Source: Spirochaetia bacterium
GTDB taxonomy: Bacteria; Spirochaetota; Spirochaetia; UBA9216
Direction of reading: 5' to 3'
Assembly: GCA_963675665.1 (NCBI GenBank)
Contig: OY776510.1
Coordinates: forward strand, 1,504,001 to 1,568,000
Length of the DNA stretch: 64,000 nucleotides
In this document: positions 1 through 64,000 of the stretch, piece after piece
Numbering within the stretch: position 1 is the stretch's first letter
Layout: the number at the start of each line of letters is the position of its first letter
Notes under the pieces: generated by a model
The model's database searches: none
The model's input: only the letters and a program-made list of their open reading frames with translations
What the model was told of the DNA's origin: nothing
Made by a program: the position numbers and the translations under genes

Positions 1-1
1 T

Positions 2-655
2 GAGGCCCCTGTTGTTGAGGTTTCCGAAGGCATCGATGTTATCCATGAGGATGAAGACGAGCATCAGGAAGGTGAACAAGAGGAAGGTGAAGAACACCAT
101 CACGCAGAAGGCGATCCTCACACCTGGATGAGCCTGCGGAATGCAGAGGTCTGGGTTCGCAATATTGCGGAAGCTTTAACGGAAGCCGATCCTTCAAACG
201 GCAGCTATTACAATGAAAATGCCGAAGTATATTTAAAAGAAATCAGGGAGCTGGATAATGATATTGCGTCGGCAGTTGATGATATCCCCGTAAACAGGAG
301 GATGATTATTTCAGATCACGCGGTTTTCAATTATTTTGCAAGGGATTACGGCTTTGAGGTTTCGGGGACAATTCTCCCTTCATTTTCTACAAACTCTGAG
401 GCTTCCGCGAAGCATTTGGGTGAACTTGTAGATATAATAAACAGAAAAGACATAAAAGCGATCTTTGTAGGCGCTTCGGCCGGGGAAGATCTGACAAAAC
501 TCGCTGAGGCATTGTCTGAAGAGAGCGGAACTGATATTAATATAATAACTATCCTCACCGGCTCTCTGGCTCCTGAAGGTTCATCGGGCGATACCTATCT
601 CGGCTACTTCAGATATAATGCCGAAAAGATAGTTAAAGGACTTTCAACTGAATAA
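2..655 (+). CDS. Zn/Mn ABC transporter substrate-binding protein (TroA/ZnuA family), 5'-truncated by the window edge
   Basis: Frame open from base 2; His/Glu-rich loop HEDEDEHQEGEQEEGEEHHHAEG followed by DPHTW; H-AVFNYFARDYG motif; ATPase and permease follow. Confidence 0.92.
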   Translation, partial: EAPVVEVSEGIDVIHEDEDEHQEGEQEEGEEHHHAEGDPHTWMSLRNAEVWVRNIAEALTEADPSNGSYYNENAEVYLKEIRELDNDIASAVDDIPVNRRMIISDHAVFNYFARDYGFEVSGTILPSFSTNSEASAKHLGELVDIINRKDIKAIFVGASAGEDLTKLAEALSEESGTDINIITILTGSLAPEGSSGDTYLGYFRYNAEKIVKGLSTE

Positions 656-1457
656 TATATTCTGTTACGGAAAAAGCTGCGATAAACCCGTTGTCCCTGA
701 TACGCCGGCCCTCGATATACGGGGGCTGTCTTTCGCGTATCCGAAGACGGGAAAAAAAGTACTTGAAGATATCTCTCTTAAAATCAACCCGGGTGAGAAA
801 GTAGCCCTGGTAGGACCGAACGGGGCCGGCAAATCAACATTGATGAAGGTCATTCTCGGGCTTGAAGAAATTCGGGAGGGACATATTGAGATCTTCGGAA
901 CAAAAGCCCACGGGTGCAGACACAGGGTTGCCATGGTTCCGCAGAAAACAGCCGTCGACTGGTCTTTTCCGATTAATGTGCGTCAGGTCGTAAGTATGGG
1001 AAGGTATGTCCATCTAGGTTGGTTCAGGAATCTTCGAAAAATCGATAATGAAAAAGTTGATGAAGTGATGGAAATTATGGATATAACCGACCTTTCCGCA
1101 AGGCAGATAGGCGAGCTTTCAGGCGGACAGCAGCAGCGGGTCATGCTTGCGCGAACGCTTGCCCACGATGCCGATCTGCTTTTGATGGATGAACCTTTAA
1201 ATCATGTCGATATATCAACGCAGGAGTTGATGTTTCATACTATAGAAGAGCTTTGCAGTAAAGGCAAAACAGTTATAGTCAGTACTCACGACCTGGGCAT
1301 CCTTACCGTTCATTTCAGCAGGGCGCTTTTTCTGGATAAAACTGTTATTGCGGACGGTCCGGTAAAAGAGGTTCTCACGCCTGAAAACATTGCGCGCGCC
1401 TACGGTTTTGAATTTCATGAAAACTATACTGATCTCGGGAGGCCTGGCTGTGATTGA
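648..1457 (+). CDS. Metal ABC transporter ATP-binding protein (ZnuC/TroB-like); probable CTG start at 648
   Basis: Walker A GPNGAGKST lies upstream of the ORF-track start (840); LSGGQ signature; Walker B LLLMDEP; AAGGA SD 7 nt before CTG648. Confidence 0.9.
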   Translation: MNNIFCYGKSCDKPVVPDTPALDIRGLSFAYPKTGKKVLEDISLKINPGEKVALVGPNGAGKSTLMKVILGLEEIREGHIEIFGTKAHGCRHRVAMVPQKTAVDWSFPINVRQVVSMGRYVHLGWFRNLRKIDNEKVDEVMEIMDITDLSARQIGELSGGQQQRVMLARTLAHDADLLLMDEPLNHVDISTQELMFHTIEELCSKGKTVIVSTHDLGILTVHFSRALFLDKTVIADGPVKEVLTPENIARAYGFEFHENYTDLGRPGCD

Positions 1458-2283
1458 TATAATTCTTGAACCGCTCGGTTACGGATTTTTCCGCTGGGGG
1501 CTGATTGCAGGAATTATTACGGCAATAGCATGCGGCGTGCTCAGCGGTTTTATTGTATGGCGCGGTATGGCTTTCATCGGCGACGCCATGGCCCATGCGA
1601 TACTGCCCGGTATTGTCCTCGCGGTTATCTTCGGCTTTCATATATTACTGGGAGCGCTTGGGGCCGCGCTTGTTTCCGTTGTCGGTATAGGCGTGATATC
1701 CGGTCGAAAAGGTTTCAAGGAAGACACCGCAATCGGAGTGATCTTTGCCGGGGCGTTTGCCCTGGGAATTCTTCTGATGAGCATGGTTTCGTCAATGAAA
1801 GACCTGTCTCATATTCTGTTCGGAAATATTCTCGGCATATCAAGATTTGATCTCATCCTTATTTCCATTGTGGGCGTGCTGGTTGTTCTTGCAGTGTTTC
1901 TTTTTTATAAGGAAATCCTGGTTACCAGCTTCGATCCGACTCATTCCACGGCTATAGGACTTTCGCCGAAATTTATTCATTACAGTTTGCTTATATTGAT
2001 AGCGGCCACCACGGTAATAGCCGCCCAGACTGTAGGAGTAGTGCTTGTTCTGGCGCTGATGGTTACCCCGGCGGCAACAGCGTCGCTTCTTGTGAAAAAT
2101 CTGCCCCGGATTATTTTACTCTCGGATATTTTTGCAGTGATCTCGGTAATTCTCGGGTTTTATTTGTCTTATTACTTTGATCTTGCTTCCGGAGCAACAA
2201 TCGTTATTGTTCTGACTGCTTTTTTTCTGGTTTCCTTTCTTGTTTCAGTTTTCAACAGGGGTTTTTTCAGACGAAAATCCTGA
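1450..2283 (+). CDS. Metal ABC transporter permease (ZnuB/ABC-3 family)
   Basis: GDAMAHAILPG motif, multiple TM helices; GTG1450 with GGGAGG SD overlaps the ATPase 3' end. Confidence 0.92.
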   Translation: MIDIILEPLGYGFFRWGLIAGIITAIACGVLSGFIVWRGMAFIGDAMAHAILPGIVLAVIFGFHILLGALGAALVSVVGIGVISGRKGFKEDTAIGVIFAGAFALGILLMSMVSSMKDLSHILFGNILGISRFDLILISIVGVLVVLAVFLFYKEILVTSFDPTHSTAIGLSPKFIHYSLLILIAATTVIAAQTVGVVLVLALMVTPAATASLLVKNLPRIILLSDIFAVISVILGFYLSYYFDLASGATIVIVLTAFFLVSFLVSVFNRGFFRRKS

Positions 2284-2464
2284 TTTCAGTCAAAAGCGGC
2301 AAAATTTATCCTTATTTTTATAAAAATAGCAGCAGATTAATACTCAGGTTATATGGTAATTACAGCAAACCCGTGTGAAAATACATTTATTAAAAAAAGA
2401 AATGATAAAAAGTTATGATTTAAAAATCCAGTTCAGATAGTACAGTTAAAAATTATTGTACCGC

Positions 2465-2504
2465 GGACCGCTAGGGAATGGGCCTCCCCAGTGGTCTTTT
2501 TTTT
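2465..2504 (+). terminator. Intrinsic terminator
   Basis: GGACCGCT-A-GGGA / TCCC-C-AGTGGTCT stem followed by a run of T. Confidence 0.75.
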
Positions 2505-2629
2505 CCCCCTTCTCCTGCAATGTTCGTTGTGTGATACGGTTTTCCGTTATAATATATTTATATAGGGTTCGTCTTTCCGTAGGGGATCGGCGAAAATTAA
2601 AAATTTTTATTTATTTATAGGGGATTGGT

Positions 2630-3178
2630 ATGTTAAAAGTAGAATCACAAGGTATCAGTATGACAAAAGAAAACTGGGAAAAAGTATCAAGCAGAGTAAA
2701 AGCCGTTTTCAATTTCGGAATTGAAAAATCAGACTGGCTGGAAAATTGCCGTATGGCCAGATTAATAGCCGCAGTACCTTTTCTGGCCGGCTGCAACAAG
2801 GCGGAGGAAACCTCTTTTACAAATTTGGTGATTTATGTTCTGTCCATAGACGAGTCGTCGAAAGAGATTTATTTTCACAAGCCCGGAGACGACGCGGATC
2901 TTTACTCCAGATTGGCTCCCATAAATAATTTTCTGGGTGGAGATCAGAAAATTATACAATGCTGTATGGATTTAATTGCGCTCAATATGATAGCCGGTTA
3001 CAAGAGAGATATGAAGGAAGATGAAGCTATCGGAAAATATAATCCTTTAAATATCGGCAACTGGAATTATGATACAATGTCGGAAAAACTCGTTCAGGAT
3101 ATAAAAGCGGTCATTACATCGGAAATATCGTCGATATATACAATGGAAGATGCTCTTAGAGGTTTGTGGAGGATATAA
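2630..3178 (+). CDS. Hypothetical alpha-helical protein (start may be ATG2660)
   Basis: 182-aa ORF, co-oriented 15 nt upstream of the LuxR gene; contains YKRDMKEDEAIGKYNP. Confidence 0.75.
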   Translation: MLKVESQGISMTKENWEKVSSRVKAVFNFGIEKSDWLENCRMARLIAAVPFLAGCNKAEETSFTNLVIYVLSIDESSKEIYFHKPGDDADLYSRLAPINNFLGGDQKIIQCCMDLIALNMIAGYKRDMKEDEAIGKYNPLNIGNWNYDTMSEKLVQDIKAVITSEISSIYTMEDALRGLWRI

Positions 3179-3193
3179 TACCAGGGAGGAGAA

Positions 3194-3994
3194 GTGAGAA
3201 AATATTTTGGAACTGTTCAAAAAAGAGTAGGCCTGCTTATAAGTGTCCTTGATCTGATAGTAGTTATAACCAATTTTATTTTTGCAACAAAAAGGAGTGA
3301 TCTTTTTTTTGCATTAAAGGATATGGGAGTATGGCTGATGCTGCTGGTCGGCATCCCGTTTTTTCTCAGCATCTTTTTTGAAAACCGTTTCTATAAATTT
3401 CTTCAGTTTTCACTTTTCATATTGATAGGCTCCATCAATATCATGCAGGATTTTACAGAATTTTACGGTCCAAGTCTGTTTCTGATCAGTTGGCTTCTTA
3501 TGCGTCAATACGGCTTTCTGGATAAACACCGAATTCTCAAAAACTCACTCATGCTTGGAAGTCTTGTTGTATTGTCGCAGATATCGGCCAATGTAAATAC
3601 TGCTGAAGGCGCATATGCCGGGTTTTCGACTCTCTGGTATGCTTTGTTCCTCATCCTTATGCTGCTTGTCATCTGGCAGGACATTCTGAAGAACCAGGAA
3701 GATTTGAAAAAGGAAAACCGGTTTCTGAAAATAAACTATAAGGAACTTGAAGCGCAGCTGACAGAAATTGAAAGCGAAAAAAAACCCTATGATCTGAAAG
3801 CTGCGAAAATTTCACCTGCGGAAGAAAGGGTTATCAAGGTTCTTACTATCTATAAAGCAAGCAACAGGGAAATCGCCGAGCGCCTGGACATTGCAGAGTC
3901 CACAGTTAAACTGCATCTTTATAATATCTATAACAAAATAGGCGTGGACAACAGGTTTGCAATAATAGATTTGTGCAAATATAACTTTAGCTGA
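3194..3994 (+). CDS. Membrane-anchored LuxR-family HTH transcriptional regulator
   Basis: About 5-6 hydrophobic segments, a coiled coil, then ISPAEERVIKVL..SNREIAERLDIAESTVKLHLYNIYNKIGV; GGAG SD. Confidence 0.9.
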   Translation: MRKYFGTVQKRVGLLISVLDLIVVITNFIFATKRSDLFFALKDMGVWLMLLVGIPFFLSIFFENRFYKFLQFSLFILIGSINIMQDFTEFYGPSLFLISWLLMRQYGFLDKHRILKNSLMLGSLVVLSQISANVNTAEGAYAGFSTLWYALFLILMLLVIWQDILKNQEDLKKENRFLKINYKELEAQLTEIESEKKPYDLKAAKISPAEERVIKVLTIYKASNREIAERLDIAESTVKLHLYNIYNKIGVDNRFAIIDLCKYNFS

Positions 3995-4016
3995 GAAGCC
4001 GGGCTGATATAATTTT

Positions 4017-5561
4017 TTATCTTCGTATATAGGACAGCTCTTCGGGCAGGACTATGTTGTTGCCGTAGGAGTCTTCGCCGTATCCGTAATCGGCAAGGAC
4101 TTCAATATCGGCTAAAACCCGTTTGTCACCATGAAATGATACTATCAGATCTGTTTTCAGATCGATTTTACCCTGGGCCAGAAGGTTTGCTATGGCTCTG
4201 TTTGCAAATTCTGCCAGAGTCTCCTCCGGAATTGCCTCAATATCGGGCAGGGAAAAATCGGTCGAGTAATTAATAATCTTCTTTTCTTCGAGCAGTTCGA
4301 GAAAAATTTCTTTAAGGCCTTTTTCAAAATTCTTGTTATATTCAAAATTCGTAATAGATTTGAGCTTGCTTATATTCCGGGCCAGGTTTCTTCTTTTTTC
4401 GGCATTGATTTTTTCATTTACACGGAATAAATTCATCGGGCTGGAGGCATCATATTTTTCCCCGTCTATCAGCAGATATACATCGCTTCCGTAATGCTGT
4501 ACTATCTTGGCAATAAGGGTTGACGGTCTGACATGAAAGCCTCTGTAGATGGGTACTTTCACATTAATAGTCCCTTCTTCCGCGTATTTCTTGATAACCT
4601 TTTTACAAAGGTTCTTTCCGGCTGTTAAAAATTGCTCGGAATAATTTAGATAATAATTAATCAGAATATCAAGAAGTTGATAAGCGGTTATCGACACGTT
4701 CGGGTCTTCCCGGTTCTCTTTTTCCAGGGGTTTTATATGGCGTTCATAGTAGTGAATTATTCTTGACGCTGCTTCAAGAAGGTGAAAAACAATTGAAGCA
4801 TGTCCGCGTATCAGTTTTAGATCACTGTCAAGATCTTCAATATCGGTATTGGAAATGTAGGTGTCATACAGGCTTTGAAGGTTATGAAATTTACACTCAA
4901 GAAGTCTGATTGAATCTTCACTGACAAGATCGGGAACCACTTTATTATAGTCTTCGCTTTGAATGTTCCTGATGTTTTTTAGCAGAATACTTTTGCTTTC
5001 CAGATTAAGGTATGATGTTGCAAGACTGACAATTACCTGTTCAGGTTTATCAACCTGAATTTTCTGGAAGTTGGAATCAAGTCTCCCGGCAGGATAATCC
5101 GGTGCTTTATACAATCCTTCAACCATGACTGTATTACGTTTCAGTCCGGCTGCATCCGCGTTTTCAAGAAGGCTTGAAAAGAGCATATACATATAGGTTG
5201 AATATCTTTTAAGAATTCCGTCGGTATCTGCAAGGAATTTATCAATTCCGCTGAGCAGCTGGTAATGCGGGGACGTAGATTTCAGGTGAAGCGTTATATA
5301 TGAAACATCGGTAAAAAGTTTGACGGATGCTATATTGTTTCGAAAGGGTCTCCAGACAAGATTATTCTTTGCATTATAGTAATCCAGAGTTTCTTCGAGT
5401 CTTGTAGCTGCGGCGTTAGCGCGTCCGAGAAAACTTGTATTAATAATGTCTTTTTTATTATCTACCGAAAATGCATAGTTTATGGCGGAGTTTAAGGGCG
5501 CAAAAAGCCGGTTTATAAGCTTCAAAAATGCTTCATTGTTGAATTCGGAATTCCTGTCCAT
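4017..5561 (-). CDS. Large HPr-domain-containing protein
   Basis: GFHVRPST (HPr His15 motif) and DASS (Ser46 region) in the C-terminal third of a 514-aa ORF. Confidence 0.8.
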   Translation of the reverse strand: MDRNSEFNNEAFLKLINRLFAPLNSAINYAFSVDNKKDIINTSFLGRANAAATRLEETLDYYNAKNNLVWRPFRNNIASVKLFTDVSYITLHLKSTSPHYQLLSGIDKFLADTDGILKRYSTYMYMLFSSLLENADAAGLKRNTVMVEGLYKAPDYPAGRLDSNFQKIQVDKPEQVIVSLATSYLNLESKSILLKNIRNIQSEDYNKVVPDLVSEDSIRLLECKFHNLQSLYDTYISNTDIEDLDSDLKLIRGHASIVFHLLEAASRIIHYYERHIKPLEKENREDPNVSITAYQLLDILINYYLNYSEQFLTAGKNLCKKVIKKYAEEGTINVKVPIYRGFHVRPSTLIAKIVQHYGSDVYLLIDGEKYDASSPMNLFRVNEKINAEKRRNLARNISKLKSITNFEYNKNFEKGLKEIFLELLEEKKIINYSTDFSLPDIEAIPEETLAEFANRAIANLLAQGKIDLKTDLIVSFHGDKRVLADIEVLADYGYGEDSYGNNIVLPEELSYIRR

Positions 5562-5653
5562 TAATTTAATTATCGTAGTATCTCTGTATACTTGTCAAAG
5601 AAATTTTGTATAATCAGCGTATCATTTGAAATATACGGCATGATATTGTTATT

Positions 5654-6058
5654 ATGGAGTGTCCTGAAATGATTCAAGTTACAGCTGCAGTAATTATAAA
5701 AAACGGAAAAATCCTTCTGTGCAGGCGTGCAGCAGGAGAAAACCTTGCCGGATACTGGGAATTCCCGGGAGGAAAACTCGAAACGGGTGAAAATCTGAAA
5801 CAATGTCTTGAACGTGAACTTTTCGAAGAACTTGGCGTTGAATCAACAGCCGGAGAAATAGTCGGCAGGAATATACACTGCTATGATGACGGTGAGATAG
5901 AACTTGTCGGTATTAAAACTGAACTGAAGTCCGAAAAGGCTGTGCCGACAGTTCATGACATGATGGAGTGGGTTCCGGTAGAACAAATTCCGGATTTCAG
6001 ACTGGCGCCGGCCGATATCCCCCTTGGCAAAATTGTAATGGAGAAGTTTAAAAAATGA
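5654..6058 (+). CDS. NUDIX hydrolase, MutT/NudG-like (deoxy)NTP pyrophosphohydrolase
   Basis: Nudix box WEFPGGKLETGENLKQCLERELFEELG; PAD motif. Confidence 0.92.
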   Translation: MECPEMIQVTAAVIIKNGKILLCRRAAGENLAGYWEFPGGKLETGENLKQCLERELFEELGVESTAGEIVGRNIHCYDDGEIELVGIKTELKSEKAVPTVHDMMEWVPVEQIPDFRLAPADIPLGKIVMEKFKK

Positions 6059-6579
6059 GTGTCCCCGATTTTCTGTTTGAGAGATGGACGGCGAAATATA
6101 TTCCTGATCTTGTAAAAAATGCTGATAATCCCAGGGTTGCGGAAACCCTCCGAAATATTTTCCCTAACCCTTACACAGAGGAAGATGCCGTATCATGGAT
6201 TAAAATATGCAGTGCAGCTGATGAAAGCCGTAATTTCGATCGGGCTGTTGTAATAGACGGTCGGGCAGCGGGAGGAATCGGGCTGATAATCGGGAACGAT
6301 GTTTATTCAAAAACGGCTGAACTCGGGTACTGGCTCGGCGAAGATTTTTGGGGGCAGGGCATAATGACGGCGGCTGTAAAGGAATTCTGCCGAATAGGGT
6401 TCGAACGGTTTGACATAGTAAGAATCTTTGCCGGCGCCTTTGCACATAATGCCGGGTCCCGGCAAGTTCTGGAAAAGGCCGGGTTCCGGCTCGAGGGCGT
6501 TCAGCGGATGAATATTTATAAAAACGGGAAATTCGGTGATTCATGTATGTATGCTCTGCTTAAAGACGAATTTGTCTGA
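6055..6579 (+). CDS. GNAT N-acetyltransferase (RimJ/RimL-like)
   Basis: AELGYWLGEDFWGQGIMT and N..S..VLEKAGF motifs. Confidence 0.92.
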   Translation: MSVPDFLFERWTAKYIPDLVKNADNPRVAETLRNIFPNPYTEEDAVSWIKICSAADESRNFDRAVVIDGRAAGGIGLIIGNDVYSKTAELGYWLGEDFWGQGIMTAAVKEFCRIGFERFDIVRIFAGAFAHNAGSRQVLEKAGFRLEGVQRMNIYKNGKFGDSCMYALLKDEFV

Positions 6580-6602
6580 AGGTTTTTTATAAGGAGAAGT
6601 AT

Positions 6603-7433
6603 GTGTTCAAACTTGTCAGTGAGCTTCATAAAAATGAAATAACGGACCTGGTTGACCGCATGGCAGCTGATGCTGATGCGGATTATTCCGGGGATTTACT
6701 GAAACTGACGGAGGTGATCAGGGATGACATTCCTGAAAGGAAGCGAATCTCTTACGGCCGTTACAGCATTATTAAAGAGACAGGACTGTTTATATACCCG
6801 CTTCTGAAAACAAATAAAATCGATCCGAACCGTCTTGCCGAGAGATTATATAATAACAAAAATGCCGATCCTTTCATCAGAAGCCTGGGCATACAGCTTA
6901 TGTCCGTTGATGCTGAGAATACCGGAAACCTTGAAACCGCGCTTGATTATTTTGAAAAGGCGGCTTCGGATGACTCCTGGATAGTCAGGGAATGTTCAAG
7001 CGGGTTTGTACGAAAACTAATCAGGGGATACTCCGAAACAATGAAAAAGTGGTATCTTGAAATGGTCAGCTCGGAAGATACTTTCAGGCGCCGTTTCGCC
7101 GGTGAATCTCTGAGGCCGGTAGCGGACAACCGCTGGTTTAAAAAGCAACCTGAATTCGCCTGGAATGTGCTTGAATGCCTGTTTCACGAACCGGCTGTAT
7201 ATCCGCGCACTTCAGCCGGAAACAGTCTCAGCGACTGGATGAGGATTGACCCCGACCGGACTTTGCCGGTTGTAAAAGAGCTGGCGGCAAACGGTGATAA
7301 AAATTCTTACTGGATTGCATACCGGGCCTGTCGAAATCTTGTTAAAAAAGAACCCTTGATGGTAATGGATATATTGAAAACCGATCACTATAAATACAAG
7401 GATCGTGATTATCACAGGGCGGATTACGAATGA
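6603..7433 (+). CDS. HEAT-repeat protein, DNA alkylation repair (AlkC/AlkD-like)
   Basis: AASDDSWIVRE, RRFAGESLRP, YPRTSAGNSLSD motifs typical of AlkC/D-type HEAT repeats. Confidence 0.7.
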   Translation: MFKLVSELHKNEITDLVDRMAADADADYSGDLLKLTEVIRDDIPERKRISYGRYSIIKETGLFIYPLLKTNKIDPNRLAERLYNNKNADPFIRSLGIQLMSVDAENTGNLETALDYFEKAASDDSWIVRECSSGFVRKLIRGYSETMKKWYLEMVSSEDTFRRRFAGESLRPVADNRWFKKQPEFAWNVLECLFHEPAVYPRTSAGNSLSDWMRIDPDRTLPVVKELAANGDKNSYWIAYRACRNLVKKEPLMVMDILKTDHYKYKDRDYHRADYE

Positions 7434-8560
7434 TTAAAGAGGTGACCGCCAAATCGATTCTGCGAAAAAACAGGCATATTGATTCGTGGTTTCTTTGCTC
7501 ATACGGGATTAACCTGTATCGGGGCTGTACACATAATTGTACGTATTGTGACGGGAGGGACGAAAAATACCAGGTAGAAGGCGATTTCGGAAATGAAATT
7601 TCCGTTAAAATAAACGCCGTCGAACTGCTTGACCGCGAGCTCGATCCGGCACGCAAGCGCAAACCTTTCAATAACGGTTTCATGTTCGTCTGCGGGGGCG
7701 TGAGTGATTCGTACCAGCATTTTGAAAAACAGTACGGACTAACCGGGAGAACACTTGAATTGCTTCTGAAATACGGTCACCCGGTGCATATGCTGACAAA
7801 ATCTACACTGATAAAGCGCGATATAGGATTGCTCGGGCAGATAAGAGAACGAAGCGGCGCAGTAATCAGTTTCAGTTTTTCAACCGTTGACGACAAGCTC
7901 GGGCGCATACTCGAACCCGGCGTTCCTCCCCCGTCTGACAGACTGGAGACGGTTAAACTCTTCAAGGATGCAGGCTTCGCTTGCGGAATGTATCTGATGC
8001 CGGTAGTTCCATTTCTGACGGATTCAGCTGAAATGATTGAGGCCTCGGTTGCGGCGGCGAAAGATGCCGGAATTGATTTTGTCTGTTTCGGAGGCATGAC
8101 GCTGAAACCCGGACGGCAGAAGGATTATTTCATGGATTTTATCAGCCGGGAATTTAACGGATTGCTGCCGAAATATGAAAAGCTGTACGGCAATAACAAC
8201 AGCTGGGGGTCGCCGCCGGCGGATTATGCCCGGATTACCGGCCGTCTTTTTGACAGCGCGGCGACGAGATACCGAATGCCGAAGCGGATGCCGCCGTTTC
8301 TGTGGGCCCCGCTTGTAAGCCGTTCGGAACAGATTATAATTATTCTTGAACAACTCGGCTACCTGGCGGAGCTTAAGGAAAAGAATAATCCCTACACGAG
8401 AGCTGCATGGACCCTCGTTAAGACCGAGAAGCGGCTTGAGGAGCTGGGGACGGATGAACTGAAGCGGTTTTCCGGTATAGGCGGGTTTACCTCGAAAATT
8501 ATACGTGAAATTGCAGAGACAGGCCGCAGTGCATATTATGAAAAGCTGCTGATCGGCTGA
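7430..8560 (+). CDS. Radical SAM protein, spore-photoproduct-lyase-like family, with C-terminal helix-hairpin-helix
   Basis: YRGCTHNCTYC (CxxxCxxC), SDSYQ, TKS, EPG motifs; C-terminal FSGIGG HhH. Confidence 0.9.
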   Translation: MIKEVTAKSILRKNRHIDSWFLCSYGINLYRGCTHNCTYCDGRDEKYQVEGDFGNEISVKINAVELLDRELDPARKRKPFNNGFMFVCGGVSDSYQHFEKQYGLTGRTLELLLKYGHPVHMLTKSTLIKRDIGLLGQIRERSGAVISFSFSTVDDKLGRILEPGVPPPSDRLETVKLFKDAGFACGMYLMPVVPFLTDSAEMIEASVAAAKDAGIDFVCFGGMTLKPGRQKDYFMDFISREFNGLLPKYEKLYGNNNSWGSPPADYARITGRLFDSAATRYRMPKRMPPFLWAPLVSRSEQIIIILEQLGYLAELKEKNNPYTRAAWTLVKTEKRLEELGTDELKRFSGIGGFTSKIIREIAETGRSAYYEKLLIG

Positions 8561-8585
8561 AATTTGAAGATTACCGGAGGAAGAA

Positions 8586-8951
8586 ATGGTTGTAAAAGGA
8601 ATCAATTTCAAGGAGAAGTTTTTGCTTTTCAACGAGTTGTGGAGCCCGAAGTGTATTGCCCGGGTTGATAACTATATAATAAAGATTGCAAAGATAAAGG
8701 ATGACTTTTCATGGCATACCCATGAAACCTGTGATGAAGTCTTTATGGTACATGAAGGCAGCATGAGGATTGATTTGAGAGGTTCGTCGGTCGAACTTTC
8801 GAAAGGTGAACTGTTTGTAGTTGAAAAGGGGCTGGAGCATAAACCGCATGCCGACGAGGTTTGCGAGATTATAATGTTTGAGCGTGAAGATGTTATTAAT
8901 ACCGGCGACAAGGTGAACGATTTCACGAAAAATGAGATGGAGTGGATATAG
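8586..8951 (+). CDS. Cupin-domain protein
   Basis: WSPK, WHTH..DEVF, GLEHKP cupin motifs. Confidence 0.9.
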   Translation: MVVKGINFKEKFLLFNELWSPKCIARVDNYIIKIAKIKDDFSWHTHETCDEVFMVHEGSMRIDLRGSSVELSKGELFVVEKGLEHKPHADEVCEIIMFEREDVINTGDKVNDFTKNEMEWI

Positions 8952-9033
8952 CCGGGCGGAGTTTATAGAAAAACAGAAAAAATTTGATTTTTAAAACTTT
9001 ATCCATAAGATTAAGAATGACGGGTAAAGTAAT

Positions 9034-10053
9034 ATGAAAAAAGATAATAACAAAATCATGAACAGTACCGTTAAAAACATCAATTTAGCCGCTTTAATGA
9101 GTAATCTTCCCGGTATGGTTTACCGCTGCAAGAATGATGAAGACTGGACAATGGAATTTGTCAGCGACGGCTGCCTTGATTTAACGGGTTTTCCTCCGGA
9201 AGCACTGATCGATAACGCATATATTTCTTATGCGGGGTTGATTCATCCGGAAGATCGTTACAGCGTATGGAAAGGCGTTAACGAGGGAATAGAGAACAGC
9301 CGGCCCTTTAAATTAACATACCGTATAGTTACAAACGGCGGTCAGGAAAAGTGGGTTTTTGAACAGGGGCAGGGAATCTTTGAAGAAAGTAATATCCTTT
9401 ATGCAATCGAAGGATTTATCACCGATATCTCCGAGCAAAAAAATGCCGAGAGGCGGCTTTCCGAATCTCTGAAAGATAAAAGCCTTCTGTTGTCAGAAAT
9501 TCACCACAGGGTAAAAAATAATTTTCAGCTGATTATATCAATGCTTGAGCTTCAGAAAAGCTCTGCTCCCGGAGGTAATCGGGATGTTTTTAATGCTGCA
9601 ATTGAGCGGATAAGGGTTTTTTCCGATATGCATCAGGATCTTTATAATTTTGATAAACGCGATGTTATAAATTTCAGTGATCATATACAGAATAATTTCA
9701 AAAACCTTCTGTTGGCATTTCACAATTCTGTTGATAATATAGATCTTGAACTTGAGATGTCTGATGTTTATCTTGATTTTGATACGGCAATACCGCTTGG
9801 CTTGATGATAAATGAGATGATCTCGAATTCACTGAAACATGCAATCAGTGAGCAGGGCGGCTGGATCAAAATATTAATCGAAAAAGATTCTGAAGACGAG
9901 ATAAAAAGAATCAGTTATTCCGACAGCGGCCGGGATATGGGGGAATCTTCGGGCGGTTTCGGGCTGGTTCTGCTGGAAGCCATGGCGCTGCAGCTTGGTC
10001 TTGAAACAAGATTGATTCCGCAAGGTCATGTTAAATATGAATTTACAGGATAA
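9034..10053 (+). CDS. PAS-domain sensor histidine kinase (HisKA_2/HWE type)
   Basis: PAS (NLPGMVYRC..IHPED..DISE), EIHHRVKNN H-box, INEMISNSLKHA N-box. Confidence 0.9.
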   Translation: MKKDNNKIMNSTVKNINLAALMSNLPGMVYRCKNDEDWTMEFVSDGCLDLTGFPPEALIDNAYISYAGLIHPEDRYSVWKGVNEGIENSRPFKLTYRIVTNGGQEKWVFEQGQGIFEESNILYAIEGFITDISEQKNAERRLSESLKDKSLLLSEIHHRVKNNFQLIISMLELQKSSAPGGNRDVFNAAIERIRVFSDMHQDLYNFDKRDVINFSDHIQNNFKNLLLAFHNSVDNIDLELEMSDVYLDFDTAIPLGLMINEMISNSLKHAISEQGGWIKILIEKDSEDEIKRISYSDSGRDMGESSGGFGLVLLEAMALQLGLETRLIPQGHVKYEFTG

Positions 10054-10077
10054 TTAACGGTCAAACAGGAGCTGTGA

Positions 10078-10677
10078 ATGAGGGTCAGTGTTTTACTGTC
10101 TCATCCCTATTCGGGAAGTTTTAACCACGCGATCTATAAACAGGTTTGCATTAGTCTGAAAAATGAGAATATAAAGGTTTTTTGCCATGATCTCTACGAA
10201 GAAGGATTTGATCCGGTGCTGACGGTCGGTGAACTCGGTAAGGCTCCAACCCGGGATGCTCTTGTCAGGAGGTATGCCGATGAATTAATGTTGTCGGATC
10301 TCCTGGTTTTTATCCACCCTAACTGGTGGGGGCAGCCCCCGGCAATGCTGAAGGGTTATATCGACAGGGTGATAAGGCCTCCGTATGCTTATGATATGCC
10401 GGAAGGTGCGGAAGGCGGTTTGCCGATTCCCGGACTTGAGGGTAAATACGGAATAGTTTTTAATACTTCAAATACCGAAGCAGGACGTGAAAAAGAATAT
10501 TTCGGCGATCCTCTTGAAAACATCTGGGAAAAGTGCGTGTTCGGGTTTTGCGGAATCAGGAAATACCATCGTAGAATGTTCCGAATTGTTTGCGACAGTA
10601 CCGAAGAAGAACGAAAAGGGTGGCTGCGTCAGGTCGACGATGACATCAGAAGAGTTGTAAAAGATTTAGATATATAA
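10078..10677 (+). CDS. NAD(P)H-dependent oxidoreductase, flavodoxin-2 (quinone reductase) family
   Basis: HPYSGSFN, HDLY..GFDP, PNWWGQPPAMLKGYIDRV. Confidence 0.92.
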   Translation: MRVSVLLSHPYSGSFNHAIYKQVCISLKNENIKVFCHDLYEEGFDPVLTVGELGKAPTRDALVRRYADELMLSDLLVFIHPNWWGQPPAMLKGYIDRVIRPPYAYDMPEGAEGGLPIPGLEGKYGIVFNTSNTEAGREKEYFGDPLENIWEKCVFGFCGIRKYHRRMFRIVCDSTEEERKGWLRQVDDDIRRVVKDLDI

Positions 10678-11106
10678 TGCTTCGGGCAGAGTCTCAACAT
10701 AAGCTTTAATTTCATCCCGTACACGGCGGTAGTGAGCAAGAGCCTCTTCTTCGGTTTCGGCAGTTTTTGCCAGGGAGGGAGGATCGTCGAACCCAGTGTG
10801 TATGCGGGTGGTTTTTCCTGGGAAAAACGGGCAGTTTTCATCGGCATGGCCGCAGACAGTTATAACATAATCAAAGACCATACCTTTATCTGTAAATTCA
10901 TTAACATTCTGACTTTTATGGTCTGAGATGTCCACGCCGGCTTCTTTCATAACCTGAACGGCATACGGATTAAGCCCGTGGGTTTCAATTCCGGCGGAAT
11001 AAACATCAATCAAATCGTTCTTTAATGCCCTGGTCCAGCCTTCAGCCATCTGGCTTCTGCATGAATTTCCGGTACAGAGAAACAGCAGCTTTATTTTATT
11101 GTTCAT
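10666..11106 (-). CDS. arsC: Arsenate reductase, thioredoxin/LMW-PTP type
   Basis: FLCTGNSCRSQMAEG, ITVC..A..NCP, FDDP; ATG11106 with GGAGG SD. Confidence 0.9.
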   Translation of the reverse strand: MNNKIKLLFLCTGNSCRSQMAEGWTRALKNDLIDVYSAGIETHGLNPYAVQVMKEAGVDISDHKSQNVNEFTDKGMVFDYVITVCGHADENCPFFPGKTTRIHTGFDDPPSLAKTAETEEEALAHYRRVRDEIKAYVETLPEALYI

Positions 11107-11271
11107 TTCAGGGTCCTCCCGGTTCAGTATTGTGAAAACAGTATAACGGCGGAATGGATTTTTCAAGGTGACCGGGGGGCCTGGTTTGTTAGATTATGGT
11201 TAAATATGGATTATCAGATATTCCCGTAAAAAATATGGAAATAGCAATGAAGTTATATTAGAATAACAGCC

Positions 11272-12129
11272 ATGACAGGATTTAATATTTCACTGATTGT
11301 AGCGGCGGCCGCAATAGCCGTTTCTTTTTTTTACGGATTGTTTACCAGGAATTATTCGACTGTAGACAGGCTCTGGTCGGTTCTTCCTCCCGTCTATCTA
11401 TTGATCTGGTTCCGGGATATCGGCTTTAACCCCCGTTATATTGTCGCCTTCTGTCTGGTTGTCTTATGGGGCTCCAGGCTCAGCGTCAACTTTGCCCTGA
11501 AGGGAGGGTACAGGTTTTCATTCAGGCGGGGGTTTACCGGTGAGGATTACAGATGGTCGATTCTTCGCGGTAGAATTAAAAACAGGGCTGTTTTTGAGCT
11601 TTTTAACCTGTTTTTTATAAGCGGGTTTCAATTGTTGCTGATATTTCTTTTTACGACACCGCTCTATTATTACGGAAAAAATAACAGCTCTGTTAATCCG
11701 TTTGAAATACTTCTGTACTGCCTTCATTTTGCTTTTTTGTTCTGTGAAACTGCCGCCGATATTCAGCAGTTGAGGTTCTATCGGCGTAAAAATACAGAAC
11801 CCTGGAAAAATCAGAAACGCTACAGGCTTGGTTTCAATACCTTCGGTCTCTGGCGCTACTCCAGGCATCCGAATTATGTCTGTGAGATGAGCCAGTGGGT
11901 TGTTGTATATTTATACCTCGTCGCCGCATCCGGGACGCTGCATATTACCGGGCTTGGAGCAGTGTTGCTGATTACCCTGTTTGCCGGCAGCACGGTTTTT
12001 GTCGAGTCCGTTACTTTATCAAAGTACCCCGAATACGGTGAATGGCGCAGGCTTTCATCAGTATGGATCCCGTTCAGATCGCTTGTGAAAAAAAAGCAGG
12101 GAGACGAATTCCTGTCTTCAGATAAATAG
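11272..12129 (+). CDS. DUF1295 family membrane protein (steroid 5-alpha-reductase C-terminal-like)
   Basis: VDRLWS, GEDYRW, ETAADIQQ, GLWRYSRHPNY. Confidence 0.9.
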   Translation: MTGFNISLIVAAAAIAVSFFYGLFTRNYSTVDRLWSVLPPVYLLIWFRDIGFNPRYIVAFCLVVLWGSRLSVNFALKGGYRFSFRRGFTGEDYRWSILRGRIKNRAVFELFNLFFISGFQLLLIFLFTTPLYYYGKNNSSVNPFEILLYCLHFAFLFCETAADIQQLRFYRRKNTEPWKNQKRYRLGFNTFGLWRYSRHPNYVCEMSQWVVVYLYLVAASGTLHITGLGAVLLITLFAGSTVFVESVTLSKYPEYGEWRRLSSVWIPFRSLVKKKQGDEFLSSDK

Positions 12130-12158
12130 GGAAAGGGTTGCAGGAAGACCTGCCCTGA

Positions 12159-14045
12159 TCATCTTATCAGGCTTAGCGAGAACCAGGGAACGTAGGTAAT
12201 AAGCAGAACCATTGCCAGGAGCACAAGAAAGAAAGGGATGACTCCCCTGTAAATCTTTGCCAGCGGCGTTTCAAACGCGTATGAAGCAAGAAATAGGTTA
12301 AGGCCGACCGGCGGGGTCAGATATCCCAGCTGAAGGTTTGCCAGAAAAATTATTCCAAGCTGTACAGGGTGAATGCCGTACATTTCTCCGAGAGGTATAA
12401 TCAGCGGTGCAACCACCATGATGGCTGAAAAAATATCCATCAGGCAGCCGGTAACAAGCAGTACAACATTCAGAAGCAGCAGGAAAACAAGCGGCGACTC
12501 TACATGAGCGCTGAAGAAATCTGTGAGCATCATGGGCACTTCAGCGTCCACTATAAAATAGGACAGACCTTTTGCCATGGCTATTATCATCAGGACACCG
12601 CCGATTACAGGCAGCGTTTTTTCCATTATTCTGCCCAGGTCCTTAAGTTTCAGTTTGCGGTAAATGAATACCTCAAGAATTATGGAATAAACAACGGCCA
12701 CCGCCCCGGTTTCAACAAGGGTTGTAATTCCTCCGAAATACAACAGCAGGATAATAACCGGGAGAGCAAGATCTCCGGCCGCCCTTTTAACGGCGCCGAA
12801 CCTGCCGGTTCTGTAATCATCGCTTGGCTCGTTTGCGGCGGAATTTCGGAATTCTTCCCTGTTCCGTCTTCTGTAAGAATGGACAATACCCATTACGGAT
12901 AATGCGATGACCAGCACCAGACCCGGAATTATTCCGCCGAGAAACATGTCCATTATGCTTATTTGGGCCTGAATGCTGTACATAATAATCGGCAGACTGG
13001 GCGGAAACAGCAGGCCGATGCTTCCGGCTGAGGTAATATATCCTTTTGTGAACCTTTCGGAGTATTCTCCGCTGTTTAGCATGATATATGAAAGAAGCCC
13101 TCCGAGAGCAAGTATTGTTACTCCGGAAGCTCCGGTAAAAGTTGTGAAGAATGCGCAGACGATAACTGCCATTACGGCCAGACCGCCGGGAAGCTTCCCG
13201 ATAAAGGCCCTGAAAAAATCCACAAGGCGCTCGCCGCTTTTTCCTTCCGATAATATAAACCCCGTAAGAGTGAAGAGCGGTATTGCCGGAATGGCAGTGC
13301 CGGTCAGCAGGTTATAAATTTCGTTAGGAATAACTTCCGGAACGCTCCATGTTCCGGCAAAAAAAACAAGGGCTGCGCCGCCGAGCAGAATAAATATCGG
13401 CAGGCCGAAGACGGTAAGAACAACAAGCAGAAGCACAATGAACAGGTCAGCGGTTTCAAAGAACATGTAATATCCGTCAAGCATGTTTTCAAGCCAGAGC
13501 GGCGGCATGAACGGGGTCAGGTAATACAGGTTCAGTACAGCCGGCAGCGCCAGAAGTATTCCTGTAACGATGCCGGCAGCCAGATGCACCTTTTTTGTGC
13601 TGCGGTCTGTTGTTATAAAACGGATTCCCGATACCGCAAACGATACCGCAATGATTCCGCTGAGAATATTCAGTGATATAAAACCGATTTTCTGATCACT
13701 GTCGAACCCGATTATCGAAAACGACACAGCGGCAACAGCGGCTGCTATTGATACGGCACTTCCGGTAACGGATACCACAGCGGGGATGAATGATTTAAAA
13801 CGGCCTTCCGGCAGGTTGTCCCCGAATCCGAGCGCAATATGCTGTTTTTCCCTTGTGCAAATCATTCCCGCAATCAATGCGGTCCATAAGGTAAGGTGAC
13901 GCAGCAGCTGATCATACTGCGGGATGCCGGAAGAAAAAAATGATCGGACGATCATCTGTATGCAGGGAATAAGGGCTACCGCAAGAAGAGCGGCCCCGGC
14001 CGCCCCGTTTTCGATTCGGCTGAATCTTCCGCCTTTTGTATTCAA
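12159..14045 (-). CDS. TRAP transporter fused small/large permease (DctQM)
   Basis: AIPLF, GSIGLLFPPS, LGYLTPPVGLNLF motifs; N-terminal DctQ-like TM segments. Confidence 0.92.
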   Translation of the reverse strand: MNTKGGRFSRIENGAAGAALLAVALIPCIQMIVRSFFSSGIPQYDQLLRHLTLWTALIAGMICTREKQHIALGFGDNLPEGRFKSFIPAVVSVTGSAVSIAAAVAAVSFSIIGFDSDQKIGFISLNILSGIIAVSFAVSGIRFITTDRSTKKVHLAAGIVTGILLALPAVLNLYYLTPFMPPLWLENMLDGYYMFFETADLFIVLLLVVLTVFGLPIFILLGGAALVFFAGTWSVPEVIPNEIYNLLTGTAIPAIPLFTLTGFILSEGKSGERLVDFFRAFIGKLPGGLAVMAVIVCAFFTTFTGASGVTILALGGLLSYIMLNSGEYSERFTKGYITSAGSIGLLFPPSLPIIMYSIQAQISIMDMFLGGIIPGLVLVIALSVMGIVHSYRRRNREEFRNSAANEPSDDYRTGRFGAVKRAAGDLALPVIILLLYFGGITTLVETGAVAVVYSIILEVFIYRKLKLKDLGRIMEKTLPVIGGVLMIIAMAKGLSYFIVDAEVPMMLTDFFSAHVESPLVFLLLLNVVLLVTGCLMDIFSAIMVVAPLIIPLGEMYGIHPVQLGIIFLANLQLGYLTPPVGLNLFLASYAFETPLAKIYRGVIPFFLVLLAMVLLITYVPWFSLSLIR

Positions 14046-14048
14046 GGT

Positions 14049-15044
14049 TTAACGGCTCCTGAACTCTTCCAGCATCGAGGCGACTTCGTTATAGCGTTTT
14101 TCTGAAACAAAGCCCCCCGAACCGACAATTGCGGAGTATTTGTCATCAACCAGCTTTTCCCATCTGTTCAGTGTGTCCTCTTCAGGCTTGTTGATGACCA
14201 GTCCGTTATTCATCATGGTTTCGATTGCATTGTTTTCTATCCTGACCGCTTCATTGTAAAAACTGTCGGCTGTGTGTTCGGTAATCCGAAGAAGTTCTTC
14301 CCTGTATTTTTCAGGAATTTTTTTCCAGGCTTTTTCCGAGATTACCACACCTCCGAGAACGGGCGAAACCTTCAGATCCAGCATGTTATCGGCAATACCG
14401 AACCATTGATACGAAGCGGCCATCATCGGTGAAGCATACATTGAATCCACCATTCCGCTCTGAAGTGCCATCAGCGTATCGGGAAGATCGACCGGAATGA
14501 CATTAAAGCCCATTTTCTTAAATGAATCGGCAAGCTCCGGCTGGGTTATAGGGCCTGCAAATTTCATTTCCATCATATCTTCGGGATCAATTATCCGGTC
14601 TTTCGAGAAAAATTTAACCCATCCGGATTTTGACCATGCAAGAACAATAAAACCCTTTTCCAGAAAGGATTCATTAAATATTGGCGTTACCTCTTTCACA
14701 ATAAAGTCAAGCTCATCTTCCGTTTCAAGCATAAACGGCATGCTCATGGCAAATGTATCCGGCAGAATTGCGGTTATCCCGATTGATGACAGGACCGCCA
14801 TATCAATCTGTCCAATCCGCATTTTTCTTATTATATCAGCTTCGCCGCCGGCAATGCCCCCGGGATAAATCCTGATTCTTATTCTTCCGTCGGTTGCTTC
14901 GCGCCATTCTTCAGCCATTTCCTTGAGGGCCCTGTCCCATTCGGTGCCTTCCGGCAGCAGGCTGGACATCTTGAAGTTTAATGCGCCCAATCGGAAAACC
15001 GCGGCGACAATCAGTATAAAAATAATAAATAACCGTTTGTTCAT
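14049..15044 (-). CDS. dctP: TRAP substrate-binding protein DctP (TatP-type)
   Basis: PEGTEW, IYPGGIAGGEADIIRKMRIGQID, ALQSGMVD; ATG15044 with GAGGA SD. Confidence 0.9.
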   Translation of the reverse strand: MNKRLFIIFILIVAAVFRLGALNFKMSSLLPEGTEWDRALKEMAEEWREATDGRIRIRIYPGGIAGGEADIIRKMRIGQIDMAVLSSIGITAILPDTFAMSMPFMLETEDELDFIVKEVTPIFNESFLEKGFIVLAWSKSGWVKFFSKDRIIDPEDMMEMKFAGPITQPELADSFKKMGFNVIPVDLPDTLMALQSGMVDSMYASPMMAASYQWFGIADNMLDLKVSPVLGGVVISEKAWKKIPEKYREELLRITEHTADSFYNEAVRIENNAIETMMNNGLVINKPEEDTLNRWEKLVDDKYSAIVGSGGFVSEKRYNEVASMLEEFRSR

Positions 15045-15045
15045 T

Positions 15046-16062
15046 TTATTCCTCAATACTAATAAAAAATTCTTCAGCATGTTCGAGCATCCAGGCTGCT
15101 TTTTCCTGATATATTGTAATTACAAGCTCATTTTCAGGAACAAGATCCGGATCAATTAAAAGCGCTTTTTGAAGCAGATCGCGGTAAGTTCGGTAATCCT
15201 GAATCTTTACGCAGACTGACGCGGCATAGCTGCAGTATGTTCCGGGATTGTTTCCTTCGGCAAGTTCTATTGCCCTTCTGAAGTGAAAATCAGCCTTTTC
15301 ATCGGCCCTGTCACTGACACCCCTGCTGCTGTAGTAGTTTTCAGTGAATTTTCCGGCTGTTTCAGGCGCGTTTTTAACTGCATTAAAAATATGCGACGAC
15401 GGCATGCTGCTGTAAACCTGTATGAAAACATCATGAATCGCGCCTTTATTGAAGGTTTCATCCAGTTCCAGTGCGCGCAGCAGCATGGCGGTCGGTATGT
15501 AAAGCTTGTTTGCAAGTTCGAAATCAAAAGGATCGCAGCTGTATGCGGCTATCCATCCGCTGGCTGCCCAGTAAAGCATTCCGGCGTCATCAGGCGCGTC
15601 AGGAAGGGCAAGTGCTTTATCAAGCTCTTCATCTGCTACATAAGCTGCAAAGCCGGGGTGCTTCAGTTCAATGGCGTTCAACACGTAGTCTCGGCCCCTG
15701 AAGTACATTTTCTTCGAACGCAGGAGCATTTTTTCCTGTTCAAGATACTCTTCGTCGGGCAGCATTCCGGCCGGGGTCTGAATAAAGGCGTTTGCATACA
15801 TTATAAAGTTTTTGCCGGTGGCATATTGCAGATCGGCATCTTCCGGTTTTGACGCAAGAACCGCTTCGTAGAGTTTCAGAGCCAGCGGAAGAGCCTCGGC
15901 AATAAGCTGCGGATCATCATCCATCGTAAAAATACCGGTTCCGCCCGAGTCCGACGACAGCAGATCGGCCGCGGCATTCATGGCCATATCCTCTATTGAA
16001 ATACAGGACACCGTCAGGAAGAGTGTTATTGCCGCAACTGTAAATATTCTGAACAATTTCAT
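15046..16062 (-). CDS. tatT: TRAP-associated TPR lipoprotein TatT (TPAT system)
   Basis: Lipobox TVSC, DDDPQLIAEALP, MYANAF; position upstream of dctP-dctQM as in the Treponema pallidum TPAT. Confidence 0.88.
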   Translation of the reverse strand: MKLFRIFTVAAITLFLTVSCISIEDMAMNAAADLLSSDSGGTGIFTMDDDPQLIAEALPLALKLYEAVLASKPEDADLQYATGKNFIMYANAFIQTPAGMLPDEEYLEQEKMLLRSKKMYFRGRDYVLNAIELKHPGFAAYVADEELDKALALPDAPDDAGMLYWAASGWIAAYSCDPFDFELANKLYIPTAMLLRALELDETFNKGAIHDVFIQVYSSMPSSHIFNAVKNAPETAGKFTENYYSSRGVSDRADEKADFHFRRAIELAEGNNPGTYCSYAASVCVKIQDYRTYRDLLQKALLIDPDLVPENELVITIYQEKAAWMLEHAEEFFISIEE

Positions 16063-16173
16063 ATATAACAATTATATACTTTATATGTACGAAAAAAAAC
16101 CGGTTTAACAGAAAACTCACGATTCTCTCCATGTGCGTTGACTTGTCCGGGGGCAGAGGTTATCATTGCGGAT

Positions 16174-17403
16174 ATGAAAGACGATATACTTGAACGATTT
16201 ATCCGTTATGCACGAATAACAACTACATCGGATATGCATATGGATGTATGCCCTTCAACGGAATGCCAGTGGGATTTGCTTCGGCTTCTCGAGAAGGAAC
16301 TCGGTGAAATGGGACTGAAGGATATCAGCCTGAATGAAAACGGATATCTGATAGCCAGGCTTGAAGCCAATACCGATAAAAAAGTGCCTGTTATAGGTTT
16401 TATGGCGCACGTGGATACATCTTCGGATGTTTCAGGCACCGACGTAGATCCGCAGATTATCAATAACTACGACGGAACCCCGATTGTACTTAAAAACGGA
16501 ATTGTGATAGATCCTTCAGAGGATGAACACCTTGGGAAATACAAAGGCCATACGGTAATTACTTCGGACGGCACAACCTTGCTTGGCGCAGACGACAAGG
16601 CCGGTATTGCCGAAATAATGACGGCGTTAAAATATTTTATTGATAATCCGGAAATTATTCACGGCGCCATTGAAATAATCTTTACCCCCGACGAGGAAAC
16701 CGGGAAGGGCATGGACAGGTTTCCCCGTGAAAAGCTTGAATCGGTTTTCTGTTATACGCTTGACGGCGGAGAAGAGGGCGAGATAGATTCCGAATGCTTC
16801 AACGCTTATGCTGCGGAGGTAAAGTTTGAAGGGCGGGTAATTCATCTCGGAGATGCACGCGGAAGACTGGCTAATGCTGTTACAATGGCTTCATCATTTG
16901 TAAATATGCTTCCCCAGGCGGAAAGTCCCGAAGCGACTGATGAGCGTTTCGGTTATTACTGTCCTCTGGAGCTGAAAGCCGGTCTCGGCGATGCCGAGCT
17001 GGTGATATTTCTTCGGGATTTTGAACTGGCTGAAGTTGAACGCCGCATTGAGACTCTGAAAACCCTCGCGAAAGCGGTCGAGGCTATTTTTCCGGGCGGT
17101 AAAGTTCAGGTAGAGCCAAAAAAACAGTATTTGAATATGCGTGAACATATGGATAAAATACCTGAAGGCATGGACTATCTGCTGAAGGCTGCTGAAGAGG
17201 CAGGGGTGAAAACAACTTCCGAGATTATCCGGGGAGGAACAGACGGGGCCCGTCTGGCCGAAATGGGTATTCCCACTCCGAATGTATTTACCGGAGGACA
17301 TAATTACCACAGCCTGAAGGAATGGGCTGTTCTCAGTACAATGGAGAAATCCTGCAAAACGGTAATCAATCTGATTAAGTTGTGGGCCGGGGCTGAAGTA
17401 TAG
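16174..17403 (+). CDS. pepT: Peptidase T (tripeptide aminopeptidase, M20)
   Basis: AHVDTS, LLGADDKAG, FTPDEE, IRGGTDGA, GGHNYHS. Confidence 0.96.
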   Translation: MKDDILERFIRYARITTTSDMHMDVCPSTECQWDLLRLLEKELGEMGLKDISLNENGYLIARLEANTDKKVPVIGFMAHVDTSSDVSGTDVDPQIINNYDGTPIVLKNGIVIDPSEDEHLGKYKGHTVITSDGTTLLGADDKAGIAEIMTALKYFIDNPEIIHGAIEIIFTPDEETGKGMDRFPREKLESVFCYTLDGGEEGEIDSECFNAYAAEVKFEGRVIHLGDARGRLANAVTMASSFVNMLPQAESPEATDERFGYYCPLELKAGLGDAELVIFLRDFELAEVERRIETLKTLAKAVEAIFPGGKVQVEPKKQYLNMREHMDKIPEGMDYLLKAAEEAGVKTTSEIIRGGTDGARLAEMGIPTPNVFTGGHNYHSLKEWAVLSTMEKSCKTVINLIKLWAGAEV

Positions 17404-17446
17404 TCCCGGGCGTGGTATACTTTTTACAGAAAAGGCGGACTGAATA

Positions 17447-18628
17447 ATGAAAAAAAGAGAAAAAAATATTTTAGCGGTTCTTTTTATTATCTTCCTGTGT
17501 TTTATTTCGGCGGCTGCGTTTGCTGCTGAACCATTGGGGCGGATTGTCTATATTGAAGGAATTGTCGACCTTCAGCGCGACGGCGAAATCCTTGAATTAT
17601 GGGATTCCGACATAGGAATGGAGATCTATAATTATGATTTGATCGAAACCGGCTACGACGGTTTTATAGAGATTGAAATTGTCAGCCATCGGACGCGGGG
17701 TTCCCTTATCAAGGTTGAAAGTGATACGGCCTTTTACTTTGACTCGGCCAAAATGGGCGGTTCATCTAAAACGAACGTGGCAATGATGTCGGGTTCGCTT
17801 TCGTTCAAGGTGCAGAAACTTACCGGAAATGAGGAACTCAACGTCAGAACCGAAAGTACCGTAATGGGTGTTCGCGGAACCGATTTCAAGGTCCAGAGGG
17901 CTCCTGAAGGTTCCGTGCTTGTAACCTGTGTTGAAGGAAAAGTGGCCTGTGAAGACGACCGGAACATGGAACGCTACGCAATGCCCGGAAGTGTCGTTGA
18001 AAAACGCTCCGGCAGCACGCTTTCAAGGGTCGATATTGATGTGGGCGACGAAAACCTTTACGGAATGTACTGGACAAACAAGCGCGAGGAAATCTTTCGT
18101 TCGGGCGCAGATACATTTATAAAGGGATACTCTGCCCAGTATAATAACTACCTGCCCAGATTTCTTGAAGCATATGATAATCTGCTTGCGGTAAAAAGCG
18201 TTCTCGAAACCTACGGCCTGGAAGAAAATCAGGGCGCAATGGGGTTTTCCTCGAAGATGATAACGGTTAAAGCCGAGACGTCCGACGAAATGATAATGAT
18301 GAGAAGTATCCTGCCTTTATTCGAACATGCCTTTTATGCTGTTCAGGTGCTTGAAAAGTACCATGATCAGGGAATAGGCCGCACCATGATCGAGAAAAAT
18401 TACTCATCGGACGATTTTTTCAGTGATTTTGCGCGCAGAAAGCTTGAAATAAAGAACAAGCTTGCCGATGTGCGGTACTGTATCAAGCTGTACATCAATA
18501 TCAGCAGGGCGGCAACTCCCGGCGGGCAGGACTCTCCTTCTTTCTTTGACGATATGATGATGGGGCCTAACCCGATGGGTACAGGCGGAATGCCCCAGGC
18601 CAATATGCCGGAAGGGATGTTCGATTAG
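17447..18628 (+). CDS. Exported FecR-domain protein
   Basis: Signal peptide; DLIETG, VMGVRGTDF, VEGKV FecR motifs. Confidence 0.85.
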   Translation: MKKREKNILAVLFIIFLCFISAAAFAAEPLGRIVYIEGIVDLQRDGEILELWDSDIGMEIYNYDLIETGYDGFIEIEIVSHRTRGSLIKVESDTAFYFDSAKMGGSSKTNVAMMSGSLSFKVQKLTGNEELNVRTESTVMGVRGTDFKVQRAPEGSVLVTCVEGKVACEDDRNMERYAMPGSVVEKRSGSTLSRVDIDVGDENLYGMYWTNKREEIFRSGADTFIKGYSAQYNNYLPRFLEAYDNLLAVKSVLETYGLEENQGAMGFSSKMITVKAETSDEMIMMRSILPLFEHAFYAVQVLEKYHDQGIGRTMIEKNYSSDDFFSDFARRKLEIKNKLADVRYCIKLYINISRAATPGGQDSPSFFDDMMMGPNPMGTGGMPQANMPEGMFD

Positions 18629-18649
18629 TAAAGTTTGTTTAACCGCGGA

Positions 18650-19777
18650 TCAGTCGAATATCCGCGGGACTCTTTTGGATATTGCGCAAAGCAGTTCATA
18701 GGGGATGGTTCCGGTAAGTTCCGTAAGGTCTTCAGCTGTTGCCGCCCCTTCCTCGCTACCGAAAAGAATTGCCCTGTCGTACAGGTTTACCTTCAATTCC
18801 GGTCCCAGATCCACCATCAGCTGATCCATGCAGATGGTTCCCGCAACCGGATATCTTTTGCCTTTTATCATTATTTCAGCTTTATTGCTCAGCAGTCTTG
18901 TGTATCCGTCGGCATATCCGGCGGGTATTGTCCCAATCCATGTCTCGGATGCTGTGGTATATCTTCGGCCGTATGAAATATCAGTTCCGGAAGGCACCTT
19001 TTTTATATACATCAGCCTTGATTCAAAACTCATAACCGGTTTCGGTATAAACCCGTGAGAATTCGGGCATAGAAGGCCCTGACGCCCTCCAGGCAGGTAT
19101 CCGTAGGCAAGAATACCCGGCCTTACCATGTCGAAGTGCGCTTCAGGATAATTCAGTATTGCGCCGGAATTTGCCGCATGTATAATACCGGGCTCCATCC
19201 CTGCGGCCCTTACCGAATCTACTGCCGATGTAAAATCTTTGATTTGTTTGCGGGTAAATTCAATATCATCCCCGGCGGCACTGTCGCTGACAGGGAAGTG
19301 GGTGCATATTCCTGCAAGAACAAGGCCCTTTGCGTTGGTAATTTCAGAAGCAAGAATCACCGCTTCATCGGTCCGGCACCCTATTCTTCTCATCCCGGTA
19401 TCGATTTTAAGGTGGATTCGGACTTTTCCTTCGCTGACGGCAGAAGAAAGTTTTCGAATTTCGTCGGATGTTGAAACTACGGCTTCAAGTTTTAATGAAA
19501 TAAGCGTTTCAATCTCTTCAGGAAGCACCGGGCTGAGAACTATAACAGGCGCGGTAATACCGTTTTGCCTGAGTTCTTCAGCCTCGCTTACGGCTGCCAC
19601 TGCCAGATACTCGGTGCCGAAACCCGCCGCAGCTTCGCTTATTCCGACTGCGCCGTGACCGTATCCGTCCGCTTTAACGGCAAGACATATTTTGACGTCC
19701 GGATTTATCATTTTCCGGACCCCATCAAGGTTGTATTTCAAATTCGCTGTGTGTATCAGTGCCCGCGTTGCTCTCAT
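18650..19777 (-). CDS. alr: Alanine racemase
   Basis: AVKADGYGHG (PLP Lys), HLKIDTGMRRIG, HAANS, ISYG, GYADG, CMDQ. Confidence 0.97.
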   Translation of the reverse strand: MRATRALIHTANLKYNLDGVRKMINPDVKICLAVKADGYGHGAVGISEAAAGFGTEYLAVAAVSEAEELRQNGITAPVIVLSPVLPEEIETLISLKLEAVVSTSDEIRKLSSAVSEGKVRIHLKIDTGMRRIGCRTDEAVILASEITNAKGLVLAGICTHFPVSDSAAGDDIEFTRKQIKDFTSAVDSVRAAGMEPGIIHAANSGAILNYPEAHFDMVRPGILAYGYLPGGRQGLLCPNSHGFIPKPVMSFESRLMYIKKVPSGTDISYGRRYTTASETWIGTIPAGYADGYTRLLSNKAEIMIKGKRYPVAGTICMDQLMVDLGPELKVNLYDRAILFGSEEGAATAEDLTELTGTIPYELLCAISKRVPRIFD

Positions 19778-19865
19778 GCCGGTTATTTTACCTTTTATTT
19801 ACATACATTACAATGAATTCGTTGATTTGAGAAGTTAAAAGAGGTATACTTAAACTCGTAGAAGT

Positions 19866-21776
19866 ATGCGTAAATCTTTATTTTTTACCGGTTTTATTTT
19901 TCTCATTATCATATCGGGATGCAGCGATTTAACGTCGGGGCAGCAGGCCCTCAATGACGAACCCGTGGTTATAGAGACAATAGCCCGCGGTGAAATACTT
20001 CAGCCCGGCGAAAGCATTCCGGTAGAATACATTCTGAATGAAACGGAAACCCCGCCGGACAAACTCGTCATTACAGTAACTGATCAGGTCGGAAATATTG
20101 TTTTTGAAGAAACTTTTGAGGAAGATCCTTTGCCCGAATGGATTCCGGAAATAGAAACGGAACAGGGGTTTACCGATGGTCTGTATTCGCTGAGAATGGA
20201 TTTTTACACCGGAGACGAACTTTTTTTCTCTGAGACCAGAGAATTTTTCATAACGGCAGCAGTTCGAAGCATTGTGAGTATAACTTCCTATCCGCCGGTA
20301 CTTTACCCGGGCGGGGGAGGGTTGTTCTATGCCGATATCGACGGCTCGGAAGAGGACTGCTGGTTAAGGTGGATGCTTGACGGAGAGAAAATAGCGGAAG
20401 GAACTGTAACTGACGGTTACAGAAGTATTGAGATTGAGGCTCCCGACACGGAGGGTGTTTATAATCTCAGCCTTGAAGTCTTTCCTTTCGAACCTCCGGA
20501 AGGCGGATATGCTTTTAAATCGATCCTTAAAAAGGAAATTCCGCTTTATATTAATAAGCAACAGAAAGCCGGTGTAAACGAATTCGGACCTGCAAACGAA
20601 TTCAGCAGCCTGTTTCATTTCAGGGGAAGTTATCTTGATTCTGCCGGCGCCGATTTAGACAAAACAGATGAACTTTCACCGGTAGGTAATCCCGAGCTTT
20701 CTGTAAAAGACGGGTTATTCGGATATTATATGACCCGGCAAACCGGGTTTAAGACAGAGTCGTTGATGATTCCGGCGGGAAATGGGGAGTTGCAGTCGTT
20801 TTCAGTAATGATGTCGATGATTCCCTACGATTTGCCCGGCGATTCGTTCAGCGATAATCCCGACGAAATTTTTTATACCGGTTTTTCAGACGGAAGCCTG
20901 GAGGTCTCTGCCGGTGTTTTTCCCGACGGCAGAATGAAAGGCGAGATTGCCGTCGGCGGAGAGCGTTTCAGTCTGTACTCCGAGGCCCCTCTTCTTTCGG
21001 AAGATGTTTATTCTTCCGTCAGTTTTGCCGTAAAACCGGATGAAGAGAAGCTTGTACTTGCGTGGTATCTTGACGGTGTTCCCGAATCTGAAATGAGTTA
21101 TTATCCCGAACCGGGCGTTAAAGCTTCATGGACCGACTTGAAATTGTCGGAGAAACCTGCAGAGAGCCGGATTCTCGGCGGAAACGGCACCTCCGGACTT
21201 ATGGATGAATTCGGTGTATACCGGGGAGCTATTGATCCGGAGCAGTTCAGACGGGCAATGGAATATGAATACGGAAAATTTCTTATGTATGCCGAAGGTT
21301 TCGACGGAAGAACGGATGATTTGGGCTTCAGTGATCAAAATGTTTTTACCGAAAACAGCCGGCTGGTCATAGGTCCGGGATCCTCTGTGGATTTTCCTCC
21401 GATTTTCCCGGGTTATGAAGAAGTTGTTTTCATGATTGAAACATCAGGTGCAGGTTCACAACATGCTGATGCTGTGTTTTATATAGACAGGGAAACCTCA
21501 GGGATTATAAATGCCAGACTTGATGATGAAATAAAAAAATCGGACGGAATTTCGTTCAGCCTGATTTTTACAACAGACGCAGTTTCTCTTGACGGACTTG
21601 ATAATCAAAGTATAGGAACCGGACTTACCGGTGATTTCAGCGGGATAGGATTCCGGATTGTCAATAATGATCAGCAACAGATGCTTGAACTTGAAAGTAT
21701 TCTGATTATCAGAAAAAATATAAATGTAACGGAAAATAAAGTAAATATTCCGGCAGGAAAAACAATCAGAAGTTAA
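19866..21776 (+). CDS. Lipoprotein with probable LamG/concanavalin-like domain
   Basis: Lipobox ISGC; WYLDGV...GLMDEFGVY resembles LamG; beta-rich and acidic. Confidence 0.6.
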   Translation: MRKSLFFTGFIFLIIISGCSDLTSGQQALNDEPVVIETIARGEILQPGESIPVEYILNETETPPDKLVITVTDQVGNIVFEETFEEDPLPEWIPEIETEQGFTDGLYSLRMDFYTGDELFFSETREFFITAAVRSIVSITSYPPVLYPGGGGLFYADIDGSEEDCWLRWMLDGEKIAEGTVTDGYRSIEIEAPDTEGVYNLSLEVFPFEPPEGGYAFKSILKKEIPLYINKQQKAGVNEFGPANEFSSLFHFRGSYLDSAGADLDKTDELSPVGNPELSVKDGLFGYYMTRQTGFKTESLMIPAGNGELQSFSVMMSMIPYDLPGDSFSDNPDEIFYTGFSDGSLEVSAGVFPDGRMKGEIAVGGERFSLYSEAPLLSEDVYSSVSFAVKPDEEKLVLAWYLDGVPESEMSYYPEPGVKASWTDLKLSEKPAESRILGGNGTSGLMDEFGVYRGAIDPEQFRRAMEYEYGKFLMYAEGFDGRTDDLGFSDQNVFTENSRLVIGPGSSVDFPPIFPGYEEVVFMIETSGAGSQHADAVFYIDRETSGIINARLDDEIKKSDGISFSLIFTTDAVSLDGLDNQSIGTGLTGDFSGIGFRIVNNDQQQMLELESILIIRKNINVTENKVNIPAGKTIRS

Positions 21777-21785
21777 GGATCAGTA

Positions 21786-23081
21786 ATGAAAAAATGTCTC
21801 CTTTCATTCCTGTGCGCAGTCCTGATGATATCAGCTGCAACAGCTCAGGATGTATCAGAAAAACAGGAAGTAGCGGTTTTTTCACTGAACTATACCGACT
21901 GGAGCATCCCCACCGGTGCGCTTGGTATGGTTGATCAGCAAATTGTTGAGGTTATTTCCAATCTCGGCCGATTTGATGTGAAAGGACTGAATTTCAGGCT
22001 CAGAACAACGGATATCTCTGAATTCACAGAGATGATCAAAAAAGCTAATGAATCCAATATAGTTATCGATGAGAAATTCAGACTGGGAGAGGAAACCTTT
22101 ACCGAGGCTGATTTTCTGGAACTGGTAGGCTCTTTTATAATAGTAATTCCGTCCATGACCTATTATAACGCTTTTTATTCTGAGGACGGATGGGAAGTGG
22201 AGTTACAGACATCATTCTCGTTCATCAAGGTCAAGGATTCGACTTCTATTGCCCAGTTTTCTATCGAGACTTTCGGTTCGGCGGACACACAGCAGGAAGC
22301 AACCTTAAATGCGGCGGAAGCCATTGCCCCGCAGCTGGAATTCGAGCTGAGAAGTATTGAGGAATTCAGACTAAAGACGGGAATTATAGAAATTCTCCCG
22401 TACGGGAACGTAATAATAGAGCTAGGCAGAAATATGGGACTTGCGAAAGGTGATGAATATTCGATAATCAGTTCTTCACTCCTTTCGTCGGGGCATACCG
22501 TAACCGACAATTCCGGTCTTCTGGTTATTACCGATGTAAAGAATGAAGTTTCTTACGGAAAGGTCATCTACAGCGACGGAAAAGCCTCTGTTGGTGATCA
22601 GCTAATGGAAAATCCGAGAATAGGAACAGATCTCTCTGCTTACGGGCATTTGTTTATTAATAAAACCGGGATAACCGGAGGAAGTATCGGGATTAAGTCG
22701 GCGGTTTCGAGAGGTTTTTACGATATGCGCCCATTTATGGGGGTTGAGTTTCCGATAGTCAGCGATCTTTTCACACAAACAGAGTCGGGTTTTCCAATGA
22801 CCCTTTATCTGGGCGGTGAATTTATGTGGTATCTCGGCAGACTTCAGATAGAGCCTTCGGTCTCTCTCGGCGGTACCGGGCTGATACCCGTTAATGAACA
22901 GCAGAGTTTCAGATTGACTCATGCCGGAGGTACGGCCGGACTGATGCTGAACTGGATGTTTATGGACAGTATGAGGTTGTTTCTGGAAGGAGGCTATTGT
23001 TACTGGTTTTCAATGGATTCTGCATCAGCGTCTTCTTACGGCGGGATTTTTGCCGGACTTGGTGTTACATTTAAAATGTAG
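21786..23081 (+). CDS. Exported protein, probable outer-membrane beta-barrel C-terminus with CsgG/FlgT-like N-terminal domains
   Basis: Signal peptide; ELGRNMGLAKGDEY (FlgT C-terminal-like); alternating aromatic strands ending GLGVTFKM. Confidence 0.55.
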   Translation: MKKCLLSFLCAVLMISAATAQDVSEKQEVAVFSLNYTDWSIPTGALGMVDQQIVEVISNLGRFDVKGLNFRLRTTDISEFTEMIKKANESNIVIDEKFRLGEETFTEADFLELVGSFIIVIPSMTYYNAFYSEDGWEVELQTSFSFIKVKDSTSIAQFSIETFGSADTQQEATLNAAEAIAPQLEFELRSIEEFRLKTGIIEILPYGNVIIELGRNMGLAKGDEYSIISSSLLSSGHTVTDNSGLLVITDVKNEVSYGKVIYSDGKASVGDQLMENPRIGTDLSAYGHLFINKTGITGGSIGIKSAVSRGFYDMRPFMGVEFPIVSDLFTQTESGFPMTLYLGGEFMWYLGRLQIEPSVSLGGTGLIPVNEQQSFRLTHAGGTAGLMLNWMFMDSMRLFLEGGYCYWFSMDSASASSYGGIFAGLGVTFKM

Positions 23082-23085
23082 TAGT

Positions 23086-23204
23086 AATGAAAAATATAGC
23101 CCAAGGTGCAAGCACCTTTTACTATATTTTTCATTTTGAAGTTTGTAAAATTGATATTTACAAACCTCAACTCCCAAATCTGCCTTCCATGGCAGGGAGT
23201 TTTT
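23086..23204. repeat. Three back-to-back inverted repeats filling the intergenic region
   Basis: AATGAAAAATATAG/CTATATTTTTCATT with inner AAGGTGC/GCACCTT; TTGA-GTTTGTAAA/TTTACAAAC-TCAA; AACTCCC..TGCC/GGCA-GGGAGTT. Confidence 0.85.
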
Positions 23205-23218
23205 ATTAGGAGAACTAA

Positions 23219-24592
23219 ATGTTATTTAAACAGCGTTGTAAAAACCAGAACTTTTTAATCATCTTAATTATTATTCTTGCAGTGTTTGGAGCTTCCTGTA
23301 CAACAACCGGTTCCTCCGATCAGGCGGTAACTTCCAGGGGTGATTTAAATCCGAATCCGGTTTACTACGCCGAAGGCAGCGGAGATTCCGCAATAGAAGC
23401 GATGAATGCCGCCAAAAGAAAAGCTGTAAAAGCCGCAGCGGCCGATCTGCTCGGAGAAGCGGCTTCTTCAGGGCAGGGCGAAGAACTCGATTCTTTCATA
23501 AATTCTATCAGTGATTTTACCCCGTATATAATCAGGGATTCACAGGAGAATATAGACAGCAGCAGCTCAGGCGGCTATTACTATTACCTAGGCATAAAAA
23601 TAAATCTGCAGGCCGTTGCTGAAAAACTCAAATCCGAAGATATTCTCGGAGGGCAGATTGACGGGCGTGAAGGAAATGAATACAGCCTGCCGGATCAGAA
23701 AAAGCCTTCTGTAAAGGTTGCAGATGCCGCCGGTGTTGAAGCAACAGCAGAAGCAAACGTAGCTGAAGAACAACGTGTAGTTGAAAGGATTATACCGGAA
23801 GCTACGGCTGAAGAGCTGGCCGTGATAAGGGAATATCTGGATTCGCTTACCTATATGGTGTATTTCGATGAAGAGTCGGCGGCGAACCCGTTTCTAAGCA
23901 GAACAGCAGTTACAAGTGCCAACAGGTTTCTCGATACCGAAGGATACGAGTATGTTGATCTCTCGCAAATCGAACGTATCAAGGCTGATCAGCAGCTGGT
24001 TTATGAAGAAGAAACCGGAGAAGCGGTCAGCATTATTCAGTGGATTGCGCATAAACTTAATGCGGATATCTACATTGAAATAAATCTCGATACAAACAGC
24101 AGCACGAAAAACGGCAGGTATTACGGAAGCGCCAATGTAGCATTAAACTGTTACAATGCATCGACTGCAGAGGGAAGAGGATCTGCATCCTACCAGACAA
24201 ATCCTCCGGCTTTCAGTACGGTTTCAGAGGAAGATGCACTGGCAAATGCTGTTTCTTCCGCTGTTTTCAAGGGCATGGCCGCGGCAGTTGCAGAAGCCGA
24301 GAATGAAACGGCCAAAGCTGTTTCAAAAGGTTTTAAATACAGTCTTGTCATGATAAATACATCCGACTCACGCATGATGAGGGACTTCGAGAAAAAACTT
24401 GAAAGACGGGTAAAAAGTGTCGACAGAATTTCTTTTTCTCCTGAAGAAAGTGTATTTGAGGTGTATCTTATTGGTAATATATCAGACCTCGAAGACTTCG
24501 TTTATGATACAGCGGAAAGTATTCCCGGTATGGAAGGAATTTTGCTGGTTATGCAGAGGGGGAATTCGATTACTTTTGATACAGGAATGTAA
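23219..24592 (+). CDS. Lipoprotein with LPP20/FlgT-N-like and CsgG-like (DUF6175-like) domains
   Basis: Lipobox GASC; YAEGSG...AMNAAKRKAV; ADIYIE; AGGAG SD. Confidence 0.6.
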   Translation: MLFKQRCKNQNFLIILIIILAVFGASCTTTGSSDQAVTSRGDLNPNPVYYAEGSGDSAIEAMNAAKRKAVKAAAADLLGEAASSGQGEELDSFINSISDFTPYIIRDSQENIDSSSSGGYYYYLGIKINLQAVAEKLKSEDILGGQIDGREGNEYSLPDQKKPSVKVADAAGVEATAEANVAEEQRVVERIIPEATAEELAVIREYLDSLTYMVYFDEESAANPFLSRTAVTSANRFLDTEGYEYVDLSQIERIKADQQLVYEEETGEAVSIIQWIAHKLNADIYIEINLDTNSSTKNGRYYGSANVALNCYNASTAEGRGSASYQTNPPAFSTVSEEDALANAVSSAVFKGMAAAVAEAENETAKAVSKGFKYSLVMINTSDSRMMRDFEKKLERRVKSVDRISFSPEESVFEVYLIGNISDLEDFVYDTAESIPGMEGILLVMQRGNSITFDTGM

Positions 24593-26046
24593 TGATGAAT
24601 AAAAAACATTTTGTACTGTTACTGCTGTTCACTTCATATATATTTATCTCCTGTGTTTCAGCACCGGCCCCGCCGGAATGGATAAACACGCCGCCGCCTG
24701 AAACTGCAGAGTTTGCATATTTTACGGGTATAGGCTCCGATCCTGACGGAGATCAGGGCACTGCAGCTTCCGAGGCTGCTTCTCAGATTGTTTCCGAGAT
24801 TACAAAGTATCTCGGCGTCAGGATAACCTCCGATACAACCGCTGAGGCCAAAGACGCATATGGAAAATTTGAATCTAAACTGACTTCTGTTGTAAACGAA
24901 AAATCATCAGCCAGGCTGGCAGGCCTTACTGTCAGCGATAAATGGATTGAGCAGGCTGAAACCGGAGTAAATGTCTATCTGCTTGCTCGTTACGGAAAAA
25001 CAGAACTTCTTGCGGAAAAGAAAAGACTTGAAGAATTGTTCAGGGAAAAACAGGAAGCTATCTCAGGACCCGAGAGCGAAGGCGATGATTTTTTCTCGGA
25101 GTCGAAGTATTACCGGGCATCTGTTCAGTATATTGAAGCCGCCCTGGCAGCATCAACCTCCGAACTTGAAAACGCGGATCTCAAATTTGAGCGAAATATC
25201 ACCAAAGCCCGTGAATCAATAGAGCGCATCAGCATCGAGAAGGTTTCAGGGCCTCAATCTGTCTATGTAGGTGATAATTTTACTGAAGAATTTACAGTAA
25301 AGCTTTCATCAGACGATATTCCCGTTGAAGGCCTTCCTGTTACGGCAAGTTATAAGGAAATGCGTACAAACGGAAGAAAAACGGTCCGGACACATACGAT
25401 TCTGACCGACAGCAACGGCTATGCATCGTTTAAACCGCCGGCGCCGGAGTGGGTCGGTCGTGAAGATATCATATTCTTTCTCGATATGAGGGCCGCTATC
25501 GAGCCGCTTGAAGAAGTAAGTTTCAAACTGCTCCAATATGTCGACGGGCTTGAACAGGCTGTTAACGCGCGCCGTACCTCTTTTAATTACGATGTATTGT
25601 CGAAGGCCGTTGAGGTCCCTACATGTATAATGGTGATGGACGTGGATCGCAGCGGCAATCCGCTGGACAAGACCGATACGGCAACAGGCATCCTGTCGGA
25701 ACTGGCCGATGCCGGGTTTGATATTATCATGCTGCCGGTTGATTTCAGAATGACTGCGATAAACGATACAGGACTTATTGATCTTGTCAGAGAACAGTAC
25801 GGAAATATGTATGAACGGCTGATATTCGGAACCGCAGAAATAAGCAGTTTTGAAGAAAACGGCAACTCTGTTATTGTCAAGGTGACCGGCCGAATAAAGG
25901 CTGTAGAGCTTGAAACAGGGCGGATACTGTTCTCGGCTTCGGAACAGAAACGCGCAATGGGAAGCAGTAACGCTTCGACCATCTCGGCGGCATTCAGCAG
26001 CCTGGGCCGTATGTACGGTGAAAAACTGGTTTCAGATCTTCCCTGA
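24592..26046 (+). CDS. LPP20-family lipoprotein
   Basis: Lipobox FISC followed by PPEWI..PP..YFTGIG, typical of LPP20. Confidence 0.75.
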   Translation: MMNKKHFVLLLLFTSYIFISCVSAPAPPEWINTPPPETAEFAYFTGIGSDPDGDQGTAASEAASQIVSEITKYLGVRITSDTTAEAKDAYGKFESKLTSVVNEKSSARLAGLTVSDKWIEQAETGVNVYLLARYGKTELLAEKKRLEELFREKQEAISGPESEGDDFFSESKYYRASVQYIEAALAASTSELENADLKFERNITKARESIERISIEKVSGPQSVYVGDNFTEEFTVKLSSDDIPVEGLPVTASYKEMRTNGRKTVRTHTILTDSNGYASFKPPAPEWVGREDIIFFLDMRAAIEPLEEVSFKLLQYVDGLEQAVNARRTSFNYDVLSKAVEVPTCIMVMDVDRSGNPLDKTDTATGILSELADAGFDIIMLPVDFRMTAINDTGLIDLVREQYGNMYERLIFGTAEISSFEENGNSVIVKVTGRIKAVELETGRILFSASEQKRAMGSSNASTISAAFSSLGRMYGEKLVSDLP

Positions 26047-26048
26047 GT

Positions 26049-26789
26049 TCAGGAAAGATTGTTGATATTCAAAGCTGCGGGGTCATTGGAAATAATCCCG
26101 CTGACTCCGGCCTCAAGCAGTCTTTTCGCTTCAGCCGGATCGTCTGTCGTCCATGCAAAGACCGGTCTTTTACCGGTTCTTTTTTTTATCATGACATGTT
26201 CCGGTTTCAGTATATCAACAGAAGCAATCCATCTGCCTTCGCCGTGTCTCAGATACCACGGAAGTTCTTCGTTGTTGCAGTAAATGATTGCTGTGGGAAT
26301 CCCGGGAGCGGTTTTTTTCAGGTTTTTCAGCGGTATGGGATTAAATGAAGAAACTACAGTACGTTCTTCAAGCCGGTAGCTCTTTAAAAGATTTAGAAGT
26401 TTGTTTTCAATTCCTGTCGACGTTCTTGATCTGCTTTTAATTTCAATATCGTAATAAACCCTGTCTCCGAGCAAGTCAAAAACGTCCTGAAGCAGCGGCA
26501 GCCTTTCGTTTGAGAATTTTTCATCCTTCCAGCTTCCGGCATCAAGATGTTTAATGTCCGAATACCCGAGATCTTCAATTGTGCCCCTGAAGCCTGTAAC
26601 CCGCTCAAGATTATGGTCATGGGTTACTACAAGCTCGCCGGAACGGCAGAGATGAATATCAAGTTCTATCCCGGGAATTTTTCGGCTAAGCGCTTCCTGA
26701 AAAGCCGCAAGCGTATTTTCAGGCGCTGTACTTGAATAACCGCGGTGTGCAAACAGATAAGGTCCGGTTTCTCCGGGGAATATTTTCAT
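26049..26789 (-). CDS. Glycerophosphodiester phosphodiesterase
   Basis: AHRGYS..PENTLAAF, ELDIH, HD..L.R, IEIK, SSFN. Confidence 0.95.
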   Translation of the reverse strand: MKIFPGETGPYLFAHRGYSSTAPENTLAAFQEALSRKIPGIELDIHLCRSGELVVTHDHNLERVTGFRGTIEDLGYSDIKHLDAGSWKDEKFSNERLPLLQDVFDLLGDRVYYDIEIKSRSRTSTGIENKLLNLLKSYRLEERTVVSSFNPIPLKNLKKTAPGIPTAIIYCNNEELPWYLRHGEGRWIASVDILKPEHVMIKKRTGKRPVFAWTTDDPAEAKRLLEAGVSGIISNDPAALNINNLS

Positions 26790-26903
26790 GCAGAAAGAAT
26801 AGCATCAGACAGTTGTTTCGGCAAGCGGTATGTTTCGACTGAAAATTACGATACTCCGGCGGAACGATTGAAAAATGACAGCTTTTTGATTATTCTTTCT
26901 GCA

Positions 26904-28283
26904 ATGAAAGAACTGAACTATAATACCGATGATGCCGTTGCCGCCCTTGCTACGGGCTGGGAAGAGAGCGCAATTGCGGTTATCAGAACCAGCGGAAGCG
27001 AGAGTATAAATCTTTCCGCCGGGGTATTTTCCAATAAAAAAGGGCTGCTGAATGCTGAAGGCGGCACGATAGTTTACGGGTATGTTATTGATCCCGAAAC
27101 GGGAGCAAGAGTTGACGAGGTACTTGCGGCGGTGTTCAGGGCCCCGCGAAGCTACACGGGTGAGAATAGTGTGGAATTTTTCTGCCACGGGGGGATTCCC
27201 GCCGTATCAGCCGTTTTATCCGCGCTTATACGCGCCGGTTTCCGCGATGCCGCTCCGGGTGAGTTTACAATGCGCGCCTTTATTAACGGCAAACTTGACC
27301 TTACCCGTGCAGAAGCAGTGCATGAAATAGTTACGGCAAAAACTGCGAAGGCCCATTCGCTTGCGTTGAACAGGCTTTCCGGCGCGCTTGAAAAAAGGAT
27401 TGAAAAGCTGAAAAAAAGTGTGCTGAACATGTTGTCGGCAGTTGAACTTCTTCTGGATTATCCGGAAGACGAGCTTGACGGTCAGGCGGGAGAGTATCCG
27501 CTTGATTCTGAAGAGGTCGAGGCTCTCCGTGCAGAAGTCGACAGGCTTGCCGACAGCTTCAGGGCCGGAAAGGTTTTTCGCGACGGTGTGCCGGCAGCTC
27601 TTGCCGGACGTACCAATGCCGGAAAATCTTCTCTGTTCAATCTTTTGCTCAGGGAAGACCGGGCCATTGTTTCCGAGGTACACGGGACAACGCGCGATTA
27701 TATTGAATCATGGATAACGGTAAACGGCATACCGCTGAGGTTGTTTGATACTGCAGGGCTAAGAAGCCCGGACAACTCTGTTGAGGCAGAAGGTATAAAG
27801 CGCAGCGGGGAAGTGATTTCCGGTGCGGGAATAGTTGTATATCTGGTTGATTCGTCACAGGGGCTTAATGCCGAAGATCAGGCGTTTTTAAACAGTTTCA
27901 ACGGACAGGAAAGACTGATCAGGGTCTGGAGCAAGATTGATGCCGGCGGCGGTTCTGCCGCTGCTCCCGAAGGATTTATCCCGGTGAGTTCTGTTACCGG
28001 CGAAGGGCTGCAATTGCTGGAACAGGCCCTTTCTGAAGCGGCTCTGGGAAAAAAGGGTCTTGACGACAGTGTTGTAATTGACTCTCTACGGCAGCGTGAT
28101 TTACTTCAGCGTGCATCTGAAGCATTATCCAGAAGCAGAGACGCCGCTGAAGAAGAAGCTCCGGTTGATGCTGTCGCCATGGAACTTCGCGATGCGCTTG
28201 ACGCTTTGGGCGAGATAACCGGCGAGGTTAGCTCAGCCGACATTCTTGATAATATTTTTTCAAATTTTTGTGTAGGAAAATGA
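26904..28283 (+). CDS. mnmE: tRNA modification GTPase MnmE
   Basis: SYTGE, PGEFTMRAFINGKLDL, GRTNAGKSS, GTTRD, DTAG, C-terminal FCVGK; ATG26904 preferred over the ORF-track start. Confidence 0.97.
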   Translation: MKELNYNTDDAVAALATGWEESAIAVIRTSGSESINLSAGVFSNKKGLLNAEGGTIVYGYVIDPETGARVDEVLAAVFRAPRSYTGENSVEFFCHGGIPAVSAVLSALIRAGFRDAAPGEFTMRAFINGKLDLTRAEAVHEIVTAKTAKAHSLALNRLSGALEKRIEKLKKSVLNMLSAVELLLDYPEDELDGQAGEYPLDSEEVEALRAEVDRLADSFRAGKVFRDGVPAALAGRTNAGKSSLFNLLLREDRAIVSEVHGTTRDYIESWITVNGIPLRLFDTAGLRSPDNSVEAEGIKRSGEVISGAGIVVYLVDSSQGLNAEDQAFLNSFNGQERLIRVWSKIDAGGGSAAAPEGFIPVSSVTGEGLQLLEQALSEAALGKKGLDDSVVIDSLRQRDLLQRASEALSRSRDAAEEEAPVDAVAMELRDALDALGEITGEVSSADILDNIFSNFCVGK

Positions 28284-28284
28284 T

Positions 28285-30171
28285 TTGAGTAACGCAGATT
28301 TTGACGCGATTGTTATAGGCGGAGGACACGCCGGTATAGAAGCATCACTGTCCCTGGCCAGGCTTGGTTTTGAGACGATGCTTATAACTCAAAGCCTCGA
28401 TACGATAGGAAGACTTTCATGTAATCCTTCGATTGGAGGGCTGTCCAAGGGGAATATTGTCCGCGAAATTGACGCTCTCGGCGGAGAAATGGCCAGGCTG
28501 ATTGATAAATCAATGATACAGTTCCGGGTCCTGAACAGGCGGCGCGGCCCGGCAGTTCAGGCCCCGCGGGCCCAGGCGGACAAATTTCTTTACAACAGGC
28601 TGGCGAAAGAAATTGTTGAAAATTGTAATAACCTTCATCCTTTTCAGGACACGGTAACGGATTTTATCCTAGATTCAGGCGGCACCCGCATAAACGGTGT
28701 TGTTACCGAGCGGGGCAGAAGATTCACCGCCCGTACAGTAGTAATGACCACCGGTACTTTCATGGAAGGGAAAATTTTCATAGGCGATTATGAAAGTCCG
28801 TCGGGACGTATAGGCGAGCCTGCGGCAATAGGGCTTGGGACCTCCCTGCGTCGTATCGGGTTTACGGTTGCAAGGTTGAAAACGGGTACACCGGCAAGGG
28901 TTTCATCGGCATCAATCGATTATTCCAGAATGGAAGAGCAGCCGGGAGACCCTGAAATTATACCGTTTTCATTTGTGAATGATGCGGTGGATCGTCCCCA
29001 GGTCCCGTGCTGGATTACCTACACAAATGAAGCCACGCACAGTATTATCCGCGCAAATATGGATAAATCCCCGCTTTACGGCGGCAAGATTGTAGGCACC
29101 GGGCCGCGATACTGTCCGTCGATAGAGGACAAGGTCGTAAGGTTTCCCGACCGCGACAGGCACCAGATATTCGTGGAGCCGGAAGGCCTCGGTTCGGATG
29201 AGATGTACCTGAACGGTATATCATCGTCGCTGCCCGAAACCGTTCAGGAAGCGTTTATCCGTACTCTGCCCGGGCTTGAGGATGTAAAAATCATGCGGCC
29301 GGGATATGCCGTTGAATATGATTACATTGAACCGCGCCAGCTGCTTCCGTCGCTTATGACCAAACGAATTGAAGGCCTTTTCAGCGCCGGACAGACAAAC
29401 GGAACTTCGGGTTATGAAGAAGCTGGCTGTCAGGGCCTGCTGGCCGGTATAAATGCGGCAATGTACATGCTCGGCCGCGAACCGCTTGTATTAAGCCGTT
29501 CAGAGGCCTATACAGGCGTGCTGATAGATGATCTGGTGACCCTTGGAACAAAAGAGCCCTACCGGATGTTTACATCACGTGCCGAATACCGGCTGTGTCT
29601 GCGCCATGATACGGCTGATATCAGGCTTATGCCGAAGGGGCGGGCCGTCGGGCTTCAATCGGAGAGTGCAATGGAAGCCCTCAGGGAAAAGATCTCTAAG
29701 ATTGATGAGATAAAGACCCTGCTTGCCGGGCGTAGAATTGGAAAAACAGAACTGGAAACTGCCGGGGGGAGGATCAACGGAATTGAGGAGCGACTTGGAG
29801 ACAGTTTTGAGAAATTGATGAGAGTTCCCGATTTTACCTTCTCGGATCTTCTGCTGCTTGAACCTGAACTTGGGAAATTCAACCGGCAGCTGCTTGAGCA
29901 GGCCGCAATTGATATCAAATACGAGGGCTATATCAACCGGCAGCAGAAACAGATAAACAGGTTCAGGCGGATGGAAAACCTGAAGATTCCGGCGGAGTTT
30001 GATTATGATTCAATTTCCGGCGTTTCTGTAGAATCGCTTGAAAAGTTTAAGAAAATCCGGCCGATGTCGGTAGGCCAGGCTTCGCGTATTTCAGGCGTTC
30101 GTTCATCGGATATTGCGGTGCTTCTCGTTGTTTTGGGTCGGAACACGGATAACGGAAATGCGGATGGATAA
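28285..30171 (+). CDS. mnmG: tRNA uridine-5-carboxymethylaminomethyl modification enzyme MnmG (GidA)
   Basis: GGGHAG, SCNPSIGG, KTGTP, GPRYCPSIEDK, GQTNGTSGYEEA, EPYRMFTSRAEYRL. Confidence 0.98.
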   Translation: MSNADFDAIVIGGGHAGIEASLSLARLGFETMLITQSLDTIGRLSCNPSIGGLSKGNIVREIDALGGEMARLIDKSMIQFRVLNRRRGPAVQAPRAQADKFLYNRLAKEIVENCNNLHPFQDTVTDFILDSGGTRINGVVTERGRRFTARTVVMTTGTFMEGKIFIGDYESPSGRIGEPAAIGLGTSLRRIGFTVARLKTGTPARVSSASIDYSRMEEQPGDPEIIPFSFVNDAVDRPQVPCWITYTNEATHSIIRANMDKSPLYGGKIVGTGPRYCPSIEDKVVRFPDRDRHQIFVEPEGLGSDEMYLNGISSSLPETVQEAFIRTLPGLEDVKIMRPGYAVEYDYIEPRQLLPSLMTKRIEGLFSAGQTNGTSGYEEAGCQGLLAGINAAMYMLGREPLVLSRSEAYTGVLIDDLVTLGTKEPYRMFTSRAEYRLCLRHDTADIRLMPKGRAVGLQSESAMEALREKISKIDEIKTLLAGRRIGKTELETAGGRINGIEERLGDSFEKLMRVPDFTFSDLLLLEPELGKFNRQLLEQAAIDIKYEGYINRQQKQINRFRRMENLKIPAEFDYDSISGVSVESLEKFKKIRPMSVGQASRISGVRSSDIAVLLVVLGRNTDNGNADG

Positions 30172-30802
30172 ACTTGACAAAGGTCTCCTGGAACTTGAAA
30201 TAAATCCTGCCGATTTGCAGTACAGCAGGCTTAAGGCTTACATCTCGGAGCTCGAGACCTGGAATACCCGTCTTAACCTTGTTTCGTATAGAAACACGGA
30301 AGAGCTTGTCGTCAGACATATACTTGACTGCCTTGCCGGTTTGAGCATTATCAGGGAGCTTAAAGGAGTTTCTGTCGCAGATATCGGCTCGGGAGCGGGG
30401 TTGCCGGGTCTTCTTCTGGCTATTTTCCTTGAGGACAGGGAGTTCTCGCTTTTGGAACGTTCCGGGAAAAAGGCAGGCTTTTTACGGGCTGCATCGGCCC
30501 TGCTGGGGCTGGTGGACAGGGTTAAGGTTGTCGAAAAAGATTTGCGTAATTTTAAAGGCAGTTTTGATATTGTAACTATGCGGGCTTTCCGCGAATTCGG
30601 CGAGTTTATTATGCCCCTGCGCATGATTACAAGCGATACCGGCACAATTGCCGCTTACAAGGGCCGGCTGGATTCGATTAACGGGGATTTGAAAAATGCA
30701 AAACTCGAGTTGGAATCAGTTGTTATTAAGAAAATTACCGTGCCGTTTCTGGACGAGGAACGGAATATGGTCCTTGTTCCCCAAAGGCACCGCTCAGCCT
30801 GA
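30158..30802 (+). CDS. rsmG: 16S rRNA m7G527 methyltransferase RsmG (GidB)
   Basis: WN..LNL, RHILD, DIGSGAGLPG, RAF; directly follows mnmG. Confidence 0.95.
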   Translation: MRMDKLDKGLLELEINPADLQYSRLKAYISELETWNTRLNLVSYRNTEELVVRHILDCLAGLSIIRELKGVSVADIGSGAGLPGLLLAIFLEDREFSLLERSGKKAGFLRAASALLGLVDRVKVVEKDLRNFKGSFDIVTMRAFREFGEFIMPLRMITSDTGTIAAYKGRLDSINGDLKNAKLELESVVIKKITVPFLDEERNMVLVPQRHRSA

Positions 30803-32164
30803 AGTGTCTATTTTCTTCATGAGATCAATAAGTTCTTCTTTTTCAAGCAGATCTATCAGTCTTGCTTCAACAAATGACTTGGCTCCCATGGAAAAAGAGC
30901 CTGCTGTTATGCAGAAGCCCCTTCCGGCTTTAACTTCCTTGATTCTGCCGTAGAGATCCCGTACAATCAGTTCTCCGACCTGTCCGTTTGATCTGATGAA
31001 TCTGAATATTACAATGTCTTCCCATTTTGCCGAACTGACTTCTACGATCATGTCAATGTAATCATTTTGCGGGGTAGACACCTCGAGCACCTTGATTCTG
31101 GTTTTGGGAAACATTAATGAGATTATCTTGCGGCACATGCTTATAAAGCGGCCCTTGTCTCCCATAAGAAAGATTTTCAGATTGAGATTGGAATCAAGTT
31201 CTCCATAACGTTTAAGAAGAGCTGCGGCATCCTTGTAGTTCTGATTATTTGCTACAATATCTTCAAGCGGGGGTATGGCGTTCGATATTTTTTCAGCCTT
31301 TATATAGCAGCTTGCAAGCCGGTACTTTAACTCAAGCTGCATTTCCATTTTCAGGCCGGGGTTTTTTAATCCGAGTTCAAAGTACATGGCTGCCTGATCA
31401 TAATTCCGGAATTTCATCGAAATTGTGCCGGAATATATGCATGCATGACCGCCGTACCTGGAATCGGTTCTAAGTACGGAAAAGGTTTTCAGCGCTGCAT
31501 CCGACTGTCCGAGATTATACAGGCATTCGCCGAGCGCGAAAGTAAGCTCTTTGTTTTCTGCATCCAGAGTCAGGGCCTTTTTGATCGTATCGGCCGCATC
31601 ATTAAATTTATTCATTTTGTACAGACTCAGTCCCAGATATTTGTAGGTCGAAACGTCATCGGATTTCTGGTTTCTTGCCTGACTAAGGAATGCGGCGGCT
31701 TTTTCATAGTTTTTTCTCATGTATTCCAGATAGCCGAGATTGTAATTTACAATGAAAATATCGGAGTTGACTGATCTGGCCAGCATGAAGCTTTTATATG
31801 CTGCCTTATACTGTTTGATATTGATGGCGCTTATTGCATGACGAAGGGTGATTTCAAATTCATTAAGGTCGTTGTCAGTTGCGCATAATTGAAGCAGAAT
31901 ATCATAGAGTTTACAGGATTTATCGTAATTTTTTTCGTTATAATGGAGATCTGCAAGGTACAGCAGGGCTGCCGGATCCTTGGGGTTTTGTGCCAGACGC
32001 CTGTTTGCTTCTTTAATTACTGCATTACGATCTGTAGCTCTTGCCTTTTCAAGTTTTGAGTTAGATTTAGAATTCTTTCTACCTTTTATGACGATTACGA
32101 CGATAATAATAGCAACAATAGATGCAATAATAGGGATGACTGCATAAGATTCCAATACGAGCAT
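30794..32164 (-). CDS. Membrane-anchored TPR protein with C-terminal Mrr-like (restriction-endonuclease-fold) domain
   Basis: N-terminal TM; many TPR repeats; VGELIVRDLYG..GFCITAGSFS..A..IDL is Mrr_cat-like. Confidence 0.8.
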   Translation of the reverse strand: MLVLESYAVIPIIASIVAIIIVVIVIKGRKNSKSNSKLEKARATDRNAVIKEANRRLAQNPKDPAALLYLADLHYNEKNYDKSCKLYDILLQLCATDNDLNEFEITLRHAISAINIKQYKAAYKSFMLARSVNSDIFIVNYNLGYLEYMRKNYEKAAAFLSQARNQKSDDVSTYKYLGLSLYKMNKFNDAADTIKKALTLDAENKELTFALGECLYNLGQSDAALKTFSVLRTDSRYGGHACIYSGTISMKFRNYDQAAMYFELGLKNPGLKMEMQLELKYRLASCYIKAEKISNAIPPLEDIVANNQNYKDAAALLKRYGELDSNLNLKIFLMGDKGRFISMCRKIISLMFPKTRIKVLEVSTPQNDYIDMIVEVSSAKWEDIVIFRFIRSNGQVGELIVRDLYGRIKEVKAGRGFCITAGSFSMGAKSFVEARLIDLLEKEELIDLMKKIDTSG

Positions 32165-32259
32165 GGTTCATTATTGTGTTTGCTAAAGTAAATGTCAAGT
32201 TGATAAAAATTATTGACAAAATATTTAGCGGGTAATACGTTTAGTATAGAGGTAAAGAA

Positions 32260-33588
32260 ATGGATAATTCTACAATAGGTATAAAAATAGCAGACGGTAC
32301 TTTTTTTCCTGTTATTGAGGAAGACAGCAGGAAGAAAAAAAGGCTCGTCCTAACCACTGTGAATGATGATCAGGGTAGTGTCCAGATAGATCTCTATAAA
32401 GGTTCAGGAAAAGAAATAGCGGATGCCTCCTATATCGGAAGTCTCGTTATTGAGGATATTATGCCTGCAATGAAAGGAGAACCGGAGATTGAGCTGATAG
32501 TCGGTGTAGATGAAGACGGAAATCTGAACGCTGTGGCCGGAGATGCAGGCTCGGATGATAAACAGAGTTTAAGCGTCAGTCTTGAATCTCTGGGAGAAGA
32601 CAGCTTTTCAACTCCGAATTTCGAAATAGATGATAATGCTTTTGATGAATTGTCCGGCGAGGAAACGGCTGAAGAAGATTTCAGTCTGGACGGCCTGGAT
32701 GACGATTTCGATGAAGAATCATTAACAGAAGAAGAACTTCCGGAGATGGGTGAAACGGAAGAGGATGAATCAGTTTTTGATGATGTTCCGTCATTTGAAG
32801 AAGAACAGGATCTGGGAGATTTGCCGGCACTGGATGAAGAGTCCGGTTTTGATGAAAATATGTCATTTGAGGAAGATTCTTCCTTTGAAGATGAGTTCAG
32901 CTTTGATGAGGAATCAGGCTTTGATGAGGAATCAGGCTTTGATGAGGATTCAGGCTTTGATGAGGAATCAGGCTTCGATGAGGAATCAGGCTTCGATGAG
33001 GATTCAGAGTACGATGAGGATTCAGAGTACGACGACGGGGACACAGGCTATGATGACGAGGAGCCGGGATATGCCTCATCAGATCAGAGGGATTATGTTT
33101 CTGCCGGGGCGAAGAAGCGCAGCCCGCTTGCATTGATAGTAATCATTATTCTTGTACTGGCTATTCTCGGTGTTGGGGCCTTCTTTATAATACGCAGTCT
33201 GAACGGCGATACCGTTCCTCCGCTTGAAGCTGAAAAATCTGCTTCAGGAGATGTAGAGATGAGTGTTGAAGCTGAACCCCAGCCTGAGGTTGAGAGTGTT
33301 TCTCCTGCAGAGCCGGAACCTCAGGTGGAGGAGGTGACTCTTGCAGAGCCTGAACCGCCGGCTGTAAGCGAAACTGTCGATACGCCCCGAACCATGTATG
33401 ATCAGGTTCCTCCTGCAGGCCATGGCGGAGGGGTCTGGTATCGCCTGAAGTGGGGCGATACTTTGTGGGATTTGTCCAATTCTTTCTATCGGACACCATG
33501 GCTTTACGGTCTTATTGCAGTTGAAAACAATATTAAAAATCCTGATATTATTTATGCAGGAAGCGATATAATTATTCCTGAAAATTAA
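32260..33588 (+). CDS. Hsp70 substrate-binding-like domain / acidic repeats / TM / LysM protein
   Basis: N-terminus resembles DnaK SBD-beta (TTVNDDQGSVQIDLYKG..KGEPEIEL..VDEDGNL); one TM; C-terminal LysM YRLKWGDTLWDLS..IKNPDIIYAG. Confidence 0.85.
   Translation: MDNSTIGIKIADGTFFPVIEEDSRKKKRLVLTTVNDDQGSVQIDLYKGSGKEIADASYIGSLVIEDIMPAMKGEPEIELIVGVDEDGNLNAVAGDAGSDDKQSLSVSLESLGEDSFSTPNFEIDDNAFDELSGEETAEEDFSLDGLDDDFDEESLTEEELPEMGETEEDESVFDDVPSFEEEQDLGDLPALDEESGFDENMSFEEDSSFEDEFSFDEESGFDEESGFDEDSGFDEESGFDEESGFDEDSEYDEDSEYDDGDTGYDDEEPGYASSDQRDYVSAGAKKRSPLALIVIIILVLAILGVGAFFIIRSLNGDTVPPLEAEKSASGDVEMSVEAEPQPEVESVSPAEPEPQVEEVTLAEPEPPAVSETVDTPRTMYDQVPPAGHGGGVWYRLKWGDTLWDLSNSFYRTPWLYGLIAVENNIKNPDIIYAGSDIIIPEN
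32902..33027 (+). repeat. Intragenic 18-bp tandem repeat, 7 copies (FDEESG/YDEDSE)
   Basis: TTTGATGAGGAATCAGGC units with few substitutions. Confidence 0.95.
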
Positions 33589-33610
33589 ATAAAACTGTAT
33601 ACTCAATTCC

Positions 33611-35665
33611 ATGCGTCAGATCAGGTTCCTCTCTGTTGTTTCAACAATAGTGTTATTTTTATTAAGCTGTAGTCCTGAAGAACCGGACAGTATTTCGGTT
33701 GATGATTTTATGGAAATTCTCGAACAATCCATCTCCTCTGATAATTTATCGTCCGACAGGATTTCCGGGCTTGATCCGTATGAATCGTATTTTATTGCGC
33801 GCAAAGCGGAAACCTGCGGTTATCAGGATGTGTCGATTGCCCTGGCAGAGCATTGCATGAAAAACAGTCGCGGTTTTATCGGAGCCAGGGCAGCGGAGCT
33901 TCTGATACGAATTTATACGGATAACGGCGATTATAAGGATGCCGAGTTTACAGCCAGCCTGGCTTCGGCTGAGTATCCGGATAATTATTCGTTTAAAAGA
34001 GCCGTGGTGGAGGCTGAATACCGGCAGCAGGAGGATTCGGCGGTAATTGACGGGATTAACGCATTACGGGTATTCGATGAGGCCGATACCGATTACGAAC
34101 TGGCCCTTTTTAAAGCGGTGGCGGCGTTCAGGCTGGGTTTACCGGACTGGAAGATTTCCTGGATAGAGCTTTTCACGGAAGTCCCGGCATCAGAGTTTAT
34201 TCTACGGGGCTGGGATTATCTGTCTGATAAAATTTATGAACCGACTTCGGAGTTCCCGGGATATGAAAATCTTGTAAAAGGCAAATATCTTTACTCTACC
34301 GGAAAAAAGAGGGAATCGGTTGAATATTTCAGAGCTTATGCGGAGAATATTACTTCGGTAGAGATAACGGAAGCTGTAATCGGCGATATTGAGAATGCTT
34401 TTGTCGGAACAGGACAAACTCTTAGGGGTGCGGTCCTGTTTGATGAAATGGGACGACAGTCCGGCGATTTAAGATGCCTGTTTGCTGCTGCGAGGTTGTA
34501 CCGCCGTTCAGGAAAGTATCCGGAGGCAGAAAAGTGTATGGAAGCAGTACTTGCCGGGTTTAATCAGGGAGAGATCCCGGATAGAGAGCTTTGGTATTCT
34601 CTTGATATCAGGATTCGGCGGAATCTGTCCGATGCTCTTAATGCGCTTGATTTCTATATTGAGCAGTGGACTGAACCGGAATTCTTTTCCGATTCGCTTG
34701 ATAATCTGTGTACCGGTCTGGTTCGAAGACGCAGATGGAATGATGTTGCCCGGCTTGCTGCAGCTTTGGAGCATAACGGGCCTGACGGGGTTTATGATCG
34801 CTGCAGATACATCAGTGAAAGGGCAGCCGAGTCCGGTTATCTGCCGGAACAGGAATTCAGCGCGCCGTACAGTGATCTTTATTATCGCATACTTTCCGGA
34901 GATGAACTGGAGGAGTTCGGTGACCCGGAAGCCGTTATCATTGCTGAATATAAACCGAGGAATGAAGCAGAGCTTTATATTAAAAAGCTTATCGATTATG
35001 AAGTTGGAAACATCCTTGATGAGGTGAAGTTATATCAGAAAAGTCTCTCGGAAGAATTTCTTGTTTATTGTGCCGAGAATATTTCGGGATACGGAAAAGC
35101 TCTTGATTCCATTCGTATTATGTATCAATATCAGGGAGATTATTCCGCCGTCGGTCTTGGTGCTGTATATCCCGATCTTTACAGGCAAGAAATAGAATCG
35201 GCAGCCGAACAGAACGGTATTCCGGTTCAGATAATGTTGGCGCTTGTATGGAAGGAAAGCGGGTTTGAAAGGGAAATTGTGTCGCGCTCGGGCGCAGTAG
35301 GTTTAAGCCAGCTTATGCCGTCCACTGCTGATGATGTAGCCCGCAGGATCGGGACAAGCGTTTCTGATTTATCGGATCCGTATGAAAATCTTTCACTCGG
35401 AAGCTGGTATCTTGCCTGGCTTAAAGGCTATGTTGGAAATACCGCTTCAGCTGTGCTATCCTATAATGGCGGCCCCGGGCGGGTAAAGGGATGGATGAAA
35501 CAGTACGGGGATCTGCCGGACGATCTTTTTTATGAGATAATACCGGTGCCGGAGACGCACCAATACGGTAAAAAGGTACTGACTGCTTCCGTATTATACG
35601 GTTTGTTATATTACGGTATTGAACCGCAACAGACTCTGAAATTATTTTTTACAGAGAATAATTGA
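33611..35665 (+). CDS. Soluble lytic transglycosylase lipoprotein (TPR + SLT)
   Basis: Lipobox LLSC; KESGF, GAVGLSQLMPSTA, SYNGGPG, ET..Y. Confidence 0.93.
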   Translation: MRQIRFLSVVSTIVLFLLSCSPEEPDSISVDDFMEILEQSISSDNLSSDRISGLDPYESYFIARKAETCGYQDVSIALAEHCMKNSRGFIGARAAELLIRIYTDNGDYKDAEFTASLASAEYPDNYSFKRAVVEAEYRQQEDSAVIDGINALRVFDEADTDYELALFKAVAAFRLGLPDWKISWIELFTEVPASEFILRGWDYLSDKIYEPTSEFPGYENLVKGKYLYSTGKKRESVEYFRAYAENITSVEITEAVIGDIENAFVGTGQTLRGAVLFDEMGRQSGDLRCLFAAARLYRRSGKYPEAEKCMEAVLAGFNQGEIPDRELWYSLDIRIRRNLSDALNALDFYIEQWTEPEFFSDSLDNLCTGLVRRRRWNDVARLAAALEHNGPDGVYDRCRYISERAAESGYLPEQEFSAPYSDLYYRILSGDELEEFGDPEAVIIAEYKPRNEAELYIKKLIDYEVGNILDEVKLYQKSLSEEFLVYCAENISGYGKALDSIRIMYQYQGDYSAVGLGAVYPDLYRQEIESAAEQNGIPVQIMLALVWKESGFEREIVSRSGAVGLSQLMPSTADDVARRIGTSVSDLSDPYENLSLGSWYLAWLKGYVGNTASAVLSYNGGPGRVKGWMKQYGDLPDDLFYEIIPVPETHQYGKKVLTASVLYGLLYYGIEPQQTLKLFFTENN

Positions 35666-35764
35666 GGGGACTTCTGAAACTGAAGTTTTCCTTAGAAATT
35701 ATACAGGAATGTGCAATCGGATTTTAAAATATATGCTTTCATGGCTACATTTTCGGGAGGAAAT

Positions 35765-36562
35765 ATGACATATCTGCAATCTGTTTTTCTGGGAGTTCTT
35801 CAGGGAATAGCGGAATTCTTGCCTGTATCGAGTTCAGGACACCTTGTAGTTTTCAGAAATTTTATGAATCTGGGTGAAGTGCCGGTACTTTTTGACGTTC
35901 TGCTTCATTTGTCCACTCTTATAGTGGTCATCATTGTGTTCAGAAATACAATATGGGATCTGTTGAAATCACTCGGTCGTTTTCTTGCCCGCAGGGTTGA
36001 GGAAGAAGACAGGGCCAATCTGAGAATTATTCTTGTTATTCTCGGCGCAAGTTTTATTACAGCTGTTCTCGGGTTTTTTATTGAATCTTTAGACGTGGCG
36101 CAAAAACCCAAGTTTGTTTCCCTCCTCTTTCTCGGTACTGCAGCAGTGCTTTTATGTACCCGTTTTATTAAAACAAAAGAAACCGGATATAAGGGCGCCG
36201 GGGTTAAAACTGCCTTGATAACCGGACTTGCGCAGGGCATTGCCGTTTTACCCGGAATATCACGCTCCGGAATGACTATATCCGCATCGCTTTTTGCGGG
36301 TATCGGAAAGGAAAAAGCTGGTGAATATTCATTTATCCTCTCTATTCCGGCTATTGCAGGCGCAATTCTTCTTGAAATGCGTGATCTTGACGTCCTGGGC
36401 AGCACGGTTTCCCCTGCTGTTCTGACAGCCGGAATGGCTGCCGCCTTCATCACAGGAATGGTTTCCATTCTGTTTCTTTTAAGATTGATTAAACGGGAAA
36501 GACTTCATCTTTTCAGTTTTTACCTGATACCGTTCGGGATCTTCTCTTTTATTGTGTTATAA
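35765..36562 (+). CDS. uppP: Undecaprenyl-diphosphate phosphatase
   Basis: QGIAEFLPVSSSGHL, PGISRSG; ATG35765 with GGGAGG SD. Confidence 0.96.
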   Translation: MTYLQSVFLGVLQGIAEFLPVSSSGHLVVFRNFMNLGEVPVLFDVLLHLSTLIVVIIVFRNTIWDLLKSLGRFLARRVEEEDRANLRIILVILGASFITAVLGFFIESLDVAQKPKFVSLLFLGTAAVLLCTRFIKTKETGYKGAGVKTALITGLAQGIAVLPGISRSGMTISASLFAGIGKEKAGEYSFILSIPAIAGAILLEMRDLDVLGSTVSPAVLTAGMAAAFITGMVSILFLLRLIKRERLHLFSFYLIPFGIFSFIVL

Positions 36563-36640
36563 GTTATGCAAAGCTGCTAAAATCGCCGGGATTTATTCCG
36601 ATAATCAAAGGGAGAACTTATCGCCACTAAGGAGAGTGCT

Positions 36641-39328
36641 TTGAATAAAAGAGCCTTAAGGCTTATCGCTGCTTTGATCATTGCAGCAGCGGGATTGTAT
36701 CTGCTTATAGTTTTACTTAATTCTATGAGACCGGTTTTCCAGACGGGAATATTGTTAATTCCGGGACGGTTTCTTTACCTCAGTTTTCTTGAAGCCTCCT
36801 TCTATCTTCCTTTATTGTTTCTGATCAGCAGTTTTTTGCTGTTTGCCGACTATTATAACAGCAGAATATTTATAGTTAAGCTGCTGTCTCTGCTGCCGTT
36901 TTTTACCCTGTCCCTGTTGATGAGAGTGTTGAATTATATCCCGGGATCTCCGGCTGCTGATTCTGTTATCCGAACTCTCGGAGTAAGAGGCGGTTCCATG
37001 GTTTTAGGGCTTCTTCTGATAGTTGAGTTCCTGATAATAACCAGGGTTTTGCTGGGACGGAGCAAAAAGGTGCCGACTGAACCGGTAAAACCCCGGATTG
37101 AAGAAGCGGCTTCCCCAGTTGCCGAACCGGAAAATGAAGAACCCGAACATAATTTTGAGCCTGTTCCGCTGAAATGGAAAGACTCTGAAGATTTGGAAAA
37201 CATGGGGAAATATGAGTCTGATGCAGAAGAAGATCTTGAAGAAGATATTATCGATGAAGATCTTTCCGGGGATCACATCCCGGAGGTAGAGGAAATCAGC
37301 CTTGAAGAGATTGACTCGCCGGAGTCTGAAGAAGAAGAGGTTGAGGACAATTCCGGGCTTGTTGAGGATGATTTTGAGATTGAACCCGACTTTTCAGACG
37401 AGCAGCAGATAATTGAACCTCTTGATCTTGATCCTGAAGCAGGAAGCATAGAGCACTCAGCTGAAACCGCTTCGGCTGATGCAGTTAGACCTCCGGGAGA
37501 TGAGAATTTCCCGGATGCTCCCGTTCGCGGAGACGAGGAAGAAAATACAAATGCCGCCAGAGAGGTTTGGGCGGATGCAGAGCAATTGGGTTTTGTAGAT
37601 GAATTGCCCGGGAACAGCCGGATTGAACCTGTTTCCGATCCGCAGGCTCTGCCGTCTGATGACTCAACCGATGATTTTAAGCTTGAGCTTGAAACAGGGG
37701 CGGCAAAGCTTGAAGTGCCTGTACTTTCCGTCGAACCGGATTCCGAATCTGTTGATGAGGATTTGGAAGATTTGGAAGATTTGGAAGAGCTGGAAGAAGC
37801 TGATAGTGATCCCGGGGAGGCAGACCCGGACCCTCAATTGGAGCCGGACTCAGTTCCGGCAAAGCCTGAGATTCCTGAACCGGTAAAAAGCAAAAAGAAG
37901 AAATCCGTTAAATATTCAGTTCCGGTTGATAATCTTCTTGAACGATATGATGATGACAACTACTGGATTGTTGATGATGAAACCAGAGAGGCGTCCGAGG
38001 TCCTAAGGGAAACTCTTGAAGAGTTTAAAATAGCTGCTGAAGTAACGGGAATAAGCAAAGGGCCGGTAATTACAATGTTTGAAATTCTTCCGGCGCCGGG
38101 AGTCAAACTTTCAAAGATAGTTAATCTTGCTGACAATATTGCTCTCCGGCTTGCTGCATCACGCGTCCGAATCGTAGCGCCGATTCCCGGAAAGCATGCG
38201 GTCGGAATAGAAGTCCCGAATAAAACCCGGGCAATAGTCTCATTCAAGGAGATACTTGACGAAGACAATCTTAAAAAATCCAGAATGGATATTCCGGTTG
38301 TACTCGGAAAAGATATAACCGGAGGTTCCAGGATAATAGATCTGGTCCAAACCCCGCATCTGCTGATAGCGGGCGCAACCGGATCAGGAAAATCAGTATG
38401 TGTTAATTCTCTTATCTGTTCCGTGCTTTATTCCAGAACTCCCGATGAAGTCAAAATGATTCTGATAGATCCGAAAATTGTTGAACTTAAGATGTATAAT
38501 AATATTCCGCATCTGCTTACGCCCGTGATTACCGAACCAAAACGGGCTTTTCAGGCTTTACAGTATGCCATGTGCGAGATGGAGCGCCGTTATTCGCTGC
38601 TTAATGCGCTTGGTGTGCGCGATATAAAATCTTACAACCGGAAGGTTCGGGACGGAAGGATTGCTACAGATTTACTTCCGTATATAGTAATAATTGTAGA
38701 TGAATTTGCGGACCTGATGGCAACCACAGGCAAGGAACTTGAAAATGTAATCTCAAGACTTGCAGCAATGAGCCGGGCTATAGGTATTCACCTGGTTCTT
38801 GCCACCCAAAGGCCTTCGGTTGATGTAATTACTGGCCTGATAAAAGCAAATATTCCGTCCAGAATTGCATTCATGGTTGCAAGTAAAACAGATTCAAGGA
38901 TTATTCTCGACAGTATGGGTGCGGACAAGCTTCTTGGTAAAGGCGATATGCTCTTCACCTCCGCATGGGATCCTAATCCCGTCAGAATTCAGGGGGCTTT
39001 TCTTTCCGATGACGAAGTTGAGCGGGTTACCGATCATGTTAAAACCCTCGGAGAGCCGGACTATATTGATGACGAGATTTTTATTTCTGAGGATGAAGGC
39101 GGTGATTTTGAACTGGAAAGCATGGGATCCGGCGATCCGCTGATGGATGCAGCTGTTTCAATTGTTGTGGAAGCCGGTAAGGCTTCAGCCTCCTATCTGC
39201 AGCGGCGGCTGAAGATAGGATACAACAGGGCTGCCAGAATGGTTGAAGAAATGGAAGACCGCGGAATTGTAGGCCCTGCAAACGGCAGCAAGCCTCGTGA
39301 AATTATTCATATACCTGATCGAGTTTAA
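36641..39328 (+). CDS. ftsK: DNA translocase FtsK
   Basis: N-terminal TMs, acidic linker, AGATGSGKS, IDPK, VDEFAD, ATQRPS, gamma domain LQRRLKIGYNRAAR. Confidence 0.97.
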   Translation: MNKRALRLIAALIIAAAGLYLLIVLLNSMRPVFQTGILLIPGRFLYLSFLEASFYLPLLFLISSFLLFADYYNSRIFIVKLLSLLPFFTLSLLMRVLNYIPGSPAADSVIRTLGVRGGSMVLGLLLIVEFLIITRVLLGRSKKVPTEPVKPRIEEAASPVAEPENEEPEHNFEPVPLKWKDSEDLENMGKYESDAEEDLEEDIIDEDLSGDHIPEVEEISLEEIDSPESEEEEVEDNSGLVEDDFEIEPDFSDEQQIIEPLDLDPEAGSIEHSAETASADAVRPPGDENFPDAPVRGDEEENTNAAREVWADAEQLGFVDELPGNSRIEPVSDPQALPSDDSTDDFKLELETGAAKLEVPVLSVEPDSESVDEDLEDLEDLEELEEADSDPGEADPDPQLEPDSVPAKPEIPEPVKSKKKKSVKYSVPVDNLLERYDDDNYWIVDDETREASEVLRETLEEFKIAAEVTGISKGPVITMFEILPAPGVKLSKIVNLADNIALRLAASRVRIVAPIPGKHAVGIEVPNKTRAIVSFKEILDEDNLKKSRMDIPVVLGKDITGGSRIIDLVQTPHLLIAGATGSGKSVCVNSLICSVLYSRTPDEVKMILIDPKIVELKMYNNIPHLLTPVITEPKRAFQALQYAMCEMERRYSLLNALGVRDIKSYNRKVRDGRIATDLLPYIVIIVDEFADLMATTGKELENVISRLAAMSRAIGIHLVLATQRPSVDVITGLIKANIPSRIAFMVASKTDSRIILDSMGADKLLGKGDMLFTSAWDPNPVRIQGAFLSDDEVERVTDHVKTLGEPDYIDDEIFISEDEGGDFELESMGSGDPLMDAAVSIVVEAGKASASYLQRRLKIGYNRAARMVEEMEDRGIVGPANGSKPREIIHIPDRV
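37760..37795 (+). repeat. 9-bp tandem repeat (GATTTGGAA x3 plus one variant) in the FtsK linker
   Basis: Encodes DLEDLEDLEELE. Confidence 0.8.
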
Positions 39329-40673
39329 GTTTCTTTAACTGCGCGTTCAGTGCAATTGCCGCGGTTAATGTTGTCAGAATGTCGGCAACAGGATTTGCAG
39401 CCCAGACTCCGATGGCTCCGAACAGCGGACAGATGACAAGCATGACGGGAATAAAATAAATCACCATTCTGCAGGTGACGAAAACAGCCGCCCTTTTGGC
39501 TGCGCCTGTAGCCTGCAGCAGAATCAGCGTGTTAAACATAAAACCGTATAGCGGATACATGCAGAAAAATATTCTCGGAGCATTGTAAATTTCTTTAAGA
39601 ATTAAAGGCTCGGTAATAAACCAGCCTGTAACAAGCCTTGGTGCAAAAATCAGCATTGACCAGAAAAAGAGGGTGAAAACAGTTGCATAAGCAGTAAAGG
39701 TTGCATAGCCCTTAAACAGCCTGATTGTTTTTCCCGCTCCGTAATTTACGCCTATAAAAGGCTGCATGCCCTGGGCTATCCCCCATACCGGGGGCAATAA
39801 AAGGCTGAATATTTTAAAAATTGTTCCAAGGGCTATTACATCGTTCTGGACTGCAAAAAGATCGAGCATCTTGTATGCAGTAACAATTTCAATAATTGCC
39901 ATAAGCGGAAGGGCCAGGGCTGAAAACCCGATTGAAAGGATCTTTTTAATCATCTCGGGATTAATTAGCCTGAAGCTGAGGCTGACATGGACCAGGCTTT
40001 TTTCAGAATGCAGAAATAAAAGGCTTAAAATCATACTGAGGGCCTGTGAAATAACAGTTGCGGCGGCGGCCCCTCTTATCCCCATATTGAAGCCTATTAT
40101 AAGAACAGGATCAAGTACAAGATTCAGAACTGCACCGGCTCCGAGGATTAACATCGCCTGGCGAATCATTCCTTCCGAACGGATAAGCATATTGGAAGAG
40201 GCCGCAAAATTTATAAAAAATGTTCCGGCAACAACAACACGCATATACTGTATGCCGAGATCCAGCATTTCGCCTTCCCCGCCCATGAAAGAAACGAATT
40301 GAGGCGCAAAAACAATTGATACGGCTGTTAACGCGGCGCATATTATCAGGTTGAGCAGTAAAATAGCTGGAAATACACGCCTGAGAATACTGTTGTCTCC
40401 GCTTCCGATGCTGCGGGAAACAATTGAAGCTGCGCCGGTTCCTATAAGCCCGGAAATACCGTTGTTCAGGAGAGAAAAGGGGTATACAAGACCTACAGCA
40501 CCCATTCCCTCGGGGCCTACAAACTGGCCGACGAAAACTCCGTCTACAAACTGGTAAAAGCCGAAGACCAGCATTCCAATGATGCCCGGAACCGAAAGTT
40601 TAAAGAATAAAACTGACGGTTTTTCATTAAGCAGCTTTTCCTGCCGGTCGGTAAATGTATCCACTCTGTTCAA
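39303..40673 (-). CDS. MATE-family efflux transporter (start may be GTG40664)
   Basis: VDGVFVGQFVG, NLVLDPVLI..MGIRGAAAATVISQ, GVNYGAG. Confidence 0.93.
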   Translation of the reverse strand: MNRVDTFTDRQEKLLNEKPSVLFFKLSVPGIIGMLVFGFYQFVDGVFVGQFVGPEGMGAVGLVYPFSLLNNGISGLIGTGAASIVSRSIGSGDNSILRRVFPAILLLNLIICAALTAVSIVFAPQFVSFMGGEGEMLDLGIQYMRVVVAGTFFINFAASSNMLIRSEGMIRQAMLILGAGAVLNLVLDPVLIIGFNMGIRGAAAATVISQALSMILSLLFLHSEKSLVHVSLSFRLINPEMIKKILSIGFSALALPLMAIIEIVTAYKMLDLFAVQNDVIALGTIFKIFSLLLPPVWGIAQGMQPFIGVNYGAGKTIRLFKGYATFTAYATVFTLFFWSMLIFAPRLVTGWFITEPLILKEIYNAPRIFFCMYPLYGFMFNTLILLQATGAAKRAAVFVTCRMVIYFIPVMLVICPLFGAIGVWAANPVADILTTLTAAIALNAQLKKLKLDQVYE

Positions 40674-40706
40674 TCTACAAATATTTCATGTTTCACGCAA
40701 GTATAA

Positions 40707-41897
40707 TTAATTTATTATGGTCTTCAGCGCTGAAGCCAGTTTGTAAAAGTCGTCCCGGCGGCTGAACCGTCCAAGCGAAATCCTGATTGAGCCGGATGCT
40801 CTTTTGGCCGGTCGGCCCATGGCCCTGAGTACAGCCGACTGACCCGAAAGCCTTTCGGAGCAGGCGGAGAATCTGCTGATGCAGATGTTCATTCTGTTAA
40901 GCATAAAGAGAAGTTCTTCCAGATCAACATCTGATTTAAAACTGATGCAGAGAATTCCGGGAGCACTTTTCTCCGGGGTTTCTATTGTAAATCCGAGCCC
41001 GGTTTTTTCCAGAATTGAAACGCCGTCCCTGCACAGAGCTTCAAGCATCTTTATCTCATCCTGCTGCTGCAATTTCATCAGTTTTAGCGCTTCGCACAGC
41101 GCTGCGGCTCCGGGGACGTTTTCTGTTCCCCGCCTTATTGTCGACAAGCGTATTCCCGGTCGCGACCAGATGAGTGCTGTTCCCTTCGGAGCGTAAAGTT
41201 TATGGCCGCTTATACAGAATATATCGCAGAATGGAGCCCATTCCGACGGTTGAAGCCTTGCCGCCGCCTGGACAGAGTCCAGGATAACCAGGGCCCCGAA
41301 CTTCCGGGCCGCTGCAGCAATCTCCTTTACCGGTTGTATGCTGCCGGTTTCATGGTTTACCGGCGATAATATCAGTGCGGTACTGCCGGGTCCGGGAAAT
41401 GTCCGGCTAAAAGTTTTTTCAAGCAGGGGGACGGAAAGCATGCCGTTGTAATCCACCGGCAAAGTCAGAACCGATCCGGCATAACCGCGGGGAGCAAGGG
41501 GTGTTTTTCTTGCAAGATGAAACAGCGGGTGCCTGACTGCCTGATGTTCGACTGCGGTTGTGATTATATTCAGATCGTTTTTTCTGGAGCACAGGCCGAA
41601 CAGAATTGCCGCGATTGCATCCGTACCGCTGTTGCAAAGTTCAAAACCGTCTGCATTCACGCCGAAAAAATCCGAAGCGGCTGAATTGAGCTGTTCAAGT
41701 TCGTTCCAGCCGGCTGAACCGGCGCTGTGCAGGCTGGACGGGTTTCCCCATGTTCGTCTGCAGGCCCGTTCGAAAGCGCCTATCACCCGGGGATCAACAG
41801 GTGTTGTGGCATTGTAATCCATATATACGGTTCGTTCCGGTACCCAAGGAACTGCCGCCTCCCTGATTTTGCGTCTTAACTCACATTTGCATGCCAT
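40707..41897 (-). CDS. Cysteine desulfurase family (NifS/IscS, class V PLP)
   Basis: YMDYNATTP, GNPSSLH, NHETG, DSVQA, SGHK (PLP Lys), GTENV, SACS, IRISLGR. Confidence 0.9.
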   Translation of the reverse strand: MACKCELRRKIREAAVPWVPERTVYMDYNATTPVDPRVIGAFERACRRTWGNPSSLHSAGSAGWNELEQLNSAASDFFGVNADGFELCNSGTDAIAAILFGLCSRKNDLNIITTAVEHQAVRHPLFHLARKTPLAPRGYAGSVLTLPVDYNGMLSVPLLEKTFSRTFPGPGSTALILSPVNHETGSIQPVKEIAAAARKFGALVILDSVQAAARLQPSEWAPFCDIFCISGHKLYAPKGTALIWSRPGIRLSTIRRGTENVPGAAALCEALKLMKLQQQDEIKMLEALCRDGVSILEKTGLGFTIETPEKSAPGILCISFKSDVDLEELLFMLNRMNICISRFSACSERLSGQSAVLRAMGRPAKRASGSIRISLGRFSRRDDFYKLASALKTIIN

Positions 41898-41959
41898 GGT
41901 TTAAAGTAGCATGGAGGCGGAGGCTTGTAAATTGAACAAATTCATGATTTTATACTCAG

Positions 41960-43174
41960 ATGAAGAAAATGTTTCTGCGGATATTTCCTTATAAAGGCTT
42001 GCCTGTTCCCGTATATGTTTTGTTTTTTTCGAGAATAGTAAACCGGATGGGTGATTTTGTAAGATTTTTCCTGACGCTTTATCTTACAGGGTTTCTCGGT
42101 ATGGACGAAAAATCCGCGGGTTTTATAATCACTTTAAGCGGCCTTGCCTCAATGGCCGGAAATATAGCCGGAGGAAAACTTACCGATCATGCAGGCCGTA
42201 AAAAAGTGATGCTTGGGGCCCAGATTTGCAGCGCGGCTTTTATAGGCTTTTGCGGATTCATTCCTGATTCAGCGCTACTTCCTTGGCTGCTGATAGTCTC
42301 CCAGTTCTTTTGCGGAGCCGTCAGGCCGGTAAGTTCATCTATGGTTATGGATCTTACTGTTGCAGAACAGAGGCAAAAAGCTATTTCGCTTCTGTACCTC
42401 GGGATAAATATCGGGGTTGCGGTGGGTCCGCTTATAGCGGGGTTTTTATTTAATAATTTTCGGCGTTGGATTTTCTGGGGAGATGCAGCTACAACCATTA
42501 TTGCCGTACTTCTTGTTGCTTTTCTGGTCCCTGAATCAATGCCCGCTGCGGGTAATGATGAAAGTCTGCCGGAGCAGGAACGTCACGAAGAAGGATCGGT
42601 GTTCAAAGTTCTTTTAAAGCGGCCGGTGCTGGCGATCTTTCTGGCCTCGTCTGTTTTGATGGCTTTTATATATTCGCAGGCTTCATTTACGTTGCCGCTT
42701 CAGTGCAGCAAAGTCTTTCCGGGAGACGGTGCCCGTATTTTCGGAATACTTATGTCTGCCAATGCCGTTACAGTTCTTGTTCTTACACCGGTGGTACTTA
42801 AAATCTTCGGTAACCGTAAACCGCTGTCCAATCTTGTAACAGGCAGCCTCTGCTTTGCCTGGGGGTTCGGAATGCTTTACAGAATGGATGCAGGAATTTC
42901 CTGGTATCTTTTATCGACGGTAATCTGGACTGTCGGTGAAATAATAATGGTCACAAATGAAGGTGTTTTCACGGCAGCGCATTCCCCGGTCAATCACAGG
43001 GGAAGAATTAACGGAATACGTAATATGATGCACAGTGCAGGATCTGCGGCGACGCCGCTTCTTTCGGGAATCTTCATCAGCGCTGTCAGCCTTAGGGCAG
43101 TATGGCCGCTCATAATTATATTATGTCTGGTTTATCTGGCTGTAATTGCTTATCTGAATCACAGGGATTCCTGA
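41960..43174 (+). CDS. MFS transporter
   Basis: GGKLTDHAGRK motif A; about 12 TM segments. Confidence 0.93.
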   Translation: MKKMFLRIFPYKGLPVPVYVLFFSRIVNRMGDFVRFFLTLYLTGFLGMDEKSAGFIITLSGLASMAGNIAGGKLTDHAGRKKVMLGAQICSAAFIGFCGFIPDSALLPWLLIVSQFFCGAVRPVSSSMVMDLTVAEQRQKAISLLYLGINIGVAVGPLIAGFLFNNFRRWIFWGDAATTIIAVLLVAFLVPESMPAAGNDESLPEQERHEEGSVFKVLLKRPVLAIFLASSVLMAFIYSQASFTLPLQCSKVFPGDGARIFGILMSANAVTVLVLTPVVLKIFGNRKPLSNLVTGSLCFAWGFGMLYRMDAGISWYLLSTVIWTVGEIIMVTNEGVFTAAHSPVNHRGRINGIRNMMHSAGSAATPLLSGIFISAVSLRAVWPLIIILCLVYLAVIAYLNHRDS

Positions 43175-45449
43175 AAGTGGTTCCTATGACCGCGGGAAGC
43201 AGTATAAGTGTTCCGAGCATTGTGAAAGTGAGCGAGAAACAAATTAGAAGCCCGAAGTAGACTATACCCAGAAAATTGGATAACATCAGGAAAAGCAGTC
43301 CCCCGACTATGGATATGGTTGTATGAAGAATGGGCCGGCCCGCTTCCATATGCGTCAGCTCAATGGCCTTCTCAATTTTACAGCAGAGTTTCAGGTTCTT
43401 TTTAAAATGGATGTTATAGTGAATAGCATCGTCTACTCCTACACCAATAACAATCGATGAAACCATAAGCGTCAGCATATCCAGAGGAATCTGCATAATA
43501 GCCATAAAGCTGAAGTTCAGCATCAGGCCGGTGAACAGCGGAAGCAGAGTAAGCAAGGCATATTTTATACTTCTGAATGTTAAACACGATACAAAGCAGA
43601 CAAAAATAATCGCTATTATTGTTGATGTAACCTGCCCCCTGTTCAGCAAATCAGCAAGGTAGAGAAATCTGAAATCCGATGACCATAAATCCGGGTTAAG
43701 GCTGGTCAGTTCCAAATTGATTTTATTCTCTACCCTGTTTACAAGTGAACGAAGAGAATCTTCGGAAAGGCCTATGCTCCTTTCCTTATTATAAATCCTG
43801 AATGTTATTGTGATTTGTGAAAAATCTTCATTTGCCAGTTTCTGCAGGTTTGCATTGCCGGCATCTTCGGCTCTTATCAGTTTCAGATATCGAGCAAGAA
43901 GATTAATTAATCCCTTGCTTTCGGGAATTTCATGTTCATTTTTCATCAGATAATTAAGTTCGCGAATAAAAAATGCGACGGAAGATACGGAGATTATATC
44001 GTCGTCTTCAAGCAGCTCAAGCTCAAAATCTGAAATTTTCTTTAAAATATCCGGTTGCAGAAAAAATCCCGGCTCATTGTCCGGACTGTGAAGGGAAAGG
44101 TTCAGCACCTGGTACCCTCCGGTTTTCATCGTGATGTAGCTTGTTTCATTTACTACGGAATCGTCTTCGGGAAAATAAGACAGGTAATCCGACTGCGAGG
44201 GTATTTGCGGGTATAAGTAAATAAACAGAATCGTAATTGCGAGAATAACAGCAATGAACACTTTCTTGTATTTAAATACCCACAATCCCAGTTTTCCCAT
44301 AAGTCTTGCAAACAACCCGCTTCGCATGTTTTCCTTCTGGGATTCCGTAGGGGGAGTTATTTTGGAAAGAACGGCCGGCATGTAAAATACCGTCAACAGC
44401 ATGCATGAAATGATTCCAAAGCTGGTAACTATGCCGAATTCCCTTGTCTGATCCAGGGGAGTAAACAACAGACTGATAAAGCCGATTACTGTTGTAAGAC
44501 ATGCAAACATTATAGTTTTATTGACATGCAGGGTGGCATCGACTATCCATTTCCGATCTTTCCGGTCGGGCTGCGATTCCCGATAGTATTGATTGAGTAT
44601 ATGGATGGCATATGAGCTCCCGATTGTCAGTACCAGGGGCGGTATAATAAGGCTTATCATATTCAGCTTGTATCCCAGGATACTCATTAAACCGACCGAC
44701 CAGATTGTTCCCATGACTACAACCGACATCGGAAGAAGAAAACTGCGCTTTGATTTAAATCCGAGATAAAATGAAGCAAGCATAAAAAGAAAGGCAAACA
44801 ATACAAGCTTGCCCAAATCGTTGAGCAGGTACGTATTGCACCGATCAGAGATGGGAACATCTCCGGTAGTGTAAACTGTAAAGTAAGACTCGAGCTTGTG
44901 TTTTATTTCTCCGTAGTCTTTCATAAACCCGGCAGCTTCATCGGTCAGCGGGCGGCATGGAAAACCTATGCTCAGCATGGTTCCGTCTTCGGAGATCATT
45001 GAACCGGAATAGAACGGGTTTCCGATCAGGTTCACTTTGAATTGTTCCAGTTCTTTTTCGGTTCCCGGGGCCTTTCCTGAAGGGGCAAGGGGGTGAACTG
45101 CAAGCCGGCCCCCTTCGTTTGAGAATGTCATGGTACTGAAAGGGTTTATGCCCGGGGTAATTCCCGGAAGTTTTTCAATATCGGCAATAGCTTTTTCAAG
45201 TGTCTGAAGGCCTTCCAGTGTAAACAGGTTGTCGCTTTCAACTGCAAAAAGAAAATAGCCGGAAAGAGATGAATCAGATTCATACTTTTCGAGCATCTCA
45301 ACTACCTTGCTGTGTTCGGGAACAAGGTTTTCAGCCGACGGGTCAATGTCGACATTTGAAGCTTTGAATGCAAACAGAAGAGTTATAGCCAGAGTGAGAG
45401 TGATGACGATATTGGAATGTTCAAATGCGTAATGGAATATTCTTCTCAT
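43116..45449 (-). CDS. MMPL/RND-family transporter
   Basis: Two TM bundles with large loops; IGSSYAIH and GVGVDDAIH. Confidence 0.9.
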   Translation of the reverse strand: MRRIFHYAFEHSNIVITLTLAITLLFAFKASNVDIDPSAENLVPEHSKVVEMLEKYESDSSLSGYFLFAVESDNLFTLEGLQTLEKAIADIEKLPGITPGINPFSTMTFSNEGGRLAVHPLAPSGKAPGTEKELEQFKVNLIGNPFYSGSMISEDGTMLSIGFPCRPLTDEAAGFMKDYGEIKHKLESYFTVYTTGDVPISDRCNTYLLNDLGKLVLFAFLFMLASFYLGFKSKRSFLLPMSVVVMGTIWSVGLMSILGYKLNMISLIIPPLVLTIGSSYAIHILNQYYRESQPDRKDRKWIVDATLHVNKTIMFACLTTVIGFISLLFTPLDQTREFGIVTSFGIISCMLLTVFYMPAVLSKITPPTESQKENMRSGLFARLMGKLGLWVFKYKKVFIAVILAITILFIYLYPQIPSQSDYLSYFPEDDSVVNETSYITMKTGGYQVLNLSLHSPDNEPGFFLQPDILKKISDFELELLEDDDIISVSSVAFFIRELNYLMKNEHEIPESKGLINLLARYLKLIRAEDAGNANLQKLANEDFSQITITFRIYNKERSIGLSEDSLRSLVNRVENKINLELTSLNPDLWSSDFRFLYLADLLNRGQVTSTIIAIIFVCFVSCLTFRSIKYALLTLLPLFTGLMLNFSFMAIMQIPLDMLTLMVSSIVIGVGVDDAIHYNIHFKKNLKLCCKIEKAIELTHMEAGRPILHTTISIVGGLLFLMLSNFLGIVYFGLLICFSLTFTMLGTLILLPAVIGTTFRNPCDSDKQLQPDKPDII

Positions 45450-45556
45450 TTTCTCCGTGCGAATTGTATCAGAATTCCAGACAAAAGAGTATCCGAATTA
45501 TTAAAAAAGCATGAATTCACAAATAAACATGAGCGGGATGTTAAGTTCCGATTTAT

Positions 45557-45597
45557 AAAAAAAGCCGTCGGCTTTGCTGAAAGGCAAAACTGACGGC
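45557..45597 (-). terminator. Intrinsic terminator of the lipoprotein gene
   Basis: Minus strand GCCGTCAGTTTTGC..GCAAAGCCGACGGC followed by T7. Confidence 0.8.
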
Positions 45598-45618
45598 GAA
45601 TATTAAGGGTAACAGATT

Positions 45619-46179
45619 CTAGTCAAAAGAAAACAGACTGCCGAGGCCGCCGAAAACACCGTCTGCATTCAGGTTGGGTGCTATGTTTGTTTTATCCAGA
45701 CCGCCGGCAGCTTTCAGGTATCTTACCGTGTCGGCTCTTTCCTGATCAACTGTTCCGAGGTCTACAAGTTTGAGGGCTTTTCCTCTAACAGTAACAGTCT
45801 CTTTAATTAGAATAATATTGTTGGTGCTTGATGAGTATATTGATGTTACATAAATACCGTCGGCTCCGACAGTTTTCATCGCATCATAAGCAGCGCATCT
45901 GGCGCCCACATCGTTTGAAGCGGTTCCGAAGATACTGGCAATACTTGTTGCCGGGGTGTCGCCCAATGGAAGGTACCCGAAAAGTTTTGAATATTCGACG
46001 GTCCCTTCGACGTCTCCGATAATTTCGTAAGCTACTTCAGAAGGTCTTGCCCACATTGAGTTTGTTTCAGTGCTTAATGCAATATCGTCTTTCATGAGAG
46101 GCTTTTTATCATAAGTGGTACATGCGGACATTCCGAGTACGATCACTGCAAGCAGCGCAAAAATGATTAGTTTTTTCAT
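45619..46179 (-). CDS. Hypothetical lipoprotein
   Basis: Lipobox MSAC; GAGGAG SD; YEIIGDVEG..GADG..VRGKA small alpha/beta fold. Confidence 0.8.
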   Translation of the reverse strand: MKKLIIFALLAVIVLGMSACTTYDKKPLMKDDIALSTETNSMWARPSEVAYEIIGDVEGTVEYSKLFGYLPLGDTPATSIASIFGTASNDVGARCAAYDAMKTVGADGIYVTSIYSSSTNNIILIKETVTVRGKALKLVDLGTVDQERADTVRYLKAAGGLDKTNIAPNLNADGVFGGLGSLFSFD

Positions 46180-46326
46180 TTTTTCATCTCCTCTTGATTT
46201 ATATTATGAATATAGCGTTATAGATAAAATTGATCAATGAGAATCTTTTAAAATATGGAATTCCTTTCAGGTAAAACATGGTTTTCCGGAATTCAATGAA
46301 AGGTTTTTCATAAAGTAATTTTTTTC

Positions 46327-46363
46327 TTGACAATTTAAGATTATATTGTTATAACAATATAAT
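46327..46363 (+). promoter_or_regulatory. Sigma70 promoter (TTGACA-17-TATAAC) overlapped by a perfect 24-bp palindromic operator
   Basis: ATTATATTGTTA|TAACAATATAAT at 46340-46363; the GTTATAAC core fits GntR/HutC-type sites. Confidence 0.8.
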
Positions 46364-46517
46364 AAATAGGCAGGCGGCATCATTCGAATGCAGCCGCGGA
46401 AAGTTATATACCGTTGTTATTAAATAAGCTTGATATTAAGGCCGTTTCGTTTAGGTTGAGTTTATAAAAAGAAAGCACCGGCAAAACAGGAACTGTTAAA
46501 AAGGAACAAGTGAAAAC

Positions 46518-47720
46518 ATGATCGACACAAAACGATTACAAACTATTAAAAAAATATATCACCGTGTTTTGGAAAAAGATGTAATTCCTTTTTGGCTGCA
46601 AAATTCTCTCGATGAGAAAAACGGCGGTTACTATAATTATCTGGATAGGGATGGAGAAGTTTTAAGCAGGGATAAATCAGTCTGGCTTCAGAATCGCGAA
46701 ATGTGGTTTTTCTCAAAGATTTATAATGAGATTGAACACCGTGAAGATTGGAAAGATGCGGCGGCTCTTGGATATAACTTTATCGGGAAACATTGTTTGG
46801 ATAACGACGGAAGAATGTTTTTTCTGGTAGATGAACAGGGCCGTAAACTTCGCAAGAGGCGCTATTGGCTGACTGATACTTTTGCAGTTCTCGGGTTTAG
46901 TCAGTATTCAGTTGCGTCAGGAGACTATAAGGCTCTCAGGGCGGCACGGCGTTCTTTTGATAAAATTATTGACTTGTATGAGAAACCGGAAGGTTTGGAG
47001 CCGAAGTTTTTTATTGAAAACAGATCTATGAAAGCATTAGTTGCACCAATGCTATTGATGTCGACTGCCCAGGAAATCAGGCAAGTTGATAAAGACTATA
47101 CTGAAAAATATAACAAAGTGATTGATACCTGCATCTGTGAAGTGAAAAATAATTTTTATAAAAAAGAAGAAGGTGCTTTGCTTGAGACAGTGTTGTCTGA
47201 TGGGCAGATTTTAAATAATCCTGAAGGAAGAATTGTAAACCCGGGACACTCTATTGAGACATCATGGTTTCTGATGAATGAAGCTTTATACAGAAAAGAT
47301 AAAGATCTTTTTTATTTGGCTCTGGAGATTCTAAATTGTTCCTATGAAAGAGGCTGGGATAACGAGTATGGCGGAATCCTGACTTTCACTGATCTTTGGG
47401 GAAAACCAAGCCCAAGGCTGGAGTGGGATATGAAATTCTGGTGGACACATACCGAAAGTCTGTTTGCCATGCTGCTTGCTTATATAGCAACACAGGATGA
47501 TTCATATCTGGCTAAATATGAGAAATTACACAAGTGGACTTTCGATTATTTTCCTGATTGTGAATATGGTGAATGGTTCGGGTACCTGCACAGAGATGGC
47601 AGCATTTCTTCTCAGATTAAGGGTTCAGAATGGAAAGGGACACTGCATTTACCCAGACTGTTATTAAACGGAATTAATTGTATTGATAATTATTCTCAGA
47701 TAGGTGCCATATTCGGTTGA
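46518..47720 (+). CDS. N-acyl-D-glucosamine 2-epimerase (AGE) family protein 1
   Basis: DKSVWLQNR, NPGHSIETSWF, MKFWWTHTE, GEWFGYLHRDG, WKGTLHLPR. Confidence 0.92.
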   Translation: MIDTKRLQTIKKIYHRVLEKDVIPFWLQNSLDEKNGGYYNYLDRDGEVLSRDKSVWLQNREMWFFSKIYNEIEHREDWKDAAALGYNFIGKHCLDNDGRMFFLVDEQGRKLRKRRYWLTDTFAVLGFSQYSVASGDYKALRAARRSFDKIIDLYEKPEGLEPKFFIENRSMKALVAPMLLMSTAQEIRQVDKDYTEKYNKVIDTCICEVKNNFYKKEEGALLETVLSDGQILNNPEGRIVNPGHSIETSWFLMNEALYRKDKDLFYLALEILNCSYERGWDNEYGGILTFTDLWGKPSPRLEWDMKFWWTHTESLFAMLLAYIATQDDSYLAKYEKLHKWTFDYFPDCEYGEWFGYLHRDGSISSQIKGSEWKGTLHLPRLLLNGINCIDNYSQIGAIFG

Positions 47721-47836
47721 TTTCATGATTTGGCGGCGGATTGTCGGGGAGTATTATCAAGTGACATAACAAGCCTGTTGCTTGAAAGATCAGAGCTTGT
47801 AAAAAACTGATAGATAAGGGGTATTTTTAAGTTGAT

Positions 47837-47850
47837 TAAGAACGTTCTTA
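47837..47850. promoter_or_regulatory. LacI-type operator palindrome TAAGAACGTTCTTA (partial second copy at 47913-47925)
   Basis: Perfect 14-bp palindrome with central CG, upstream of pfkB-lacI. Confidence 0.75.
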
Positions 47851-47973
47851 CCATGTGTCAATAATATGATATCGAAAATAGTTAAATAGATATTAGATAT
47901 AGAAATAAAATATAAGAACGTTAATGTTCAAGTGATTTAGGAGTACGTCTTTTATAATGTGTCGGGAGGACTT

Positions 47974-48864
47974 GTGAATAAGGTTTTAGTTTTCGGGATG
48001 GTGTTGTTTGACTCGATAAACGGGAAAAACTACATTGGGGGTCCGCCTCTCAATGTAACATTGCATATGGCCAGACAGGGCTTTCCTTCAATATTTATTT
48101 CTTCTGTTGGTAATGATGAGCTTGGAGTAATTGCAAAGTCCGTGTTGAAGGAAGAAGGGGTTTCTGCAGAATACGTAAAGACCGATTTACATGAAACAGG
48201 CAAGGCTGTTGCAGTTATCGATGATAATGGAATTCCTGCTTTCAATATAAAAAAGGATGTGGCCTACGATTATATTACCCTGGAGAAGGAAGAACTGGAT
48301 CGTTTATCCCATGAATATTTTGATATGCTTTACTTTGGAACAGTTGAACAACGTGGTGCGGTAACATCGGAAACATTGAAGAAAATACTGAGTCGAGTGA
48401 AGTTTAAGAATATATTCTACGATATCAATTTAAGGAAAGGGCATTTTACCCGGGAGGTTATAGATTTCTCTTTAAATAATACCAGTATTTTCAAGTTGAA
48501 TGATGAAGAAGTGATGATGCTGGATCGGATATTCGGTCTGGACCTGAATGATGAAAAAAGAATTGTTGATTGGTTATTTAATACTTATAGCATCGATGTC
48601 ATAGTTATTACCAGGGGAAGGCAGGGCGCCAGTGTTTTTACGCGTATATCTATACACGACATAGATGGAATTAAAATTGAAGTTAAAGATACAGTGGGTT
48701 CTGGAGATGCATTTTCTGCCGGTTTCATTACAGAATATCTGAAAAGCGGTGATGTGGTTGCAGCAGCTAAAAAAGGTAATGGACTCGGTGCATATGTTGC
48801 CGCGCACTCCGGGGCTGTACCGGGGTTGGAAAAGAGTAAAACAAAAGCGAAGGTAGCGAAATGA
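47974..48864 (+). CDS. PfkB-family carbohydrate kinase (fructokinase-like)
   Basis: GGPPLNV, DINLR, KLNDEE, TRGRQGA, DTVGSGDAF; GTG47974 with GGGAGG SD. Confidence 0.95.
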   Translation: MNKVLVFGMVLFDSINGKNYIGGPPLNVTLHMARQGFPSIFISSVGNDELGVIAKSVLKEEGVSAEYVKTDLHETGKAVAVIDDNGIPAFNIKKDVAYDYITLEKEELDRLSHEYFDMLYFGTVEQRGAVTSETLKKILSRVKFKNIFYDINLRKGHFTREVIDFSLNNTSIFKLNDEEVMMLDRIFGLDLNDEKRIVDWLFNTYSIDVIVITRGRQGASVFTRISIHDIDGIKIEVKDTVGSGDAFSAGFITEYLKSGDVVAAAKKGNGLGAYVAAHSGAVPGLEKSKTKAKVAK

Positions 48865-49889
48865 CTACCATAATGGATGTTGAGACCAGGAGCGGTGTTT
48901 CCCGTTCAACCATATCCCGATATCTGAACGGCAAGCCGGTGACAAGTCAAAATCGGCAAAAGATAGAACAGGCTATAAAAGAACTTTCATACCGGCGCAA
49001 TCCCATGGCGAGTGGTCTTAAGACAAGCAAGACATATACTGTAGGTGTAGTATTGCCGGAGATCACCGACCCTTATTTTCCAAGACTTGTAAAATATTTT
49101 CAAAATTATATGCATGAAAACGGGTATCAGACTATTTTTAACAGTTACGGCAACGATCCTGAACTTGAAATTGAACATGTAAAAACCCTGGCAAACAAGC
49201 GTGTGGACGGGCTTGTTGTGGCTACCATAAACAGGAAAGGAAATCATATCAGGGAGTGCCTGGATGCCGGATTGCCGGTGGTACTGTTTGACAGGCTTAT
49301 AGAAGGGTTGGATTGCGACAGTGTAACGGTAGATAACTACCAGGCAGTATACGACGCGATTTCCCTGTGTATACGAAAGGGCCACCGGAAAATCGGTTTT
49401 GTAGGTGGTTCGGAATACTACACAGATATAACAAGGTTTCGGGGGCTTTGTGATGCGTTGGGAAATGCAGGGATAAGTCTCCGGGAAGAATATATCAACT
49501 TCGCAAATATTTTGGAGCATGATGCTACCCGTCAGTTTATGCGACTGATGACTCTCACAGACCCGCCGACGCTGATTTTTTGCTCAAATATCTATCATGC
49601 ATTGGGAGCCTTTGAAGCGATGCTGCAGTACGATCTTGTGATTCCCCGGGATGTATCCGTTATTACTTTCGACAGACTTTCGGCCTCTCCTTATTACGGT
49701 TTTATACAGTGCATACATCCCGAATTTGCGAGTATTTGTCAGCCGCACAAAGAGCTCAGTTTGCAAACGGCAAAGACGCTGTTGAAAAGAATCCAATTCG
49801 GTATGGATAATTTCGAACCCATGCGACTCGAACTGAAGACAAGTTTTTATATGACCGAATCTGTTGCAGATATCAAGGAAGATTCATGA
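48861..49889 (+). CDS. LacI-family transcriptional regulator
   Basis: TIMDV..SGVSRSTISRYLN HTH, YRRNPMASGL hinge, IPRDVSVITFD. Confidence 0.95.
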   Translation: MTTIMDVETRSGVSRSTISRYLNGKPVTSQNRQKIEQAIKELSYRRNPMASGLKTSKTYTVGVVLPEITDPYFPRLVKYFQNYMHENGYQTIFNSYGNDPELEIEHVKTLANKRVDGLVVATINRKGNHIRECLDAGLPVVLFDRLIEGLDCDSVTVDNYQAVYDAISLCIRKGHRKIGFVGGSEYYTDITRFRGLCDALGNAGISLREEYINFANILEHDATRQFMRLMTLTDPPTLIFCSNIYHALGAFEAMLQYDLVIPRDVSVITFDRLSASPYYGFIQCIHPEFASICQPHKELSLQTAKTLLKRIQFGMDNFEPMRLELKTSFYMTESVADIKEDS

Positions 49890-49979
49890 TTTATGTGAGA
49901 AAAACAAAAGGGTAAATGAAAAAGGATTTGACTCTCATAGAGAGATGGTAACTTAAATTGAAAATTTGGAGGATTATTA

Positions 49980-50729
49980 ATGATTAAAATTTTGTATGCA
50001 GGCGATTATGCCTTGATATCGCACACGTACATCAAGGGTATGAATTCATGGACTTCGGGAGAAGCGTTTGATGAGCGGAACTTCCTGCTTGAACCGATGA
50101 AAGCGGACACTGAACTTGAGATCAATTATCTACCGACACCTTATATTTCGAAAGATTTTCCCTGCACAAAGGAAGAGCTTGGCAAATACGATGTTGTTAT
50201 GATCAGCGATGTCGGTACGGATACGTTGCTGCTTTACCCGGATATATTCAAGATACCGATGGGTGAGAACAGGTTAAAGCTTATTTCTGAATATGTGAAA
50301 GAAGGCGGCGGTTTTATGGCGGTCGGCGGATGGATGTCGTTCGGCGGGAAAATGGGTCAGGGCAAGTTTCACGGAACACTGTTGGAAGACGTGTTAAATA
50401 TCAACTGCAGTCCCTACGATGACCGCGTGGAAGTGCCTGAAGGATTAAAGTACAACCCAGTCAAAGCTGAGCACCCTCTGATCGAAGGTATGGATTGGGA
50501 TAAATCTCCGTTACTGTTTCTCGGGTATAACCAATTTGAAGCTAGAGACAAGGACGGTGTTATTGCAGAATGGAACGGCGACCCGATGATGGTTGTTAAT
50601 AAATACGGAAAAGGCAGAACTCTGGCATTTGCATCAGATCTTGCACCTCATTGGGGCCAGGGATTTGTCGAATGGGATAATTATACAAGGTTCTGGAGCA
50701 AGTGCTTCAGATGGCTTGCAAACAGGTGA
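49980..50729 (+). CDS. Glutamine-amidotransferase-like protein (GATase1_like/DUF1355) 1
   Basis: YDVVMISDVG, GGGFMAVGGWMSF, DDRVEVPEG, GYN, GKGR..FASD..PHW. Confidence 0.88.
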   Translation: MIKILYAGDYALISHTYIKGMNSWTSGEAFDERNFLLEPMKADTELEINYLPTPYISKDFPCTKEELGKYDVVMISDVGTDTLLLYPDIFKIPMGENRLKLISEYVKEGGGFMAVGGWMSFGGKMGQGKFHGTLLEDVLNINCSPYDDRVEVPEGLKYNPVKAEHPLIEGMDWDKSPLLFLGYNQFEARDKDGVIAEWNGDPMMVVNKYGKGRTLAFASDLAPHWGQGFVEWDNYTRFWSKCFRWLANR

Positions 50730-50763
50730 AAGAGATAAAATATGGTTTTTGGAGGTTCTTTAG

Positions 50764-51954
50764 ATGAAGCTTGAAAGAGTGAAAGAATTATATGATATAT
50801 ATCGGCGGGATCTATTTGAAGATGTATTGCCGTTCTGGACAAAGTATTCTATCGACCATGAGTACGGAGGATACCATCATTACCTTGATTGCGACGGAAA
50901 GCTGATCAGTGCGGAAAAATCAGGAATACTGAACAGCAGGCAATTGTGGACATATTCATATCTGTATAACAATTTTGGAAACAAGCAGGAATGGCTCGAT
51001 ATCGCGAAAGCCGGCTACGACTTTTTTATAAAGCATTTCATAGATTATGACGGAAGGATTTTCTTTCAGGTAACACGCGACGGCAGGCCTCTTCGAAAAA
51101 GAAGATACTGGATTGCAGAAACCTTCGCCATTTCCGCGCTGGCGGAATATTCCAAAGCTGCAGGCAGCGCAGAGGCACTACAGAAAGCGCGGGACACATT
51201 CAATCTGGTACTGTATCTGATAGAGCATCCTGACCAATTGGAGCCCAAGTTTAATCCGCAGACGCGTCCCATGATTGGCCATGTAGGCCCAATGCTGTTA
51301 ATCAATTCCGCCCAGACTATGAGGGATATCGATCCGGAAAATGCCGGTTTGTACAACGATACTATTGATCGCATGCACAATCTGATTATGGAACATCTGG
51401 TCAAGCCGGCGTATAAAGCTGTGTTTGAAGTTGTCGGGGGCAACGGAGAGGTTATGGATGACACGCCGTTGGGAAGATGTATCTCGCCGGGACACGGTAT
51501 TGTGAATGCCTGGATTGTGCTGCTTGAAGGACAATATAGAAAAGATCAAAAAATGATTCGGACCGGGCTTGATATGCTGGACTGGTCTTTGGAGATCGGT
51601 TGGGATAAGGAGTTTGGAGGCTTACTCTATTTTGTTGATCTGAAAGGGCTTCCAACTGATCAATCGAACTACCAGATGAAATATTGGTGGCCTCACAACG
51701 AAGCCATGTATGCACTTCTGCTTGCTGATGATCTTACGAATGATGGTAAATATGAAAAATGGTACGGGAAAGTTCATGAGTGGTCATATAAGCATTTTAA
51801 AGATAATGAAAACGGCGAATGGTTCGGTTATCTGAACAGAGACGGCAGCATAAATCTTCCGGTTAAAGGCGGCGACTGGAAAGGTTCGTTCCATACGACA
51901 CGTATGTATATGTACGGGTTGCAGTTGTTGGAGAAGATGAAAGCTGCCGGTTAA
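50764..51954 (+). CDS. AGE-family epimerase/isomerase 2 (divergent active site)
   Basis: SPGHGIVNAW, MKYWWPHNE, GEWFGYLNRDG, WKGSFHTTR. Confidence 0.92.
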   Translation: MKLERVKELYDIYRRDLFEDVLPFWTKYSIDHEYGGYHHYLDCDGKLISAEKSGILNSRQLWTYSYLYNNFGNKQEWLDIAKAGYDFFIKHFIDYDGRIFFQVTRDGRPLRKRRYWIAETFAISALAEYSKAAGSAEALQKARDTFNLVLYLIEHPDQLEPKFNPQTRPMIGHVGPMLLINSAQTMRDIDPENAGLYNDTIDRMHNLIMEHLVKPAYKAVFEVVGGNGEVMDDTPLGRCISPGHGIVNAWIVLLEGQYRKDQKMIRTGLDMLDWSLEIGWDKEFGGLLYFVDLKGLPTDQSNYQMKYWWPHNEAMYALLLADDLTNDGKYEKWYGKVHEWSYKHFKDNENGEWFGYLNRDGSINLPVKGGDWKGSFHTTRMYMYGLQLLEKMKAAG

Positions 51955-52028
51955 TAAACAGGTTCATGGGTGATCGGGTAATTACCCGGTCTGATTTTTA
52001 TAGAGATCAAATATATAGGGAGTAAATA

Positions 52029-52775
52029 ATGAAAGTATTATTAGTTGGAGAATCATGGTCTGGAGCAGATCAGCATACCAAGGGTTTTGATGTCGTAACT
52101 CTGGGATCTTTCAAATTCAACTGGGGCAAGCCTTATATTGATGCTGTAAGAGCGAGCGGAATTGAGTTGGAACATATGTACTGTCATATCGCGCAAAGCG
52201 ATTTTCCGATCGAACTGAAAGAGCTTCAGAAATATGATGTGGTTATTTTCAGCGATGTAGGAAGTAACACTCTTCTGCTTGATCCGGTAATGCAGTGGGA
52301 AGGTGTGCCGCGACCGAACCGCCTGAAACTGCTTGTTGAATATATCCGGCAAGGGGGAGGATTTATCATGTTCGGTGGTTGGGTCAGTTTTGCGGGATTC
52401 GAGAATAAAGCAAGGTATGCCATGACGCCGTTGGCGGAAGCGCTTCCTGTTGAGATCCTGAATTATGATGATCGGATCGAAGAGCCGGCAGGTGTTGTAC
52501 CGGAAATGGTGATAAAGGAACATCCTGTTCTGAATGGTGTCGAAGAGAAATGGCCGAGCTATCTTGGCTACAATAAATTGAAGACAAAGGCCGATGCACA
52601 GGAAATTGCTACGATCGGCGGAAGCTCCTTTATGGCCGGAATGGAATTTGGAAAAGGCCGTTCTTTTACGTTCGCAACTGACTGTGTTGGGCACTGGGGC
52701 TACGAAATGACTCAATGGAACAGCTACTCAAAGCTTATGTCCAATATGATTCGGTGGGTTGCTGGAGAAGTGTAG
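52029..52775 (+). CDS. GATase1_like/DUF1355 protein 2
   Basis: MKVLLVGESW..KGFD, FSDVGSNTLL, GGWVSF, DDRIEEP, GYN, HW. Confidence 0.9.
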   Translation: MKVLLVGESWSGADQHTKGFDVVTLGSFKFNWGKPYIDAVRASGIELEHMYCHIAQSDFPIELKELQKYDVVIFSDVGSNTLLLDPVMQWEGVPRPNRLKLLVEYIRQGGGFIMFGGWVSFAGFENKARYAMTPLAEALPVEILNYDDRIEEPAGVVPEMVIKEHPVLNGVEEKWPSYLGYNKLKTKADAQEIATIGGSSFMAGMEFGKGRSFTFATDCVGHWGYEMTQWNSYSKLMSNMIRWVAGEV

Positions 52776-52928
52776 TTAAATTATAAGCAATAAGCTGTTG
52801 TTTGCGGCAATGCCGATAAATATTTCCGAGTAGAAGGAGCTGAATTATAAAAAGAAGGAGGGAAATGAACTTTAGAGTTATAAGAAAATATATTTAAAAA
52901 AGAGGCTATAAAATCAGGAGGATAAAAG

Positions 52929-53879
52929 ATGAAGATTGTATTTGTAATTTTTTTAAGTTTAGTTGTTGCGATGGGAGCCGTGGCCTCCGGGAATTCAGAG
53001 GAAGCTGCTGATGATGGAATGATGAAGCTGGGTGCAATTGTGCAGAATTCGGCAAATGAGTCTCAAGCTTATTGGCAGAAACTTTTCACAAAGCATGCAG
53101 CAGATTACGGGTTTAAATGCACTCAGTATGACGGTAAAGGTGATGCGACGGTTCAGAGTGCGGCAGTAAGAGACTGTATCGCTCAGGAGATGGACGCGAT
53201 TCTGATCTGCACCTGTGATCAGGCGGCGGTTACACCCGCACTCACAGAAGCCGTATCTGCCGGCGTTGTGGTAGGCCTGCTGAATGCCACTATCACACCG
53301 ATGGGTAAAGAGAACTACACCTTCTATGTAGGTGTCGATGACGTTCTTGCCGGTCAGGCTGCCGGAAAGGCATTTATTGAACACTTTCCGAATGGAGCAA
53401 AAATTGTAGAAATCGGCGGAGGTGCTGGTTCGTCTCCGGCACTCAATCGGCATGATGGTTTTGCCCAGGGAATTGCAGGAAGCAATATCGAGGTTATCGA
53501 GTATCAGGCATGCTCTGATTGGATCGCGAACGAAGCGATGGGTATTATGGAAAACATGATTGTTAAATACGGAGATCAGATAGAGGGTGTATTCTGCCAT
53601 TGGGATAACGGTGCCACAACAATTATTCAGGCGCTGCAGGCTGCCAACATGAATGATGTTTATATCATCGGAGTCGACGGGTGCCGTGCCGGATTTGACC
53701 AGGTTAGAGACGGTACGCAGGCTGTTACGATCATGCAGAATTTCGACAAGATGATTCCGCAGGCAATTGAAGACGCGATGAAAGCTGTCAAGGGTGAGTC
53801 GTTTCCGAATCCCGATCTTGTTGAATGGGATGTTGTAACAATCGACAACATCGACGATTTCCTTTATCCGCAGTGGTAA
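52929..53879 (+). CDS. Sugar ABC transporter substrate-binding protein (RbsB-like)
   Basis: Spirochaete-type signal (VASGNSE), RHDGF, GVFCHWD, IIGVDG, TIMQ. Confidence 0.93.
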   Translation: MKIVFVIFLSLVVAMGAVASGNSEEAADDGMMKLGAIVQNSANESQAYWQKLFTKHAADYGFKCTQYDGKGDATVQSAAVRDCIAQEMDAILICTCDQAAVTPALTEAVSAGVVVGLLNATITPMGKENYTFYVGVDDVLAGQAAGKAFIEHFPNGAKIVEIGGGAGSSPALNRHDGFAQGIAGSNIEVIEYQACSDWIANEAMGIMENMIVKYGDQIEGVFCHWDNGATTIIQALQAANMNDVYIIGVDGCRAGFDQVRDGTQAVTIMQNFDKMIPQAIEDAMKAVKGESFPNPDLVEWDVVTIDNIDDFLYPQW

Positions 53880-53956
53880 GGAGCAGTTGAATTTGGGCCC
53901 GTTTCGTTTTCCTGATGGAGCGGGCCACCGTAATCTTTGTAGAGAGGATTCATTTT

Positions 53957-54093
53957 ATGAAACAAAATGCATCGATATTATTCTTTCTGTTAAAGATGTC
54001 AATAAAAAGTTTTCAGGTGTATTGGCGCTGAACAATGTTTTCATGGAAACCAGTATGACATTGGTTATTTTATCAATACCAGGCCGGAACTGA
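53957..54093 (+). pseudogene. Deleted, frameshifted relic of a second sugar-ABC ATPase gene
   Basis: MKQN..DIILSVKDVNKKFSGVLALNNV vs intact MKENEPDIILSINDVYKSFPGVVALNKV; similar GAGAGGA-TCATT leader; second block TATCAATACCAGGCCGG matches about 55589-55605. Confidence 0.8.
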
Positions 54094-54150
54094 ATGAGAT
54101 GTTTTATAAGTATGATTGAACTTATATAGAGATAAAAGGAGGTTAGCACT

Positions 54151-54705
54151 GTGAAAACGGTTGATATTAAACTGGAAAGATTATCGGATGTGACTCCGGA
54201 AGAGTTTTTACCTTATGGGTATATAGTAGGACGTAAGGAAACAAGTCGACTTACAATGGAAAATACCAGGTCAAATTTAACGGTATATTGGGAACTTCTG
54301 CCCTTCTTAAAAGAAGAATCAGGTGTATTATCGGTAGCACTGCTTACATTCAAACCAAAGGATTCAGACAAGCTGACCGATTGGATGGAGTGCCATAAAG
54401 GAACTGCCGAGTTTTTTATTCCGATGGGCGGCAAGGAAATTGTATATGTAGGCGCTCCTGCAGGAGAAAAACCTGATGTTGAAAAAGCAAGGGCGTTTAT
54501 TGTAGGTCCCGATGAAGGCATTGTTATACCGAAGGGTGTCTGGCATTGCGCTCCGTATGCTCTTAACGGCCCCGCTCAGTGTTTGATGCCGAGATATGGA
54601 GATCTGGTTGAAACTGCCGGAGGTTTTCTGGATTCCAGAAACACTGTATGTTACGGTTCCAAGGCAAATGACGGAACTGAAATGAGTATAAGGCTTATAT
54701 TTTAA
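54151..54705 (+). CDS. Ureidoglycolate-lyase (AllA)-like cupin
   Basis: TPEEFLPYG, MECHKGTAEFFIP, RAF, KGVWHCAP; AAGGAGG SD. Confidence 0.82.
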   Translation: MKTVDIKLERLSDVTPEEFLPYGYIVGRKETSRLTMENTRSNLTVYWELLPFLKEESGVLSVALLTFKPKDSDKLTDWMECHKGTAEFFIPMGGKEIVYVGAPAGEKPDVEKARAFIVGPDEGIVIPKGVWHCAPYALNGPAQCLMPRYGDLVETAGGFLDSRNTVCYGSKANDGTEMSIRLIF

Positions 54706-54728
54706 AAGCTTTAAACGAAATCTAAAGA

Positions 54729-54857
54729 GCGTGCTTGATTAAAAGAAGCAATGGATATCATGGAAAACATGATTGTGAAAAACGGAAATGAAATAGAAGT
54801 TCAGTCTCTATTGTCACAACAGACAATATCTACAATTTCATTTATCCGGAGTGGTAA
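54729..54857 (+). pseudogene. Internally deleted relic of a second sugar-binding-protein gene
   Basis: EAMDIMENMIVKNGNEIE vs EAMGIMENMIVKYGDQIE, and IVTTDNIYNFIYPEW* vs VVTIDNIDDFLYPQW* of 52929-53879. Confidence 0.82.
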
Positions 54858-54929
54858 AAAAATAAAAAGCGAAGGTGTATGTTTTTTAACTGAATGTGCC
54901 TGCGCATATTATGGAGAGGAGTCATTCAA

Positions 54930-56411
54930 ATGAAAGAAAATGAGCCAGATATCATTCTTTCCATTAATGATGTTTATAAATCGTTTCCCGGCGTGGTGGC
55001 GCTGAACAAGGTTTCCATTGATGTCAAATGTGGCAGTGTGCACGGCATTGTGGGTGAAAACGGCGCGGGTAAGTCAACACTTATGAAGATCTTGTCCGGT
55101 GTCTATACTAAAGATTCGGGAACGATTGTTTTTGACGGGAAAACCATCAACCATATAACGCCCATTCAGTCCTTGCATATGGGACTCAGTATCATTTATC
55201 AGGAGTTCAATCTTGTTAACTCGATGAGTGTAGGTGAAAATATATTCTTGGGCCGTTTTAAAGAGATGAACGGTATGAAAGGAACACATCAAAAGGCGAA
55301 AGAATTGTTAAAAAGTATCGGCAGTTCTATCGACACCAGGAAATTGGTCTCTGAATTGAGTGTTTCTGAAAAGCAGATGGTTGAGATTACAAAGGCATTG
55401 TCGTTTGATTCAAAGCTTATCATCATGGATGAACCGAGCAGCAGCCTGACAGCTGACGAATTGAAGTGCCTCACAGAAATTATTCATCAATTGAAAGAAG
55501 ACGGTATATCTATCATTTATATAAGTCACAAACTGGATGAAATATTTGACCTGTGCGACATCGTAACCGTTATGCGTGACGGGAACGTTATCGATACCAG
55601 GCCGGTATCAGAGATTACACGAAGCGAGATGATATCGAAGATGGTCGGCAGATCCATTGAGCATGAATTTCCCGAACGCCCTCATTGTATGGGTGAAACG
55701 ATCATGGAAGTCCGTTCAATAAATACCCGCAGGTTGGATAATGTATCTTTTGAGCTGAAAAAAGGTGAAATTCTCGGGCTTGTGGGATTGGTTGGCGCCG
55801 GCAGGACGGAGATTGTCAGAGCTGTTTACGGTGCCGACAAAGCCAGAGGGCACCAGGTTTTGATTGAAGGTAAACCCGTCAGGATCAAAAAACCTGCGGA
55901 AGCAAAAAAAGCCGGTATGGGATTGGTACCGGAAGACAGGAAACTGCAGGGCCTTATTTTGGATTTCCAGGTTCAAACAAACATCACTCTGGCCAGTCTC
56001 GGGAAGCTGACTAAATTCGGGTTTCTCAACTTTTCCAAAGAGAAGGAGATTGCAGGCCGACAAGTGAAGAATCTTGCAATCAAGACGCCTTCTGTTACGA
56101 CTCAGGTAATTAGCCTGTCGGGAGGAAACCAGCAGAAATGTATTGTTGGTCGCTGGCTGGAAATCAGTCCGAGTATTCTGATATTAGACGAACCGACGAG
56201 GGGTATAGATGTTGGAGCCAAATACGAGATTTATATGCTGATGAAAAAGATTGTCGAAAATGGGGGTTCCATCATTTTAATTTCCTCGGAATTACCTGAA
56301 GTGCTCAACATGAGCAATAGGGTTTTAACCATATGTGACGGGAAGATTACGGGAGAATTCAATCCCGAGATAACATCGGCGCACGATATTATGGAAAAAG
56401 CGATCGGTTAG
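54930..56411 (+). CDS. Sugar ABC transporter ATP-binding protein (RbsA/MglA type)
   Basis: GENGAGKST, IMDEP, YISHKL, LSGGNQQK, DEPTRGIDVGAK. Confidence 0.96.
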   Translation: MKENEPDIILSINDVYKSFPGVVALNKVSIDVKCGSVHGIVGENGAGKSTLMKILSGVYTKDSGTIVFDGKTINHITPIQSLHMGLSIIYQEFNLVNSMSVGENIFLGRFKEMNGMKGTHQKAKELLKSIGSSIDTRKLVSELSVSEKQMVEITKALSFDSKLIIMDEPSSSLTADELKCLTEIIHQLKEDGISIIYISHKLDEIFDLCDIVTVMRDGNVIDTRPVSEITRSEMISKMVGRSIEHEFPERPHCMGETIMEVRSINTRRLDNVSFELKKGEILGLVGLVGAGRTEIVRAVYGADKARGHQVLIEGKPVRIKKPAEAKKAGMGLVPEDRKLQGLILDFQVQTNITLASLGKLTKFGFLNFSKEKEIAGRQVKNLAIKTPSVTTQVISLSGGNQQKCIVGRWLEISPSILILDEPTRGIDVGAKYEIYMLMKKIVENGGSIILISSELPEVLNMSNRVLTICDGKITGEFNPEITSAHDIMEKAIG

Positions 56412-56428
56412 TACGGAGATGTGAAAAT

Positions 56429-57403
56429 ATGAATATTGGAATAAAACTTAAAAAAATATTGCTTGAATACCTGGTGCTGGTCTTTATTGTACTTCTCGTA
56501 ATAGTTACTGTCATTGTGGAACCGAAATTTATGACGGGCCCGAACCTCAGCAATATAATGCGTCAGTTCGGACCATTGAGTTTCGTTGCTCTCGGTATGA
56601 CTTTTGTAATTATCGGCGGTTATATAGATCTGTCGGTGACAGGGATCATTTCTCTTGTAACTGTCATAACAGTATCGCTTATCGATCCGATAGGCCAGAT
56701 TCCGGCATTGATTGTAGGGCTTGTGATAGGAGCGGGAGCAGGATTAATAAATGGTCTTTTATTGATAGCAGGGGGAGCTAATACGCAGGCTAAAGCACTG
56801 TTCATCACTTATGGTATGAGTTCGCTTTATGGAGCGCTTGCATTGATGTATACAGGGGGAGCAACCGCTCATATGAGCTGGCTTGAAACTTCTCAAACGG
56901 TGTTTACGGCTATCGGATCGGGGAACGTGGGATTTCTTTCCGTATCGTTCATCGTGTTCCTGGCATGTCTTTTTGTGCTTTATGTCTTTTTAAACAATAC
57001 GCATGAAGGCAGGGCGATACATGTTCTGGGTGGAAACAAGGTTGCAGGAGAGCTGTCCGGAGTTCCGGTGAAACGCAGCCTTGTATTGATATATATGTTA
57101 TGCGGTTTTATGTCGGCAGTCGGCGCTGTAGTATTGTTTTCAAGAACAACAATGGCTATGCCGGCCTGCGGTAAAGGGTATGAGGTCAATGCAATACTGG
57201 CCGTAGTTGTTGGAGGGACGAGTCTTAAAGGAGGCAACGGCAGTGTCCTGCGTACGGTGCTGGGTGTTCTGTTAGTGACGTTGATGGCCAATTGTCTCGA
57301 CCTGTTGAGGGTATCCACATACTACCAAACAGTATTTAAAGGTTTGATCCTTGTGCTTGCTATCTGGCTTGATAACCGGAATAAACAGCAGGGAGGGGAA
57401 TGA
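56429..57403 (+). CDS. Sugar ABC transporter permease
   Basis: GMTFVIIGGYIDLSV, AVVVGGTSLKGG. Confidence 0.94.
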   Translation: MNIGIKLKKILLEYLVLVFIVLLVIVTVIVEPKFMTGPNLSNIMRQFGPLSFVALGMTFVIIGGYIDLSVTGIISLVTVITVSLIDPIGQIPALIVGLVIGAGAGLINGLLLIAGGANTQAKALFITYGMSSLYGALALMYTGGATAHMSWLETSQTVFTAIGSGNVGFLSVSFIVFLACLFVLYVFLNNTHEGRAIHVLGGNKVAGELSGVPVKRSLVLIYMLCGFMSAVGAVVLFSRTTMAMPACGKGYEVNAILAVVVGGTSLKGGNGSVLRTVLGVLLVTLMANCLDLLRVSTYYQTVFKGLILVLAIWLDNRNKQQGGE

Positions 57404-57404
57404 T

Positions 57405-58373
57405 ATGAACAATATACATATGATTGGCCGGAAAGTTTTAAAAATCTCTACAAAACAAAAAGCAGTGGTAGCGATTTTCTTAATGATGATATTTATGATT
57501 TTCCCGGATACGAAATTCTATTCAACCTATAACCTGATAAATCTGATTCGATCGACGTCAGTGCTTGAAATCATAGCATTTGGTGTTACGTTGACTATAA
57601 TTTGCGGTGGAGTCGACCTGTCTGTAGGCGGAATGGTATCGCTCTCAGGGATTCTTACCATAAAACTTATGAATTATATGCCTATAGTTCCTGCTATTCT
57701 ATGCGCAGTACTGGTTGGGGCTGTCGTGGGTTTTATTAACGGATTTCTTTCCGTGCATCAGAAAACTGAGCCTTTTATTATAACATTGGGTATGGGAATG
57801 CTTCTTAAGGGTATAAGTCTGGTTATGTCGGATGCTCACCCGGTTCCCTGTATGAATCCGATGTTTGTGAAAATATCGAATGGATTCCTGTTTGGTAGTA
57901 TTCCAAATATAGTCGTATATATGTTAGTGCTTCTTGTGGCTACATACTCCCTGTTGAGGTATACAAGGTTTGGAAGGAACTGTTATGCAATAGGAGGCGA
58001 TTATAGTGTGGCCGCATATTCGGGTATCAATGTTATCTGGACTAAATGGGCTACCTTTATTCTAAGCGGAATGTTCGCTGCGCTTGCCGGAGTATTATTA
58101 GCCTCAGAGATGAATACAGGTTCTCCTAATTATGGAGATGCAATTCCTCTTTTGGTTTGTTGCGGTGTTGTAGTAGGCGGTACTTCTTTCTCGGGTGGTG
58201 TGGGAGGAGCATTTCAGAGCTTTTTCGGTTTGCTTGTTATTCAATTACTCACAACCTGTATGAATATGTTAGGAGTCGGGGCTTATCCGCAGCAGGCTTT
58301 TCAGGGAATTGTTATTGTAATGATTATCTGGATGGACTGTTTTGCGGACAAGCGAAAACGAGAGGCTGTGTGA
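57405..58373 (+). CDS. Sugar ABC transporter permease
   Basis: GGVDLSVG, FIITLG, FGRNCYAIGG, VVGGTSFSGG. Confidence 0.94.
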   Translation: MNNIHMIGRKVLKISTKQKAVVAIFLMMIFMIFPDTKFYSTYNLINLIRSTSVLEIIAFGVTLTIICGGVDLSVGGMVSLSGILTIKLMNYMPIVPAILCAVLVGAVVGFINGFLSVHQKTEPFIITLGMGMLLKGISLVMSDAHPVPCMNPMFVKISNGFLFGSIPNIVVYMLVLLVATYSLLRYTRFGRNCYAIGGDYSVAAYSGINVIWTKWATFILSGMFAALAGVLLASEMNTGSPNYGDAIPLLVCCGVVVGGTSFSGGVGGAFQSFFGLLVIQLLTTCMNMLGVGAYPQQAFQGIVIVMIIWMDCFADKRKREAV

Positions 58374-58449
58374 CAGAATTATCTGTTACGGTATATTTCG
58401 GGGAGCTATGAAAATAAATATAGCTTATTAAATATTTGGAGGACTATTA

Positions 58450-59001
58450 ATGAACTTGGAATCAACACTAACAAAATGGACAAAGGAAGAATTACAAAAG
58501 AAGGCGTATGATTTGGCCCATACATATGAACACGAATGTGCTTATTGTCCGCAGGCAACAATTGCAGCTCTTATGGATGTTTTTCAAATAAAAGATGATG
58601 ATCTGTTCAGATCGGCTTATGGATTTCATGGAGGCGCCGGAGACCGTGGTATCGGTACTTGCGGAGCTTTATGCGCCGGTATTTTAATTATCAGTTATTT
58701 ATACGGAAGAAACAAAACAGAATTTAATTTTGGAAAGGCAAATCGAAGGGCGACAGATTTAGCCGGAAAACTTGTTGATGAATTTAAAAAAGAATTTGAA
58801 GGAATTACATGCAACGAAGTGCAGGAGAAAATGTTCGGCCGATCTTTTAATAATTATGACGAAGAAGAAGTCAAGCTTTTTCTTGAAGAGGGCGGACATA
58901 CTGAGAAATGCCCTATAGTTACCGGACGGGGAGCTGCTTTGGCCGCCGGTATTATTTGGGAGGAATTGGAGAAAGAATTATTTGGGTTGGATATTGAATA
59001 A
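58450..59001 (+). CDS. C-GCAxxG-C-C family putative redox protein
   Basis: YCPQA, GFHGG..TCGALCAG, ITC, KC. Confidence 0.88.
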   Translation: MNLESTLTKWTKEELQKKAYDLAHTYEHECAYCPQATIAALMDVFQIKDDDLFRSAYGFHGGAGDRGIGTCGALCAGILIISYLYGRNKTEFNFGKANRRATDLAGKLVDEFKKEFEGITCNEVQEKMFGRSFNNYDEEEVKLFLEEGGHTEKCPIVTGRGAALAAGIIWEELEKELFGLDIE

Positions 59002-59178
59002 AATAAAGAATTAATTTTTAAGCCGAGAGTTTACAGGATGCCTTTTAACTTGAAACTCCCGGCACATAAACTGATTTTTCGGATTTAACAACCGGGTTTT
59101 ATCATCTATTGATTAATTAAAACAGTTGTAAATGCGGAAACTCGCTGCTGGATAGAAATGTAAACAGGAGGCATATTC

Positions 59179-59457
59179 ATGAAAACTGGACTTGTAAATA
59201 CAATTTCAGCTGATTACAGACTGGATGAACTATTGAATGTCGCTGCTGATGCTGAGAGAAAGCATACCGATGGTATGCAAATCGAGGAGGGCCGCACTGA
59301 CGGATCTGAGGGAATAGAGAGTTCAGGATTAAACTATTTTTCGAATACTTTAATGGAAGGTCCGGTTCAAAGAGAGTTTTTAATATTCTATACAAAAATG
59401 ACAATAGACGGCACATTGATACAGAACAAATATAACACAATATACGGGATAGGATAA
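59179..59457 (+). pseudogene. Short ORF, probable deletion relic of a sugar-phosphate isomerase/epimerase (TIM barrel)
   Basis: Strong AGGAGG SD; MKTGLV..DYRLDELL start and HTDGMQIE / TLMEG blocks resemble AP_endonuc_2 proteins, but only 92 aa. Confidence 0.4.
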
Positions 59458-60170
59458 TGGAACTGCAGGAAATAGCCGATATGATTGATCACTCTCTTTT
59501 GCGACCGGAGCTTACAACTGCAGAGATAGTCGAGGGGTGCAGGCTTGCTGATAAATATCATTGCGTCTCAATATGCTGCAGACCTTCCGATGTTAAGTTG
59601 TGTACAGAAGTTCTCCGGGATTCCAAAACCATAGTAACAACAGTTATAGGTTTTCCTCACGGCAGCAGTCTGACCGGAATAAAGGTTCTTGAGGCTGAGA
59701 CAGCATGCAGAGACGGTGCTGTTGAGCTTGATATGGTAATAAATATAGGCAGACTGTTGTCCGGGGATTATGAGTATGTAGAAAATGATATCAGAGCTGT
59801 TGCCGAGGCTGCTAAAAAATACGATGCAATTATAAAAGTAATACTTGAAAATTGCTATCTGGATGATGAACACAAGCGCATAGCCTGCAGACTTAGTGAA
59901 AAAGCCGGTGCTGCATTCGTAAAGACTTCAACAGGTTTTGGAAAACCAGCTGATGGACGGGCTACAGGAGCTACTCTGGATGATTTAAGGCTCATGCGGG
60001 AGGAATGCAGTTCTTCTGTAAAAATTAAAGCTGCAGGTGGAGTGCGCAGTTTAACCGAAATGTTGGAAGTAAAAGCAGCCGGAGCAGACAGGGCCGGTGC
60101 AACGGCCACAAAATCGATAATGGAGGAGGCAAAGCAAAGAGAACTTGAGGGAAAGCTGGAAATTGTATAG
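59457..60170 (+). CDS. deoC: Deoxyribose-phosphate aldolase
   Basis: IDHSLL, VIGFPHG, ELDMVINIG, KVILE, FVKTSTGF, KAAGGVR. Confidence 0.95.
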   Translation: MELQEIADMIDHSLLRPELTTAEIVEGCRLADKYHCVSICCRPSDVKLCTEVLRDSKTIVTTVIGFPHGSSLTGIKVLEAETACRDGAVELDMVINIGRLLSGDYEYVENDIRAVAEAAKKYDAIIKVILENCYLDDEHKRIACRLSEKAGAAFVKTSTGFGKPADGRATGATLDDLRLMREECSSSVKIKAAGGVRSLTEMLEVKAAGADRAGATATKSIMEEAKQRELEGKLEIV

Positions 60171-60200
60171 ATTGTAACCTGGATGAAATAAGGATATGTT

Positions 60201-60959
60201 ATGGAGAAAATAGATTACAATTCAGGAATGCCGCTTTATCTTCAATTGAAAGATATAATAAAAAAACAGATTATGGCAGGCCATTATTCGCCTGGAGTAA
60301 AGATTCCAACAGAAGAAGAATACTGTAAAAAGTATGATATCAGCCGTATTACTGTGCGGCAGGCGATCAACTACCTTGTACAGGAAAAGCTTCTGATTAG
60401 AAAGCAGGGAAAAGGAACCTTTGTAGCTTCGGCAAAGATGAAAAAGCACCTGCCTAAATTGTACAGTTTTACTGAAGACATGATTGCAGAAGGACGAACT
60501 CCTGATTCGATTATTATGAACAGCTCTGTTATGGATGCAGATGAAGAGATTGCAGGAATACTTGAATTGCCGGAAAGCAATAAAAAGGTTTTTAAGCTTT
60601 GCCGTGTGAGGCGGGCAGATGAGGTTCCGATTCTTTACGAAACCACCTATATACCTGATTATCTTTGTCCGGAACTCGGCAGGTTCGATTTTTCACAGGT
60701 GTCTTTATATAAGGTTCTTCAGCAGGAATATGAATTAATTTTTAAATATGCGGAGGAGAGATATGAGGCTTCTCTTTTAAATAAGGAAACTGCGGTTATT
60801 CTTGAAACTGCAATGAACGATCCGGCGTTTAATATATATCGTGTGGCATTTCTGGAAGACAGCCGACCGTATGAGCTGACATATGCAACCGGAAAAGGCG
60901 ATTCATTGAGTTTTACAGTTACTCTGGTTCCTGAAACAAAAATAAAACGCAATTATTAG
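60201..60959 (+). CDS. GntR-family regulator, HutC/UTRA subfamily
   Basis: PLYLQ, IPTEEE, SRITVRQA, QGKGTFV, SFTEDM, SLY. Confidence 0.95.
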   Translation: MEKIDYNSGMPLYLQLKDIIKKQIMAGHYSPGVKIPTEEEYCKKYDISRITVRQAINYLVQEKLLIRKQGKGTFVASAKMKKHLPKLYSFTEDMIAEGRTPDSIIMNSSVMDADEEIAGILELPESNKKVFKLCRVRRADEVPILYETTYIPDYLCPELGRFDFSQVSLYKVLQQEYELIFKYAEERYEASLLNKETAVILETAMNDPAFNIYRVAFLEDSRPYELTYATGKGDSLSFTVTLVPETKIKRNY

Positions 60960-61030
60960 GAGTTTTTTTAATTGGTTCTAATATTATAACATTATATAGA
61001 TATATTATAATAAGGGCGTACAGGTTTTTT

Positions 61031-61879
61031 ATGAAGACAAATATATTTGAATTAAAAGGACAAACTGCGGTCGTTACCGGGGCCGGCGGAGAACTGGCCG
61101 GAGCAATATCAATCGGGCTGGCTGAATTGGGTGTAAAGGTAGCTGTTCTTGATATAAATAAAGACAAAGCTGAGAACTGCACGGATAAAATAAAGGCCGG
61201 CGGGGGATTTGCAAAAGCCTATGTCTGTGACGTACTCGATGCCGGTCAATTAAAGGAAGTTTATTCTGAAATAAAAAAAGACTGGGGTACTCCGGGGCTG
61301 CTTTTAAACGGTGCGGGCGGTAATCATCCCATGGCAACTACAGATAACGAGTTCCTTGAGCGTGAAGATTTGAATAATGAAGAGTTAACCCGGATTTTTT
61401 TTAATCTTGATATGAAAGGTGTTGAGGCAACATTTGCGTTAAATTTCTACGGCACATTTCTTCCTTCCCAGATTTTCAGCAGGGGAATGATTGAGAACGG
61501 CAGGGGATCAATTGTAAATATCTCATCAATGAACGCCTTTACTCCACTGACGAAAATTCCTGCATATTCCGCCGCAAAATCATCCGTATCAAATTTTACA
61601 AGGTGGCTGGCTGTGCACTTTTCGCATGCGGGAGTCAGGGTTAATGCAATTGCTCCAGGTTTTTTTATGACGGAACAATTACGTTTTTTACATATTGATC
61701 AGCAAACAGGTGAATATACGCCAAGAGCAAAAAAAGTTGTTGAGCATACACCGATGGGTCGTTATGGAGAACCGGAAGAGCTGCTGGGAACAGCTGTATG
61801 GCTTTTTTCGGAAGCTTCAAGCTTTGTAACCGGGGCTGTGATCCCGGTAGACGGCGGCTTTTCTTCGTATGCTATTTAA
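61031..61879 (+). CDS. SDR oxidoreductase, D-mannonate oxidoreductase (UxuB/YjmF)-like
   Basis: NGAGGNHP, SSMNAFTPLTKIPAYSAAK, HTPMGRYGEPEEL, VDGGFSSY. Confidence 0.88.
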   Translation: MKTNIFELKGQTAVVTGAGGELAGAISIGLAELGVKVAVLDINKDKAENCTDKIKAGGGFAKAYVCDVLDAGQLKEVYSEIKKDWGTPGLLLNGAGGNHPMATTDNEFLEREDLNNEELTRIFFNLDMKGVEATFALNFYGTFLPSQIFSRGMIENGRGSIVNISSMNAFTPLTKIPAYSAAKSSVSNFTRWLAVHFSHAGVRVNAIAPGFFMTEQLRFLHIDQQTGEYTPRAKKVVEHTPMGRYGEPEELLGTAVWLFSEASSFVTGAVIPVDGGFSSYAI

Positions 61880-61889
61880 GGAGAAGACA

Positions 61890-62744
61890 GTGAGTGAGAC
61901 TGAATATACAGTACCGAATGAACTGCCGGTAAAAAAAGCAAAGATAGATTTAAGCGGGCAGAAAGCTGTTATAACAGGGGCAAGTAAAGGTATTGGCTCT
62001 GCTATAGCGTTAGAGTTGGCGGAAAGCGGGGCGGATGTTCTTATAAATTACTATTCGGACAAGACCGGCGCTGAAGAGGCTGCCGATCTTGTGGAAGCAA
62101 CGGGACAGAAGGCTCTTCTATTCAAGGCTGATGTATCAGACGAACAGAATGTAATTGATATGTTCGCCGCCTGTAAAAGAGAATTCGGAAGAGTCGATAT
62201 CTGTATTCCCAACTCAGGCATCCAGAGAAATGCGCCCTTTGCTGAAATGACGCTGCAGGAATGGCAAAGGGTAATCGATGTGAATTTGACAGGTCAGTTT
62301 CTTGTATCCCGGGAAGCAGTAAAAATGTTTCTTGATCAGGGGATAAACAGCAAGATCTCGTATTCAGCAGGCAAAATTGTATATATGAGCTCGGTTCATG
62401 ATGTAATTCCCTGGGAAGGCCATGTAAATTATGCAACAGCCAAAGGCGGTATTATGCTTATGATGAAATCAGTAGCACAGGAGCTGGCCCACAAACGAAT
62501 CAGGGTTAATTCTGTTTCGCCCGGTGCGTGCAGAACTCCAATGAATGTGGAGAAGTTGACAAGTCCCGAGGAATTTGAAAATACCCTGCTGCGGCTGATA
62601 CCCTATAAAAGAATTGGTGAGCCGGAAGATGTTGCAAGAGCTGTAGCATGGCTGGCTTCTGATTCCTCTGATTATGTTAACGGTTCAACAATTTACGTGG
62701 ACGGCGGAATGTGTCTTTATCCCGGATTTATCGGAGGAGGTTGA
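61890..62744 (+). CDS. SDR oxidoreductase, glucose 1-dehydrogenase-like
   Basis: TGASKGIG, SSVHDVIPW..NYATAKGG, IPYKRIGEPED, DGGMCLYP. Confidence 0.9.
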   Translation: MSETEYTVPNELPVKKAKIDLSGQKAVITGASKGIGSAIALELAESGADVLINYYSDKTGAEEAADLVEATGQKALLFKADVSDEQNVIDMFAACKREFGRVDICIPNSGIQRNAPFAEMTLQEWQRVIDVNLTGQFLVSREAVKMFLDQGINSKISYSAGKIVYMSSVHDVIPWEGHVNYATAKGGIMLMMKSVAQELAHKRIRVNSVSPGACRTPMNVEKLTSPEEFENTLLRLIPYKRIGEPEDVARAVAWLASDSSDYVNGSTIYVDGGMCLYPGFIGGG

Positions 62745-62746
62745 GA

Positions 62747-63928
62747 ATGCACCTGAATGAGAAACGAATAATTACTTTCAGAAAAGAACTGGAATTAAAC
62801 GGTCTGGATGCCGTAATTGTTCAGAAGCCGGAAAATGTTCTTTTTTTAAGCGGCTTTTGGCCGATGATTGGGATGTCGGTTCTTGTCTTGCCTGTATCAG
62901 GGAAGCCTGTCTGTATAATTCCTGACTGCTATAAAAACGAAGCCGAAAGCTGCCTTTGGGAGGCTGAAGCTGTATTTTACAAATACGGGCTTCTCGACTC
63001 CCCTGATCCGGAAGAGGCTATAATAAAAATCTTGGACGCTTTAATAAATAAAAGAAGCCTGAAGAGAATCGGCCTGGAATTGACCTCCGGAGTATCCGCA
63101 GTGTCCTGGAACAGTGCTGAGTTCATCCCTCCTTTGAATTGCATAAAAGAATTTCTGTCTGAAAATGAATCAGTCTCTAATTTGATCGATATTACTCCAC
63201 TGATTCAGGAACAAAAGCTGCGAAAGACCGAATATGAGGCGGAAAAGATAAATATCGCAAATGAAGCCGCCTGCAGAGGTCTCGATGCTTTTTATAAAAA
63301 TGTGTGCCCGGGGATTTCCGGAGTGGAACTTGTCGCCGAGATTGAGAAAGCTGTTATGACAGAATCAACCGCTTCCGGCTTGAAAAGGGTACGCGCTTAT
63401 GCCCAGGTTGCTGTCGGGGCGGATGAAACAGCTTCAGCATACAGACCGAACGAGATCTCCACAAATCGAAGGCTGCTTGACGGAGAAATTGCCATGCTTG
63501 AACTTGGAGTGACAGCCGACGGTTATTGGGCGGACCGGACCAGAACTGCAGTAGCCGGAAGAAATACCCCGGAACAACTGAAGATTTTTGATATAGTGAC
63601 AGAAGCACAGGAAAGGGCCGTTTTAAAAGTCCGTGCCGGAATAATGGCTTCGGAAGTTGATGAGGCAGCAAGAGCGTATATAGTTGAAGCCGGTTACGGA
63701 AAGTATTTTCCGCATATCACCGGGCACGGCGTAGGTTTTGTTTATCATGAACCAGGGCCGTTTATCCGGCCGGGAAACAGCCAAATCCTTGAAGAAGGTA
63801 TGATCTTCTCCATAGAACCGGGTATCTATATTCCGTCTTTCGGAGGCGTAAGGATAGAAGATAATGTTCTGGTTACGTCAGACGGAAGTAAAACTCTCGG
63901 CCCGTTTAGAAAGGCTCAATCGGCTTGA
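62747..63928 (+). CDS. M24 family metallohydrolase (Xaa-Pro peptidase/creatinase fold)
   Basis: Creatinase_N region; GYWADRTRT, HITGHGVG..HE, FSIEPGIY, GVRIED. Confidence 0.92.
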   Translation: MHLNEKRIITFRKELELNGLDAVIVQKPENVLFLSGFWPMIGMSVLVLPVSGKPVCIIPDCYKNEAESCLWEAEAVFYKYGLLDSPDPEEAIIKILDALINKRSLKRIGLELTSGVSAVSWNSAEFIPPLNCIKEFLSENESVSNLIDITPLIQEQKLRKTEYEAEKINIANEAACRGLDAFYKNVCPGISGVELVAEIEKAVMTESTASGLKRVRAYAQVAVGADETASAYRPNEISTNRRLLDGEIAMLELGVTADGYWADRTRTAVAGRNTPEQLKIFDIVTEAQERAVLKVRAGIMASEVDEAARAYIVEAGYGKYFPHITGHGVGFVYHEPGPFIRPGNSQILEEGMIFSIEPGIYIPSFGGVRIEDNVLVTSDGSKTLGPFRKAQSA

Positions 63929-64000
63929 ACTCGGCGCTGAAACTGTCTTCGACTGATCTGTGGGAACTGCCGGGGATTCAGACAGTATACGGGCCTGAAT

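Follow-up and report, generated by a model that had tools for sequence, protein, structure and literature searches.

An acquired 18-kb sugar-catabolic island in a Spirochaetia bacterium and its possible assembly from separately travelling gene sets

Several described systems resemble parts of a gene island in a Spirochaetia bacterium, which was analyzed within a window of 64,000 nucleotides, the whole stretch of DNA under study (G000:C1:1504001-1568000). The Bacteroides NanL-NanE(II)-RokA system, as presented in the accessible part of PMC13228529, is likewise a catabolic sugar locus with AGE-clade epimerases that keep their catalytic residues, but the island contains neither a lyase nor a ROK kinase, possesses two AGE proteins with a rare [L/I]-V-L pocket, and uses a CUT2 ABC importer instead of NanT, plus a PfkB kinase. 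The rbs-type CUT2 operons for monosaccharides comprise a binding protein, a fused ATPase, permeases, a PfkB kinase, and a LacI repressor, and the island resembles them in how its transporter is built and in having PfkB and LacI-family genes. Its kinase, however, is fructokinase-like and not RbsK, RbsD is missing, the substrate-binding protein (SBP) matches ribose-binding proteins only at about 1e-25, and AGE, PF07090, cupin, and C_GCAxxG_C_C genes are added. The Salmonella locus STM3547-STM3550 comprises the PfkB protein RikA, the PF07090 protein STM3548, a DMT transporter, and a phosphotriesterase-family (PTE) protein, and thus has PF07090 beside PfkB and a transporter. The function of STM3548 is stated as unknown in the accessible part of PMC13432705; its structure, 2gk3, is the closest solved one to the second PF07090 protein of the island. 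The island lacks PTE and DMT genes and its PfkB belongs to another subfamily, whereas the Salmonella locus is without AGE, cupin, and ABC importer.

Two further systems share single components with the island. The “anhydroglycolysis” clusters, described in the accessible part of the review PMC13450708, combine an aldolase with the glycyl-radical enzymes (GREs) PflD/YbiW, 1,5-anhydrohexitol-6-phosphate C-O lyases. Members of the island's transporter clade and relatives of its second PF07090 protein in loci L006, L007, L020, L148, and L150 adjoin PflD-like GREs, activases, and ROK kinases, with DeoC in L020. The island itself contains no GRE or activase; the PflD-like GRE of this genome, 61% identical to that of L006, is located at 2.05 Mb, where it is accompanied by its own SBP paralog with 48% identity to the island SBP. 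The fructoselysine (frl) or Amadori operons encode a GntR/UTRA regulator, a PfkB kinase, and an SIS deglycase. The best model for the island GntR/UTRA protein was NF008491, which we take to be the FrlR type, with 169 bits and thus under the cut-off of 269, and L156, a locus with M24 and SDR2 genes, also carries PfkB and an SIS-domain protein. The island differs in having no SIS deglycase, and the fructoselysine-kinase model reached 60 bits at a cut-off of 247.

A preliminary description of this DNA had reported an uncharacterized catabolic island of about 17.5 kb of co-oriented genes, and this was borne out by gene calling and profile searches, which gave 17 genes, all on the + strand, between 46.3 and 63.9 kb of the window. 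The block was acquired by insertion. In G001, a genome of the same genus, the regions corresponding to 45626-46149 of the window and to positions 64090-64752 (positions above 64000 are counted onward from the window into the genome) align only about 145 bp apart in tblastx, so that about 17.9 kb from near 46150 represents the insertion. Within the window, the inserted island covers 46150..64000, and comparison of contig G001:C25 with the own genome placed its right border about 25 to 90 bases past the window end. By tblastx, a homolog of unk186 ends at 46149 on the left side and a Rex homolog with 87% amino acid identity begins at about 64047-64090 on the right, with Rex and cobalamin genes being located downstream of the island. 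The GC content is about 0.42 in the island compared to about 0.455 upstream. Flanking direct repeats of at least 12 nt were not found at the island borders, and no close AGE or full-length PF07090 gene was found among five other genomes of the genus. This 18-kb block for sugar uptake and breakdown is real, present in the host, and missing from the sister species.

AGE1 (46518..47720; pocket triad L/V/L) matches PF07221 at 1.5e-46 and the Pedobacter AGE 8bry at 1.5e-101, although it reached only 367 bits with the NCBIfam AGE equivalog, under the cut-off of 600. AGE2 (50764..51954; triad I/V/L), with 41% identity to AGE1, matches PF07221 at 1.1e-47 and 8bry at 2.2e-102. Both match characterized AGEs over their full length, AGE1 having also been aligned to 2gz6 and 6f04, and their place is in the clade of N-acylhexosamine enzymes. 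The Arg/His/Glu/His residues needed for catalysis are kept in AGE1, the reference row of the alignment, and in 120/120 homologs, which include AGE2; the three C2-pocket positions are hydrophobic in both proteins, while hexose enzymes have Tyr/Asn/His. The triad [L/I]-V-L occurs in 8 of the 120 homologs and the canonical F-A-I in 65. At the position of Glu243 of nAGE10, AGE2 has a Val that is found in 2/120 sequences, AGE2 itself and its 75% homolog. The remodelled pocket and this Glu-to-Val exchange indicate that the substrate may not be GlcNAc or ManNAc, and the rarity of such an N-acyl pocket points to a non-standard N-acyl sugar. The closest AGE2 relatives were found on an 18,194-bp JGI contig and a 3.84-Mb ENA contig.

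These features bear on the alternative that the importer takes up a common or unusual neutral monosaccharide such as a pentose, hexose, or anhydro-sugar, which AGE-fold aldose 2-epimerases or aldose-ketose isomerases and the PfkB kinase would convert to a ketose phosphate for known chemistry by DeoC and the SDRs. As a whole, this route is improbable. Hexose isomerases and epimerases do belong to the AGE superfamily (accessible part of PMC6333288), the SBP is RbsB-like, and the best solved PfkB relative is annotated as fructokinase. However, AGE1 and AGE2 match true AGEs at 1e-101 to 1e-102, cellobiose epimerases at 1e-32, and YihS isomerases at 1e-6, and they lack the C2-hydroxyl-binding residues of the hexose enzymes.

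An ordinary salvage of ManNAc or sialic acid is very unlikely here. In such a pathway, described with an AGE-type NanE-II for Bacteroides NanLE-RokA in the accessible part of PMC13228529, ManNAc would be imported or made by a lyase from another place in the genome, converted by AGE to GlcNAc, and phosphorylated, leaving the other island genes as bystanders. AGE homologs of Clostridia indeed adjoin NanA-like lyases of the DHDPS family and ROK kinases: the order is DHDPS-sulfatase-AGE in L098, with a ROK gene two genes on, past a divergent AraC-type regulator, and AGE-DHDPS in L162 and L163. The island contains no ROK gene, though, and its AGE pocket is non-canonical compared to the F/Y, then A/S/G, then I found in 7/7 Clostridia AGEs from elsewhere, a comparison that includes the NanA-linked L098 and has the L162 and L163 proteins outside it. 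Moreover, no nanA exceeded the family cut-off in the genome, the best match of 256 bits (cut-off, 382) being part of a uronate/KDG-like cluster, and two AGE paralogs with PF07090 neighbors would be left unaccounted for. Genome-wide family searches placed every match to NanA, NagA, and NagB outside the window, in agreement with their reported absence from it, and gave no canonical NagA in the entire genome. A NagB and a NagB-like/PIG-L deacetylase fusion are encoded outside the island.

Candidate control elements accompany the left part of the island. Upstream of AGE1, sequence inspection and a promoter scan gave a promoter-like TTGACA-17-TATAAC on the + strand (46327..46363), and a palindrome scan gave a perfect 24-bp palindrome overlapping it (46340-46363), a candidate operator for which any regulator can be named only tentatively. 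The island start of 46327 in the preliminary description is the TTGACA of this site. The fructokinase-like PfkB sugar kinase (47959..48864; PF00294, 7.4e-36; PDB 2qhp “Fructokinase,” 2.1e-43) has best homologs of only 38% identity among 300 genomes of the class, and its stop codon is overlapped by 4 nt by the start of the LacI-family regulator gene (48861..49889; family profiles). Upstream of this pair is a perfect 14-bp palindrome with a central CG, TAAGAACGTTCTTA (47837..47850), with a half-site copy at 47913-47926. Five matches in the window compared to 3.1 expected by chance leave only the perfect copy as worthy of note; it is a candidate LacI operator. A terminator-like hairpin on the + strand 3' of AGE2 (51972..52001), with 8 pairs, 5 of them GC, followed by the T-run TGATTTTTAT, is a consensus match only.

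The two members of PF07090 (GATase1_like, formerly DUF1355), PF07090-A (49980..50729; 8.9e-68) and PF07090-B (52029..52775; 8.1e-79; 2gk3, 1e-56; 3soz, 7e-52), share 35% identity. Orthologs of PF07090-A with 72-73% identity adjoin a ROK gene in the genomes G008 and G010, and an 89% homolog of PF07090-A maps to the 18,194-bp JGI contig that also holds the 75% homolog of AGE2, so that this pair probably recurs on one metagenome contig. PF07090-B, the AF2 model of which has a pLDDT of 92.9, has a 60% ortholog in L006 directly upstream of the orthologous transporter. As had been stated for DUF1355, no published function of PF07090 was found. It had been proposed that all 17 genes together encode a single, so far undescribed route for a sugar that carries an N-acyl or N-carbamoyl group or is linked to an amino acid. 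In this route, C-N bonds would be broken by the PF07090 proteins, the cupin, and the M24 protein, acting as amidases, deglycases, or lyases that release urea. Such a pathway is unlikely. For PF07090, a role as amidase or deglycase was not supported: there is no invariant Cys that could serve as nucleophile across 21 sequences, an amidotransferase triad is not recognizable, and the nearest folds, those of ThuA-like proteins, of the middle domains of GH42, and of proteins lacking any characterization, are uncharacterized or non-catalytic, while the true amidotransferase TrpG gave a TM of only 0.53 at 11% identity.

Neighbors within 5 kb of PF07090 genes were LacI-type regulators (45/80 loci), CUT2 ATPases (41/80), and ribokinase-like PfkB kinases (25/80), and the Salmonella-like association with PfkB and PTE recurs, the latter in 16/80 loci. 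Across phyla, genes of the M20, PTE, adenine/cytidine deaminase, nucleoside hydrolase, Amidohydro_1, or creatininase type are this close to PF07090 in 36 of the 80 loci, which argues for the N-substituted-sugar pathway. They are concentrated at short range: PTE in 16 loci compared to 2 more at 5 to 10 kb, and M20 in 14 compared to none. PTE-family neighbors may nevertheless be sugar-lactone lactonases instead of C-N hydrolases.

The importer consists of the CUT2 (RbsB-like) SBP (52929..53879; Peripla_BP_4, 3.2e-43), an ATPase (54894..56411), and two permeases (56429..57403 and 57351..58373), the last three assigned by family profiles. A C_GCAxxG_C_C family gene (58450..59001; PF09719, 4e-19) follows, which was absent from the earlier gene list. 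SBP orthologs (42-47%) are present in L006, L064, and L147-L153 and ATPase orthologs (72-73%) in L006, L064, and L147-L150. In L006, L148, and L150, where the contig is long enough, the transporter adjoins a PflD-like GRE and activase, whereas no island enzyme is within reach in L147, L149, and, apart from the PF07090 gene that the L006 and L064 loci also hold, L064. None of the sampled transporter orthologs is accompanied by AGE or cupin. Relatives of this transporter clade and of PF07090-B adjoin PflD-like GRE, ROK kinases, Rpe, TAL/FSA, RbsD, and DeoC, which would fit pentose or anhydro-hexitol use and thus speaks for the neutral-sugar route, against which stands the missing GRE of the island.

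Between SBP and ATPase is a cupin gene (54151..54705) that had been described as AllA-like. A family match to PF04115 was obtained (5.1e-15; 55.9 bits), but it is weak, with NCBIfam AllA models at 48 bits or less (cut-offs, 160-282) and AllA PDB entries at only 3e-7. The proposed link to urea release was not upheld: the genome encodes four cupin paralogs, the island copy and three more, and each of them is part of a sugar cluster with ABC, Dak, or PfkB genes. No nitrogen-metabolism genes were found near the other paralogs, which adjoin Dak or PfkB kinases and ABC importers. On either side of the cupin gene, blastx revealed decayed remnants on the + strand, the ATPase 5' end (53974..54048; residues 19-43 of the island ATPase, 60% over 25 amino acids, E 5e-6) and two pieces of an SBP gene (54745..54854) matching residues 202-219 (78% over 18 amino acids, E 7e-6) and the C-terminal residues 302-316 (60% over 15 amino acids, E 9e-5) of the island SBP. 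These recombination scars indicate a piecemeal assembly, which argues against a single N-substituted-sugar pathway.

The right end encodes DeoC, of the deoxyribose-phosphate aldolase family (59457..60170; TIGR00126, 205.7 bits; cut-off, 117.3), which exists in four copies genome-wide, the paralogs outside the island being 37-42% identical to it, and a HutC-type regulator with GntR and UTRA domains (60201..60959). Next are SDR1, of the D-mannonate-oxidoreductase subfamily (61031..61879; NF006132, 374 bits; cut-off, 281; PDB 4wuv, 2.6e-84), the glucose-1-dehydrogenase-like SDR2 (61869..62744; NF005559, 228 bits; cut-off, 215; PDB 1rwb, 6e-67), and an M24 metallohydrolase with Creatinase_N (62711..63928; PF00557, 1.2e-52; PF01321; prolidase 1wy2, 2.7e-44). 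The M24 protein keeps GHGVGFVYHE, D275, E369, and E383, with E264 at the position of the first Asp ligand, and this plausible metal center counts in favor of the N-substituted-sugar pathway. Its orthologs are present in 8/400 genomes of the class. An SDR2 homolog adjoins them in 7 of these 8 loci, in 6 with at least 50% identity (50-69%); CUT2 ABC genes are beside them in 5/8, GntR in 2/8 (L158 and L161, 43-46% identity), DeoC together with GntR in 1/8, and AGE, PF07090, or cupin in 0/8. SDR2-M24, judged by these gene neighborhoods, is a separately conserved module, joined by DeoC and GntR in one locus, and its travelling without AGE, PF07090, and cupin counts against one common pathway.

The same is true for the other genes that had been regarded as a linked set. 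In the sampled genomes and up to some 10 kb away, neither AGE nor cupin was present in the 80 PF07090 loci or in the 34 from the class sample, and PF07090 was found in none of 8 AGE and 7 cupin loci elsewhere. The proposed co-occurrence is thus largely refuted, with two exceptions: in one genus, a distant PF07090-like gene is located 3.4-3.8 kb from an AGE-NanA-type operon, and there is the probable PF07090-A/AGE2 pair on the JGI contig. The single indel, the rare AGE pocket with its Glu-to-Val exchange, this pair, and the lack of NagA in the genome speak for the N-substituted-sugar pathway. The reading as four C-N-cleaving enzymes is mostly unsupported, and what the island combines in a mosaic are modules with independent distributions, not one conserved pathway.

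The best explanation, which has about an even chance of being correct, is a horizontally acquired carbohydrate island of about 17.9 kb that was recombined from at least three separately travelling gene sets. One indel, 17 intact co-oriented genes, and two internal regulators also fit a unit for a single substrate. We infer all substrates and reactions that follow. In the first set (AGE1, PfkB-LacI, and PF07090-A/AGE2), the AGE-clade enzymes would 2-epimerize an N-acyl-hexosamine-type sugar, which the fructokinase-like PfkB would then phosphorylate under control of LacI at the TAAGAACGTTCTTA palindrome, and the product may enter the amino-sugar catabolism encoded elsewhere by NagB and the NagB-like/PIG-L deacetylase fusion. 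Against this count that we know of no CUT2/RbsB-like importers carrying N-acetylhexosamines and that the usual GlcNAc kinases are not PfkB proteins, in addition to the low identity of the island PfkB to its homologs. The second set may be PF07090-B with the CUT2 importer, an arrangement common to a Christensenellaceae locus, into which the cupin gene would have been inserted later, leaving the ATPase 5' and SBP 3' remnants. The third would be DeoC-GntR-SDR1-SDR2-M24, with an SDR2-M24 core conserved in other Clostridia beside other CUT2 importers; here, SDR2 may oxidize an aldose at C1, M24 may perform a metal-dependent hydrolysis, and DeoC may cleave a sugar derivative by an aldol reaction. 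Rather than demonstrable C-N hydrolases, PF07090 and the cupin are accessory proteins that turn up repeatedly in loci for monosaccharides.

All 17 genes of the block at about 46.3 to 63.9 kb are located on the plus strand. In this order, they encode AGE1, a PfkB kinase, a LacI-type regulator, PF07090-A, AGE2, PF07090-B, a CUT2 (RbsB-like) substrate-binding protein (SBP), a cupin, an ABC ATPase, two permeases, a C_GCAxxG_C_C protein, DeoC, a GntR/UTRA regulator, SDR1, SDR2, and an M24 protein, with AGE1 and AGE2 being epimerase paralogs of the PF07221 family and PF07090-A and -B two GATase1_like (formerly DUF1355) paralogs. Open reading frame listing and Pfam and NCBIfam scans confirmed the genes and coordinates of the preliminary description and added one gene omitted there, that for the C_GCAxxG_C_C protein at 58450-59001. 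Larger intergenic gaps exist between the genes for AGE1 and PfkB (238 bp), SBP and cupin (271 bp), cupin and ATPase (188 bp), and the C_GCAxxG_C_C protein and DeoC (455 bp); the remaining ones are small. The 455-bp gap upstream of deoC (59002-59456) contained neither an Rfam match nor a detectable gene remnant, and an Rfam scan of 45000-64000 yielded no RNA family at an E value of 0.1 or better. A 92-aa open frame without family assignment is present there on the plus strand (59179-59457). Since Rex and cobalamin genes follow downstream, the M24 gene is the final gene of the block.

The block is a real island, and its neighborhood is variable on both sides. The window comprises G000:C1:1504001-1568000. 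In G001, a genome of the same genus, the homologs of the 186-aa gene at the left and of the Rex gene at the right (87% amino acid identity) are about 145 bp apart, and the same two genes are separated by 17.9 kb in the 5.15-Mb, single-contig, Clostridia-type genome studied here, with the right border just beyond the end of the window. None of the five other genomes of the genus contained a close AGE homolog, with distant AGE-family matches in only two of them (best E value 1.8e-12) and none in the other three, and none contained a full-length PF07090 gene, a frame of 1542 aa in one of them giving a partial match. The mean GC content is about 0.42 in the block and about 0.455 upstream of it. 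A flanking direct repeat of at least 12 nt was not found between the two border stretches, nor was a mobile-element domain found in any of the 17 genes, or a match of the whole island by megablast to a plasmid collection. As separate differences to the sister genome, about 2.4 kb between an MMPL gene and the 186-aa gene of G001 (contig C25, locus L144, 4690-7122) are absent here (compare 45455-45625), and nothing from a 10-kb G001 stretch aligned to 40665-43164, which comprises a 396-aa gene and most of an MFS gene (41960-43174).

Three gene remnants are located around the cupin gene. The 271-bp gap before it contains a piece of the N terminus of the ABC ATPase (53974-54048; 60% over 25 aa to residues 19-43), and the 188-bp gap behind it contains two pieces of the SBP, one (54745-54798) matching residues 202-219 (78% over 18 aa) and one from the C-terminal part (54810-54854) matching residues 302-316 (60% over 15 aa). 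In the orthologous Christensenellaceae locus L006, the SBP and ATPase genes adjoin, with a PF07090 gene directly upstream. The remnants and this gene order indicate that the cupin gene was inserted into a preexisting PF07090-SBP-ATPase operon, between duplicated junction sequences.

The cupin itself belongs to PF04115 (55.9 bits; gathering score 23) and had been connected to ureidoglycolate lyase and the release of urea. This connection was not supported. Among the NCBIfam equivalog models of AllA, the best score was 48.4 bits (cut-off 212), and the cut-offs of five others were likewise missed; AllA entries of the PDB gave E values of only 3.4e-7, and purine or urea genes were found near none of the four such cupins encoded in the genome, the island one included. 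The subthreshold scores and the absent purine or allantoin context thus gave no support to an assignment as AllA. The cupin is a sugar-cluster cupin: paralog 1 heads a cupin-SBP-permease-permease-ATPase-Dak1-Dak2 operon that is conserved in G004, G005, and G049, with a short contig of G052 (8.5 kb) containing only its cupin-SBP start; paralog 2 is located at the end of an SBP-ABC-Dak1-Dak2 operon; paralog 3 has a PfkB gene on one side and a set of alcohol dehydrogenase and GatZ genes on the other. A search of the ESM Atlas with the cupin returned PF04115-type clusters only. The operon of paralog 1, outside the window (L136:10613-19903; G000:C1:2112612-2121902), continues after Dak2 with a PocR-domain histidine kinase; in G004, G005, and G049, the same gene run has unlabelled genes at the positions of Dak1, Dak2, and the kinase. 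For a PF04115-like cupin at the head of an operon with ketose-kinase and ABC genes, we know of no described role.

Orthologs of the transporter (72-73% identity for the ATPase, 42-47% for the SBP) were encoded in two genomes and on several contigs from metagenomes. At the three loci with enough flank (L006, L148, and L150), a glycyl radical enzyme (GRE) of the PFL family and its activase are neighbors of the transporter; L064 and L149 contained no GRE and none of the island enzymes. The GRE of L006 is closest to PflD of Escherichia coli (8yjo, 4e-186), which a review, in the part concerned with the "anhydroglycolysis" route, describes as the 1,5-anhydromannitol-6-phosphate C-O lyase of this route (PMC13450708). 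A GRE 61% identical to that of L006 is encoded at 2.05 Mb of the genome studied here, beside a 48% SBP paralog. A PflD/YbiW anhydroglycolysis cluster was nevertheless rejected as an identity of the island, which contains no GRE or activase, GRE paralogs being located elsewhere in the genome. About 10 PFL-family paralogs exist outside the window (G000:C1:2052879-2056301 and nine further places).

Exactly two PF07090 copies, 35% identical, are encoded in the genome, both in the island (228.9 and 265.1 bits; cut-off 27). An AF2 model (pLDDT 92.9) resembled most closely the uncharacterized Salmonella proteins 2gk3 (STM3548) and 3soz (STM1381), with TM scores of 0.94-0.95, followed by 3rht, by the noncatalytic GH42 middle domains, and by ThuA-like proteins, while the true amidotransferase TrpG reached a TM score of 0.53 at 11% identity. 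In an alignment of 21 PF07090 sequences, 28 columns were invariant, including Ser75-Asp76, Asn97, Asp147-Asp148-Arg149, Arg211, Asp218, and Trp223. No invariant or near-invariant Cys was present in these 21 or in 22 sequences of the A subfamily, which speaks against a class I glutamine amidotransferase with a Cys nucleophile and a His/Glu triad. A full-text search with the family name, the accession, and the PDB codes found no functional study of PF07090, and a 2026 paper on the neighboring Salmonella kinase RikA leaves the STM3548 locus unexplained (PMC13432705). Without a conserved Cys, with uncharacterized or noncatalytic proteins as its best fold neighbors, and with no functional study, the family gave no backing to the proposal that the two paralogs are amidases or deglycases, which derives from the name of the fold only.

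The gene contexts of the family were evaluated in two samples. The first comprised 80 genome loci from many phyla with the highest similarity to paralog B, searched by tblastn with the island proteins (E value of at most 1e-8, coverage of at least 50%). LacI-type regulators were found at 53 of them and the ABC ATPase at 36; the island PfkB and DeoC were found at 2 each, M24 at 1, and AGE1, AGE2, and the cupin at none of the 80. A recount by de novo clustering, Pfam, and then tblastn of genes at most 5 kb from the PF07090 gene gave LacI/PBP-type regulators at 45 of the 80 loci, a CUT2 ATPase at 41, ribokinase-like PfkB at 25, PTE family proteins at 16, M20 at 14, adenine deaminase at 8, nucleoside hydrolase at 6, BtpA at 5, and RpiB and GRE at 4 each. 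PTE and M20 genes are concentrated near PF07090, with only 2 and 0 further loci, respectively, at a distance of 5-10 kb, and the association with PfkB and PTE in the PF07090 loci L006-L085 is the same as that at Salmonella STM3547-3550. The second sample, picked by the family HMM instead of the similarity to paralog B, comprised 34 loci in 31 of 400 genomes of the class, none of which contained an AGE or cupin gene. In G008 and G010, genomes of the same taxonomic family, orthologs of paralog A (72-73%) are part of a small operon with a 302-aa gene and a ROK gene, surrounded by housekeeping genes. These neighbors, LacI-type regulators, CUT2 importers, PfkB, PTE, and M20, point to a recurring pathway for a sugar or sugar conjugate.

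AGE1 and AGE2, 41% identical to each other, match PF07221 over positions 1-340 of its 347-position profile (E values of 1.5e-46 and 1.1e-47, respectively) and align end to end with characterized AGEs, namely, those from Pedobacter (8bry; 1.5e-101 and 2.2e-102) and from Anabaena (2gz6) and Nostoc (6f04), both with 1e-73 to 1e-92. With 367 and 328 bits, respectively, they did not reach the cut-off of 600 bits of the AGE equivalog NF052547 of NCBIfam. Enzymes of the AGE type interconvert GlcNAc and ManNAc, with activation by ATP. Two conserved His are presumably active-site residues of AGE. The catalytic Arg and Glu of the family correspond to Arg63 and Glu314 of PhGn2E in the account of this enzyme in PMC6333288. 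All four residues (R/H/E/H) are kept in AGE1, AGE2, and 120 of 120 aligned homologs. Section 3.4 of the same paper proposes a pocket for the N-acetyl group, formed in nAGE10 by Phe116, Ala173, and Ile177 and occupied in hexose enzymes by Tyr, Asn, and His (PMC6333288). At the three positions, AGE1 has Leu/Val/Leu and AGE2 has Ile/Val/Leu; both triads are hydrophobic, and so not of the hexose type, yet they are noncanonical. A neutral-sugar route is improbable with such pockets. Seven other AGEs from Clostridia possess F or Y, then A, S, or G, then I at these positions. Among the 120 best homologs of AGE2, 65 had F-A-I and 8 had [L/I/F]-[V/I]-L, the latter being the closest relatives of AGE2. 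Glu243 of nAGE10, a residue that according to PMC6333288 is separated from C2 by 4.4 A in the complex of the related YihS, is replaced by Val in only 2 of the 120, AGE2 and its 75% homolog. AGE1 and AGE2 are, judged by these alignments, putative AGE-clade enzymes with a nonstandard substrate pocket, and this pocket is the main positive evidence for what may be an unusual 2-N-substituted sugar. A close AGE2 was not found in the order, represented by 11 genomes. PfkB-AGE as a conserved unit was rejected: among the 63 genomes in which a PfkB homolog was present, a single one (G197) had an AGE-like gene next to it, and the product of this gene lacks, by the alignment, the catalytic His and Glu.

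Genome-wide family searches agreed with the initial observation that NanA, NagA, and NagB are not encoded in the window. In the whole genome, no nanA was above the cut-off and the best NagA match scored 21 bits at a cut-off of 226; NagB is encoded at 2.015 Mb. Located 6 kb from this nagB and outside the window is the gene for a 648-aa protein in which a NagB-like domain is fused to a PIG-L (LmbE-type) deacetylase domain (L146:3592-5538; G000:C1:2007591-2009537); a CUT1 ABC importer and a regulator of the GntR-PBP type are encoded next to it. With NagB and this fusion in the genome, an epimerized and phosphorylated N-acetylhexosamine could be finished outside the island. Ordinary ManNAc salvage is very unlikely given the nonstandard AGE pockets and the nanA result. 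The NanLE-RokA system for sialic acid combines an AGE with N-acetylneuraminate lyase and a ROK kinase, whereas the island is without DHDPS-family and ROK genes. Similarly, fructosamine systems of the frl or fra type have an SIS deglycase and a fructosamine 6-kinase; no SIS domain is encoded in the island, and its PfkB scored 60 bits against the fructoselysine 6-kinase cut-off of 247.

The best homologs of PF07090-A (P0242, 89%) and AGE2 (P0122, 75%) are metagenome proteins that were each present on only one JGI contig, of 18,194 bp. Very probably this is the same contig, meaning that the PF07090-A/AGE2 pair recurs. A homolog of PF07090-B (P0002, 88%) is encoded on a contig of 11,961 bp, and the further relatives P0124 and P0125 are encoded on contigs of 16,974 bp and 3.84 Mb, respectively. 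In the class sample, AGE and PF07090 genes shared a contig in no more than two genomes, both from one genus. There, 3.4-3.8 kb separate the PF07090-like gene, which is a distant one and belongs to an MFS-PF07090-ClC-esterase set, from an AGE-DHDPS-AKR-UROD-GntR operon of divergent orientation. A complex prediction for AGE2 with PF07090-A had a score of 0.00, which counts neither for nor against pairing. The recurrence of the pair on the 18,194-bp contig and the rare I-V-L pocket of AGE2 with its Glu-to-Val exchange are the reasons for a distinctly unlikely reading in which this pair, AGE1, and PF07090-B would act on a 2-N-substituted hexosamine other than GlcNAc or ManNAc. PF07090 would remove or rearrange the N-substituent by using the invariant Asp-Asp-Arg, Ser-Asp, and Asp...His-Trp residues instead of a Cys, and SDR2, M24, and DeoC would subsequently oxidize, hydrolyze, and cleave the product.

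At the right-hand side of the island, DeoC scored 205.7 bits (TIGR00126 equivalog cut-off 117.3), and Pfam found both the M24 and the Creatinase_N domain in the M24 protein. The motif GHGVGFVYHE is kept, and D275, H339, E369, and E383 as well as Glu264 are invariant in nine orthologs. Glu264 presumably sits at the position of the first Asp ligand, the M24 metal ligands Asp, Asp, His, Glu, and Glu having been placed by motif. By its residues, M24 looks like an active metallohydrolase with a signature of its own. Orthologs (45-54% identity) were found in 8 of 400 genomes of the class. A homolog of SDR2 was adjacent or within a few genes at seven of these eight M24 loci (50-69% at six, 33% at one), CUT2 ABC genes at five, Gfo/Idh/MocA oxidoreductases at four, and TAL/FSA aldolases at two; one locus each had DeoC (52%) together with GntR/UTRA (46%) arranged as M24-DeoC-GntR-SBP-ABC (L158), another GntR/UTRA (43%), SDR1 (42%), and PfkB with an SIS protein. 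AGE, PF07090, and cupin genes were found at none of the eight. A single pathway for cleavage of a C-N bond, as the preliminary description had proposed with the GATase-like proteins and M24 as amidases or deglycases, is unlikely. SDR2-M24 is the best-conserved unexplained feature of the block, and we know of no described pathway that matches this pair and its neighbors. Across L154-L161, the conserved pair consists of an SDR resembling glucose-1-dehydrogenase and a hydrolase of the Creatinase_N/M24 type, adjoining CUT2 importers, Gfo/Idh/MocA proteins, and TAL/FSA or DeoC aldolases. URO-D-family genes (uroporphyrinogen-decarboxylase-like, with a corrinoid methyltransferase fold) recur beside AGE genes and M24-SDR2 loci of other Clostridia (L098, L099, L158, L160, and L163).

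A perfect 24-bp palindrome (46340-46363) overlaps the promoter-like site of AGE1, a perfect TAAGAACGTTCTTA (47837-47850) is located upstream of PfkB-LacI, and a terminator-like hairpin follows AGE2. This LacI-type palindrome was not found upstream of PF07090-A, the SBP gene, or the ABC genes. An operator shared by both ends of the island was rejected, the only relative of the AGE1 palindrome, with three mismatches, being in the GntR-SDR1 gap. Because AT-rich palindromes are common here, a common regulon was not established.

The observation of the island has stood, and its interpretation as one undescribed pathway for an N-acyl, N-carbamoyl, or amino-acid-linked sugar has done so only in part. 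The account preferred here, held with medium confidence, is that of an acquired sugar island assembled by recombination from separately distributed sets. A first set, AGE/PfkB/LacI/PF07090-A, would serve an N-acyl-hexosamine-type sugar; a second would consist of PF07090-B and the CUT2 importer, with the cupin inserted; the third would be the conserved DeoC-GntR-SDR-SDR-M24 module. On this account, an "island" of tidily aligned genes in one orientation can have been patched together by recombination, which advises caution against inferring one pathway from adjacency alone. Two testable units in gut-type Clostridia result from it, an AGE subclade with a remodeled N-acyl pocket and a conserved SDR/M24 module, with or without DeoC and GntR, near sugar importers. 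For PF07090/DUF1355, a family with structures solved since 2006 and without a known function, the search is narrowed to proteins that lack the amidotransferase nucleophile, are tied across phyla to LacI-regulated monosaccharide importers and ribokinase-like kinases, and include one subfamily paired with a rare AGE variant. If the reading of a 2-N-substituted hexosamine as the substrate were true, DUF1355 would for the first time have a function assigned to it, and a new route for amino sugars would be defined in gut Clostridia.
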